Shown here: piece after piece, positions 1-64,000 of the stretch | Numbering within the stretch: the stretch's first letter is position 1 | How the letters are laid out: each line of letters opens with the position of its first letter | Assembly: GCF_964204645.1 (NCBI RefSeq) | Contig: NC_134026.1 | Location: 20,804,150-20,868,149 of the forward strand | Direction: 5' to 3' | Length of the DNA stretch: 64,000 nt | Origin: Tubulanus polymorphus | Taxonomy: Eukaryota > Animalia > Nemertea | Notes under the pieces: generated by a model | Told to the model about the DNA's origin: nothing | The model's database searches: none | The model's input: only the letters and a program-made list of their open reading frames with translations | Made by a program: the position numbers and the translations under genes

Positions 1-29
1 GTTTGACATAGCCTACTTAGAACCTGCGT

Positions 30-250
30 TGTCCTTGCTGGTGTGTGGGCATCCAGGCTTGCTTGATGAAGTCAAGAGTCTTCGGTCTGCTAGTTTCACA
101 TGTCGTCAGTCTTTTTATTTCCATTTCATTGACCATGGAATACCTCCACGTTTCTCTGGGCCATCCCCTATTTATTTGGGTTGACTAGTTGAGAGTGGTA
201 TTAGGACGAGCATTAGAGGGCATCCTGAGTAAGCTTACATGTTCTGGCCA
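30..250 (-). mobile_element. Decayed 3' fragment of an RTE-clade LINE ORF
   Basis: The minus frame from 250 reads WPEHVSLLRMPSNARPNTTLN*STQINRGWPRETWRYSMVNEMEIKRLT. This resembles the RTE C-terminal pattern WxGHVLRM...P..AL.W.P..KR.RGRP.xTWRR. It has one in-frame stop. Confidence 0.55.
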
Positions 251-523
251 GTTCCACTCTAAAAAACTTCGGAAGATGATATTTTCTAATTAAATGTATA
301 GAATAGTCCTGAGTTCAGTTGCTGAAAATGTGGTTAGATATAACTGTTGGATACACACCATGATTAAAATGCGTTAACAATTTTCACTATGGCATTTACA
401 TACCTTACAGATAACTCTCCAACCAACATTTCTGCAACTGGCTCATATTGAAGCACACCGAATATACAGCCTGATACTTTGTCGGTAAATTTGCCTCGAG
501 TTGTATAATCATTTTCGATGTAG

Positions 524-630
524 ATGCGGACACCGCCCTAAAACGCCAGGAAGCTATGGAGAACACACGCCGAAGGTGGCAAGAACAACACGATGCCCAA
601 GCGGCAAGATTTGCTGAAGAACAACGTAAA
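524..630 (+). CDS. SELENOS: Selenoprotein S, internal coding exon (coiled-coil/VCP-binding region); upstream exons lie outside the window
   Basis: Acceptor ttttcgatgtAG|524 and donor 630|GTAAGC; 107 nt, phase 1 to 0. Translation (D)ADTALKRQEAMENTRRRWQEQHDAQAARFAEEQRK resembles SELENOS '[31 protein letters not shown]'. Confidence 0.9.
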
Positions 631-649
631 GTAAGCAAAATAGTCTCAT

Positions 650-850
650 TTTCAGCCCACTTGGGACATAAGTCCCAGCGGGCTATTGCGTTCACTTTTT
701 ATTTGTTGTCTGTCCATCCGGAATTCATTTATGTTATTTTAGGAAGATTTGAAGATGCTTCAATGGATAATCTTGATATTTGGTTTGTTCCTACCTGATT
801 GCTTGGTGCTTCTTGACCACCCGTCCTTGGTCAGGTCAATATTTCAATCA
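650..850 (+). mobile_element. 5' part of an older copy of the same HINE family
   Basis: Shares gcccacttgggac..agtcccagcgggctattgcg..cacttt and gttatttt.ggaag.tttgaaga.gcttcaa with 1143-1300. Its matching diverged 3' end is at about 2665-2800 (cccaagtgggtacggtgtcc). Confidence 0.65.
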
Positions 851-1142
851 TATAGGTTCCACTTAGGTATAAATTTTCCAAAATTTATCAAAAAAATTTG
901 ACAATGAATCAATAGTTTACTACAGTTTTTCCTTAATTAAATCTCAGTGCTTTGCAAGAAATCTTGCGACAAAACAAAATATTACTGGCCCTGACGAGCA
1001 TTATATCCATTAATTGCAAACAGTAGCCAAAGATTGTCATACTGTAACCGAATGATTTTTTAACTGGGTCAAAATACCCAGTAAAGTTTACTTTGGCAGT
1101 CCACCAAACAGCTTTTGAACGCTTAAATTCGTAGAATTTCAA

Positions 1143-2404
1143 TTTTTAGCCCACTTAGGACTTTAGTCCCAGCGGGCTATTGCGTCCACTTTTCGTCCGT
1201 CCGTTCGTCCGTCCGTCCGTCCGTAGCCGGAATCCAGTTATTTTGGGAAGTTTTGAAGACGCTTCAAGGTAATGTCTTGATATTTGGTTTATACATGTAT
1301 CTACCCTAGACACATCTTCAGCCCAAAAACTGGCCCTATCAGAATCAAGATGGCCGACTGGCAGCCATTGTTGTTCGCCAAAATCAGCACTTTTTACACA
1401 TTTTCGAAGTTTACGAGGGAAATTTTGAAGACGATATGATCAATTACCTTGATCTTTCGAATATATTTGAATCTACCAAGGGCCCATCAGCATAAGAAAC
1501 ATTTGGTCCATCTGACTCAAGATGGCCGTCCTATGACCTTTTTAGTGCCCAAAAATGTCAATTTTGGCTTCCTACTGGTTTGCCATTTCTCATTGCAATT
1601 TGTGATGGGTATTCTTTGTAAAGGGATGTTTTATACCTGAGATAGGTATATTTGATCCGCCAATGATGACGCAATTGGCGGCCATCTTGGTGTCATTAGT
1701 ACTCATTCGTAGGTGGGAAAAAGTTTTTCGACATTATATTGTTACCTAAGCATATTTTGTTATTTTGTTACAACAATGAATTAGAAAGTTGTAGCGTATA
1801 ACGTGTTCTATGATTGGGGTGAGTTTCAAGTTCATTGTTTTTTGTATATGGCCACCAGGGGGCGTTGAATAATACAATATCTTAGTATTTCTATATTATA
1901 TTTGTACCAATACATATTTTGTTACCCCAATCAATTGCAAAGTTGTAGCTCATGACATCATCTATGATTGTGGTGAGTTTTAAGGAAATTAGTTATTCTA
2001 TATGGTCACCAGGGGGCGTTGAATAGTAGAATAACCTGGTATTTCCTTATTATATTGGTACCTAGGCATATTTTGTTGCCATGATCAATTGCAAAGTTGT
2101 AGTTCATGACATGTTCTATGAATATGGTGAGTTACAAGGTTATTGGGTTTTGAATATGGTCACCAGGGGGCGTTGAATAGTAGATTAACTTAGTATTTCC
2201 ATATTAAATTAGTAACGAGGCATTTTTTGTTATCACAATCAATTACAAAATCGTAGCTGCTGACATGTTTTATGATTGTATTGAGTTTCAAGGTCATTGG
2301 TTTTTGTATATGGTCACCAGAGGGCGTTGAATATTGAAATTGTTAGATTGTTGAGCATTTGAAACCACTTCCCAAGTGGGCATGGTGTCCCTGGACCCCT
2401 AGTT
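1143..2404 (+). mobile_element. Helentron-associated non-autonomous element (HINE/DINE-1-like) with an internal 154-bp tandem array
   Basis: It starts in a T-run, with a 5' hairpin TAGCCCACTTAGGACT-tt-AGTCCCAGCGGGCTA and a (GTCC)n microsatellite at 1194-1223. About 4 units of 153-154 bp follow (GG(C/T)CACCAG motif at 1851, 2004, 2158, 2312). It ends with the 3' subTIR CCCAAGTGGGC (2371-2381), a short GC hairpin and ctagtt. Confidence 0.75.
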
Positions 2405-4711
2405 CAATTTTTGTTTCAATCTTCTTGTTGTCCTTTCATATTGTTTTGCTTGTACCATTGTTTCTAAACTATGATTGACGAGGAACATGTGTATTGATAT
2501 TCCTATAAGAACGTATCACAAAGGATCGAGAGAATGTATCTAACAGCACTTCATAAAGAAAATGATTTTTTAGGGAAGGACCCCCAATCCCCCGCCTCAG
2601 TGCCTACTTTTAACATGTAGGCCCTAACCAAATAATTCTGTGATTCTGTGTAAGATAATGTCAGCCAATTGCAAAATTGACATTTTCTATGAATGTGGTC
2701 AGAAAGGTCCTTGGTTACTGTAGTTGTCCACCAGATTGAGGGGGCATTGAACATCGAAATGTCAGATTGTCAAGCATTTCCCCAAGTGGGTACGGTGTCC
2801 CTTCTAAAAAGTAGATTCGTAACCCAGTCGCACCAGGAAATGTATAGGATTGCTCCAATTACTCTTCCTTTGTGAATTGGGTTATTTCTGTGTGTTCCGA
2901 AAAAGCATGATATTTGTTTCAATATGATTCCAACACCTACAGTGTCTAGTCAAGAATATGGATGCTGCGACGTCGATAGGATTCAAACCGCTTTTTCGTA
3001 AACTTAACACTAAGCAATGTAAATTTGCGATATAAAACACTGAACATTCGAAAGGATTCTATACATGTATTATATGCAGCAGTACTGAACCAGTGGTAAC
3101 ATCTTGCTAGTGACATGAGGAACAATTGGCTATGGCTTGAGAGTGAACATTTACTAATTGTTCCCACCGTTACTGTGTAGCTCTTTCTATGGAGTTTCCT
3201 ATATTTCACTTAAAGTCGTATCAATTGCGAAGGTTAGCATTTTGTAATATCACCAGTACCGGGTAAAGATAGGCATCAGCTTTATGTAAAAAGAATCCTT
3301 TCTAAAGCAATCTAAAATTCATTCCGAATTATTTTTTGTTTCCATCATTTCTATGAGTCCTACTTTTTATGCCATCCTAACCGAATAATTCAAAGCCATA
3401 TTTGTTGCAGTGTACTTGTCACGTGTTGACAACAGGCTTCAACGACTGTGCAACATCCACTGCATTTATTGAGCTCATACATTCGGAATGTTTGCTTTAT
3501 CAGAAAATAACTCAGTACGAACAAATTAGATACAGTGATAAATTGTTGAGTAATTTTCTATCGGGATTTGGTATGAGTTTCTCGGAAGGCCCTGGTAAAT
3601 CTGTCGAATCTGTGTTTCGATCTCATGCGGCTATTATTTACAGTCAACCTGTAAATGTAAATAAAACATTAATCTGGATGTCCCTACCAGAAACGTCGAA
3701 ACTCATAGCTAGATAAATATGCAGTCTTGAATTGGCCATATTTTGTCGCCACGAAAAAATGTGGTTGCCAAAATGACATTTTAGTTTATTCATCTATTGG
3801 CCTGATTTCAGCACTACCCTCAGCTATTACGATTGTCATTATTAGAAACGTATCACATTTTTAGTAGAACAAGTGTAAAAAACCATTTGCTGGGGTTAAC
3901 CCGATTGAAAATGAATTGAGTAAGCCACCCGGGTTAAAGTTAATACCAGTCTATAAAACCAGCCCCAGGGTTTATTGGCTCCCGCGCTGGAGAAAGGGGC
4001 AACCTGAATCTAATCTTGGAGTAATTCAAATGATTACTCCAAGATCTAATATAGGGAGTTTTGTTTCAAATAGTTTGGCTTATCAAATGACTGGCTCATA
4101 GTATAGGCCTAAAAAAACCAGTTGCAGTGTACCGAACACCTCAGCTACGATCAGAGTTACTCTCAACATTTTCTTCGGAGAGAGCGTTAACTTTACACCG
4201 ACATAACGACCCATTTACCTCGCTGAAAGTGCATTGTTTAGACGATATTCGGATCCATACATGTGGCGTCGCCACTGCACTTCCAGTTCCCGTCATTAAT
4301 CCCGAGTCAAACGGTCGTAAAAATTTGCATAATCGCTCTCTTAACAATGATCGAAATCCGTGACCTGATCGAAATATCCTGAGCACAAAGTAGGGCCTAT
4401 ATAAGAAAGCAAAATGGTTCACACGATAAAGCGGGTTTCGATTTGGTCTCTGCCGATTCCGGAAGTATCTAACTGGCGCGTTCTTTTCGACCATTCGGAA
4501 TAACCTCGGAATAATTGTATGTCTCAAACGATTACTCCGAGGAATACATGTAATCTGTAAACCCGATTGAAGGCCAGTAGAGAGTTCGTAATCCGGAATC
4601 GCTATTCTCAAACATGAATAAGTTCAATCGTAACCTGGCTTATATGATATCAATGTATACCCTTTCAACGCAAGGCGTATGAAAAAAGTTCTGAGGAGAA
4701 AGAAAAACCTA

Positions 4712-4960
4712 TAGCCCCGATCACACTTGGAGACGGTTTGGCCTGGGCCAGATTATCGCGGATCAGGCCCCCAAGTCGAATTTGGCATGGCCTAATCAGA
4801 GAGTGGGTACACACGTAAACCACTGACCACTCGATACTAAACAATGCTCAAACAAAGCGCGGAGTGGGTAATTTCCTGAAACTGTTGCAATTTTATACGC
4901 AATCATTTGTCCCGGGCAAAATTTAGGCCGGACCAAAGACGCTCATGTGATCGCAGCTTT
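4712..4960. mobile_element. MITE family A (other copies at about 9347-9597 and 38727-39050)
   Basis: Termini agccccgatcaca / tgtgatcgcagct. The core cactcgatact(a/g)aacaatgct(c/t)aaacaaagcg is shared by three copies. Confidence 0.7.
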
Positions 4961-5265
4961 ATATGTCTGTAGAACTACTAGCAGCCTCTGTAACTACACT
5001 TCATGGTGTGGCGTAAAAAATTGTCCGACAAAAGTGCCAATGGTTTTCTATTTTCCGTGTTTGTTACCCAGTAATCTTTCACCTTGATGCGAGCTATAAT
5101 TAACCGAATACTTGATCAGTGATTAATTGATTAGAAATGTTTTCTTTAATATCCAAATGAAATGTCCATGAAAAGTTCTGATTTCCGATAGCACTTTCCG
5201 AGATAGAGGTCTACGACGTATTTTTCTCGTACGTAACTATGATATCTGTTTGATGTTTCTTACAG

Positions 5266-5355
5266 AAAGAGGACGAAAAAAGGAAAGATAAAATCGATGA
5301 TTGGGACAGACATCAAAGAGGCGAAGGATACAGATCGAAAGTGTATAAACCGAAG
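5266..5355 (+). CDS. SELENOS: Selenoprotein S, internal coding exon
   Basis: Acceptor tgtttcttacAG and donor AAG|GTAAGC; 90 nt, phase 0 to 0. KEDEKRKDKIDDWDRHQRGEGYRSKVYKPK resembles SELENOS '[24 protein letters not shown]'. Confidence 0.92.
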
Positions 5356-8300
5356 GTAAGCAATTTAAGAGTTTTCAGTGAGAAATAACAAAAAATTAAA
5401 TATTATTTGAGATTCTTTTACGTATTTGAATGTATCTATTATCTTGTATCTGTTATGATTTCAATGTTAATAAAGCTGTTTACATTTGCAAGTACTAACG
5501 AATATGTAATACGGCATATTCTACTAATCAGGCATTAGGCAAAGCCTCGTAATGCCATTCTTTAAGACCAAAATGTCATCCAACATTACGCTGAATTAAG
5601 TCGCGTCATTATTTTCATGCACTACACTTGTAGGATATGTTGTTTACGGGCAAACAAGTAAGGATCAAATCGAAATTTTCAAATGAGGATTATTCGGTTA
5701 TTTCACTGCAGCCCACAATACCGACAACAATTTTTTTTAACCTTGCTTACCCCATGAGATGGAGTGCCCACGCGTGATAATAAATATGTGCGCGACGCTA
5801 AGCTCATACAATAGGTTAATACCCTTCATTCAGTGTGGGTTTATAAGATGCTACGTATATATCTATAAGCAAGCGTGTATCTTGTTTTGATTGGAATTAG
5901 TTTCTGAGCTGCTCATTCAAGTTTAGAACGAGTCTCCGCTGAAATGTTTTGCAGAGTGTGGGATTAGTTTTTCTAATCACAAAGTGAAGGAACTTCCACG
6001 GAATTAGAATCTAATAAATTTGTGACATTGTAATCTTTTTAGTCACGTGTACGATGTGGCAATTGAAATATTAGATAGCCACTTGATTGCTCGGGCTGCA
6101 ACTGTTCCAACTCTTTCAAGATTTTTATTTTTTTGAACCTGATTCCTGTATATAAGCCGGGGTTGTGAGTTGAGATCGACTCATTGGTCGACTCTGCGAT
6201 TGATTTGTGAATCCAACAGTGGATATCAGTTCTCTAAGTCCAGTTTTTCATTTTTATCGTACCACAGATTTGATGGACTTGAAATAATTTGGAATGAAAA
6301 CATTTTTTTTTAAATTGAATTCGTTACACTAATAAAGTGATCGAGGAGGGGAATTTGAAAAAAAAATCTTTTTAATCGCTTTATTTTGGACAATGATACC
6401 TGAATATTGTCTATTCATTGCCTAAAACACGTAAGTGATGCCACCATTTTTGCAAGTAATGCTTTTTACTGAATGAACCTGACAAATATATCCATGAGAA
6501 CACCATCACCCACCACGATTTATTTTGTGCGTGATGTCAAAAGACGACGTAGTCGTGGAAATGAAATAATAAATGTTTATTTCTGTATCAATATCTATGT
6601 TTAAAAATGAGGGGGTGCCGGGAAAAATATAGAAATTATTTCTTTTTATACCGAGTAATCGGGAAAGTTCGTTGGCGGTTCCATGATAAAAAAAACAACA
6701 AAAGATCTTCATTGAAATATATTCATGTTGTGCGTGAAAAAAATATTTGAACGCATAAGATCGAAGTCCAATTAAGCGAATACAAATTGAGGGCTTTACT
6801 TACTGCATGTTGATTGTAAGTTAAAATGGACGAGTATCATTCGTCGTGTCGATACGTAAGAGATAATTGCTTTTAACTGTCATTCTCGTAAAGTGCCTCT
6901 TCTAAGAAAACTTAAGTGTTTAAACAAAGGGAAGCAAATCTTATGATCAGAACGTGATAATTTACTGTTTTCAAGCGATTAAGTATCGCCATGTATTATT
7001 TCCGAGGGTTCTCGATGTGACAGATTCGCCAGAGACGCACCGCTATTCGAATCATTCTAAAACGCTATACGATGAGCCTAAGTAACGTATCTCCCTAGTA
7101 CCGGTTGTAAATTTACAGTTTTTTTTTCTAAACGCTGAATTTTCGCCGCGACGACTCGAAACTTATGAATACTTACGATGCATATCGGATTTACGACGGA
7201 AGTCGAACGATCTGACTTGTCTACGGTCTAATTTCGATGTTATTGAGTTGACGTTAAGAATAGAGATTGATAGCGTTCTAAGCCATTACCGACGAAGAAC
7301 TTGTGCTCGCGGTTGTTGTTTTCTCGACGGGACACGTCGCGAACTGAAATTCCATATTCTTTCGAAAGTCGTCGTATGCGAGGCGAGAGTGGAGATCGTC
7401 GAACGCGCGTCTCCGCGATTTATATTTCAAGACATCCTATTCGCGGCGTGAGAACGATAGTAGCCAGGCGAAAGGCCAATCCACTAGGTGGCGTGTTGTA
7501 TGTCGGTTATGCTCGGCTGGTAATATTTTTTTTTCGGTGATCAACTAGATTTTATTTTTGAGTACACCCTGAATCCGTGAAAACCGTATGAATTTGAACG
7601 CTTTTCGTAACCTTGATATTTCAACAAATGCAACAAGCCAGTCAGCTAAATTCATCAAAAGATGTATAGAAGTCCCTCCAATGGTTAATATATTGTAGAT
7701 AATGAATGTATGTATTGTTGATACATTTGATATATTTTATTAAGAAAAGTTAATGTTTTCTGTTGTTTTGTAAAATATGTTATACATACTTTATAGTCTC
7801 CCATATTCCGTAGAAATGGTTGGAGTGTAAATAAAATCTTAATTCTAATCCTTACATAGTGAAACAATTGTTTCTATATCTATTTGAAAATCTTGATTTT
7901 GATGTTGTGGCCCTTATAGAAAAATAAATTCATTGTGTAGACGCTGTAACAATGTTCAAACTGTGGACAAGAAAATTTTTACCAACCCTTCAAACCAGTG
8001 TAAAACGCATATGAAATTTATGGTTCATTCTCATCGCCCAAAAATTTAGCTTCTACTCGACAAAAATCTGGAGGAATACAGAAATAGACTACAGCTGTGG
8101 GAAATTTTAGAAGTATTTTTCGTGACTACTTAGAAATGTTTGCGTGAGGTTGAATCATTCTGCCACGGTGTCCAACCGTTCAACATCACATCATTGCGGT
8201 GTCTCACTCTGTGAAACAGGATTTGATACCATCGAATAATCGTACAATTGCTCGGAACGAAAATATTTTTATCGGATAGAAAATGATTCATTTCAAAAGA

Positions 8301-11300
8301 ACGATTAAGACGAATCACAAAGTTTTTCGGTGTATGCTGAATATGCGTATATTTTGCGGAGTCTGTGTGTAAACCATTGTAAAAAACGCACTTAACATTG
8401 TAAAGCTTGAAATTTTGATCGTGCAAGAGACTGGGCCCATATCCATGCATCCACTAGGAAAATATGAAGGAGCGTCCAGAGGCTGATGGATGTGCCAGCA
8501 AAATATGTTTATCCTCCCCCAATAACAACAACTCGACGATAAAGTCGATCTACAAGCGCCAAAGACATACTCTCGGCTTCCGGGTTGAAAATTGCGTGTA
8601 TGTTTCCATTAGAATAGGTTAACTCCCTATATTGGCTGTATCTCAGCTTTCGATTTGTCGCACTGAAGGCCTAAGGCAGAAAAGCGAGGACGAACTTTTT
8701 TATTTTAGGACCAATCAAGGTGCCAGTGGTACGTAGCCCTTCAATTTGTCTATGTATACACAAATAGCTGGATCAATTTTTCAACTGAAGAAAACTTCTT
8801 AACCGCTATCAATAGTGAAAATGAAATGGCGGTCAATAAGTCAAAATATTCATATAATGTCGTAACTTAAAATCAATGTCGTGCCAGTTTCTGCATCATG
8901 CGTGGATGAAGATCTTAACAAATAAAAACCTCCGCGTCATGCGCGCGGTACGGATTCATCAATTATTATCGGCATAACTCGATAGCGATGCGACGATAAA
9001 TCGGAACAATCGTCTATTGTCTTGGGTGTTTTGTTGACGGCTACCGCGTCGATGAGTGACAAAACGCGGAAACCTTCGTATTTCGATTCGCTGACATTTC
9101 GCACCCAGAGACACAAAAGATCGGCTAAAAGTATGTCGCGTGCGCGCACGAGAAAATGAAATACCGAAGTAAAGAAAGTTTTCGGTTTCGGTATCCGGTT
9201 ACTGGTGTAGTTTTGAGACGTAGGAAGGTAACGCTATCCTAGGGTATCAGATTTACTGAATATTTTTCAATCTTGATCTTTGAAGTGTTCGCGTGAAATT
9301 TGTTTTGCACACGACGACAACTTTTACAGGCCCAAGGTCGACTTTAAACCCACGATCACACAGCAACGAGTTGAATTTGACCCTTGCCTAATTAGAGAGC
9401 GCGTTTACGCGTTAACCACTCAGACACTCGATACTGAACAATGCTTAAACAAAGCGAAGTGAATCAACTCAGGAACCAGTAGCAATTCACACGCAGTAGT
9501 TTGACCCTGCTAAAATTTGGTTCGGGCCTCGTCTGATGTTGGTCTGGCTAAATTTGTTTAAAACAAACATCGTTTTCAGGTCCATGTGCTCGCAGATGAT
9601 TTCGCGGATAAACTTGCGAGTCGTTTTGTGAAGCTCGAAAGCGTAAATATGAGGATTTTGAAACCGTGTCCTGCCTTAGATTGGGCCTCCAACGACATGA
9701 AACTTTCCGGTCAATACGGGGTCGTCACATACCCGAAGCACATTGCTACAACACTGTGAATGCATTTTCTATCAATCATGATTCAGATATAAATGCAGTA
9801 GATTTCACTTAATTCTGATGACCATGCCTATGGATTTCTTTGAATTAGTAAGTGAAAATCTGGATTGAAAAATCCGAATTAAGCGAGTTCTCTGGTAATC
9901 TTACAGCTCTAACTGATGACCAAATACCTCCTGGGTACGGCAGGGACGGATATATGAGGTTCATCCCTGGCAATGACAAAACTATTCGCTATCAGACAAT
10001 GCTATCAGACAATGCTTAGCCCTTATCTCTTATAGAAATTTTCCGGTGACATGTTCAGTCCGTTACTGGATGCTATTTCAGATCTTGCGTCTGTCACAGA
10101 GTCATTAGGAAGTAGTAATTCATGAGTCTCTGGATTATTCACCCATTCGATCGCTGATTGCCCGATTGCCATTTACGGATATACCGTATATAGTGTGCGC
10201 GAATTCTGCGCTGTTCATTATCGCAGCCGGGTTCTTCGGAAAGTCTTCGAAAGTTTTGGAAAATGGGAATTCCTTCATCAGGCCCTAGAAAAGCTATGGA
10301 AATTTTGTTTGTTTTTCTCTAAGGCTATGGGAAATGTGTGGAAAGTCGGAAAATGGCCTAAAAATAAAATTTTCCTTCCATATTCAATTTTAGACGTTGA
10401 GCCCAGATGCCTACTACCCACGTTTCATTTACTCATTGGAATTTTACTCAATCAAGTTTAAAGTTTTGAAGAATTTGTTAAGTAATGAACGTTACACGCA
10501 CACGATGCAGTGAAACGCAGAAACAATAGCGTTGAATGTTTCATGTTTCTCAAACGCGCTCAACGCAGGGAAATGTTCGTAAACATGTTTCTGTCTGCTG
10601 TTTTCCGTGTTTGCCTGAATCATGCGCGTCGGGCTTAGCAAGTCTGGTCCTGTGAAATGACGAACCTGATATAAGTTTGTGGAAAAGACCTCGCTGATTT
10701 TGCACCGTACAACATCATATTTCCCGGCAAACTGCGACTTGCCGTTGTATTTTTTTTTGCGGTGAATAATAGTTTTTGTGATCAGTTTCACTTGAAAGGA
10801 TTAACTCCTAAATCAATTCAATGTAAACTAGGAAGTAATGGAAATGTAATAGAAATTTAATCAATTAGGGAGTTTTTTTTCATTTTTGAGATTTACTGGC
10901 TATGATAGGCTATCATAGCCCATTAGATCCGCAATAGTCAAATTATTTCAAATTGGAAGCACATTGAACGTGGTCTTGGTGTATGTGGTCATATTTATGA
11001 TGCGTAATGGTAATATAAATCTTTGACTGGTTTAAACGTTCCGTACAAAATCCCTTAGCCATTCTCCATATTGTTGGAATACTTGTTGTCGAAATCAACT
11101 GCAGAATAAAAATGTTTCTCATGTGTGTGTTTAATGTATCTGGAATTGAAATGAAAAGCCTAAATAACTTAATGTTTAAAAATAGATTTCTCTTTTACTC
11201 AAACCACTAGAAAAATCAGCGTAAGACAGAAGATGTACTGCTCCTCGAAAGCTACGGGCGACTTCGCGCGGCGTACCTCCCCGATGACTGCCAGAGCAAC

Positions 11301-12084
11301 TTTGTCGACGGGAAACGACGTAGTTTTATAACTCCTGCCGGGAATACAAAAAACCCTTTGATTATAGTTCGTACTTCTCCGGCGATAGATTTTCGTGGCC
11401 GAAGGGCGTGAAAAGTCCGCCGAGTCTGCCACCTTTACGACAGCCTTGATTGCTCTGGGACTTTTCATTTTCCGTCCTGAATTCATCACAGACGCGACTA
11501 CGCGCGAAACAAAATGCTTAGTGATTTGAGGGCGAAAATGAGAATTAAGTGAAAAATTAGTCTCTTTTTTGTTGTTTTCGCGTTTCATTTGTTTTGTTTT
11601 CGGGGCATTCCTATAGATCGTGTATTTTCAACGGGCTCATCCATCAATTCCGAGAGAAATAGAAAAAAATCCGTTGATCTCCGACAAGATTTAAATCTCT
11701 CCCGACGCATCGGGATAAACGAGAGAAAAGAACAACGATCACGAATTTACGGTAATTTGAAAAATGCTGTATTTTTTCAACGTCGCACATTCAGAAGGGA
11801 GTGGGTCGTTCGGACATGAACTTCAAAACGATGCGATTGTGGATACTATTTTTTAAACGATTTCGCAGGCACGTGAACGATCGAATGACGTGTATGACAA
11901 ATTTTCAACGTTTGCCCCGGCTCGCCGTGTGGATTGTTCCGATAGATGCGAACTATATTGCCGCCAATAAACAAGTGCTTAGTTGATTTAGGTGCTGTCT
12001 AGATTGACGTGATACCTTACATGGTCACAAATGAGAGCGATTTATATTCTAAAGCCGGCAGCGTTTGATTGGATTTGATGATTG

Positions 12085-12090
12085 TTTATT
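12085..12090 (-). terminator. Candidate poly(A) signal of the NKY gene
   Basis: AATAAA on the minus strand about 540 nt after the stop codon. Confidence 0.35.
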
Positions 12091-12628
12091 TTTTCACCTG
12101 CCCATCGATTCGCGACATATATACACACACGACCATCATCATCATCATCATTATAGTCTATAAAAACTATCGCACACCAGGATCCAGTTCTTACATGTAC
12201 GTAGCGGCATGCAATCGATTTTTCGCATTAATGTTATATTGTCGTAAGATGAACTTCGGAACTGAACAGAAAAACCGTGTTGATATTCGACAATATCGTT
12301 TCTCCCATTTATAAGTTGTTCCATACCGGGACACGATTTCAGCTGGAAACGACGTGCACATACATGAATATATTTACACAGTTTCATAATCGCGAGCCGA
12401 ATTTAGCTGCTTCGATTGGTTCGTTCGTATATTGCCGCGCGTGTGTGTCGTGTGTCTGTGTTTTGGGTTTTTAATGTCAAAAAATAAAGTTTTCTAGAAA
12501 AAAAAAACGTTTGCAAGGTCTTATTAGTCTTTTAGTCTTATTTCGTATAAACTCGGCCGTGTGGTGTGGGGGGTTGGAGAGCGCACGTACGCGCGGTGCT
12601 CGCGCCGTCGTCGTCGTTGTCTAGATGA

Positions 12629-12967
12629 TTACCTACGTCTGCCGTAGCGCATCAGTTTGTTCGCGACGCCCTTGTCCGGGATGCCGCCTTGCGCCACCTG
12701 CGCGGCCAGCTCTGCGGGCACCTCGGCGTATCCTTGTCCCGGTAGCCAGATCCACGCCATTTCGCCACGTTTCGACGGCGCGGCGTCTATTTTTAAGTCG
12801 GACATCGCGTTCAGCTGGTGGTGTCGGCGGCCGGCGATTTGTAAGAGGCGCGCGATCGTCGGGTCGAATTTGTTCGTTCGGCGGAGATCTTTGTCGGACA
12901 ACGCGTCAGTTAACACGGCGCTTACGAATACCAGATAAAATAGTTGATATATCGTTGATGTCTTCAT
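12629..12967 (-). CDS. NKY: Neuropeptide KY type-2-like (NKY-2/LFRYamide-like) precursor, 112 aa, single coding exon
   Basis: Hydrophobic signal peptide (about aa 1-22), dibasic sites RR/GRR/KR, and a C-terminal 41-mer GEMAWIWLPGQGYAEVP...NKLMRY followed by the G-RRR amidation/cleavage signal. The WIW.P.QGY..VP...K.MRYamide pattern matches annelid NKY-2. The segment is GC-rich. A splice acceptor (tctttctatttttcAG, AG at 13006-13005) lies just upstream of the ATG. Confidence 0.88.
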   Translation of the reverse strand: MKTSTIYQLFYLVFVSAVLTDALSDKDLRRTNKFDPTIARLLQIAGRRHHQLNAMSDLKIDAAPSKRGEMAWIWLPGQGYAEVPAELAAQVAQGGIPDKGVANKLMRYGRRR

Positions 12968-13887
12968 ATCTATATTTGAGGGGAGTTTTTCAGTCTTTTT
13001 TGTCCTGAAAAATAGAAAGAGGTGTACATATATATAGACGTGCTGGGTTAATCAGAAGTACATGATTGTATATGAAAACAAAAGATCAACAATTCAGCAA
13101 TGAAGGAAAAAGGGAAAAAAATTCATATCTATTAAGTGAAACAATATTCTTTGCGTGATATTTACAAATCCATGATATATGAATTTCGCGATGTTTTAGA
13201 AAATCGGTTTGTTAGAATCCGAACAATTTTATTGGAGGCAATTGATGGCCGAATGTAAAGTGTCTAGGTTTAAATATACAATGTCATATTTAATTCTTAT
13301 AGGTTACCTTGAAGTTTACAGTATATTGAAGAACACGAGTTTCGTCGCCGATAACTATAACTTGTGTATTTTAGATTGAATTCATATTGTTTGAATCCAA
13401 ATATGGGGCCGGTTCTGCCAGCCCTGTAGGGAATGTATATACCCTGAAAAGCAGTTCTTCTTAAAGTAGAATGAAATAGATGGATTATTTGATTTCTTAT
13501 CGTCAATATTTCCATTTAAATGTAAGCTTTAGATATTTCATTAGCGATTGAATAACTATTTTATTTCATCATTCGTTCTTGATTAGAAACGTCATCCGTA
13601 GGGCCTTCCTTAAAAGATGGCTGACTCCATTAAACCCCTTTGAGATCATTGAATTGCCAATTGGGTTTAGTTTTTCAGGCACCTCGGGCTTTGTTTTTCA
13701 GTGGTATTAACTCTTAATCCTGGACGTGTTAAATTTCACTATCCCTGTGATTTGAAAATTTGTATCCCCGAGGGAGAGCGATACGTAGCCTAGGAGCGTA
13801 AAGCTTAAGCTTGACAAAATTGTTATGTCTGAATTTTTTGGCTTACTGAAAAATTGGTGAAATTGTATCTAAACCTAAACAAGATAA

Positions 13888-14295
13888 CTAACTTGAAAGT
13901 TTATTGCCGCCATAAAAATGACACGTATATTGCTTAATATAGTCGAAAATGAATAATATACAAATTATATATAACTAGTGATCAATGAAGTTGATTTGGA
14001 TTTGAATATATGGCTTATTGAATTCAATTGACCGGCAACCAGTCTAACCCCATGAATTGATGACGTAGAGTACATTTTCTCAAAAGCTATTATTCAAACT
14101 CATCAAAAATAGAATAAGAGTTATGAAATATATTCAGTGACGAAATGAATACCAAAATTCATAATTGTAATCGTATTGTACGCCAATATCGATGACGTAG
14201 TGCACATCGACTCGCACAGAACTCCTTGAATAACTGATACTCGGTATTTGTGTATATATGTACATTATAATAGTGGTATTTACGACGTCAGAAAA
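13888..14295 (+). repeat. Interspersed repeat family B (other copies at about 17330-17862, 22505-22920, 24070-24580 reversed, 55355-55740)
   Basis: Shared core ttgaattgaccggcaaccagtcta(g/a)ccc...ttgatgacg(t/c)agtgcacat in five dispersed copies of about 400 bp. Confidence 0.75.
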
Positions 14296-16492
14296 TCTAG
14301 TTAAAGTTTATCATGAAACAAGGTCTTGTCCTCATAGGGGGATTGAACGGAGGCGGCCATCTTTTCCGGCTAAAAGAATGTCCTACGTATAACCCCGCTA
14401 CTGCATGAATACATCGAGAAGATATTAGTTTATAGCCATCATATTTGTCCAGGATGTAAATCTCTAGCTAGTCAGTTGGCATTTCACGCAATTGTTGATG
14501 ATGATTTTAGAGAACGAGGCGGCCGCGTTGGAGCGTTAACCAAATACGGTCATTAGTTGAATACACAACATTTGCTCTTTACTACATAAATGAACTATCG
14601 TAATCAATCTGTTGCGTGCGAGGTCAACGCCGAGTTTTACAACCGTGAAAACTCATTGAACTCTCTTCAGTCGCACGTCGTGAACTCTTCAGATTTTCGA
14701 GTTTACGGCGGATTGAAATTCCGCACTTGATTCAGCGATTAGATTTCAAGCTATGTTATGTTAAAATGTCTCTATTTCTCTCGTACTGAAACCTCCCGTC
14801 AGAGAAACTCGTCTCCATCATCGCCTAGTTTCGCCGAAAAGATCGGCTTGGCAAGTGACAGAAAATCGTTGGAAAGAAATAAAGTTTACATATACATTTC
14901 TATTTTTATGAAATACAGTAAATATCGCATTAGACAGAGGACTATGTGTCCATGGCAAAATATGAACGAGTCGGGTTTAGGGACGTTTTTGCAAACAAAA
15001 AAACGGATTTAGAATAATAGACATCCTATATACATGACATTCAATTAGAAGATTTATAAGTAGGTGCCATATAAACCAATAAAAAACGTTCGATTTGTAA
15101 TTTCATTCATTTTGGCGATTGATAATGATAATAACAACATAATTAATGTTCGATTCAGGCAATTGCTCGACTTAGGAAATCCGAATTAGAGATAGAATTT
15201 TTAGGAAAACGAATGGCAAAATTTCGGACCTCATTATTTTGGCCGACTTTGCGGAGATTTCTCGATTTAGACGAATCCGACGCACAGAAGTTTTACAATT
15301 GCTTTATACACTGTACATTCCGTGATTACTGAGGTCTTTTCACATTATAATCTTTGCGCTATACTATTACCTAGAATTCAACAAGGCGGCTTCTATGCTT
15401 TAGATTATCATCCTTGCAGGGATTCTACCCGATTTCATCACGACTCAATCAAAAAATCGCGTTGCAGCACCCCGTCTTCGTGCGTGGCAGGTATAATGCC
15501 TGCCAGCCATCGTGTTGGAAACCCCAGCAAGGGTTTTTAGTTTTACTGATATATGTATTAATAATTTCAAAGTATCGCCAATAAAGGCTTATCTGTTCGC
15601 AACCGACGTGAACTACGATTAACCATAAATGATTGCTATCTGATTTGACCGGAAGTTTGAATACAGTCCAAACTATCGACTTTGGTTGGTTTTGCAAAAC
15701 GGTCTCTAGTTCCTGCGGACAAGGAGTTTTGAGAGGTAACGAGAGCTAAGCTTGGTGGTGATTGATTTGTTTATCAGTTTTAAACTGCTGGGTCCGAGAT
15801 TAATGACTCGCCATATTAATAACTGACCACACGACTAAACTGATAATGAATCGTGTGTCCTGAGTGTGTGTAACTGTCGTCTGCGTGTGCGGGGGTTCTC
15901 TATATTGACACCCGTGTAAAGCCGACGATAACAATCTCAATGACAAATTTATGACCACCCACGAAATGCCAGATCGACTGTCTCTTGTGATCGCTTCATT
16001 TGCATGCTCAATTCGCCGACAACCGGTCGTAAAAATCATACCATCTGTGATCGGAATATATACGGAGCCGACCTTTGTAATGCTGCATTCGTGTGTTTGA
16101 TTGCAGCCAGGAGGTTATGGTTTGGTCATCGGTGATGGTGATTTTACGAGCTGTTGTCATTGAAATCTCTGGTGGGCTGGTAACGGTATCAGTTCATATA
16201 TTAATGGAAAATATATTGCATCAGAAACGGTTCTAAGCATTCTCGACTGGATTTAATGATTTCTGACGAAAAAAAAGCTTTGCCAGTGTTTCCATGATTT
16301 CAGATTTCTATTGCGCAGCGCCGTTATTTCATGCCCTTCATTTGGAAAATAGCGCGCTCCCTCGCGCTCCCTTAAATCTTAAAAGCCTATTAGTCGGATG
16401 TTCCACGGCTCTATTTGATCGGCATTGACTCATTCTATTCTCATAAAATGGCTGGCTGAATCCACTCTTAGGCCGTGTAATCATGTGATGTG

Positions 16493-16741
16493 CATCCTTC
16501 CCCGGCAGGGATTCGAACCTGATGGCATCGAGATTGCCACGGTACGAAACGCTGCCCTAGACCGAGGTGCAGCTACACACGCGCGGCTAAGATGATGTTA
16601 TTAAGCTAATCACATATCCCCTTTTATTTTAGCCCGGGTTTTCCGTTTATAGTTCTTCCGTGAAATCTACCTCGGCGATTATATACAACGAGCAATCTGA
16701 TTGGTGCCGCAAGTTTTCGTGCGGTTAATCTGCGCGTGTAC
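16493..16741. mobile_element. Truncated copy of the tRNA-like-TIR element
   Basis: Left TIR and internal sequence match 51562-51730; the right TIR is missing. Confidence 0.7.
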
Positions 16742-17641
16742 AGAAAAAGAGCACTAAGGACAGTTTCTATTTTCGTACAAAATGTCTAAGAAAGAAAATA
16801 TCGAAGACTTGTCAGACTTGGTTGTTGTTCAGCAGTTTATATTGATAATATTCGATTTTATTCAATTGCCCTCAAGGCTAAACGAAACTCGGTGGAGGTT
16901 AAAAAATACGTGAATATCGACCAATTAAAACCGGAGACCGACGATTAATTTTGATGGAAACAAAACACAAAACGACGTATATACAAACAAAATGATTCAA
17001 CGATCGATTCCGAAGGTATTCAATTCAAAAAAAATAGTCGATCGAACGTACGTGTACCGTCGCGCGCGCGCTGTTGATTTCGTTATAAAAGACCCGTTTT
17101 CGCGCATCGTTAGGCAACGACATTTAAACCTCCCGACAGAGGACAATGATCTCGAAGGCGTGGTTTTAAACGCTGCAAATTGATGCCGTCGCCGCCGTCA
17201 CGGTTCGATCGCCGTCCGTCGATAGATCGAATTGATGCTAATATTTCAATCCATCAAATACCATCCCATATACAAAAATTCGTATGCACAAGAAAAGTAA
17301 CTCTAGTAAGTCTATTGACGCCTTGAGAAATAACTCTTATGCGTTGCTTAATATTGTCGACGAAAACAGATTATGAAATCATAATATTAAGGATCAATAA
17401 AGATATTTTGGATTTGAATATATCGATAATTGTATTGAATTGACCGGCAACCAGTCTAGCCCAATATATTGATGACGCATCCTCTCAAAAATGATTATCA
17501 AAATAGAATACGACTTACGAAATATGTTTAAACGCCAAAATTATTAATTGTATAAGACAATATCGGTGACGTAGTGCACATTGACTCACATTATCATAAC
17601 GCGCATACTAGGTTTCAGAACATACAATAATATTGTAATGG

Positions 17642-17826
17642 AACGATGACCACACTCAAACGTGGTGAACGGATAATGAGATAAAATCCCACTATTTACA
17701 GATTAAAAGAATTTAAAATCAGAATTTATTTATTAAATCTAAAATATATAAAAGACACGACGTTTCGATCTCACCCTAGAGATCATCGTCAGGTGATTTT
17801 AATCTGTAAATAGTGGGATTTTATCT
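17642..17826 (-). mobile_element. Penelope-like fold-back retro-insertion with a 14-bp TSD
   Basis: TSD TAATATTGTAATGG at 17628-17641 and 17827-17840. A perfect 30-bp inverted repeat (17679-17708 / 17797-17826) encloses a hammerhead motif. It interrupts a family B copy. Confidence 0.7.
17756..17795 (-). ncRNA. Minimal type I hammerhead ribozyme (Penelope-type)
   Basis: The minus strand reads CAC-CTGACGA-T-GATCTC-TAGGGT-GAGATC-GAAAC-GTC-GTG. It has intact CUGAnGA and GAAA cores, a 6-bp stem II, a palindromic ACGT stem III, a GUC site and a 3-bp stem I. Confidence 0.65.
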
Positions 17827-20800
17827 TAATATTGTAATGGTTTTTACAGCATCAAAAAACTCAGATATTCGATAACACAGTCAAAAGGTGAAGTATGAAA
17901 TGTTAGTTATAATTGAGTCGTAATTAGGTCGTTGATTCTTATTGAAAAACCTTATCTTACTACACAAATTGATACTCTTGAATAGAGGCGAAATGATTAG
18001 CGCACATGACGAGATAGAAATCACGAAACAGAAACGTTTTTCTTGCTTGTTTCGTCAACGAGCCTTGCTCGGAAACATGAAACACGACATGATAGCAAAT
18101 CCACAACGGACATTTATAGCGGTTCTCTTGAAAAGTTCACATGAAAAACTCAAGGAAAATTCGTACAAACGAGTCGAGTACGTAGGCTGGCCTTATATAT
18201 ACGTTAAGCCTATTCGGCAGCGTTTTAAGGAATTACAAAGGAAGCAAGGCCTCGGTAAGTGATCTTTATTTCGGCGCTGACTTCATATAGCTACATGTAC
18301 TTCCCCCACGGGGCCACATGTGTCTTGAAGTTCATCCGTGGAGCGCGATTGTGAAAACGAAATTGCAAAATCTCCGTTGATCCCAAAGCAACCGCCGATG
18401 CAAATGACAAAAAAAAAACAATAAGCCGACCGAATTTGATCGTGAATATCAGATTATTTCAGAAGTCGCGAGCGTCTGAAAGCTGAAAAAAACTATACCC
18501 GTACATAATACGATAACTTCATTGTTGGAATATTTTATTACGACTAAAGGGGTGGCAATTCCTTCAAAGCCTATTATAGTTTTTAGATTTAGTTTAAACA
18601 TACCCCATTGAGAATTGAATTTTTTCATTCAATTCCTGTTGTCTCATTTCATGTATTCTCGGAATTTGTCATGGTAGTACGGGTTCGAGCAAAAACAAAT
18701 TCTACGACCGAATGTCCTTCATACGAGGACAAGAATGCGGCTTCCATTGTGTACGATTTTTATGAATGTTATCGGCAGTTAAAAAAGCAGTTTGTTAGGT
18801 TGCAGCGTCGTAGATTGCACCCAAGTGACAAAATCCAATGCTTAGCGCACCTGAGAATTTTCAGTGAAACGAAGCATGGCTCTCTTCCTCTCGGGGACAG
18901 GAGTACTTGCCTCACACCAAGGGTGGCACCGTGGGCGTCAGGAGCGCAGTTCGTGTTGCTTTTGTATATGCTGTTTTTCTCAGAAAAAACCTGACGCCTG
19001 ATGTGTGTTCTGTTATTGAGAACTGTAGAATACATGGTGAAATCTTATACCATCTAAAAAGTATGATGAAGTTATACATTAATTTGATCCTTATTTAAGT
19101 CTAAATCGCCTGGTGTTTGTAGTTTATTTTGTCAGTTGGTGGTTTTTTTAAATTCATTTCTTACTTCGAAGGTTTGGAATAACTGACTCGCGCGAAACGC
19201 GTCGGATCCCGGAGTGCGATCAAGCACCATTTTATACTTTATACTTATTAAAGATTGCGAACAGTGGCACGTATGCAATTCCATTAAAAAAACGTTACAG
19301 TAACGTTGTATTTAACACAGATTTAAAGTTGGATATTTTTTTCCGAAAAATTGTTCTTACGAATTGTGGAATTTAATGAAACTCAGCCAAAAACTGGACA
19401 ATTGGCCTCGATCTATTTCAACGTTTTACAATTCAATTCGGCAAATAATGCAGACGCAGTACACTACGTCAAAATACGGGGGACGGTTTTATTCAGCGTA
19501 TTCCGCCCTTCGCCAAATAAATATATCGTATTTGCAGTGCTCGGGTCCATAACACAAGGCAACTCGGAAACACGGAATCGAGCATTTTTCGTTTCGGTGA
19601 AACGCGGTTGTTTCTGTATTTCCCTGTGCTGCTCTAAGTAGCGCTGCTGTCGTTTTGCGTTCGGTAACGAAAATCGTTGATTTATTATACGAATATCACA
19701 TTCGCTATCGTACGAGATTACTGGAATTAATGAAATCATGATTTTCTTGCGACAACTCTTTGTAGGGCACAATTCGCCGCACAGGACTGTGTACAGTACA
19801 TATTCCACGCTATCAATGTACGAACTTATGTACCTTTGGGGTTACGACGGGTGGGCAAAAAAAAACAAACGTGATCAATAATTTCATATGGAGAAACCAT
19901 CTTGCCATAACTAGAGAAAAATCCCTGGAAGCCGCTATTGGAACTAAAACCTGAACTTAAAAAACCCACGGCTCTAACCACTCGGCTGATTTGACCAATG
20001 AGGACACTGACCGAATGTAACCTGTTACTCGTGACGTCCTACTATGGTGGAATGGAATATGAGAAGTGTAGAAATGTTTATGTCGTGAGTAGTCTGCGTA
20101 GTTTCGACGCGGCCAAAAAAGTGTTATCCTATTTATGATGCGTGCATTCTTAAATGCATTTACCACCAAACGAAGTGTCGGAGTCGATCATTCACGCGCG
20201 CTGCGAATTGAAATTGTGAATGAAAATACTGTTGCTTATTTCGAAAAAAAGAATTCCATAGAATTCGCTGGAATTCGCTGGTGTGATCGCTGATTGGTTG
20301 TTCGGAAGAATCAAAAGAATAATCATGGGTATCTGACTGATTAGCTTAATTTCTGGCACGATTAGCTGGACACATGGACGACGGAAGCACAAATTGTTGA
20401 ATTGCCAGTGATTCTATGGGGGATGTTGACATTTTTGCGACAAGTTCATCGCCACTCCTGGACAGATCGTGGACAATAGAGTGCGACCCGAAAGAAATAG
20501 ACCAGGCGCACTCGACGGTCATCAGGGATAAGCGCTCCGTCCGTGGCCTCGCGAAGCAAAATAATCTAAATTTATCTATTTCCTTATGAATAGTCAGTCA
20601 TCGTTTATTTTTGTATACGCGACATCTCTATGGCAGGAAGTCATAGTCAATTGCCGACTGTACCCGCTCGCCACTCGGAAGACCCGTAATAAGTCACTAT
20701 CGTTGCACGAGCAAAGTTGACGAGGAATAGTGAAATACCTGCAGGAAGTGACAAACGAAATTTGTTCTTCGCGATACTTCACGACCGCGTAAAAAGCCTC

Positions 20801-20884
20801 TGAACAAACACTTGCGTCTACTAGTTGTATTCCGATTTCAGATTTTAATTTATTGCTCCAGAAATTGTACAATTTTTTCGAGCA

Positions 20885-20978
20885 CCTGGCTATATGTCAA
20901 TCCATCCCGTTTCGGAAGTTCTCGCTATAGATTTTAGTCTATCGACATTATATTTCATCGATAACTCGCAAAGACGTA
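20885..20978 (+). repeat. Dispersed duplication of about 95 bp (second copy at about 25557-25650)
   Basis: cctggctatatgtcaatc.atcc.gtttcgga.gttctcgctatagattttagtctatcgacattatatttcatcgataact.gcaaagacgt is present twice. Confidence 0.75.
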
Positions 20979-21072
20979 CAACAATAATATACATAGATAC
21001 TATTCACGGCCGCGTAAAAAGTTTTTAGATATACAATATTACAGTAACTCCAGGATTTATGAAGTATATATT

Positions 21073-21243
21073 CAGTGAAACCCGCTTAATCCGGTTCAGC
21101 TGAATCCGGATTTTGGTCTTATTCGGAGAATATTTGCCGTCCATTAATTTGTTCATTAATATATACAGCAAAGTGATTTAATCCGGATTTCCCGTAAGTC
21201 GGGTGAATGTTGATGTTGTGATCCGAATTAAGCGAATTCTGTA
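21073..21243. mobile_element. Tc1/mariner-like MITE (relatives at about 56395-56565, 9805-9892 and 31264)
   Basis: Termini cagtgaaacccgcttaatccgg / ccgaattaagcgaattctg, with repeated aatccgg. Confidence 0.5.
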
Positions 21244-24069
21244 TATCATTTTATACGCAATTTAATGCGTACAATGATGGCTCGACGTTCCATTATTTAT
21301 GTTGCATCATTTTTGAGCATATTTAGACGTCGAAATCTCGCCGAAAATATAATGGGCGATGTTTGTGAATGAAACGAACGAGGCACCTCGTGAAGAAAAC
21401 CCGGCGTTCGGCGCGCGATTATCGCAATAATCCTCACGACGGAGGTGATCGTAAGATGATTTGGGTATGAGGATATCGTGGCTGTAACGATCTCGCGATC
21501 AGCTGCGTCTCCGACTGGCGACGGAAAACTTTTCAAACTCGTCGTCGTCGTATGCGACGCCGCCATTAGACACGCGTACGGTCAGGTGTTTTTGTGGAAT
21601 CACTTCAGGCAGAGAAAAACGATTCGATTGAAGAGTTATCTAGATGATTGAGACATTAATGTATTATTTCAACATGGCAACATTCGTTTGAACAGAAAAT
21701 TAGAAAAAGGTAAATTTTGGACGTTGACCAGCTATTTGGGCGTGGGGATGCTGCCCATATCGCATTTGTATTTCAAAAACATTTCGGACCCGAAAACCTT
21801 TCCGTTCCGCGTGATGACATGACAGGTTTTATCTATACCAGGAAGTGACACCAGGTATCCCACCAGATGGTGTGACGGGCACTCAGTCTTGCGTTGTCAA
21901 AATTAGTTCAATCCTCAATGAAATTTGAACTGAATTTTTAGTCTCCCGAATCAAGATATCATCACAAGACCCACCAAATATACTGAAGATTCATTCATCT
22001 TCTTGGATATCGGTGTATTTTTCATTTTTCTTAAATAATTGATCTATTTAAGACGAAGTTCATTTAGTTTTCATCGCAATACAGAAGAAATTGAACGCGG
22101 AAGACCGAGTAACTACTAGCGAACCTTGTGGATCTTCGCCTGTCACACGTGGAATCCTCGATGGCCACATGGGGTTCGGCTTTCGTTACGTATAGTCATT
22201 GCTTCGACTTTCAATTAACCATGATAACTAACATCGGAAGTCTTGCTCTGTAATGCTATATCGAAATCTATTTTCAGGCGAATTCGAGTTTGCTATTCGA
22301 TGAACACGCGCATCGTTTTTGTAATCAATCATCGAAAAACTTTTTGGTGTAACTGGAGTAATTGGCTATTTAGATAATGGCCGTCGTGTTTCCAGGTGCG
22401 GAGTTGACTCGGTTCGTTGTGCTTTTCGTCGTAATTTTTTTCGCCTTGGTCAGTGTTGTGCATTATGCCCATTTATGCAAAAATCTGACCATGATATCCA
22501 ATCAAACTAGAAAACTAACCTGAAAGTTTATCGACGCCTTGAAAAATAACGCATATATCGCGTAATTTTGTCGAAAATGAATAATATAGTATAAATTATG
22601 TGATATTAAGGCTTGTGCTGTGTTCTTCATTATACTGCCATTCACATTATTTATTGTCTTTTCTTGTTTAATTGACATATTGTTTCGTATTTTAATTGAC
22701 ATATTGTGTAAGATTGTATGTATGATGATACTGTATCCGAAGTATAATGAAAAAAGAAATCCGATTCAATTAAGGATCAATAAAGTTGTTTGGATTTGAA
22801 TCTGTGGGTAATTGAATTGACCGGCAACCAGTCTAGCCCCGATATATTGATGACGTAGTGCACATCTTCTAAAAGTGATTAATATAATCTATCATAAATG
22901 AAATTAGAGTTATGAAATGTATTTAATTCTAGAATCTTAATATAAAAGATAAGCATCTTCCATGTGACATGATGTCGACTGATCGAACCGAATTGCAGTT
23001 TCGTAATGCCGAATCACACGCACGCGGCGAAAACATATTGAATTAATTTTGTACGGCCAGTAATTTACATCAGGAGTTAGGATTGGCAATGATTTTATAA
23101 TCTTCTGTATCTATGCTGTGCTATTTCGAATGATTTGGACATCACCGGATGATTTTGAAAAACTTGGGATGATAGCGTTTTATACGGCGAAGTCGATGTA
23201 CGCACGCAAAAGGTTAGACTTTGTCGGCAAAGATTAGGAAAGAAATAAATGAAAGCGAAAAACTGGCTGCCGCTGTTTAGAGAATGCCTATACGGAATGA
23301 CGAAATTTCGAATCCGGGATTAAAATTCAATCGAGTGTAGAACGCCCATTGGTTATTACTCGGCGCAAAGTCTCTCCTCCGCTGAGTCGTTGTAAAGCGT
23401 GTGTTTGAAAAGAAATTAGAAAGCTCGGAAAAAAGAAAGGTTGAATTTCCTGAAGCAAGTGTAATTTTCCGTCAATCGCGCGAGTCATGGCGTGTTGCTC
23501 TTAAAGAAACGAACGGTAATAGTCAGTAGTTTTAGTAGCCGAAAAGAAATAGTGGTGATACTGAAAAAAAAAACCACGGAAAACCATTTAATAAAACTGG
23601 CGTGAAAATGATTTAGATGAAATACACTTTTATATCCAATTTTCAATTTTTGAGGCTCACTTATTTCCATCACCGCCCAGAGATTGATACCGTCACTAAT
23701 GTCTGTTTACTAAAGTTAATGATTTGAAATGTTGGAAGATCAAACATTTCAGGCAAATAATTCGGCTTTCTTCATATTTGTTCTACCGATTAATTAATGA
23801 GTCACGGTGTATATAGAAAAATGATGATTTATGTCGAGCAAGATTTCGTAACAATGACGCATTGATTTTGTTCATTAAATCAAATTCGTATTGCAAAATA
23901 TATTTTGGAACATCGTTTAGAATCTCTAAATGGAATAAACTTTGATTTAAGCTTGCTTGGTGCAGATACTGACCATTAAATCATGAGAAAATGACCAGGA
24001 TTTGAGAGATGAGATTTTACAATTCGTTAAGCAATTCATAATTGATTGCGGCCCCAATATCTTGTAAAT

Positions 24070-24580
24070 ATGCTTTTTGACGCCGTAAAATCCGTTGCAA
24101 TAATGTTTATATACGTAGATAACTACCATGCTTTAATTAAGTAGTACCGTGTGAGTTGATGTGCACTACGTCACCAATCTTGGCATAATAAAAAAACAAT
24201 TACAATTGTGAACTTTGACGTTCATTATGTAATCAAAAATATTTCATGACTTATTTTCTATACAATAGATATTCGCGTCTTTTCAATAATGATTTTGAGT
24301 GGATATAGCCTACGTCATCAATATTGGGGTTAGCTCGGTTAGACTGGTTGCCGGTCAATTCAATCATCGATATATTCAAATCCAAAATAACTTTATCGAT
24401 CGTTAATATTATAAAAAATCGGTGTAAGACTAGTTGCTAGTTGCCGGTCAAATCAATTCAATTGTCGTAATCAAATTTATAATTACTTTATTGATCACTG
24501 ATATTATATTATTCATCGACGATAATATCAGTCAATATGTATGGTTATTTTTTCTTCAAGGCGTCAATAAACTTTCAATA
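24070..24580 (-). repeat. Repeat family B copy in reverse orientation, with an internal duplication
   Basis: The reverse-complement core (gttgccggtcaa) occurs twice, near 24347 and 24440. Confidence 0.7.
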
Positions 24581-25026
24581 AACAAAATTTCCTCGTTCTA
24601 TTATTAGAGCCGCTACTATGCATGGCTTAAAAAATCGAACGCACTGAGTGTCGAATTATGTATGAACTTGGCCGCGGATCTAGTAAAACCTCGCTAATTT
24701 GAACGATCGGATGTTCGGAGTGACTACACCTTCGGCGTGGTCTGTAACGACGCGTACACAGTTATGCGCGCGGGAGGGTCGAGTTTCAAAAATCAAGTGG
24801 ACGGCGTGGAAATTAGAAATACCGTAGTTCAGATTTCTGAAATTCTGATCGGAATGAAGAGGTCCATATCTGAGCTCGACTCAATATGTAATTGATTGTC
24901 TCCGTGGCTCTTCGCCGATGGCAGCTTCGCTTTGCAGGCAATGCGATACCGTGTGCGACGTCACAAACATAATCTCTATATTACAGAGAATACGCTATGC
25001 TCTTGGATTGTCCCTCTTTTCTATTT

Positions 25027-25308
25027 GGGGCCAGTTGCTGAAAAGTTAGTTAAAGATAACCAGCGGATATTAAATTCCATGATCCAGTTGCACTGTCGTG
25101 AGTTAAGATTTGACTCAGAATTAACTCATTGAAAATGAACTAATTTTAACCTAGAGTTAACGCTAACTCACGACTGTGGAACTGGATCCATGGTTATAAC
25201 GAACTATCAAAAGTTGGTGCGAGTTAACTAGTATGGGTAGTTGACGTGGCGACAATATATCAACTTACTATCCACTGGTTAACTCTAACCAACTGAGCAA
25301 CTGGCCCC
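25027..25308. mobile_element. MITE (GGGGCCAGTTGCT TIR) with a related MITE nested at about 25079-25190
   Basis: Outer TIRs ggggccagttgct / agcaactggcccc; inner TIRs gatccagttgcactgtcgtgagtta / taactcacgactgtggaactggatc. Confidence 0.65.
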
Positions 25309-26017
25309 CGAGTTGTTTTTATTTGGCCACACCTGGAGCGAAATGGAGACGTGGGGTTATCGCTGGCGCCGAATTCTTCCATTTCATCCGAAGCAAAAAA
25401 AGTAACTTCGAAAAAAGTCGTGCCTTTATGCCATGTCTCGTATTTCAGCAGCGATGTTTGGGAAAATCTGACATTAAAGGATGCAGGTCTACTTTCAATC
25501 TTTTCGCTAGTTCGAGCTGAGGATGCCGAAAAAATTAAACTGAACATGCTACGGAGACCTGGCTATATGTCAATCTATCCTGTTTCGGATGTTCTCGCTA
25601 TAGATTTTAGTCTATCGACATTATATTTCATCGATAACTTGCAAAGACGTTCGACGATAATCCATAGTGCGAACCTAGGAAAAGATTTAAAATTTAGAAT
25701 GAGATCTGTTTACTGAATTATAATCGATTTAAGTTTGGACTGCAAAAACGCGGTGTATTGAGAATCGAGATGTATCCACTCACTTTTCACCAACATGTCA
25801 AATGCATGAAAAGTTATGGCTTTCTCCTTTCCGTTGGGCTTAAAACTTGATTTGGTCTGCCGCCCATCTACCTTTACATTACTTTTTTTTAATCAAGAAC
25901 ATACCCGAAAGCTATAGAAATGTATACCGATTACTAATTTTATTGCGATTTACAAAATTCTGGCAGATTAGGGAAAAATTTAGGTAGGCCTAACATTTTA
26001 GCCTTAGGCCTGATGGA

Positions 26018-26252
26018 TAAATGAAGAAATCCTTCACTTCGAATTAGATTATACAGAATTTATTTTTTTAAATTTTATTTCACAACAGCCGAAACGTTGT
26101 GGTTTCAAAATGATAAATTCTATCGTATAATTTAATTCGAAGTGTGGGATTTCTTCATTTATCTACAGTGTACACGGATAGTGTTATTCCGAAGTGTGGG
26201 ATTTCTTCATTTATCTACAGTGTACACGGATAGTGTTTATTCGACTACTAAC
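26018..26252. mobile_element. Second Penelope-like fold-back insertion with a 13-bp TSD
   Basis: TSD TAGGCCTGATGGA at 26005-26017 and 26253-26265. It has an imperfect inverted repeat of about 39 bp (26016-26054 / 26125-26163), a hammerhead 3' half CGAAACGTTG near 26090, and a 52-nt-period tandem duplication from 26138. Confidence 0.55.
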
Positions 26253-26902
26253 TAGGCCTGATGGAGTTTCGGAGCAATGTGGGCGAGTGGTTATAGATTT
26301 TGAGTCGGTGGGATTTCAGATTTTGACGTACGAGCGTCCACGAACAAGAAGAGACTATTACCAACCGACAATTGTGTACCTGGGGCCTGATGTATGATTC
26401 CTGAACATTGAGATATTGTAGATGAAAATTCTCCCCGGAGAATGATGACTGGTGCGCAGCCACGTACACGTATAGAGTGCCGCTGATCACATTTATTATG
26501 GATATTACACTTAAAATACTCTTGAAATTATTGTCATGGTTAGACTGCATGCGCATTATTGTCGTTTTAGTGTCTGGAATATTGCTTTCCCCTGTCCAGT
26601 TTTTTTTTTTCAAACAGGCTGTCCGGCTAAGAAACAAGTTATCCTAAATGACAGTGCTTCATCCGATCTGTACCGATTCAGAGTCTTGTATATGTCATGA
26701 CCTAATCGGTGTACATTGTGAATGTTTTTTGAACCGAGTTTTTGGATGGTCGAAATCAGTGTTGCTTAACAACTAAGCTGCCGTATAGCAGTATTTGGTT
26801 TGACCGTTTTCGAAATGATGAGCTTGAAATCATGTTTTGGTCTTCGCGCATCTTTATATCCGAATACGCTTGCTGTGCAAAATCATATCGAAATCCGGAT
26901 TT

Positions 26903-27027
26903 TCGGAGTCATCCTTCTCTTTAAGTGGGTAGCCGTGGATGGACTTGATTTTCGTGTCGGCTTTCGTCGGAGTCATCCTTCTCTTAAGTGGGTAGCCGTG
27001 GATGGACTTGATTTTCGTGTCGGCTTT
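26903..27027 (+). repeat. Tandem duplication of a unit of about 60 bp
   Basis: tcggagtcatccttctct(t)taagtgggtagccgtggatggacttgattttcgtgtcggcttt occurs twice. Confidence 0.85.
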
Positions 27028-29370
27028 AAGAGCTTCCATCAGGAAAACTTGTTTTTCGTAGAAGAGTTAGGCTTGGGAGACTGGAAAGCGGAAAACGGAT
27101 TAGGATAAACTCGGAAAATCGTAATCCATTATTGGCAGATTATTGAATATTTGATTTCGATGCAAAAAGCGACGGTTTCTATCCTAACGTTTCGGTTGAC
27201 TGATTACGGAACAAAACACCGGCGAATGGTTTTCCGAAACAAACAACAGAAAAATGCTAAATAATTAAAATGCTGATCTCGCTGTATATACAGAACCCAC
27301 GACGATGTCGTCTGTCGCGAAGTCTCCCATCTTATAAATATGTATACCGGCCGACGAAAAGGAAAGTTACCTTCGATGAGTAAATTAAATTCTGCACAAA
27401 CGTCGGGCTTTTTCACGTGATCTCCTGGCCGTCGCATATTAGCTAATACGCGGAAAAGATTCGCTTTTCGTAGATCCACTTATTCATATTTAACGAAATC
27501 CTATTTATCTATTATTCAGCGACTAAGTTATCGTCGTCATATTTCTCGAATCATCAGTAGCGGATATGTTTTTTTGTTATTGTTTTTATCGTTTAGGGGG
27601 CTATACACCGACGACCTCTTTTGCACCCGCATCCTTCAAAAATGAATTGGATGTCTCTCAATTTTCATCAAAGTCTCCGTTGAAAGTCGATGTTGAAAGA
27701 AAAGTGCACCGTGCATACTGCATTCCAAGAATATACAAAGTCCGTCCGGTTTTGTTGATAAAAGGCATTTTAATTCGTATCAACTAATAAGTCCAAATCA
27801 AATGGGGGGGGGTTAATCTACGATTTGTAGAGTGGGGTTCAACCGTAGGAGAAAAGGGCAAATGAAATACTGAGCAGGACGTAGAAAGGTAGCCGCAGTC
27901 AATCTCAACTGGTAGGTACGGCGGCCGGGACGCTGTATACATGTATATAGACTGTAACACCTCTGCAAATAAAACCATTATGTCAACGAATGCAAAATAA
28001 CCAATGCGTTAAACACGAAGAAAAAGATCAAGTATGAACGGAATAGATCATATCTTGATATTTTGTATTCTTAGAACCGATTTTTCAGGTTAGGCCCCGT
28101 CGTGTAAAAACATGCTCGAGCTTTAATGTTGTAACTTTTTGAAGACCGAGTACCTAAGTAATTATTAGAAGTAGATCTCCGGATGAGGTTATGTTGTTGA
28201 ATTCAGATTCTGAGATGGCATCTTCATTTACGTAATCCCCCCAAGTTCAGAATCCGTAGATGAGGTACACGTTTGAGTACATTTAGGTGAGACCCTTTTT
28301 TAAGGGATGCTCCGAATCCTCAAAATCTCAAGATCTTTGAAATACCACTGAAGTATGAAACAAAACCGACACCATTCTGCTTTCCTAATAAGATCAAAAT
28401 CTGCTGTGTTCCAGAATTGATCGCGACAAACACGGATCTCTTCGTTTTATTATTCGAGGTCGGGATATTTAGCCCGCTGTCTGCCGGCATTCGCGCGACG
28501 GCCGTTTAAAATTTGTCACCCATATGCCTGAGCAATTGATAATAGGCGGTTTATTATTTACCAAGCCATTTCGCTTGGAGAAAATGCCCGGCTAATAGTC
28601 ATCCATATATCAGTAGTTTATAGCGACTGACTTTATAAATCATGTTTTATATCGGCGGATAATTCATGGAAGGTGACTTCGAAGAGCTTCCCGCATAAAA
28701 ATCAAGGTAAATGCTCGCAATATTCGTCTATTTGGAATTGCCGTTCGTTATTGCTGCACCGGTCTACTCTCCGCTCTCTTGCTGACGTGTGCTGTCCGTT
28801 GCCGCCATATTATCGCCGCCATCGTTTGCGCACTTTCTATTTATAGTTTTACGCGTTTATTCGAGGTAGAGATTTAACAATTCGCGCCCGACGTCAAAAC
28901 TGTAAAATTAATCAACATTTTACGGCTCCGTTATGATAGTTAATCTCTTCGTTATTTGGCTGAAAATGTATAACTTGTTTCTCATTCTATGCCGAGTTTC
29001 AAAGTTGACCCGGTCGCCTATCTTCCTCGTACTTAACGCCATGTTTTAAAATCACAACAAGCTAAGCAAAACAGCGCAGGTATTGGAATGATCTGAATAC
29101 AAATTTTTATGCGTTTTATACAATGACCCGGGCAATTAGGAGAAACAAGGTATCATTTTTAGCCCTATACTTTGGTCGACGGAAACCAAAGGTTCGATGA
29201 AAACAAAAAGTTTTCTACACATTGAAAACTTTTTTTATATTACATAACATATTTATGTAATATGTATTATATTCGCTGTTCAGTATAGTCCTGATGATAA
29301 ATTTCGTTCATTAATCAGGCATAATTATCGGTCACAGTTGCTTGAGAGTGACTTTTCCGTAATTACAGGG

Positions 29371-29725
29371 TATATCATATCAATCACGCAACCACCTTTT
29401 GAAGGCTAGGGGGGCTGAGGTCCATTCCAATTCAGGTGCGTTCTCATTGGCTTATCTAACCGTAACGCATGCGCACTAGCGGGGTCTCTTAACCTTCGGT
29501 TTGGTCTCCTAACCCTTAACTCTATACTTATCCTAAGCCTATTCCTAGTCTTAAAACAGACCCTGAACCTTACCCTCTGGACCCTTTTCTCGTCCTCTCA
29601 AGGAGTGTTCTAACCCTAACAAGGAAACCTAACCCTATGTTGGTATAATGTAGGACAGCATATTATAGATCGATTGGAACTAGACCTCCTAGCCATCAAA
29701 AGGTGGTTGTGAGTGATACGATATA
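29371..29725. mobile_element. MITE with long TIRs and internal degenerate (TAACCC)-like repeats
   Basis: TIRs tatatcatatcaatcacgcaaccaccttttgaaggctagg / cctagccatcaaaaggtggttgtgagtgatacgatata. Internal taaccct/taacct runs at about 29490-29637. Confidence 0.7.
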
Positions 29726-30238
29726 GGGAAACCCGCAATGACGTGGTACTGGTTTTTCATATCGTAGTCGACTTATGGCTTGGTCATGTAGCCAATCGCC
29801 GTTTTAATGCTTTTAATGTGTTCTGCTTCGATTAACCGTCATTCTGTGGGCTCTAAGATTGAGGGAAATATAGAGAAAGTTTCTCTTAAGCTGGAGAAGT
29901 GAAGCCTTTTTACTTTCATGTCCTTGTAAAGGCTCGCACCACTACGCCTCCATTAATCGGTAAAGGCTGCTAGACAGGCTATATGGACTGCTGCAACTTA
30001 TTTCTTACTCATCCCGATCATTGATTAAGCTTTCGCATGTCCACAAGCCTAAACAATATCAACATCTGCCTTTTGATGGACACTCGTCGAAGAAATGATT
30101 GAGTACATATCGTGGAATTGGAATTCACCCCGCAAACATGGGACCTGAAATTGTTTATTATGAATTTCTTGTTAAAGTTTTTACGCCCCAATATACTTCA
30201 CTAAGAACTGTAGTGCCTGGTGTTGTTTGTTGCAACGG

Positions 30239-30556
30239 CATCCTACCTCGACAGGGATTCGAACCTGATGGGATCGCTACACTCAGCCACGGCACGAGCC
30301 CCCTGTCACAGTAGACCGGGTGCGCAGATGCATGCGCAGGTTTGCCGCGCGAAAACTTGCGGTACCAATCAGATTTCCCGTTGTGTAATCGCTGAAGCAA
30401 ATTTCACGGCAGAACTATAAGTGGGAAAACCCAGGCTGAAATAAGACGGGATATCTGATTGGCTAGTAATAACATCATCACTCGTCTAGTGCGGCAGGGT
30501 TTCCCACCGTGGCAATATCGATGCCATCGGGTTTGAATCCTTGCCGATGGTGGATG
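30239..30556. mobile_element. Copy of the tRNA-like-TIR element (reverse orientation)
   Basis: Largely the reverse complement of 51562-51817, with an extra internal segment. Confidence 0.7.
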
Positions 30557-33500
30557 AGCAACTGAGAGCACTGCGAGAACAACCACTTCCAGGGATGTCT
30601 GAACCCAATACGTGCCATTGAGCGAAAGTATGCTATGACGATTCGTGCCGCCAGCTATAAGTAAAAAACTCCTCTTTACTGATTCAATTTCTCGCCTCTC
30701 TCAAAAATGAAAAAATATGATTCCTCTGACCGATGGTAATAATATGATTTCCCGCGTATAGGAAAATACCGCGTCACTAAATGATCGCGAGTCTCATATG
30801 GCGCGGCATCGCGCACAGATTTACGGCACGGGCATTTTGATTATAACTCAATTTTGCCGGTGAAAAGTGAAGTAAATTCGCCCGTTCCCGGATCGTTCGC
30901 GAAATCTTCCAACAGCCGCTTCGACGACCGAGATTAGATAGTATTGGAGGTGAAACCGTCGGTAATCAGACGCAATCTCGGGTTTCGCGCCGGCACAGGA
31001 AACCAGATGATCTTTCGCCTTTTTGCGTCGTTATTGGTTCAATTATTCTCGCGCGCGCGAATAAAACAAAGGCAAATTCGACGGCGCTACAGCCGCGTAA
31101 TGGATGTTCGTATACACTCGCCACTTTCGCTGAAGTTTCTATTTCCGTTGCGAGAAAAAAAAACGAATATTAAGAAAATTCTCTACATATTATTATTGTA
31201 TGATGTACGGTACAGAAGAATGATGTACGGATTTCGAACGAAGTTGTACATATATAGTATGCAATAAACCCAACTTAATCCGGATTGATATCACCGATGG
31301 AATTAATCCGTTTTATGGCAAATATACGAAAGAGACTAAGACCAGAGACGCCGTCCTGTTTATACCAAGTCCGGGCCCGGGTAACCGATTAAACTGGGTA
31401 GATTAGTGACCGGAAGACTGATGTCAATCTCACAATTCAGAGGTAACAAGTAAAAAACCTATACGGCGTTTATAGTCCGGCGGTTTCGGAGTTTATCTTA
31501 ACTCCATCATCAGAAAAACCAAACTGATATAATATCGAATTACAGAAATTTAAAAATACTGTTGTTACCATGGAAGGTTGTATCGGGGACATAAGACAAG
31601 ATACAATCGCTAAGATACACCAGTTAGATAGGCCTACTGAAAATGTATTATGTAAAGCAGATATGGCTGATTTCACTGCCGTTTTAGATGGCGGTGTCTG
31701 GTGAAATCAAACATGTTTGATATGATGTCCCGCTTCTTCCTAACAACGTAACGGAACTTATTTTAATTTTTCGGCTGATATTTCGGTGGTAAACGAACGT
31801 CGAATCGTGGAAACCTGACTGAAAAGTCAGTGATACGATTTTCAAGACCGCCTATAAATGCTTACGTACAAAAGACCGAAGAACCCCTTAAGACCGAAAA
31901 TATCTCGGTTCATTCTCCCGATTTTATCGCCGCCAACCAGAAAGAAGTCGCCGCGAACGCTCGATACCGCCGTATACAAAGGACTGATAATTGCCACTCG
32001 GTATAATATCGATGACCGAATCCCTCTCTTCCTCGATCGACCGTGGCTCGAGTCATAAAAAAAAAACGATCGTCCGCTGTAATGCAGTTTTAAACGGGGC
32101 TATTATGATTATATCTGTGCGGGCGTATAGATCATCAACCTGCCGAGACTATTAACATCGTCCTTATACCCGCGCGTCAATCCAAGTAACCTTTATATGA
32201 TTGCGCTTTCTGCTCTACGAAATGTACGGCTTCATTAACAACAATGCAATCTGTAGACTGTTGACATTTAATCTATTAGCTTACTTACGAATAAATCTTT
32301 TCCGCTGGTAAACGACTACTGCTGTTTTATATGATGATAACTAAACTATTAAGGACCCTCCTTGATTTTTTTCGAGATGGCATCGATATCTATTCCACGT
32401 CCGGAACGATCATACTCGTGACATTTAATCTAGCATTAATGAGTGCAATTAGTTTTGCAATTCGAAATCGGCGTCTTCACCTCCTTTGGAGTTGCGGGTT
32501 TATTTTCTTGGAAAAACCGCCCAGTTCAGAAGAAAAGAAGAAATTATCATTGTTATTATTATTTTCATTTTTTTTCTAAAAGATTATTATTCTTTATTAT
32601 CATCATTATTATCAAGAATCCTTAAAACCTATTGACCCATGGCAAAAACAAATGGAAAACCACGTGGGCTGTTAAGTATCCTTCATCTGGATGCTATTTT
32701 TGGTTAGTCAAAAGTGTTTGCAATTCTTTGTTGAGAATACTCAAAGCATTTTGGGCGATTTTAACTTGAAGTAAAGGTTTGTCTGAAGCCTTAGTAAATT
32801 CATCAGGGTGGGGGGGGGTCTGGAGTTGGGAAACGAACAGCCTGAATTCATTATCTTTATTGGGTTATTTCCATTGTTCGGGTAAGGAAAGTTTCCTTGG
32901 AATATCATAACAATAGTAATAACGACAATATCTTTTCTTTTATAGTTCAGTACTGTTATAATCACTATACTTTACAATGTATGAATATCAGCGCTTTACT
33001 TGTACTTTTTTACTAGCTTTACCGGTACTTTTATTAACGCACATATATCGGGGATGGAATTTCTTCCGGTTGCGAAACAGGGCGCGAGACTAGTTCGAAC
33101 TGCGCGCAATCGCGTGCGTTCAAATTGTCGACTTACTCGCGGCCATTTGCGAATCGGAGCTATTAAATTGCTGGTAATTGCATTAAAAACATTTGCACGC
33201 CATTCTCGAGGCCAGCACGCGCTCGCTAATTCTAAAACTAGCGTCGTAATTGTGCAAATCTCTCTCGCCCGTTAGAAAACCGTTTCGATTCGCGCTTTGT
33301 TGTCCGCGCGCAATCAAGGATTTCATCGTGTTGCCGATTGTGTATATTTGATGTTTTTTCCCAATTACGTAACTGGATAAGTTAATTACACATATATTAG
33401 CGCTTAATTAGATTTAATTAATATATGATCGATCACATGAAGCCGGTTTATTTCACGTTTTCCACGAAAATATTTTCAAAATTATCATAGTTTCGTCAGG

Positions 33501-33570
33501 CGACGATCGCCCCCGAACCAAATAAACTCTCGAATAAACGCCTGCGGGTAAACCCGTAGACAAACTAAGA

Positions 33571-34035
33571 ATAACGCCTGTTCTCAAAGAACTTCCTTGG
33601 CTGCCTGTCCAGGCTAGACGCGGTTAACTATACGAGCAATCGTCTCAAGATCACCTCAAGTTGAGATGATTGCTCCCGACAAAATCTTTAACTCTACGAG
33701 CAATGCTCGTTTTGTCAACAACTGTGCACCGTTGTGTTCGTGGCTGTGGGCCACTCGCCTGAAGTACGGTTGAGGGGCGCTGTCGCTCATCTACCTTCCT
33801 TGCTTTACGTTTTCTCCCGTTTTAAAACTAATAAATATGGCGAGCGTGCATTTTCCACTTTCCACAAACCTTTGGAACAGACTACCAATTTACATCCGTT
33901 GAGCTGATAATGAAGAAACATTTCGCAACTCTCTTAAGACGCATCTGTTTTTGAAGTACTTCTCGCCGATAGCGTGTTGAGCGTGGGGTACTGCGGAAAA
34001 GCGCTTAACAAGAACTCGTTGTTATTTTCATTATG
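33571..34035 (+). mobile_element. Decayed 3' end of an L2/CR1-clade LINE
   Basis: Reads ITPVLKELPWLPVQAR ... KTNKYGERAFS ... NLWNRLPIYIR*ADNEETFRNSLKTHLF, the L2 ORF2 C-terminal motifs, with a frameshift and a stop. An L2-like tail follows (aagcgcttaacaag...gttattttcattat). Confidence 0.8.
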
Positions 34036-35351
34036 AAACTTTAGATAGAATGTTTGAAAGCGAAGTGCCCACTGTTTGTTTAGATATTATAATATCGTCG
34101 TGAAATTCTCACATCCTGATCGGTCTGATATTTCAACGAGTTTCTGAAGCCATCGCCCCGAATGGCGACGATTGTGACGCAGACTTCGATTCTCTGCGTT
34201 TTGAACTAAGCTTTCTAAATTTGGAATGTAGACCAGTTTCCGACTATAAGCAAGTTGATTATATTATTCGGCGCTCGCCTGCGATGCAAATTGCGATTAG
34301 GTTCTAGCAGCGAATTTTATTGCGAAGATACCAAACAACGAAGGACAACAACAGCAACGAGACCGCGCCGTCGTGTTCCGTAATGAAGTTTTCTCACGAT
34401 TCAGTTTACGCTTGATTACTCCTCATTTTCTAATCGTGAAATTCTTCATTACGTCGCGAGTTATGATATTACATGGTTCAAACATCACCGCCGCTTATTC
34501 CGACAAGGCGACGAGCGCGCGTCAGGTCGACGAGCTCGGAACTCGGGACCCGCCGCCGTTGTGTCACGTATAATTACAATTTCCGTCCGACGGTAAACGT
34601 ATGAGACGACACGATCCGATTCTCGCTCTTAGTTTGGCTAATTGACGACGTGATTATATTTCGCCGGACGCTCGTTCGTTCTTCGATTTCGATGCGAAAT
34701 TATTCAGATTTCGCCGCGCGATCGGCTGCCAATCGAGTCACGAGAGACGGCTTGAAGTTTGCGCTTTCTTCAGGAAACTTTTCCGCACTTCTTTCCGTGT
34801 AGAGATATTTTCGCTTTAAGAAAAAAACACTTCCTCGCGTGAAAGAAGGCGACGTATTTTTCTCGCTAATGAAAAGGAAAACATTGTTTCTTTATTCAAT
34901 TTCAATTGATGTAATGTTATCTGGCACGTGAAGGCAAAAGTCATCTAAAATCCAGGGGCGAGTTTTATTGGCTGGTGTTAACTTTTACCACCTCCCTGCT
35001 TTAACCCATGGGTTAACTCAACCCGCGGGTTAAAGATAATACCAGTCTATGAAACTCACGCCGGGCTGATTTTGCTGCATGCAGCGGAGTCGGGTGATAT
35101 ATAGCATTTGGTTTTAGTTTAACATTTGATTAACGTCCAGCTCATCGGTGTGAACCCTGTTCAATTTAAAGCACGATCTTTTGCGCTAGAGCATTTTCCC
35201 GCTATGCACCACGCTTAGTTTCACCGCAGTTCAAGGACTCGCCTAAATACAGGCTTTCAGACAACACTTAGAGGCGCCCATCTGAACTTTTTTAAACAGG
35301 ATACCTGATGTATAAGATTTCCTGGACGGATAGGTTGCCGCGGATAGGATG

Positions 35352-35420
35352 AGGGGCGCAGTGGCCTGTCGCTGGTCTCGTCAATCCAGGGTTTATGGGT
35401 TCGAACCCTGGAGGCGCTAA
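35352..35420 (+). repeat. Degenerate tRNA-derived (SINE-head-like) sequence
   Basis: A-box-like ggcgcagtgg and B-box ggttcgaaccc; no intact cloverleaf. Confidence 0.35.
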
Positions 35421-36881
35421 TAATGCCATGCGTAATGCTCGGTGGGTGTTGATGGTATTTTTAAAAATTACGGGAGCGAATCTGCCGGTGAAAAGCAACG
35501 CATAATCGGATCGGCGTAATACATATAGACCTGTCCGCCCAAGAAATCGGCGTCGGCGTCCACACTATTCTCCCGGTTACTTTTTTATTGCGTAAACAGC
35601 CGATCCATACCAATTTTGTCTCGTGTAAACACCATCTCTACACACCAGCGACGACTGGTGATATGTTTTACACGTATCATTATGAAGCGCGTGGAAACTT
35701 TTTTTTATCGCCGACTGCTCCTTCCGTATCAAACATTCAATTATCAGCCGAGTAAATCAACACAAAATACTAGCCGTATTGGCATTTCTGGCGAATACTC
35801 GATGATATCTTTTGTCGACTCGCGTCGGCTATCATCTTCCTACACGCGGCCGATATTGCTAGGCAATACGCGGTATACATCACTCGTAATAGATAGCCCG
35901 TTTTCATCCCCCAAAAATTCTTCTCCTGGCGTGACGATAAGTGATGCTTTCGCTGTTAGATGAAGTTCTATATTCGATACAGTTATGAATAGGCAGCCGG
36001 GAAATGCCACCCGCCTTCAAGCTTTTTATTTTTTACGCGGTGTTAAGATTGCGGTGTTTTATATTCTAACAACGCAAAAACCAAGCGTCACGATGACAGA
36101 TTTTGAGTGATAATATTCTGCTACGTAGTTTGCGTTACTGCTTTCAGTTTTTTTTTCTTTGCCAACCAGACACACTCATTATTTGCTAACGGACAGAGGG
36201 GCGTTGCAGCTCGGAATGTGATATATGTGTCGTCTGCTGGCATCGGCAACGTAATAGTGATGTAAACAAATTTCATCGGACGTTTGGCTTGATTGCTCCA
36301 GGTGTGCACTGTCTATCCTTTTCCAATACCGGTTGTAGTGTCTAATTCTTCCGATTCCGCTTCCAATTATTCTACGTATGTTATTTATTTTCTTCAGTTC
36401 CTCTTTTTCTTAATGCTTTTTGCCTGTTCGCCTTTTCTCTCACATTCCATCAGCGGCTTGGCTTACATTGTCACAGGGTCTATAACCTGGCGGCCTGGAA
36501 GAACCACCGCGTCGACCATTCATTCATAGTTGTATAGCGTGAAGTCTTGGCGATCACTTTTTGCAGTGAAAACTGATGTTTGTAATCTATTTGTTAATTC
36601 ATTTTCGAATAAAGATTCTAAGCGAGGTTTTAGAACACACGTCTGCGCTATAAGAAATAATGGTTGGGGCCCACATGCCTTGTTATTGTCTTGTTGAACA
36701 TCGAGATCACCAATTTTGCTGATGTATACGTCACACAAAATTCAGCGTTTTAGGACGTTCGATGCCGCACGAACGAACGTCCTCGTCTAGAGTTTATCCC
36801 GTTCGATCGTGCAATGCTCCCTGGAAGTTGCTGATAACTCAACTTCGAGCAACTTACGGGAATATGATATGAGAGATCCTT

Positions 36882-36947
36882 CGTACGTACGTACGTACGT
36901 ACGTACATACATACATACATACATACATACATACATACATACATACA

Positions 36948-37013
<66 letters not shown>
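36882..37013. repeat. Compound microsatellite (CGTA)n-(CATA)n-(TA)n
   Basis: Directly visible in the sequence. Confidence 0.97.
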
Positions 37014-37017
<4 letters not shown>

Positions 37018-38726
37018 TTTCACCTTGCTTTATAGTCGACATTTGAAATGAAATCGGAGTGAAGGTGGCAGCTCCCGTTGTTCTTAATTGTATTTCTTCG
37101 ATTTTTCAAACGTTCCCAGCGCTCGTGTTCTAATAGGGGATATCGAATGTCTGTTTCAATGACCCGAAAATAATTCAAGATGATACCCCTGCGAATGCAA
37201 TATTTCCATCGTCGCAATATTTGATAATCTTTCCAACGCAATATTTCGCAATGTTGAACTCCAAACATGATTATGTAGTGCGTAAACTTTGTCGGATTAA
37301 AAGATTACGGCTTACCGATCGAAAACGATTACGGTCCTGCGTCTTGCGGTTTGGTCCATGCCACGTGTTAAAGACCCCTCGCCGTTCATTAACCCCAAAT
37401 GATATCATTGAACGGCCAGTAGTGATTCGGTTTATAGATGCTTTCATGCAAAGATCTGATCACTTTAGTGGGCGATTTGATGATGTCATACAGGGGATTC
37501 AAGAGCTGAAATCTTTTAATAGAAAGTTATGAAATCTTGAATACAATTTCCCTCTAAAAGCAGCGATGATTAAAAGGAAATGTAAACGCAAATTGCCGTT
37601 CTGGTATTTCGACCAGATTTGGCGCGAGCTAAGCGTCGAGAACGCACTGTTTTTTTACGGCTGTTAATACTGGCGTGGTGAAGCTGTTATTTTTTAGATA
37701 GTCAAAGAATACGCACGCGCGCAGTACAATATACACCGCACCATCTTCATCGTCATCGCTTCGATTCTGAGGAGCTTCAAACGATGAAGGATTGTCCGTA
37801 CACCACTTGAACGTTACATCTGTCGCGTTGCATTGCGAATGTACGTCGATCGGATGGCGAGAGTGGCGTACTCGAGCCGCCAATGAGCCGCGCACGAGCT
37901 CGAGTATAATGATATTCCGTGTACGGCGGCCCCGAGTGAATTTTTTTTTTCGTTTTGCGAATTCAAACAGCGAAACTAGTTCTCTATGAATAGTCAGGAA
38001 ACGAAGGCTATAGCTACATTCGATTTCACTTTTGGCCAAGAGAGCTCTCTGGTCGGTCACACGAGGGTTCTGCTCAAAGTAAGTTCATTGTACGAGATGA
38101 ATTATTTCATTCCTTCTAAACGTATATTCTGTTGTTCATCGGTGCAGTTGTCAAAGATGGTGCCGTTACAGTTTTAAGTTCAAATGTTGAAAAAGCGAGG
38201 ATGGAAAGCGCAGGTACAGCGCACAGCCGTAGCTGATGCTTCTCGAGTTAGTAGCAGATTAGAATATTCACCTGGCGCGTGTGAAGCCGATGAACGATGG
38301 CTTTTTGTCGACAGTTCGAACACTTTTTGAATGAAGAAAATGAAAACGACTGATCCACTCGCTCGACGACGTTTCGCAAATCCCGTAATCATAACCGACG
38401 CATTATACGATGTGTAGGAAATCGTCGACGCTATCTCACCGGCGAGCTTTTCCAATCAAGAGGCGACGCATTGCAGAGAAAAAATCGTTTCCGTATCTAA
38501 TCGACGCGTGACGAATGATTTCGAAGCAATCGCGACGTTCGTGACGTGTAGCGAAAATTCGGTGTAACCGCCCGGCCTCGCGTGTCGTGGCTGACGGAAA
38601 TTTGCGTTAACCTACGGAAATCCTCGCCTAATCGGACAAGTTTCGACGACGATTATTCGTGTCGCTTCGAGATATCGGACACAAAATTAGCCGGAAACGG
38701 CCCCTTGACTCTCGTCACATTGTCCT

Positions 38727-39050
38727 AAGCCGCGATGATGCGGAGACGATTTGGCCCGGGCCAAATTGGCACGGACCAGGCCCGAGTCAAATTTGGCCCA
38801 CGTTCTCATCAGAGAGCGCGTTCACACATATACCACTCACTCGATACTAAACAATGCTTAAACAAAGCGAGTCACTTCCGGAACCAGCAATTCACACGCA
38901 ATAATTTGACCCGTGCTAAAAATTATTTAGCTCGGGCCTGGTCCGACGTTTTTGGTCGGGCCAAACTGGCACGGGCCCATTTGGCACCCGCGTGTGAACT
39001 GCTGTTCCGAGCCTAATTTTGGCACGGGTCAAAAATGCTCGTGTGATAGG
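38727..39050. mobile_element. MITE family A copy
   Basis: Same core and ggccc-rich subterminal repeats as 4712-4960. Confidence 0.65.
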
Positions 39051-39464
39051 CATAGACATTGTGGGGAACCACATCCCCAGCTAACCTCCCCCTCCTCCTC
39101 CACCAGAGTGCGTGACGAACACTCGGTTTTACTTTGTAAAAATTATATCATTTTATGCACTTTCATTTTCCCCAAGCCAAATGCCGTACGGCCTCCATTT
39201 ATAAAAGATATGAGATTGACATCTCTACTCGGTGTTTGGTGTAGTTTTCAAACATTGAAACTGAACGCGAAGAGTTCGTTACTCGCGAATTAGCGGATCG
39301 CCATTTGCCACGAGTGGAATCCTCGAATGCGACGGTAGCGTTGAATTCTTTTTGTTCTCTCGAGGGATTTCCACCCGATAGATGTCAAATTCGTCAAATT
39401 TCTCTGGTTCTCTGCACCGAGTAGGTGTGGTTACTTCCGGAACCGAACTGGATAGTCATATATA

Positions 39465-39688
39465 CAGAGCTGCCAACTGTTTCTGATTTTCAGTATTTGC
39501 GACTTGTACCTTGCAACTAGAAATACTGGTTTGATTTGCTATGTGTGGAAATATGGAAGATGTTACTGATGGTCTTACTGTTGAAAACCGATTAACTGAA
39601 CATTTCCTTTCATAATTCAATGAAATTTTACAGAAAAAAAAAATTAATTTTTTTTACTGATAGCACTTTTCAGATGTTGGCAGCCCTG
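39465..39688. mobile_element. hAT-like MITE
   Basis: TIR CAGAGCTGCCAAC / GTTGGCAGCCCTG. Confidence 0.55.
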
Positions 39689-42199
39689 ACAACAGTGAGT
39701 ACAGCAATAGTGGGGGCGGGGTACTTGGCTTTTAAGTGTAAGGGTACCTCAACATAGTACCGATTCCCATCAGTTGTTATTAATTAGATTTAATGTCACT
39801 CCACGATGCCAACACACGCTAACACACGAGATTCTTTTTGTCACAATCTGGAGATTAGCTCAAGTCGTTTCTCGTAATAATCTAACATGAAACGAAGACA
39901 AAAAATCGAGATCCGGATGAACTATTTGGTTGATGTTCGATTGACTAGCACGTTATCCTGACAAAGGCAACCACATCAAAGAACGACAATAAACTATGGT
40001 GAAATTCGATAGCTGTTTAGAATTCTAAAATCGCGAAAGCTAGATTTTAAGTTATTAAGCAAAATACATTTCTCTTAAATCCTTAAATCTTTCGACAGAC
40101 AAATCTTCGGGCGTTTTTTTTTCTTTCTTTTCGTTCGAGCGCTTAATCTCGTCGTATTCATGAAAGTACGTTGCAAATCAAAAAAAGGAATCCGCAATTT
40201 CTGCCCTTTGATCGCTGAAAATACCTGGGTTTTTCAAACCCTCTGGGAAATAATGTAAAGCGAGTAAATTTTATCAGCAGACCGACGTGGAATTGTGGGA
40301 TACCAGTTCCTGTATAGCAGCCGGACACTCAGTTTTCATATGATATCGCATTTCAATGTCGCCAACAGTTGGTTTTTCCTTCAAGGTCGTATACATGAAG
40401 AAAGTCTTTTGCGTCTACAGATACCTTGTGTTGGGTCAGCATCATCCCACACCATTCTTATATACAGGCGCGCGGATTCAGACGGTAGCACCATGTTGGC
40501 AATTGCGCTCCTTTTTTCACCCCCGACGTAAAAAAAGGGGTTCACTTAGTCGTGCCCATCAATCCAGAAAATAACAAGATAGGGCACTTTTAGTCGTCTC
40601 TTTCAATCCAGGCAGTATGAAAAAAGGCACATTTTCACAGACGATGCAGATAATCTTAAACGTGAAGCACATTCAGTCGTCCGTCAATTCCAAAAAAACA
40701 AAAACGAGCACTTTTAGTCGGTTCTATCATTCCCAAAAGTATAAGGGCATATTTTTACAAGACGAGGCAGATAATCTTCAACGCCATTCTTCAGGATTTC
40801 ACCATTATTGTCTGGAAACTACATTTCAATGCAGTAAATTTTCTAGAAGGCACTTTGCATCAAGACTTCATTTATGGCTTGGAAATTGCACCAAAAAGCA
40901 GTAAATTCTCAAAATTCCCAGATCAACCTCGTTTGTTGCGGGTTATGCCATTTTCTATGAGTCGTGCTACCCTCAACAGTGGTCCCTGGATCCGTCCCCG
41001 TTATATGTATTTCCAAATCTCTGTGTAACACATTTATAGGCAGCCAACAAAAATAAACCCTCATCAGCCGCTCGACGATTCAAGCAGGATTAAAAGATTT
41101 TATAAAACAAACCGGCTCCGAAATTTCCAATTCGATTTCGAAAAAAAAAATTCTGTAAATTCGTCCGCCGATCCAATTACATGTATATCTGTACGATATC
41201 TGATTTCAAAAATCCTGTTTCGTTTTCGTCAGCTTTAATGGGTTTAGCATCGAATCAAATCGATCATTTAATCATTAAATCAATCAATCAAATACATAAG
41301 AGGGATAATCAGCCCTATTCCAGGATCAAGCACATTGAGCATCGCCCCCACGTCCCATTCTTCATATAGATCCTGATTGCAACTGGGAATGAAGTACCTC
41401 GCCGTCCATCTCAGTAATCGTGGATTTCAACGAGGCATTAGGTTTTGATCCGCGCCGTTCAATTTCTAATATACAATTCAATTGAAATCGAATCGACTCG
41501 GCAACGAATCAATTCAATTTTCGTTAAAAACTTTTAACATTGACTGCTTGAACCGTCACGAAAGATCCACGATCTTTCGGTGGCAAGGATACTATATGAC
41601 TATCTGAACTCGAAAAGTCGACAATTCGACTTTTTAAGCTATTGAAAAATATATTGAGTAACTTCGGTAAAGTCTGATCTCTTGGGACCGTTAAAGTGTG
41701 TCCGGGTTGAGCAATATCCGAGTTGGATGTTACGTATTTCTTAAATAATGTCTAGAAAAAATGTTTCAACAAACATCCGAGTTGAACGGTTATCAGAGTT
41801 GATCGGATCCGACTCTGGTGGAGTCTATTGACTATGGCCGTAATGCTCTTCCCTGCTATCTACACTACAATGTAAGAAATGTTCACTCGATTCCATTCTA
41901 ATGATTTCTTTTGTTATGTTGTTATCGTTTGCCATATAATTAATGCTCGGCATTAAAATTAATTGTTTTCTAATTACCTCATTAATGACTGAGCAAGGTT
42001 TCATTATTAACAGCCTCCGGTGTGGCGAAGTGTTATCATTATTACATTCACGTCATCGACTCAAACTCGGATAATTTTTCTCAAAGTTTTCCATTCTAAA
42101 TATTTGTCTCTCGTTGTGTTCAATAGACAATTAATGATCATAATGAACTTTACTTGTCAAAGAAATATTTTATTTTTATGGCAAGACATCGTGATACAT

Positions 42200-42385
42200 T
42201 ACGGAGCCTCGGAGGTGACACGGTGAAAAATGAATATGTTTTAGACGTTAAGACGAAAAAATCTTTTCCTTCGAAAGAAAAAGTCTTTTCGTGGGAACGA
42301 AAAGTTTTTCGTGGCCACGACATAGTCTTTTTGGTGGAACGAAAAAAATATTCATTCTCCACCATGTCGCCTCCGGGGCTCCGTA
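42200..42385. mobile_element. TA-flanked MITE, family C (second copy at 49818-49989)
   Basis: TIRs of about 40 bp: TAcggagcctcggaggtgacacggtgaaaaatgaatat / atattcattctccaccatgtcgcctccggggctccgTA. Confidence 0.8.
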
Positions 42386-45322
42386 CATATCATACAGGGT
42401 GACGGAAAACAAAGCATTTACGTAGATACACATGTACTAGAAATAATGAACATTATTGACAATAGGTTTAATCGAAACTATAAATTGACTGACTCGTGCT
42501 TGATTTTGACCTTTGAAGAAACGAGCGGAGATCATTTGAATTATTGACGACAACGTAGAAGGCGATCTGTATATATGTAAACAACTGATATTTCAAATTC
42601 AGCCACGTCTTTTTTTACACCAAACTATTATGAGTCTTCGAAAGGGAGTGAATCAGCCGCAGCGTTTTCTTAGGGCGAGTTCGTAGATCGTCGAAATCGG
42701 TTACCGGTACGTAACGAGAAAGTAACTGTCTCGTCGCTGGTCGACGGTTGTCTATTCCGTTCACTCATGAAATTATGATTATAATTCTATCGGCGTGTAG
42801 TTTTCACGCTGTGATGAAAATTGGAGAAAATTTTAGCGTGTATTCAATAAGGGCGACTCCGAGAATATCCAAATCACGTTCGGAAGTAGATATTAAATAC
42901 GGTATACCGGACGGACTTGGTTTCGACAAGGGCTGATAATGTTCCGCGTCGGTTATGAAAATTCTTCTATTGTTATGCGTTAGCAGTATCAGAAATACGC
43001 ACCTTTTTGATACGGTAGTTGAAGGGTAACATTAGTGAAAAATTCTGAAAGCATGTTAACTCACATATCCCGCTGACTGAAAATACGAGTGCCTCTGACT
43101 GGGTGTTCTGCCATGTCGGGAAATCGACGATGATTGCAATTCAAAAATTTAGGGGAATTAATGAATAAAACCGAATAAAACATGATTCTAATTTGCCAAG
43201 GGGTCGATCCCGTGGGTTTAAACGGAATTGCATAATACCTTTCAATTTCTCGTGCAGTTAACGATAATACAATTGTTAGATTATCATAAATCCAGTCCAG
43301 ACCGTGCTTTGATGTTTTATCATTGCTTCCAAATAGTAAAAAAAAGGTTTAAACTCATCATTCGGGGTAGGGGGCTGTACACCAATCTTTGGGGAGTTTC
43401 TTCCTTGAACTCCCCATATGCAACCGCGCGATTTTCAATGAAGGTTTAAGCCTCCGAAGAATGGAAGCGAAATACCGTTATCACTTAAAATGATATCCAT
43501 GGTCTAGGTAGATTTGTACTTATAGCGAAGCTGTATTTATATATCCATATATAATATTCTACAGTGACAAATACATAATTGTATTACAATGTTTAGTACA
43601 GAGATGACGGATAAACGTATACAAAGATATTGATATGAATATTAGCGCGGACAGTAGAAAGAGGTCTTCTTTGTACTTATACAACATATTCTCACAACTT
43701 CCACTACTCGCGAAAGTACAATTATGATTAAGCTAATTTGTCGAGAAGTTGCTATTCTAGAAATTGAGTGGGGAATCGCGAGGTGTCGTTGGTTTACGAA
43801 CTCAGATCAGTTATTAAATTTCATAGCTATCTACTAATTATCGAATGCTATTATAAGGTGTTCCCGATACATATGGGTTCGGTTTGAATGCATCTTTACG
43901 GTACGTATCACCAGGACCGCCTGTTCTATCGTCGAGACTTAAGCCCAAAAGTGGTCATAAGTATTAAGAATGGCCATAAGATGGTCTTTGACGTCATGAG
44001 TCTAAGCCATGTCTATGGACCCCCCCGCCCCCTATTGCAGAGGTGGCGACCGAAACGCACTTGCACGAATCACTTTTAAGAAGCGTAGTTTTAATCTCAT
44101 CGAGTTTGAATATCAGACTGTTTGAAGTTGGATGCGCAAAAAATTACGCGAGTAATGAAAATTCATATAGGCTATAAGGCGATTAGAAAAGTGTTTTCTT
44201 GTCACCCGCGGCATTCAGAATTTCGACGTAAACCTTCGGGGGAATGGGATGCAATTATTTGATTAGCGCATTACTTAATGTTTATGCGGATTTGTTGCCG
44301 GAATGGTGAGAGACTGGAAAAAACAGAATTCTCAAACTCGCGGCCTCGAGCAAGATTTCATAAAATATGAAATGAGCTTGAATTTATTTTGTAACCGTCA
44401 TGACCGACACTTCGTCTAACTCGGTCGTACATCGAAAGCGGTTTTGAATTCGTAGCCATCGAGGTCGTGTAATGCCCGTTTTGTAGTTAGCGAAATGAAA
44501 AAAATATTAGTCAGCATCCTTAGTTTCAATCGGTTATAACGAATGTGTCACAAGCGTTGTTTCTCGGTGGAGATTAGAAATTCTTTTTTTATTTCTTTAT
44601 TTCGGTTTAGCCTTCAATCTATGCCTCAAATAAAATAATTTTTTTTCGGAAATCCCGGTCCGATACTTGATCAAGTAAAAACGCTTTCTTCCCCGGAGAG
44701 AGATACATGGCATCGATGTACATACGCTCATCTAATCTCTTCTCATCCCAATTCGTAATGTACTCATTTTAATCGTTCCGAACGTGTTCGGCCATTTTGA
44801 TTGAATAATGAATTATTCAATGTTGCAAAAATTATGCTATAGAGAAATATATTTTCCGAGGTGACATTTTTTAAATTGCTTTTTAAAGTATGATGATACT
44901 CTTGAAAACAAATCACAAAAGGAAACACCATTGCCGTTAGCAAATGCTATTTAAAAAAATACTGTTTAGAGATGTTGTAGAATTTCATGAGTTGTTGATC
45001 TGAAGAATTCTCGATTAAAAGTTGAATATTCGCGAAGTGACTGGTTATCAAGTCGAACAAATTCCTTCAAAACCGAATGACAAGTCGATGAAATGTTTTT
45101 GAAATATTAGTTTCAATTAGGCGCTCTCAAAACAAATAGAATGAAACGGAATGTAAAGTTTTTACGGATAAATCCTACAAAGTTTGAAAAAAGCTTTGAT
45201 ACAATTAGTATTCATCGAAGTGCATTATTTTCCGAAATATCAGACTAACCCGCGTATAAAAACTATTCGAGTAATAACTAAAAATCGCGAATGAGAAAGA
45301 AACGAGAAAAAAGATTTCTTAC

Positions 45323-45449
45323 CTTGAATTACGATATATGTATGGATTATACGGGTTTTAATGATTGATATCCAGCAGGAGTTCAATGATCACTGGCTCT
45401 CCGGCTGTCTGTCTAACTGGTGACAACTGGCTGATAGCGACTACTTATA
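45323..45449 (-). promoter_or_regulatory. Inferred core promoter and non-coding first exon (about 45418-45323) of the NKY gene
   Basis: On the minus strand, TATAAG (45449-45444) lies 31 nt upstream of an Inr-like CCAGTT (A at 45418). The roughly 96-nt exon has no ATG and ends at the consensus donor CAAG|GTAAGA (GT at 45322-45321). A (GC)n tract lies just upstream. The link to the 13004 acceptor is inferred. Confidence 0.55.
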
Positions 45450-45741
45450 CCACTCGCCTCGCCTCTCAGTCCGTCTCGTGTGCGCGCGCGCGTGCGCATA
45501 AAATCTGTGTGCATCATTATGATGTGCGTGCCCCCGTTAATTTATCTGGCATTATACGTAGTTATCTTCGAAATGCAAAATATCTTTCCTTTTTTATAAT
45601 GGAAGAGGACTGAAAATATAGTTTACGACAGAATTTTAACTTAAGTCCCTCGCTAGCGAGCCGACATATCAGTCCGACAACACGGCGAAACAGCGTTATA
45701 CATGAAGAACGTTATTTTTATTGAATTCGAATCAGAATTGC

Positions 45742-45907
45742 ACGGCAGCATCCTGACGACGATTATATTTATCTTTTTTTTGTAGCTCCCAAAAACATGA
45801 TTATTTTGAATGACAAAAAAATGACTATTTTAAATGAAATTTATTGTATGTGTGAAAAAAATCACACAGAAAAATGATTTATATCTATGTCGTCAGGATG
45901 CTACCGT
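45742..45907. mobile_element. Short MITE about 300 bp upstream of the inferred NKY TATA box
   Basis: 19-bp TIR acggcagcatcctgacgac / gtcgtcaggatgctaccgt. Confidence 0.6.
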
Positions 45908-48389
45908 AGAATTGGCGTATTTGTGCTCGTAGAATGTTTGAGTTGAGTTGAGCACCGGCATGAAAGAAAACAACGGCGTTAGAATTGATGAAAATATCGC
46001 GTCCATATTTGAATGCATGAAGTTTTGATTATGATAATGATAATGATATTTACTTTCGTTAACCATGTCACAATTATATATAATTCATACAACTATTTTT
46101 CACTCATCATAAATTGCAACGAAATACAGTTAGTTGCGCAATCTAAATCAAATATAATTCAACTCCGAGATCTTTTTCCGTATATAGCCTGATCGCCTGT
46201 AAGTCGAGAGAAAAAATTTTCATCATCTGCTTTCCTGAGCGTTATCGAATTTATCTAAACAATTTACAAGAAATGATGTCCGCGTGTTATGTGTGTGTGT
46301 GTATTTCATTCGATTCGCTCCGCTGACGCCGCTCGCGCGCGCACGCACGCAGACGATCTCGGCGCAGTGACTTTAGAAAAAAATATGAAGAAATTTCATC
46401 ACGGCTGAAAATTGAAGTAGTAATCCGTCGAAATCAGTCACGGATACCGGCTGTATGAAAGTCGCCTGCTACTGCTGTCGGCGATAATTAATTTGATAAA
46501 CATTCGACTGCCACAGAATGAAAGAAATCTCGGAGTTTATTTGAACCGAAAATCGGGAATCGAGGGACTGTAATCCGCTCGGCTTTTCATCGGTTCTATC
46601 GGCGACGCTGTCACGAATCGTGACTGCAGATCGTTCCAGAAAATGGTCGAAAATTGATGTTTTTTTTTTAATGTTTGACTTAAAAATGAGCTTGTGACAT
46701 TCATTTCGTAGACATTCATTCAGAGGAGGGAACAAGGGAAAAAAATAAAATCGAAAATGTTTTCGAAAATCATCAACATGACCATAACTTTTACAAGTTA
46801 CTCGATTGGAATCAAGACGAGCATAACAAAAACAAAAAACTTTTTTGTTGAAGAATTGTGATGAAAACACGAAGGAGGACTAAGAAGAAAATTTGCTGAT
46901 TTTTGCAGAATTCTGGGGGCGGATCCGTGCCCCGAGTGATTAACAAAAAATGCTTTCCTAGAGAAACAGAAGTTGATGTTGACCACCGGGGCGAAAGGGT
47001 CGAAGAAAGTTAAGCGACTGCCATAGTGACAGTTAAAACCATGATACTTGTCGGATGGTCAATGTGGTTTACCTTCATAACCGCATTCAGAGAAACTGAC
47101 CCTGGTGGTCATTATCGAACTTTAAAATATGCACTCGCTCTTTTAATCTATATCGGATCCGTAGCAGAAATGGTTGTAGCAGTCGGTGTAACCGAGCCGC
47201 GATTGAAACATGATAGATGTTCGTGGAGATTTGTGCTAATGACAGGATGCAAAGCCGGTGACGTTTCTACCGATCTCTTAATGTACACTGATACTTAATT
47301 GGAATGTAACGTAAAGCCCGATTTAGTGAAAATGACGCGCGTAATTTCACCGCCGAGGATTCGGCGTACGGTCCCCATCGGACTACCGAGGCTGGGTCTT
47401 TCAACTGCATCGGATTGCATTAAAACAGATGGAAAACAACCGCGTATCGCGTTTGCGTTCATGTTTGGCCAGCCGTGTTAAATCGCAAGCATACGCAATA
47501 CTCTAATGCGCACTATCCCAGACATCTCGATGATCGGACGAATCTACGTATTTCGATATCTTCGAATAGATGGGCGAATATCTTATGAAATTAACAAAAA
47601 CCGACAAAGAGGGTCATTGGCAAAATCTAAACCTGGGGTTAGAAACATAATAGAATAATACGGGATTTCTGATAAGCTTATGATGACATCATCTAAGCCG
47701 CAATAAAATCTATCAGTATAAATTCCATGTGATGACATTGAGTCCAAAAAGAAGCATTCCTCCGCATTTTCCGGAAAAGTTAAGGCGCTAAGCAGGCCTA
47801 TCACAAGTTTTCGTAAAAGTGAACACTTCACAGAATTATTCATATTCGCTACAAACTCTGTAATAACATCACGGTAAAGCGAACGTAATGATATTTTGTA
47901 TCTGTGATCGGAGTTCTGGGATCCCGTGCGTGTAACTCCTCTAGTCAGCCAGCGACAGGTTCTTATGGTGTAAACGCTCGCGAAATCTACTGCAAATCAG
48001 CGAATGAACGACACATTTCTATTCGGCTCACAATCGCGAAGGACCGCCGGATTTCTAGAAATGTGATTTTTGTGTAAATCAAACAGCCCTTTATGCGCTG
48101 CCATCCGCCGAAATCGGCGACGCGATTTTATCGTAGAATTCGCCGTGAAATTTAAAATTAATCCCAAGCCACATGGCGGCTCTCACCGCCGAGCAGAGCA
48201 CGGTGCTTCTAAAAACTGATCGGCGAGGTTAATGCCTGCCTACAATTAGCGCTAAATTCAAGCCGCTTACGACAACAACAGCCATGATGAAATCAGCGGA
48301 TACATTGACCGAGCTGTTTTGATCTTGAAACAGGGATTGACGCTTTTTTTATTTGGTTGATAAATTTCGTTTGATTTTTAGGGTTTAAT

Positions 48390-48505
48390 CCAGTTATTTT
48401 GGGAAGTTTTAAAGACGCTTCAATGCAATGTCTTAATATTTGGGTTACACATGTATCTACCCTAGACACACCTTCAGCCCAAAAACTGGCCCTGTCAGAC
48501 TCCAT
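48390..48505 (+). mobile_element. Internal fragment of the same HINE family
   Basis: Near-identical to about 1230-1345 (ccagttattttgggaagtttt...acatgtatctaccctagacaca.cttcagcccaaaaactggccct). Confidence 0.7.
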
Positions 48506-48868
48506 GGTATGGTTCTCCAGTAGCACCATTTATAAATCACTGGAAACGCATTTTCATCGATATCTTAATTATAATCGAGGCTTTTCCCCCAAAACTTAGT
48601 TCATCAGTACGTTTTAAATAATTTAGCCTTCCACATATCATGTCAGTTAGCTCCTTGGTGGTGTTCTTTAAAAAAGCCGTACGTTCTGAGTAACTGAATT
48701 TGACGAAATCCTTATACTCCTCCAGTACCAAATTTAATCCAGCATGGCAGAAACCCGTTATCGCTGCTTTGCAGCTATATTTCTTTATTGAGGTTCCCTG
48801 ACAAACCCACCACACCTACCAAGAGCGAAACAGGGGGTTAGCGGAAGAGCATAGCGGCCGTATAATTA

Positions 48869-49146
48869 CTTGAAATTTTGACTTCTTAACTCGAAATTTC
48901 AACTTCGTAAGCTCGAATTTTGACTTAGCAACTCGAAATTTCGACTTGACTTGCTAAGTGGAAATGTCGACTAGGTAGCTCGAAATTTCGACTTTTTAAC
49001 TCAAAATAATTGACTTAGTAAACTCACTTTTTGACTTTGTTACTCGAAATTTCGTTTTTTTACTTACAAGGTGGAAATTTCGACTTTTGAACTAGAAATT
49101 TCGACTTATTAGCTCGAAATTTCGACTATGTAAGTCGAAATTTCAC
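48869..49146 (+). repeat. Minisatellite, unit of about 21-22 bp (ctcgaaatttcgacttnntaa), about 12 copies
   Basis: Repeated gaaatttcgact motif. Confidence 0.85.
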
Positions 49147-49817
49147 TATCCGCGCTACCTTTAGAAAGTATAGTGTATTACTGACATTGGAATATGTAAC
49201 ATTTTATTGCGCTTCGGTTATATTGAATTTTATTGCCGGGTCATTAACACGATTTAACAATTGATATTTAGATTTTGGCCATCTATCACGAAGAATGTGG
49301 CTGCCATTTAGCCGTGTTTACCCTCGGCGATTCTCATTTGGTCGACTCTGAATGGAGCTCTTTTAGCGCAGAGGATCGGGATGACGCAAACACGCCAATA
49401 AAACTTCATTGTCTTTATAAGTGCCGGTGTGCGCTAGATTTGTTTTTATGTGCCACTGGTGGGTATAGTAGGCTGATAGCTCGATCATGTGAATAAAATC
49501 GTCAGGCGTCGTCGTCCCGGCTGAATAAAGTTGAAGTTGCGTTCACAGAAAAAAAAACATGCACGCACTCAATACGAATTATTTGCGAATTATCATATCT
49601 TATTCGTTTACATTTACTGCTGTTTAGACAGTGCAAAATTAGGACTATTTCCCTGATTTCGAGCAATGGGTCTTTTGAAGGTCTTTAAAAGGCTTAAAAG
49701 ACTTAGATCTGTCGGAGAAAGTTCAAATAAGGCCTGTTTTCTATTCTTTTCCATGGATGACCGAATCATGTTTAAATGTTTGGCGTTACGTACTTCCAAG
49801 CTACTGCCAAAGCCGGT

Positions 49818-49989
49818 TACGGAGCCCGGAGGTGACATGGTGAAAAATGAATATTTTTTATCGTAGGAACGAAATAATCTTTTCGTTGGAACGAAATGAA
49901 AAAAAAAGATTTCGTTCGAACGAAAAGATTATTTCGTTCTTACGAAAAGAAATATTTACTTTTCACCGTGTCACCTCCGGGGCTCCGTA
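49818..49989. mobile_element. TA-flanked MITE, family C
   Basis: Same TIRs as 42200-42385; nearly palindromic throughout. Confidence 0.8.
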
Positions 49990-50022
49990 GCTGATAGACT
50001 TATTTATTACATAGAAAACGTT

Positions 50023-50256
50023 CAGGGTCCCTACGACTCCTTGATTCCTTGAACACTCTTTCTAAACCAAAAATGTTTTTCAAGGTCCCTGAATAATATC
50101 CTTCTTGAATTTGAGCTAAACGCCCAAAAGTCCATGAAACTCCTTCTTGAATTTTGAGAAATTGGCAATTAGAAAGTTTATAGGTTCGAAATTTTCTTAT
50201 TGAAAACTCCTTGAAGAGTCCTTGAATTCTGGTATTACTGATCTGTAGGGACCCTG
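50023..50256. mobile_element. hAT-like MITE
   Basis: TIR CAGGGTCCCTAC / GTAGGGACCCTG with internal ccttgaa repeats. Confidence 0.6.
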
Positions 50257-51561
50257 TCCTTGTAATGAACCGTGATGGGAAATATTGATATTTCGTGATA
50301 ACTATTTTCGTAATGAGTTTTAGATCTCGTTTTTACACTACTCATGCGTAATTAATCGAAAAATTTATGACATTTTGTAAATATATCTTTTATTATATCC
50401 CTGTAGTTTATGGATTACCAGCGGCAAGGTCGAATTTGTGAAACAATTCCTTTCGTCTAATTAATCGTAGAATAGCCTCGTGATCCGCCACTCGATCAGT
50501 GTCTATTTCGCAATTTTTTGCCATATCGGAAAAAAATGTATATTCTATTTTAGTTTATGCGCTTGTCACGCCTTAAATACGACACCAGAAATGTGGTCGA
50601 CACCTCGCCAGTTTCCACAGGTCGCTCTGACTCCCTGCGCGTTACATATATAGACTTCCAACGCGAATCAGTGATTTCGAAAGTTCACAATCAAACTAGC
50701 TGTCGCCGTATCACCTGGTCATTGGATAATTGAATAGGCATTGCCACGTGATGAGCGTATTTTCATATATTTGATTCCTGGCAATTGAAGAATCGGCCCG
50801 TAATATTCAGAACCCATATAGTTCCACGACTAACGTGAATATCAACTAAATCGGTACCGATTAACAATCACGATTAACATCATTGCTACCGTGATTACCG
50901 TGTGCTTGATAATGATGTTTATCTGGCATTGACTTCGCGGAATTCAATTATAAGCGAAATGAAGTGTTACTGAAATTCAAGAAAGACCTTATAATGGAGA
51001 TATATGATCCTATCTATCTGAATATATATGAGTTAAACTTACGCGTATCCAATTTCGATAAGCGTCATCGTCGTAACGATGAATATGATTTCAGGTCTGG
51101 CGACTGACTCGGTACCGACCCCCCGCTGTTTTATGAAGACAATAACAGTAACTTGTCAGCCCGATGGGGCATAGGTGTATCTTATTAAAACCACGGATGG
51201 GCGATATTATCATTCGAATCCAACTGACATCGTGATAAGGCACGGGACGCGTATCATCTTCGCCGATGTCAGATATTGCTCGCGGCCCGGCGGGTGACTT
51301 GCACTTGTCGCATTTTGATATCTTACAACGATGTCGCGTGTTTACAAATAGCTATCCATCACACCCTGTTACGCTCCTCCATTCATTAGCATATACGTCA
51401 ACGTCGTTATTATATATTTCGAAATCAAATTAAGTGGGGAACATTTTTTGTTTTTGTCTGTGCATTTTGTTCAACGCTTCGTTATGCCCTTATACTAGCA
51501 GGATAACGACGGTTTGGTTGATGCGGAGATCAGCGTTACAGTAATAAGAAAAATAAGGATC

Positions 51562-51817
51562 CCATCCTCCCCCGGCAGGGATTCGAACCTGATGGCATCG
51601 AGTTTGCCACGGTACGAAACCCTGCCACACTAGACCGAGTTATGGTTCTTCCGTGAAATTTACCTCAGCGATTATACAACGAGCAATCTCATTGGTGCCG
51701 CAACTTTTCGCGCGGCAAAGCTGCGCATGTACCTGCGCACCCGGTCTTGTGGCAGGTTCGTGCCGTGGCTGAGTGTAGCGATGCCATCAGGTTCGAATCC
51801 CTGCCGAGGGTGGATGG
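51562..51817. mobile_element. Palindromic element with tRNA-like (A/B-box) terminal inverted repeats
   Basis: Termini catcctcccccggcagggattcgaacctgatggcatcg / cgatgccatcaggttcgaatccctgccgagggtggatg. Other copies are at 30239-30556 (reversed) and 16493-16741 (truncated). Confidence 0.75.
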
Positions 51818-53465
51818 AACATCCTCACTGGTAGGCTATAGGCTAGTTCACTAATTTCCTCACAGAGGGAGATATCTTCCAAAATGATGATGATGTTTTT
51901 TACTTCATTTTGTTATGATTTTCTTTTCCTAAATCTAATGCATCCTTGCATTCACATTTTAAGCTAAGCTAAAAACCTCCTCACAGTTATTTAGGACCAA
52001 GTAATCGTCACATCAACGCGAATCACCCCGACCAATAACCGTGATGTATCCTCAAAAGAAAAAACCCGACCAATTTTTATAGTTATCTAGATACAAGAGA
52101 TGTAGTATAGTCATTAGCGGTATAAATTCACCTCCCTGGTGAAAGGTTTTCCTGAAGCCGTGAAAATATACAGACCGTTTCATACAAAACCAGTCCCTCT
52201 GAAAATGTTCCATAGCTCCAGTTGAAGTCGTCGTAGGATATGAGATTGCTGAGGGGGTGTTGGCTAGGTCCCCGGAGAAACAGAGCGTGTCTGAATACTG
52301 ACAAACTTCTGCTTGCGTAAAGCTGACCACAATTGATTGAAGACAGACTCAACAGGACACAGGCCTTAATTAATTCATTGCGCATTTTGTATTATAAACT
52401 TAAATAACATAACAAAAAATCATTAGAGGCTGTTCATATATTTGTTTTTCGGGAGATTTGACTTCGGAATAAAAGTTCCTTAATCCACGAAGTGTCCTTG
52501 ATAGATAGTTAATACGTCATAAGGCAGTTCTGCCCTTATTTGTATTAGCAAATTTGACTTTTGAGAAGTTTTTGAAATCCTCTACCTGTCCACCAAATAC
52601 GATTTCCACATCCGCTCACACCCGCCTCGGCACATCAGTTACAGGTAAACAGATTGTCGCAGTTGCTACTGAACATATGACACGATACGTTTCGTAATTC
52701 TGGTAACTCGATTACTTGGATGCGATTCATAAAGGTTTCCCGATGAAAGGCTACTCGAAGGAACTCGGCACTATCTTGGGGAAATAGAATCTGTGAGTGA
52801 CCAGCTGAAATCTAAGAAGCAACGTTGCCAGAATGTTTCGAATGAATATACATAAGAATGAGTTCGTAATGCAAAATATGCGATAAAACACTGGGGTACC
52901 GGCACACAGCAGATGGCGTGATAATACACTCGGTTATGAAAAAAGTTTATTTTCACTGGACTTTGAACTGGATCTTTTAGGCTCCCAATATGGTCAAAAA
53001 CAAACAAATGATTGGCGTCCCCAATGACTGTATGGTATAGTAATGCTGGAAATCGATTTACTACTGAGAAAAGTTTTCGAAGAAAAGAATTCGATTGATA
53101 TGTAGAAGAAATTCAAGCGCCATAACTGAATCATCTTCACCCGTCAAGGGATTCGAACCCACTCTGCTAAAGCCGTTCCCCGAACCCCTTGACCTCACGA
53201 GTCGTTGTAGTCGTTACTAGCCGACCAGAATTAGGTCGGGCCAATCACAGCGCTTGTTACAAACGACATTAGGCATCTATGGAATTTCCTGGTAAATGGA
53301 CCAATCAGCGAACACGTAGCGAACGCGGAAGTATTGTCGCGTGTTGATATATGACGTCATGCGCAACAGCGCCAGTAATGAAATCACGCTTCGTGAGGCC
53401 AGGGGGCTGGTGGAAGCGAGTTCGGGAGCGATACCGGACCCCTGGCAAGCGAGGATGTAACTGAA

Positions 53466-53770
53466 TAGGCGTTTTTACGAGCATCCGATTTTTGCGATCG
53501 ATTTCGTGAACGATTTGCTCCGATCGTACGATCGAATCGAACGTTCGTAAAAATGACGATGGATTTGGCTAATCACATGACATAAATATGGCGACGTTGA
53601 GGAAAAAAATGTATGGTTTTGAACTACCCGGTGCCGCCATCTTGGAAATCAAATCGCCAAATCGCTCGCCGAGCGAGTTGGTCGATTTCAAAAATCGATC
53701 GGAAAATCGTGTTCGTAAAAACGCCGATCGTGAAATCGATCGCAAAAATCGGTGCTCGTAAAAACGCCTA
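53466..53770. mobile_element. MITE with TIRs of about 40 bp
   Basis: taggcgtttttacgagcatccgatttttgcgatcgatttc / gaaatcgatcgcaaaaatcggtgctcgtaaaaacgccta. Confidence 0.8.
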
Positions 53771-54140
53771 ATAACTACGAGCAAACCTCGGATCCTCGCC
53801 GGCCACAAGTAGAATCCTCGATTGCCACAGTAGCACTGCGGTTCTTCGCGCATCAATAATTTTTGTGGATAGTTTACCAACACTCCCCTCTGCGATCTCA
53901 ATAAAAATTGGCTTCACATACATTGTCCTCAACACTGAAGTTATGGGTCATCACATAAAGTATCAGACTCACATAAAGTATCTTCACAGAATTTATAATT
54001 TGAGTACGGTAATCGAAGTTTGAAAGGCGATCTCGAGTTTGTTTTATGACGACCTTGCAACGGTTACTACCCGGGCTGTAGGGCTTCGATTTTGACCTTA
54101 AGTTGACGTTTAACTCAATTTTCTGTTCGTATATTTTTAG

Positions 54141-54216
54141 GAAGAAGAGCCGGGCACAAGTACTAGTCAGACGGTCAATCCGAAGAAAACTAAGAGTAAA
54201 CCATTACGAAAACCAG
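54141..54216 (+). CDS. SELENOS: Selenoprotein S, penultimate coding exon
   Basis: Acceptor atatttttAG and donor CAG|GTAATT; 76 nt, phase 0 to 1. EEEPGTSTSQTVNPKKTKSKPLRKP resembles SELENOS 'EEDSPGPSTSSVLKRKSDRKPLR'. It is in frame with both neighbouring exons. Confidence 0.9.
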
Positions 54217-54384
54217 GTAATTAGGAAAACGCGATGAAGTAAACACGATTATTTTTCACTGGGTAAATCTTGAGGAATTACCGGTATATTTGAAAGAGTC
54301 AAAGTGATCGAAAATGTCTGTAGATTTAAGAGCACCCAGGGGACTGAAATTTATCTCAATTTGCTGTAAATGAATAAGCTCCCT

Positions 54385-54497
54385 TTCCCGTCTCTGGCTC
54401 CCTCTCCCGTCTCCGGCTCGGTATCCGTCTCCCCCTCCGTCTCTCGCTTCCGTCTCCCTCTCCTGTCTCCGGCTCCGTCTCCCTCTCCCTCTCCCAA
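54385..54497 (+). repeat. Degenerate (CTCCGT/CTCCCT)n hexamer repeat
   Basis: Pyrimidine-rich hexamer run; it gives rise to the spurious SP-rich ORF at 54370. Confidence 0.8.
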
Positions 54498-55354
54498 CTC
54501 ATATTCAAATCACCAAATCGTGACTAGAAGTCCATCAGCTGAATGCCTGAATGTGTTTGCCTGTTTTTCCCCTGAATATTTTTTCACCGTCGATGTGCCG
54601 CGGTCTCCGATATAAGGCAGACGGACAATGTAAACGAGATAATTACGCGTTCGCCGTGAATGCGGTTCGATTCCGGCTGTATTCCTCGCACCATTCCATC
54701 AGGATATTAAAACTTAAACAGTAAACGCGAAATACCGCGACGCCGATTGTTCAATAGATCGGATTATTAATCGCGTATTAATGAAATTGACTCGTCCGAC
54801 ACCGGAGGCTTTTTGTGATTTTCATTCTTTACAAATGCGCAGCGGAAATGATACGTTATAAATGAAAAGCGACACGGATTATCAGGGGCCATTTCGTGCG
54901 CGCCCGTCCGTCGACTTTTGTTTCTAGCCTAGCGCAACTGAAATTAACCTTCGTTCATTAGACCAATCCTGTCAATTATAGAAATGAAAACGACGAGGCC
55001 GGTTCTTTTTTATGGATCGACTTCATTCCTTTACATACTAGGTTTAGAGGTTTAGCTTCGATCGTGAGAATCATCAATCTATCAGGCACATTCCCTAAGA
55101 TATAAGTCACCACAAGGGTGGCATAATCCATTCTTATGCGATTGGTATTTGTGGAGAAAACGAAGGCGTTCACTGGTATTAAAGTTGTTTTGAAATCACA
55201 TAAGGCCATTATATGGGGTATTTATGAAGATTGCCATATTTTCTGAAGGACGGGAGCTATGAATGTTCAATTCCACGCGCGCTTTTTCGTCCAATGTAAG
55301 GGCAGTAATATCCGATCTTCCAAATCAATTTCCTATTGGTCTTATACAACAATA

Positions 55355-55740
55355 AAACTAACTTCAGGTTTCTTAATGCCTTGAAGAATAATACATACAT
55401 TGCTTGGTTATTTTCGACGATGAATGATATGATATAAATCGTAAAGATCAATGAAGTTATTTTGGATTCGACATCGATAATTGAATTGAATTGACCGGCA
55501 ACCAGTCTAGCCCCGATATATCGATGGCGTATATCCTCTCAAAAATAATCGTTCAAACTTATCAAATTATGAAACAACAGTTATGAAATATATCTATTTA
55601 CGAAATGAACGCCAAAATTCACAATTGTAATTGTTATTTTGAAACGCCAATATTGATGACGCAGTGCACATCAACTCGCATAGAGCCACCCCTAAAATAA
55701 TGCATACTATTATTGTAACGGTTTCTACGGAGTAAAAAAA
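55355..55740 (+). repeat. Repeat family B copy in the last SELENOS coding intron
   Basis: Core ttgaattgaccggcaaccagtctagccccgatata at about 55486-55520. Confidence 0.7.
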
Positions 55741-56063
55741 CTACCCAGTGAGAGGGACATTTTATAAGTGTTACCTTCAACGTTTTCCTACTAAATCAAC
55801 ACAACGAATGGAGGGAATTTCATAAACGATTTAAATTAATGGTTTCACTGCGTTTAGCGAAACTGCAACCGGAACCCAATCTTGCGATCTATTATAAAAC
55901 TTGATTAATTCATCGAAAATGAACTAATGATTTGAATTATTGCCAAGAATATGAAATTGAACTTATTACGCGGGTGTCATGAAGACGTATAAGACGTTTT
56001 GATTAAACTATTGACACGTTGTACTCGATTTACGATTTACACATTGTTTCTTATCTATTTCAG

Positions 56064-56155
56064 AATACAACCCGCTAAGCGGAGCCGGTAATGACGGATT
56101 TTGCTATCGGCCGTCGAGATTTGGCGGAGGCGGTGTTGGGGGTGGATGAGGTTAA
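56064..56155 (+). CDS. SELENOS: Selenoprotein S, last coding exon; in-frame TGA (selenocysteine) at 56147-56149, stop TAA at 56153-56155
   Basis: Acceptor ttcttatctatttcAG, phase 1. (E)YNPLSGAGNDGFCYRPSRFGGGGVGGG-U-G-stop matches the SELENOS hallmark YNPLSG...C.(W/Y)RP.R...GGUG, with a Cys 15 residues upstream of Sec. Confidence 0.93.
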
Positions 56156-57546
56156 TTTTCACGGTGTAAATGATATTTTCGTATCGCGGTCCCGAGTTTG
56201 ATATTTCGTGATGCGCGCACTATATGCACGTCGATATCTCTTTCGATGGGACACCAACCGAACTAAATGAAGTTCACTTTTTCGGGTTCTAAAAGCTGAG
56301 CGTTGATTTATAGCAAATCGCACGGAGTCAAACCGCAGTCAGCGGCAATGTCTTTATAGGCCTGCGTATAACGACGAACCTGCGAACCGTCGTAATAAAG
56401 CCTTCTTAATCCGGATCATTTGCGATGATGAAATTCATCCTGTTATGAGAAGTGGACTGTAAGTAACGTCCGGATCGGTTTAATCCAGACATTATTTACA
56501 GTCGGTAACTGATAACCGGATGAACGTCGCCGCCACAAGCGATCCGGATTAATCGGGTTTAATATACGCTTTTGCTTTTTCGCCTGATGCGTCAGAATCT
56601 ACCGGGTGTCTGTTACCGGAAAGTTTGTCCCATTTTCAATGATTTTTCAAAGCTCTGATCTATTATTAGGGGATTCCATTGGAACGGCCCACAGAGACTA
56701 GGCACGGTCACACCGCCGTTATTAAGACCGGTCTAGATTTGACCCGTTCCAATTTGGAGCGTACCAATCGTTCACATTTGCGGAAAGTCCGTTCCAAATG
56801 GTCCGTTCCATTTTAGACCGATCCAGTTTGGACCGACCTAAACGACCGAACCAGGTCCGTTGTAAATTTGGCCTGTTTCAGGTGCGTACCAATGTGGACC
56901 AGTGTAATAGTGGTAATGCGAACGCCGCTATTGAGGTCGCTGGTATTGGGCCATGCTTTTCTTTAGACTCGGTGGCAACGTACTATTAAATATAAAATAT
57001 GAACCAAATGAGTACCTGCATGCTCCCACCTAAATCTACATCTTTCCGGTTTGTCGACAATAATACCCAGTTGACCTTTCGATCAATCGTATAATTATTT
57101 ACAGTCAGAATGTGTGATAAAGCCTACCAGAAGCTGGCCAGCAGCGGTGGGCTTTGTCACCCGCTAATGTACCTGTTTAATTGTTCGCGTTAATGAAGTT
57201 ATTTGTAATCACTTAGTTGCCCATAGTGTCGCTAACTGCGGTTTGACCTCTCCCTCGCTCTCTCTTTCTCTTCCCGGTGATAGCTGCAAACACACTAAAA
57301 TTAATATTGCAGCGTGTTTATCATCACGAGTACAAGTATATTAAACCATGGACACACGTCCATGATTAAACGCGTATGTTTATTGGTATACAAGCAAACG
57401 TGTACTCTGGTGATGATAATTGGTGTTTGATCACCGCCGCCGGCAATTCGAAAACTCGCACGTCGACTTTCGTGAGTACTGACGTCGCATCGTGAAATGT
57501 ACATCCCCCGAACTGCGATACACACCGTGAAGATTAACTAATTGTT

Positions 57547-57757
57547 CAGGGGCGGATCTAGGGCGGAATAGGGCACCCCAAAAGAAAGCTCATCGGAAAG
57601 CATCATCTTTCTGAAATACAGTGAAGAAGCTTATGAATTTAAACTTATTGAGGTATCAGTTTAATATTTTTTTCATTTCCCCGTCATATTTCAGGGTAAC
57701 TTGACATGTTTAGGGGGTGCGCACTCCCTGCGCCCCCTCCCCTTGGATCCGCCCCTG
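57547..57757. mobile_element. hAT-like MITE
   Basis: TIR CAGGGGCGGATCTAGGG / CCTTGGATCCGCCCCTG. Confidence 0.65.
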
Positions 57758-59311
57758 TTGTACATTTTAAGCATTGACATGATTATATTGGTTCCGTGAC
57801 GCGGTGGAGGCTGGATTTTTGAACGGGTATTTTGAGAATTTTTAGTTTTGTTGTCCGAAAAACTAATTTTATGAGCATGAATATGAAATTGAGAAAGGAC
57901 GACGTGGTTCTTTCCCTGAACGAAATTTTCCCGCACATCTAAATTTCTAATAAAACCATCGTAAAAACCCAATTTCAGCGTTCATTTTTAATGTAAAACA
58001 CTTAATTATCAAAATTGGAAACGCTATTCGCAAAATGTTATGTTATGATTAGCAAATATTCGGTTTGATGCGCGAGTTTGATGAGCGTTGGAAATTCACC
58101 TCTGGGAATACGTCGAAACTGATTGAATAAATAATGCCGGTTTTTTACTGGCGTTGGAAGCATGAAATGTTAAAATCTTGATTTGAATTTTTCAAGACCT
58201 AATTTGCCACAGATTTCGTCGTGGCAATAATTTTTCCCTAGGTACAATAAACGTCTAGAACCTCGTATCGACGCAATTGAGTCCAAATTCCAGGTATCGT
58301 GAAAAAACTGATCGTTGTAACCAACAGGAAAATTAATTTTGATAAATTTTTTGACGCCTTTGGAGTAGTTTGTATTCGATAAATCATTTGAGATATTATC
58401 TATTAGCGTATTATCTTTTCATCAAAATCTAAGTAGCGCCAGGTTATTCTTAGAAATTAAACGTAGCATCCGCTAGTAGAGTTTCCCAAGCCACTTTTCA
58501 ATTCAATTCATTTTATTGCTCAAAAATTTACATACAGCAAAACAAAACATTCCAATAGTTACGGAAACATACAATATGGCTTGAGATGAATTTCAATCCT
58601 CTTACAATTTCTCTTGAACTTGTCTCAAGTGAAGTGGAACCTCATAACCAACTTGGATAATGATTCTTCCTATGTAACTATTTAGAGTAAACCTCGGACT
58701 TACGAATCATTTTTCTGACTTCTCAACGATTTTTCCTATCCTTTACTCGGACTTCGCTTACCTCGGACCAATTTTGCCGGTCGCAGTTTGTCCCCGAGTT
58801 AGGCGAGGCTTATTAGGAATTTGGACTCAAAATGCTATATCTTTCATACCGATCGCGCTCAATTCGAAATCCAACAAACAGATTTTCTTGTTCCGTGAAA
58901 TTCGTAGCAACGATTTACTGATTTACTCCACCTCGGTATCTCGTTTTTATTCAGTATCGCCGTTCGAAGAATTAGGGCAGTATCATTCTTATTATTAAAC
59001 TCGCCCGGTATCGTATTTTATACGCGAAACGTGTTGCTTCTGTTTAGCGTACGTTTCAGTTGTCGGAAATGAATATTTGCTTTTTTATCTCTGCGCCACG
59101 ACGCGATGGCTTCTCCGCGCGCGCTTAAAAATTATTGTCTTAGCGTCGTGTGTGTAAATCACGGCAAATTTCGCTGCCGGTGCGACTTATATTGCTTGCT
59201 CTACGAATCAACTGACCGTCGTTGTCGTCGTCATCGAATGGGATGGCTAAAAATACGACGACGCTTTCGAGTCACTATAGATTATAACAACTCTGGAAAC
59301 TGAATTGACCA

Positions 59312-59494
59312 CAGTAGACTTCGCTCTCGGAGTCTGAACTTTTTAGGCCGTAAAATATGTCCGACTTGAGTGATATCCGAGTTGGATGTTATGTTTTTGA
59401 TTCAGTGTCACAGAAAATGTATATTAAAAAAGAGAAACATCTAAGTTGAACAGTTATCCGAGTGGATCGGATCCGACTTGGGCGGAGTCTACTG
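59312..59494. mobile_element. Tc1/mariner-like MITE (partial relative at about 41690-41830)
   Basis: TIR CAGTAGACTTCGC / GCGGAGTCTACTG; the internal atatccgagttggatgtta...gatcggatccgact is shared with 41714-41815. Confidence 0.65.
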
Positions 59495-59877
59495 TATTTG
59501 GGTCCACACTCTTCTGTCAGATCGCCGAGGCGACGCCCGCGGTTGCGATGGATGAAACGTAACCTTTAGGACAAGCCACTGCCAAGGCACGTCATGGGGG
59601 GGAGGAGACCTTATACAATTTTTTTGATATGATATGACAAAAGTGGTGGGGCCCCAATTCCGTCTTGAATAGATAGAGCAATTCCTTTGTCTAGAAGCCT
59701 GGAAATTCTACGACTGTGTTACGAATCTCAATTAATTTTTTAGTCATCGGTATACCACGCTTTATTTTCATTAGCGTCGATATCGATATCTTTCGTTTTA
59801 CAAAAGCACGTAAAGAAAGCCTCAACATTCTTTCATAAATCATCCCAAGAATCCAGCCTTTGCACTGCCGCGTGTTT

Positions 59878-59950
59878 ATACATCATGTTCGAATGAAACT
59901 TGTTTCCATAAAGGGTTCTGAACCATTGGAGCACGTGGATAAGATTGTTC
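59878..59950 (+). promoter_or_regulatory. SECIS element candidate (type II) for SELENOS
   Basis: The pattern is ATGA (59893-59896), 13 nt, AAA (59910-59912), mini-stem GGTT/AACC, then GGAT (59937-59940). Helix II ACTTGTTTCCA pairs with TGGAGCACGT with one mismatch and one bulge. Helix I is weak. It lies upstream of a strong poly(A) site. Folded by eye. Confidence 0.7.
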
Positions 59951-60246
59951 TAAAATGTACACGAAAAAATATACCACTTCGATCCTGGAATAATCGAGAA
60001 AAACCTTTCTTTATCATCGCAGGGTTTCATTCGACTTATTCCCCGCTCATTCAATGTAAAGAAGAAACTCTTTCAGTGACTTGATATGTGATTAAGGTGT
60101 TATTCATAAAGTACTGAATGTATATGACGTGTTTAGAAACAGCGTGTAATACAGGGTGTGTCAGAAAATGTGTTACCGAAACTTTAAGAATAATTATTCG
60201 TTAAGTATGATAGTAGTTAATTGTAGTACGTTTATTGATTAAAATC

Positions 60247-60305
60247 GCAGGTGATGAATAATACAGGTAACACGGCTTAGGAGACACTGTACTTTATGAA
60301 CTTGC
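60247..60305 (+). promoter_or_regulatory. Second, weaker SECIS-like hairpin
   Basis: Helix I GCAGG/CTTGC; ATGA at 60254; AA 11 nt later (60269-60270); helix II TAA-TACAG-GT / AC-A-CTGTA-CT-TTA; 3' core TGAA at 60297-60300. Helix II is bulged. Confidence 0.3.
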
Positions 60306-60481
60306 CTTAAGGCAGAAGTACATTTCATAAACAGACGAAATACGATAATGTATTAATTAGCTCTTGTTTAAGTCTGAAGATGAGTGTTTAAGTTATTGAC
60401 TGAATGTTTTTCAAACTATTATTATATCTGTATTGAATGGAATGTATATGAGCTTATTTCTGTCACTGTTTCGTCCATTGC

Positions 60482-60532
60482 AATAAAAGATGAAGTAAAT
60501 CAAATAACTTTATTCAGTTTGTGGTTTTTTTT
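60482..60532 (+). terminator. Distal polyadenylation signal (likely end of the SECIS-containing SELENOS mRNA)
   Basis: AATAAA at 60482-60487, followed about 30 nt later by a GT/T-rich tract (cagtttgtggtttttttt). Confidence 0.5.
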
Positions 60533-62895
60533 CAATAATTTTGATGAAAATCGGCTGAAGACAATGCCCGCAATGTCAGTATCATCATTGGACGTGTAAA
60601 TCTACCCTCAAATGGATTCAGGCCAATCTATTCGGTTATATATTCATTTCGCTTGAGAAGACATTTTATTATGTATAAATGCAGGCTAATTCCATGCTTA
60701 GTCTTCTGGGTTTAACTTTAAGCGTGGACTCTAAAACGAAAGCTAACGTAACGATCGAAGGCGGCCGTTTCATTTCACGTCCCTTCGTTTTAGTGTCCGT
60801 GCTTATAAAGTACCGTCTACGGAACTACGGATGAACCTTGTTTTACATGTAATGAACATGCAACAATACTACACGCATTCTAAGAAAGTCATTTACCTAC
60901 GCATTATACCTTTCGGTCAGTTTAAAAGGTAGCTGTTACATGACCTACTACATGTACTTATTTTTATCTCGGCTACACGACCACAGCTGACCTCCCCATA
61001 ATTGGAAATACGTGACAAACTGAAGGATATTCAACCGCAAGTTTTGTGATACTGTGAATCGTCTTTTCGGCATGTTTATAGTAGTATTTCATAATAAATT
61101 TGACCCAAAAAAAACAATAAATACATGGAAATATCAAACCAAGATTGGCGGTATGTTGAATTTACAAAATCTTTTTATGAGTATTTACTTACTTTCGTGA
61201 ATACTTTCACTTAAATCAGAACTTAGGAGAAAATCACACATCTTCCATTTAATCTACGCCCCCTAGAAGAAAATTGCCCTTCTCCGAATAGAAACGTACT
61301 TCAGATGTCGTTTCAGATTCATACCGGTATTTGGGAACCGTATATTCAAACTTAAATTAGCAATATCAGGTGATATATCAATTAACAGAATTGTAGCTAT
61401 ATCACTTAATTGCTATTTACTTGTTTGACGTAGAACTTGTCAGCTTTTCATCAAAAGTATGATTATCACAATGAATAACAGTGCGTCAGTACGTTCCGTA
61501 TATCTGTAAACCTGAACACCACAAACAGGTTGACATTTCATACTGTCAAAATAACCCAATCGAATGAATAGGCTATACGTCACATTCTAAGCATAAGATG
61601 AGTTGTGGTATTTCAATATAGTTGTATAAGATGACTTTTACATACTTTTACGGCCGCTGTCTCAAGCATCAGATACCATAAGAATAGGAGAAAGCAAAAA
61701 AAGACTACTTGATCTCTTAAAAGCTCCTTCAAAACCGAAATGCTTTTAAAGATGCTTGAAACTCCCTTAATTTGGACGTAGGGTTGGCGTCACTAAACTT
61801 AAGACCCCCTAAACATAAAACATAAAGAGTCGTCATAGGAAAAAGCAAAAAGTAGTTTTCTTTTAAATCAAATATGAACGTTTTATTTTAGAAAAATATA
61901 GAACAAAACTCAAGTAGAAATATAGAAATATTACAATTATGTCTCTCCGTGGTAGATTTCATAATCATCTTTAAGCTTATATATAAAAGTGTTCGAACAA
62001 CGAATAAACTGTCTATCATCTAAAACTTAAAACATAATGTGTCTCTATAGGCAAATATTAAAGTTTAACATTGGTAAATTAACTTAGATCACATATTTAC
62101 AAAAACTTCAGTCGAATTTCCATAAAGCAGCTACGCATCTTGTGATTATCACGAACAATATTGTGTAAAAACGGTTTGCGAAGAAAGGGTATGTATGTGC
62201 ATTACAAATAAATTTCGTCCAAAAATGTTGCATATTGACGAGGTAAATTAGATTACCTTCGGACCTTAAACCAACGAACCGGTAACTGTTGGTTTCCATA
62301 CTAGAGATTAATGACGTTTCGACCACTACCCTCCGAGTTTTTCTTCAATATCTTCATGTCGCAGATATAAAAGTTTATATAAATGTCCCACATTCTAAAA
62401 CTTGCCACAAGGCACAGATGCACAGATATGAATCGTGAAACAATATGGAGTTATTCATACCCCCGTGAGACATGAAATCTTACGAATTCAAAAGAATTCG
62501 TCATATTATGAGAAACAAGAATTGAACAAATATTTTTCTTGTATTGGAATATTTCTATTAGGCTGTACGCATTTCGTGTACGCAAATGAATTTCCGCGGT
62601 AGTAAATAGCAGAGAGATTGGTTATTTAGAAGATCTTCCGATAACACATACCTAGGTAACGTCTGGCATGCTTGAAATGGTTGGCCATAAGTTCATTTGT
62701 TAAGCACATAGCAAAATATATGATATACTCTGTTTAATATTATGTATAATATTCTTCAAAATAGACCAGGCAATCGGAAGCCCTGTAATTTCTTGAAGTC
62801 CTTTTATGAATCCTTATTGGATAAAGACTTAAACAATAACTTGGAGGGAATCTGACTGACAGCGAGTAAAACAATCTCCAATTTCCCGCTTAGCA

Positions 62896-63026
62896 CTAAA
62901 AATCGTCATCATCTTCACCGACAACATCATACATCGGTTTTTCCTTTTTATGTTTCCGCGATTTTGATTTCCTTGTCGGAGTAATGTCGCTATCATCGAA
63001 AGCTGGGTTCTGATATGCGATACCAT
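62896..63026 (-). CDS. Terminal coding exon of an unidentified gene convergent with SELENOS (probable cytosolic tail of a membrane protein)
   Basis: Acceptor ttaaattttttgtAG|63026, phase 1. Translation (N)GIAYQNPAFDDSDITPTRKSKSRKHKKEKPMYDVVGEDDDDF-stop contains a YxNPxF motif, a basic patch and an acidic cluster. Confidence 0.6.
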
Positions 63027-63331
63027 CTACAAAAAATTTAAGAGGCTCAGCATTTTCTCCTTCAAAGTTTTGTTTTGTTAAACCCATTAAATGCGTAAAA
63101 GATACGTATTAAAACATTAAGTAAGTTTAAAAATGGAGATTTTAGCTTTTAAATAGATACATTCAAATGTGTGCAAATAAATGTAAATGGTGGATTTAGT
63201 TCCACGGTCATGGTTTTGTGGTTTTATAGATGAATAATCAGCAATTTGATGTTACTGTGCACATTCTCATTCAACCCAAAATCGAGGAACTGGGTCCTAA
63301 TCATCTTAACAAATGGATTCAGTATAATTAC

Positions 63332-63421
63332 TTGAATCATCTGCTTTCGATTTCAAGTTAGTCTTAGTTCGTTCCATCTCAAGCTGCATAGCATCAGACA
63401 TCTTGCGTTTACTGGCAGAAT
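63332..63421 (-). CDS. Penultimate coding exon of the same convergent gene
   Basis: Acceptor catccacAG and donor CAA|GTAATT; 90 nt, phase 1 to 1, in frame with the 63026 exon. Translation: xSASKRKMSDAMQLEMERTKTNLKSKADDS. Confidence 0.55.
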
Positions 63422-63896
63422 CTGTGGATGTACGCGTAAATTTTAACGAAACATACATTTAAAAAAAAAGATAGCCATATTTACACCAAGAAAAATATTC
63501 AAGGAAACTACAGAATATTCATACTCATTGTCTCCAATCATATTTAGCAGAAAGATATCTACTAACTCTGACTTCTTAAGTATCGGAGCCAGTATAATTC
63601 AACCGATTCAAAACACCAGGAAATTTATGCCCAGACATATACATCTGCACTAGATGCACTTAACTTGAGAGAACTGAGTGCGCATTTAGTGAATTATATT
63701 AGAAGCCTAAAACATTTGTTAAAAGAAATGGATTAATTTAGTTTACTGGTACATGAGTGCGCAGAAAATATGTGAACTATGAGTGAAACTTTGTACAATT
63801 GCGGTTAACAAATGATTCATAATTTGTCTGTTTACGATACAGCTGAAGTAAGTCATTTGATCAGAGTGAGATATCATCTAAACCCAAAGGATACAT

Positions 63897-63998
63897 CTAC
63901 GCAAGAGTTTTGATTGAGTCATCCATCCACACCGAGTCTAGACTTGCATTACTTAAACTCGACGTTGAGGAGTCTGTTGAACTGACATCACTTATACT
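63897..63998 (-). CDS. Possible alternative terminal exon of the convergent gene
   Basis: An open frame entering from the window edge reads SISDVSSTDSSTSSLSNASLDSVWMDDSIKTLA-TAG. It is Ser/Asp-rich and looks coding; its 5' boundary cannot be confirmed. Confidence 0.3.
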   Translation of the reverse strand, partial: SISDVSSTDSSTSSLSNASLDSVWMDDSIKTLA

Positions 63999-64000
63999 AA

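Follow-up and report, generated by a model that had tools for sequence, protein, structure and literature searches.

The interval 5356-54140 of a 64-kb stretch of Tubulanus polymorphus DNA (hereafter the window, to which all positions refer) is very likely a single intron of the selenoprotein S gene, SELENOS, with the coding sequence of an NKY-2 neuropeptide precursor antisense inside it. The whole NKY-2 CDS lies between two consecutive SELENOS exons, on the opposite strand (Table 1). Most likely, and we say so with modest confidence, the two genes form an ordinary opposite-strand nested pair with their own promoters, no functional coupling and an occurrence limited to one lineage. The gene identities and the antisense nesting proposed in the preliminary description were borne out by Pfam matches, by a RefSeq gene model and by the motifs of the precursor.

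Table 1. Coordinates of the SELENOS and NKY-2 features in the window
Feature	Position	Strand	Remarks
SELENOS coding exon	524..630	+	107 nt, AG/GT ends; earlier exons left of the window
SELENOS coding exon before the large intron	5266..5355	+	90 nt, PF06936
SELENOS intron	5356..54140	+	48,785 nt, GT..AG, phase 0
NKY-2 coding exon	12090..13004	-	sequence and motif scan; putative 3' end
NKY-2 precursor CDS	12629..12967	-	112 aa (339 nt), single exon
Predicted mature 41-residue peptide	12644..12766	-	residues 68-108; cleavage and amidation motifs
Second, weaker promoter and first-exon candidate	37315..37436	-	upstream ATGs inside; motif scan
Best candidate promoter and non-coding first exon	45323..45449	-	motif scan
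SELENOS coding exon after the large intron	54141..54216	+	76 nt; joined to 56064 by splicing in one contig (run X5)
SELENOS last exon	56064..60490	+	coding part 56064-56155, then long 3' UTR; putative end near 60490

The SELENOS gene in the window

In the sequence, one reading frame spans the coding parts of the four SELENOS exons, and the three introns (4,635, 48,785 and 1,847 nt) all run from GT to AG. The 118 joined residues are the C-terminal 118 of the RefSeq protein XP_074640437.1 (Tubulanus polymorphus, Nemertea), whose gene model makes the same exon join over the 48.8-kb gap. Frame, GT-AG borders and RefSeq model agree with the earlier claim of an in-frame join over 48,785 nt, and the 4.6 and 1.8 kb it had given for the other introns match our measurements.

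The identity of the gene is supported by PF06936, which is collinear on three of the four exons (positions 76-109, 111-136 and 168-191). Exon 524-630 alone stood above the cut-off (31.9 bits vs 29.8, positions 76-109), and the 90-nt exon matched positions 111-136 with an E value of 1.5e-5; the 76-nt exon had no Pfam match of its own and was alignable with clam SELENOS. The product of exon 524-630 is identical to protein P0003, which carries PF06936. P0003 also shows a hydrophobic stretch; the N-terminal transmembrane segment expected of the family would be encoded left of the window. No second copy of any SELENOS exon was found in the 64-kb window, and homologue searches returned one T. polymorphus SELENOS protein only (cluster size 1), both of which count against the halves coming from two SELENOS copies. 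For the accession neighbours of four SELENOS proteins, no mention was found in the literature.

Toward its 3' end the frame contains an in-frame TGA (56147-56149), predicted to encode Sec, followed by GGT (Gly) and the TAA at 56153-56155. The 3' UTR is covered up to 58500; it measures at least 2.3 kb and probably about 4.3 kb, as the length of the contig and an AATAAA at 60482 suggest an end near 60490. Rfam gave no SECIS match and 0 families at the gathering score in the whole window, and a SECIS pattern candidate at 59893 folded no better than shuffles (z 0.37). A hairpin at about 56450-56506 was rejected as a SECIS: it is stable (z -3.8) but lacks SECIS geometry.

The NKY-2 precursor

The antisense CDS belongs to an already described neuropeptide family. 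Its product has a hydrophobic N-terminus, a KR at residues 66-67 and a C-terminal RY-G-RRR, and the mature peptide is predicted from these residues to end in RYamide. Among the ATG ORFs of the window this is the only one that unites a hydrophobic N-terminus with an amidation motif, as judged by a hydropathy heuristic rather than SignalP. The motif AWIWLPGQG agrees at 6 of 10 positions with G[YF]WIWMPAQG, which is a mollusc consensus (PMC6425005). The predicted peptide begins with Gly after KR, not with the Lys of the family name; in the published NKY-2 precursors in the accessible parts of PMC8557429 and PMC6425005, too, Lys is absent after the dibasic site, and an N-terminal Lys therefore does not discriminate. 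The coding exon is preceded by an acceptor AG (13006-13005), has a 37-nt 5' UTR and carries candidate poly(A) signals at 12475 and 12090, as found by motif scan.

The precursor is 67% identical to protein P0002, its sole real relative in the homologue search (1 other protein among 5 candidates). A further search gave four matches, three of them long proteins that were left aside, and an ESM Atlas search with NKY-2 returned mixed neuropeptide families with no NKY cluster. The metagenome locus L001, sole match of its scan, is GC-rich and was dismissed as a chance hit. In Notospermus the NKY2 gene is g14521.

The large intron and the start of NKY-2

There is no N anywhere in the window, and the intron, which is broken up by high-copy repeats, is CpG-rich (CpG o/e 1.41). 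Read-through from the exon end at 5355 meets a stop after 10 codons; on the + strand of the intron, motif scans gave 0 matches for an additional in-frame cassette exon and 0 for a recursive-splice motif. Strand skew is a mutational trace of transcription. A weak T>A plus G>C skew on the + strand across the intron (0.038, 95% 0.017-0.058), as against -0.079 beyond 60500, fits + transcription; it drops to about zero in 45419-54140. A deficit of AATAAA on the + strand in 13006-45322 (25 vs 41) was not significant (p 0.064).

On motifs, the best candidate for the NKY-2 start is 45418, where an initiator follows a TATA at 45449 and precedes an ATG-free 96-nt exon ending in an AG^GTAAG donor at 45323/45322; the second candidate is 37400. 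A unit starting at 45418 (about 33 kb) would fill 68% of the SELENOS intron. The preliminary description had placed the whole NKY unit inside the intron: this stands for the CDS (12967-12629), and since the start rests on motifs, it is a prediction for the remainder. Its proposal that the intron is large on account of NKY-2 is plausible in view of this filling, of the CpG richness and of the long ORFs within the intron, 0 of 89 of which reached the Pfam cut-off; it hinges on the candidate start at 45418. Its further idea of transcriptional interference or co-regulation, tied to the ER, is speculative.

Among the alternatives, the one that survives best accepts the nesting and places the NKY-2 start elsewhere (at 37400, near 13 kb, or at several sites), so that the size of the intron would be only partly due to NKY-2. 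The minus strand holds eight TATA+initiator matches (seven sites), two of them accompanied by a donor; a complete TATA+initiator+donor set turned up once or more in 16.5% of 200 shuffles, and the high-copy repeats that interrupt the intron also speak for this alternative. Against it, the minus strand has no AG^GTAAG other than that at 45323 from 13006 to 54140, the exon ending there is free of ATG, and the TATA+initiator matches are in excess on that strand (eight vs two on the plus strand and 1.7 in shuffles). We regard another start as unlikely, though it deserves some weight.

Under the nested-pair reading that we favour, SELENOS would be transcribed on the + strand through the whole interval and the 48.8 kb would be removed as one intron. 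Transcription of NKY-2 would probably take place in a small number of neurosecretory cells and start at the TATA/initiator at 45418; splicing over 32.3 kb would join its 96-nt non-coding exon to the coding exon, and the product would be an RYamide of 41 residues. Most of the host intron would then be explained by the long first intron of NKY-2 together with its regulatory DNA. Only in the NKY-2 cells would convergent transcription be of consequence, and there it is probably tolerated.

Possible conservation of the nesting

If NKY-2 had resided in the SELENOS intron since the early lophotrochozoans, held there by regulatory constraint, the arrangement would be usable as a synteny marker. The exon sizes of 107, 90 and 76 nt equal those of human SELENOS, so the position of the intron would be old, in line with ancient nesting; the available part of PMC3628699 gives nothing on exons. 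Old nested pairs do exist, such as ceh-10/polq-1, kept across nematodes (PMC12274878, in the portion available). In the octopus, NKY-2 (Ocbimv22002636) is among the transcripts with methylation of both body and promoter, a class of 5,482 out of 38,585 (a base rate of 14%), and its id-neighbour shows a housekeeping-type methylation class; this hints at an older nesting of NKY-2, in some unnamed host. However, the octopus locus is methylated whereas the Tubulanus intron is CpG-rich. The supplement files examined for the octopus (12 of 22) contained no SELENOS label.

The mussel Gigantidas platifrons leans weakly against a conserved SELENOS/NKY-2 nesting. On the scaffold of its NKY-2 gene (Bpl_scaf_61932-2.66), SELENOS was annotated in 0 of the 11 genes listed, two of which are unannotated; the others include PTPMT1, ETFB, PKNOX2, ZNF341, ZC3H3, a UBE2, HSP70-12B and one uncharacterised gene. 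There was no SELENOS row at all among the rows listed in the mussel table, and no SELENOS label in the single-nucleus supplement. The parts of PMC6425005 and PMC8557429 at hand give no genomic context of NKY-2. On balance we judge ancient nesting to be quite improbable, and a restriction of the nesting to nemerteans, or to a subgroup of them, would be likelier than an arrangement common to all lophotrochozoans.

A broader proposition joins several ideas: that NKY-2 has been locked in the SELENOS intron since the lophotrochozoan ancestor, that neuropeptide genes antisense in housekeeping introns follow a wider rule, that the NKY-2 promoter may fire towards the 3' SELENOS exons and alter the amount of Sec-bearing SELENOS in the neurosecretory cells, and that the host is a synteny tag for NKY-2 vs NKY-1, sNPF and PrRP. 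Taken together, these ideas strike us as distinctly doubtful.

Reads across the intron

Run X5 behaves like RNA, although no run is on record as such: it includes a spliced contig, which joins the 76-nt exon to 56064. That contig carries 506 letters ahead of 54141, vs the 504 nt of CDS expected, and none of these letters matched 44500-54138. At 97% likeness, a threshold chosen against repeat noise that may have lost the junction contig, it had no match on exons 524-630 or 5266-5355, where other short X5 pieces did match; allelic differences or the alignment filter may explain this. The 5355^54141 junction expected in RNA has indirect backing from the RefSeq model and the agreement in length, and the missing upstream match at 97% counts against it.

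Among DNA reads, X1 contigs tile 4838-13941 without a break at about 35-45x, linking the exon end at 5355 to the NKY-2 CDS; in 44500-58500 the X1 pieces listed are broken by three repeat gaps, and 14500-44500 was outside the continuity check. X5 had zero cover on the NKY-2 CDS and on its candidate first exon; X6, under the same species label, gave 2 and 0 matching records, blanks that say nothing on expression. That the large intron is an artefact, whether an assembly misjoin or the halves of two SELENOS copies, finds some support in the unmatched upstream exons, the junction not seen directly and the interval outside the read check, but it is very improbable against a 31.9-Mb source contig free of N gaps in the window, a RefSeq model across the join, the single SELENOS found for the species, the continuous X1 tiling from the exon to NKY-2, the 506 vs 504 match and a + strand skew that is positive when taken across the entire intron.

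Significance and comparison with known systems

As it stands, the SELENOS/NKY-2 arrangement amounts to a fact of annotation: a neuropeptide of a described type in a described housekeeping gene, with a layout common to 5-10% of genes in model animals according to the available parts of PMC12274878 and PMC13343718. The finding would gain weight if annelids and molluscs had NKY-2 in the same intron. The receptors of NKY peptides are disputed and their ties to sNPF, NPY and PrRP unclear; a conserved host, if true, would therefore offer a test of orthology independent of short peptide sequences. In practice, knockouts or reporters of SELENOS or NKY-2 in Tubulanus could disturb the other gene.

The SELENOS copy described here shares with its family the collinear PF06936 match and the penultimate in-frame UGA, and it aligns with four bivalve-type homologues at 44-50% identity. 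Compared with human SELENOS, whose variant 2 has a 3' UTR of 573 nt (PMC3628699, in its available part), the Tubulanus gene has a 48.8-kb intron, a longer 3' UTR and no convincing SECIS. Lophotrochozoan NKY-2 precursors, as far as the excerpts of PMC6425005 and PMC8557429 go, resemble the one in the window in their length of about 110 aa, signal-like N-terminus, dibasic site, W-x-W-x-P-x-Q-G core and C-terminal RY-G plus basic residues. The nemertean NKY2 set in the same excerpt of PMC8557429 has the same motifs and varies, by eye, at the same core positions; a published NKY2 that bears this species name is, again by eye, clearly different from that of the window.

Finally, the gene-within-gene layout is of a common kind in animal genomes. 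In the sections available, PMC12274878 counts 567 opposite nested pairs in C. elegans (5% of genes), whose average co-expression is below that of neighbours that are not nested, and PMC13343718 puts nested genes at about 10% of Drosophila and 5% of mammalian genes. The arrangement shares with pairs such as ceh-10 within polq-1 and Drosophila Gart/Pcp (cited in PMC13343718) a neuronal gene that sits wholly inside one intron, on the opposite strand of a host that is unrelated and in broad use; unlike those pairs, the inner gene here is a neuropeptide precursor, with a CDS of 339 nt and a predicted unit of about 33 kb.

SELENOS gene model and evidence for nesting

The four SELENOS exons of the window form a single reading frame, as the preliminary description had it, and a splice check of the sequence found the introns (4,635, 48,785 and 1,847 nt) to be all GT..AG. 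Three of the four exons matched the 192-position Pfam Selenoprotein_S profile in order (positions 76-109, 111-136 and 168-191); no Pfam match was obtained for the 76-nt exon, yet it could be aligned to bivalve-type SELENOS homologues. The 64-kb window contains no N, and BLAST of each exon revealed no second copy in it. With the first exon as query, one protein was retrieved from 64 candidates, XP_074640437.1, the RefSeq 'selenoprotein S-like' protein of the palaeonemertean Tubulanus polymorphus, located on a 31.9-Mb contig. The joined four-exon translation is identical to its C-terminal 118 residues, which implies that the public model likewise spans the 48.8-kb gap.

Features of the SELENOS/NKY-2 locus (window positions)
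Feature	Position	Strand	Remark
SELENOS exon 1 in window	524-630	+	frame joins to next exon
SELENOS exon before large intron	5266-5355	+	frame joins across gap
SELENOS large intron	5356-54140	+	
SELENOS exon after large intron	54141-54216	+	76 nt; aligns with bivalve-type homologues
SELENOS last coding exon part	56064-56155	+	ends at UGA-Gly-TAA
SELENOS 3' UTR	56156-60490	+	end by length
Stable hairpin	56450-56506	+	in 3' UTR
NKY-2 CDS	12967-12629	-	112 aa
Possible second amidated peptide	12830-12883	-	precursor residues 29-48
High-copy repeats	1761-2333, 1142-1346, 48387-48502, 51563-51816, 53156-53815		non-coding

A 1,657-nt contig from X5, a sequencing run with RNA-like behaviour, corresponds to 54139-54213 (letters 505-579) and 56061-57138 (letters 580-1657), so that the last SELENOS intron is spliced. 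The 506 letters preceding 54141, none of which matched within 44500-54138, agree in length with the RefSeq model, which has 504 nt of coding sequence there. This indirectly supports the 5355^54141 junction proposed earlier, but the junction itself was not seen, and the contig did not match either upstream exon at 97% likeness; other short X5 pieces matched there. Allelic differences or the read-matching filter could explain this miss, given that the left part of the window diverges by up to ~2% (8 differences in 384 letters, 300-683) from X1, a run behaving as genomic DNA. Six X1 contigs tile 4838-13941 without a break at ~35-45x, which links the SELENOS exon with the NKY-2 CDS, and the X1 pieces listed for 44500-58500 are interrupted by high-copy repeats, three times ahead of exon 54141. 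The high-copy repeats listed in the table for the window as a whole comprise short elements, of which some have inverted ends, and a tandem array of 154 nt; their depth in X1 is in the thousands or higher.

Skew on the plus strand (T>A plus G>C) was 0.038 over the large intron (95% block bootstrap 0.017-0.058, 97 blocks), about zero in its final 8.7 kb and -0.079 beyond 60500. Transcription-linked mutation bias is an established source of such skew, and the pattern therefore fits plus-strand transcription across most of the interval. Altogether, we consider it highly probable that the nesting is real.

Within the large intron, none of the 89 stop-to-stop ORFs of at least 78 aa reached the Pfam cut-off (one gave a sub-threshold match), Rfam returned no family, and no in-frame cassette exon was predicted on the plus strand. 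CpG o/e was 0.52 and 0.84 to the left of the intron (0.70 without repeats) vs 1.41 inside it (8 vs 97 bins, p 1.4e-5). As high values persist into the last SELENOS intron and the 3' UTR, this contrast may just reflect 5' gene-body methylation. The rise is abrupt, from ~0.7 to ~1.4 near 4-6 kb (1-4000 vs 5356-60000), and is possibly the edge of such methylation.

SELENOS 3' end

The RefSeq model terminates at the UGA at 56147-56149, which is followed in frame by Gly and TAA, and thus probably lacks Sec and the final residue; the predicted penultimate-Sec layout is that described for human SELENOS in the available part of PMC3628699. Rfam, pattern and fold checks found no convincing SECIS. The 3' UTR hairpin (z -3.8, equalled in 0 of 200 shuffles) is not SECIS-like and has no Rfam match. 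Coverage by two overlapping X5 contigs takes the 3' UTR to 58500 or beyond; judged by their length it reaches ~60490, adjoining an AATAAA at 60482.

NKY-2 precursor and start site

The NKY-2 ORF was upheld: its N-terminus is hydrophobic, KR stands at 66-67 and the chain ends in RY-G-RRR. No other ATG ORF in the window combines such an N-terminus with an amidation-type end. The mature product is predicted to be a 41-residue RYamide. The precursor is 67% identical to P0002, an unnamed JGI protein; its core AWIWLPGQG agrees at 6/10 positions with the NKY-2 consensus in the accessible text of PMC6425005, and by eye its motifs recur among the nemertean NKY2 sequences in the portion available of the PMC8557429 supplement. 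In the same material, the NKY2 published as T. polymorphus is, by eye, clearly unlike this precursor, which suggests that a second species may stand under that name, or a paralogue. A second amidated peptide might lie between RR 29-30 and G-RR 46-48; this segment is almost identical in P0002 and the published Tubulanus NKY2, where, however, the second cleavage site is not conserved. NKY receptor assignment is contested, according to the accessible parts of 10.1101/712687 and PMC8557429.

The acceptor at 13006-13005, if used, requires an upstream non-coding exon. Scanning 13006-54140 for TATA plus initiator gave eight matches on the minus strand and two on the plus strand (1.7 in shuffles); two minus-strand matches, 45418 and 37400, had a donor. 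The start at 45418 put forward previously remains the best candidate because it has the sole AG/GTAAG on that strand and an ATG-free 96-nt exon, but it is unproven; at least one TATA-initiator-donor set occurs in 16.5% of 200 shuffles. If correct, the NKY-2 unit occupies 68% of the large intron.

Conservation and comparison with known nested genes

Conservation was assessed through gene ids in published supplements. The available part of the PMC6425005 supplement lists the NKY-2 gene of Gigantidas (Bathymodiolus) platifrons as 61932-2.66 and that of Octopus bimaculoides as Ocbimv22002636. The mussel gill table (PMC7750550 supplement file 3, seen in part) listed 13 matches for '61932'; with two plain numbers dropped, 11 gene rows remained among them: NKY-2, two unannotated and eight annotated. 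SELENOS was not among these eight, which leans against a conserved nesting but does not settle the question, as the 14 'seleno' rows listed contained no SELENOS either. As far as the accessible material of PMC9476566 goes, octopus NKY-2 has methylation pattern 1 (body and promoter methylated; 5,482 of 38,585 transcripts, 14%), and the next id, Ocbimv22002637, the housekeeping-type pattern 2 (supplement file 6). This would be expected for a gene within a methylated host, a hint qualified by the unnamed host and the 14% base rate. The value of the pair as a synteny marker hinges on conservation of the nesting.

No description of this pair was found in the literature covered, where the two names were not searched jointly and subscription papers were mostly outside; the available parts of PMC4200219, PMC12257675, PMC3890597 and the PMC11299980 supplement held nothing on NKY-2 genomic context. 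The Tubulanus locus very likely holds a genuine nested pair, with both members from known gene families and in a widespread layout: in the parts of the sources available, C. elegans has 567 opposite nested pairs, 5% of genes (PMC12274878), and nested genes make up ~10% in Drosophila and 5% in mammals (PMC13343718). The ER-based functional link between SELENOS and NKY-2 proposed earlier is so far speculative. In C. elegans, mean co-expression of opposite nested pairs is below that of non-nested neighbours, and in one pair an inner neuronal gene triggers a short host transcript of no evident function (PMC12274878, same parts).
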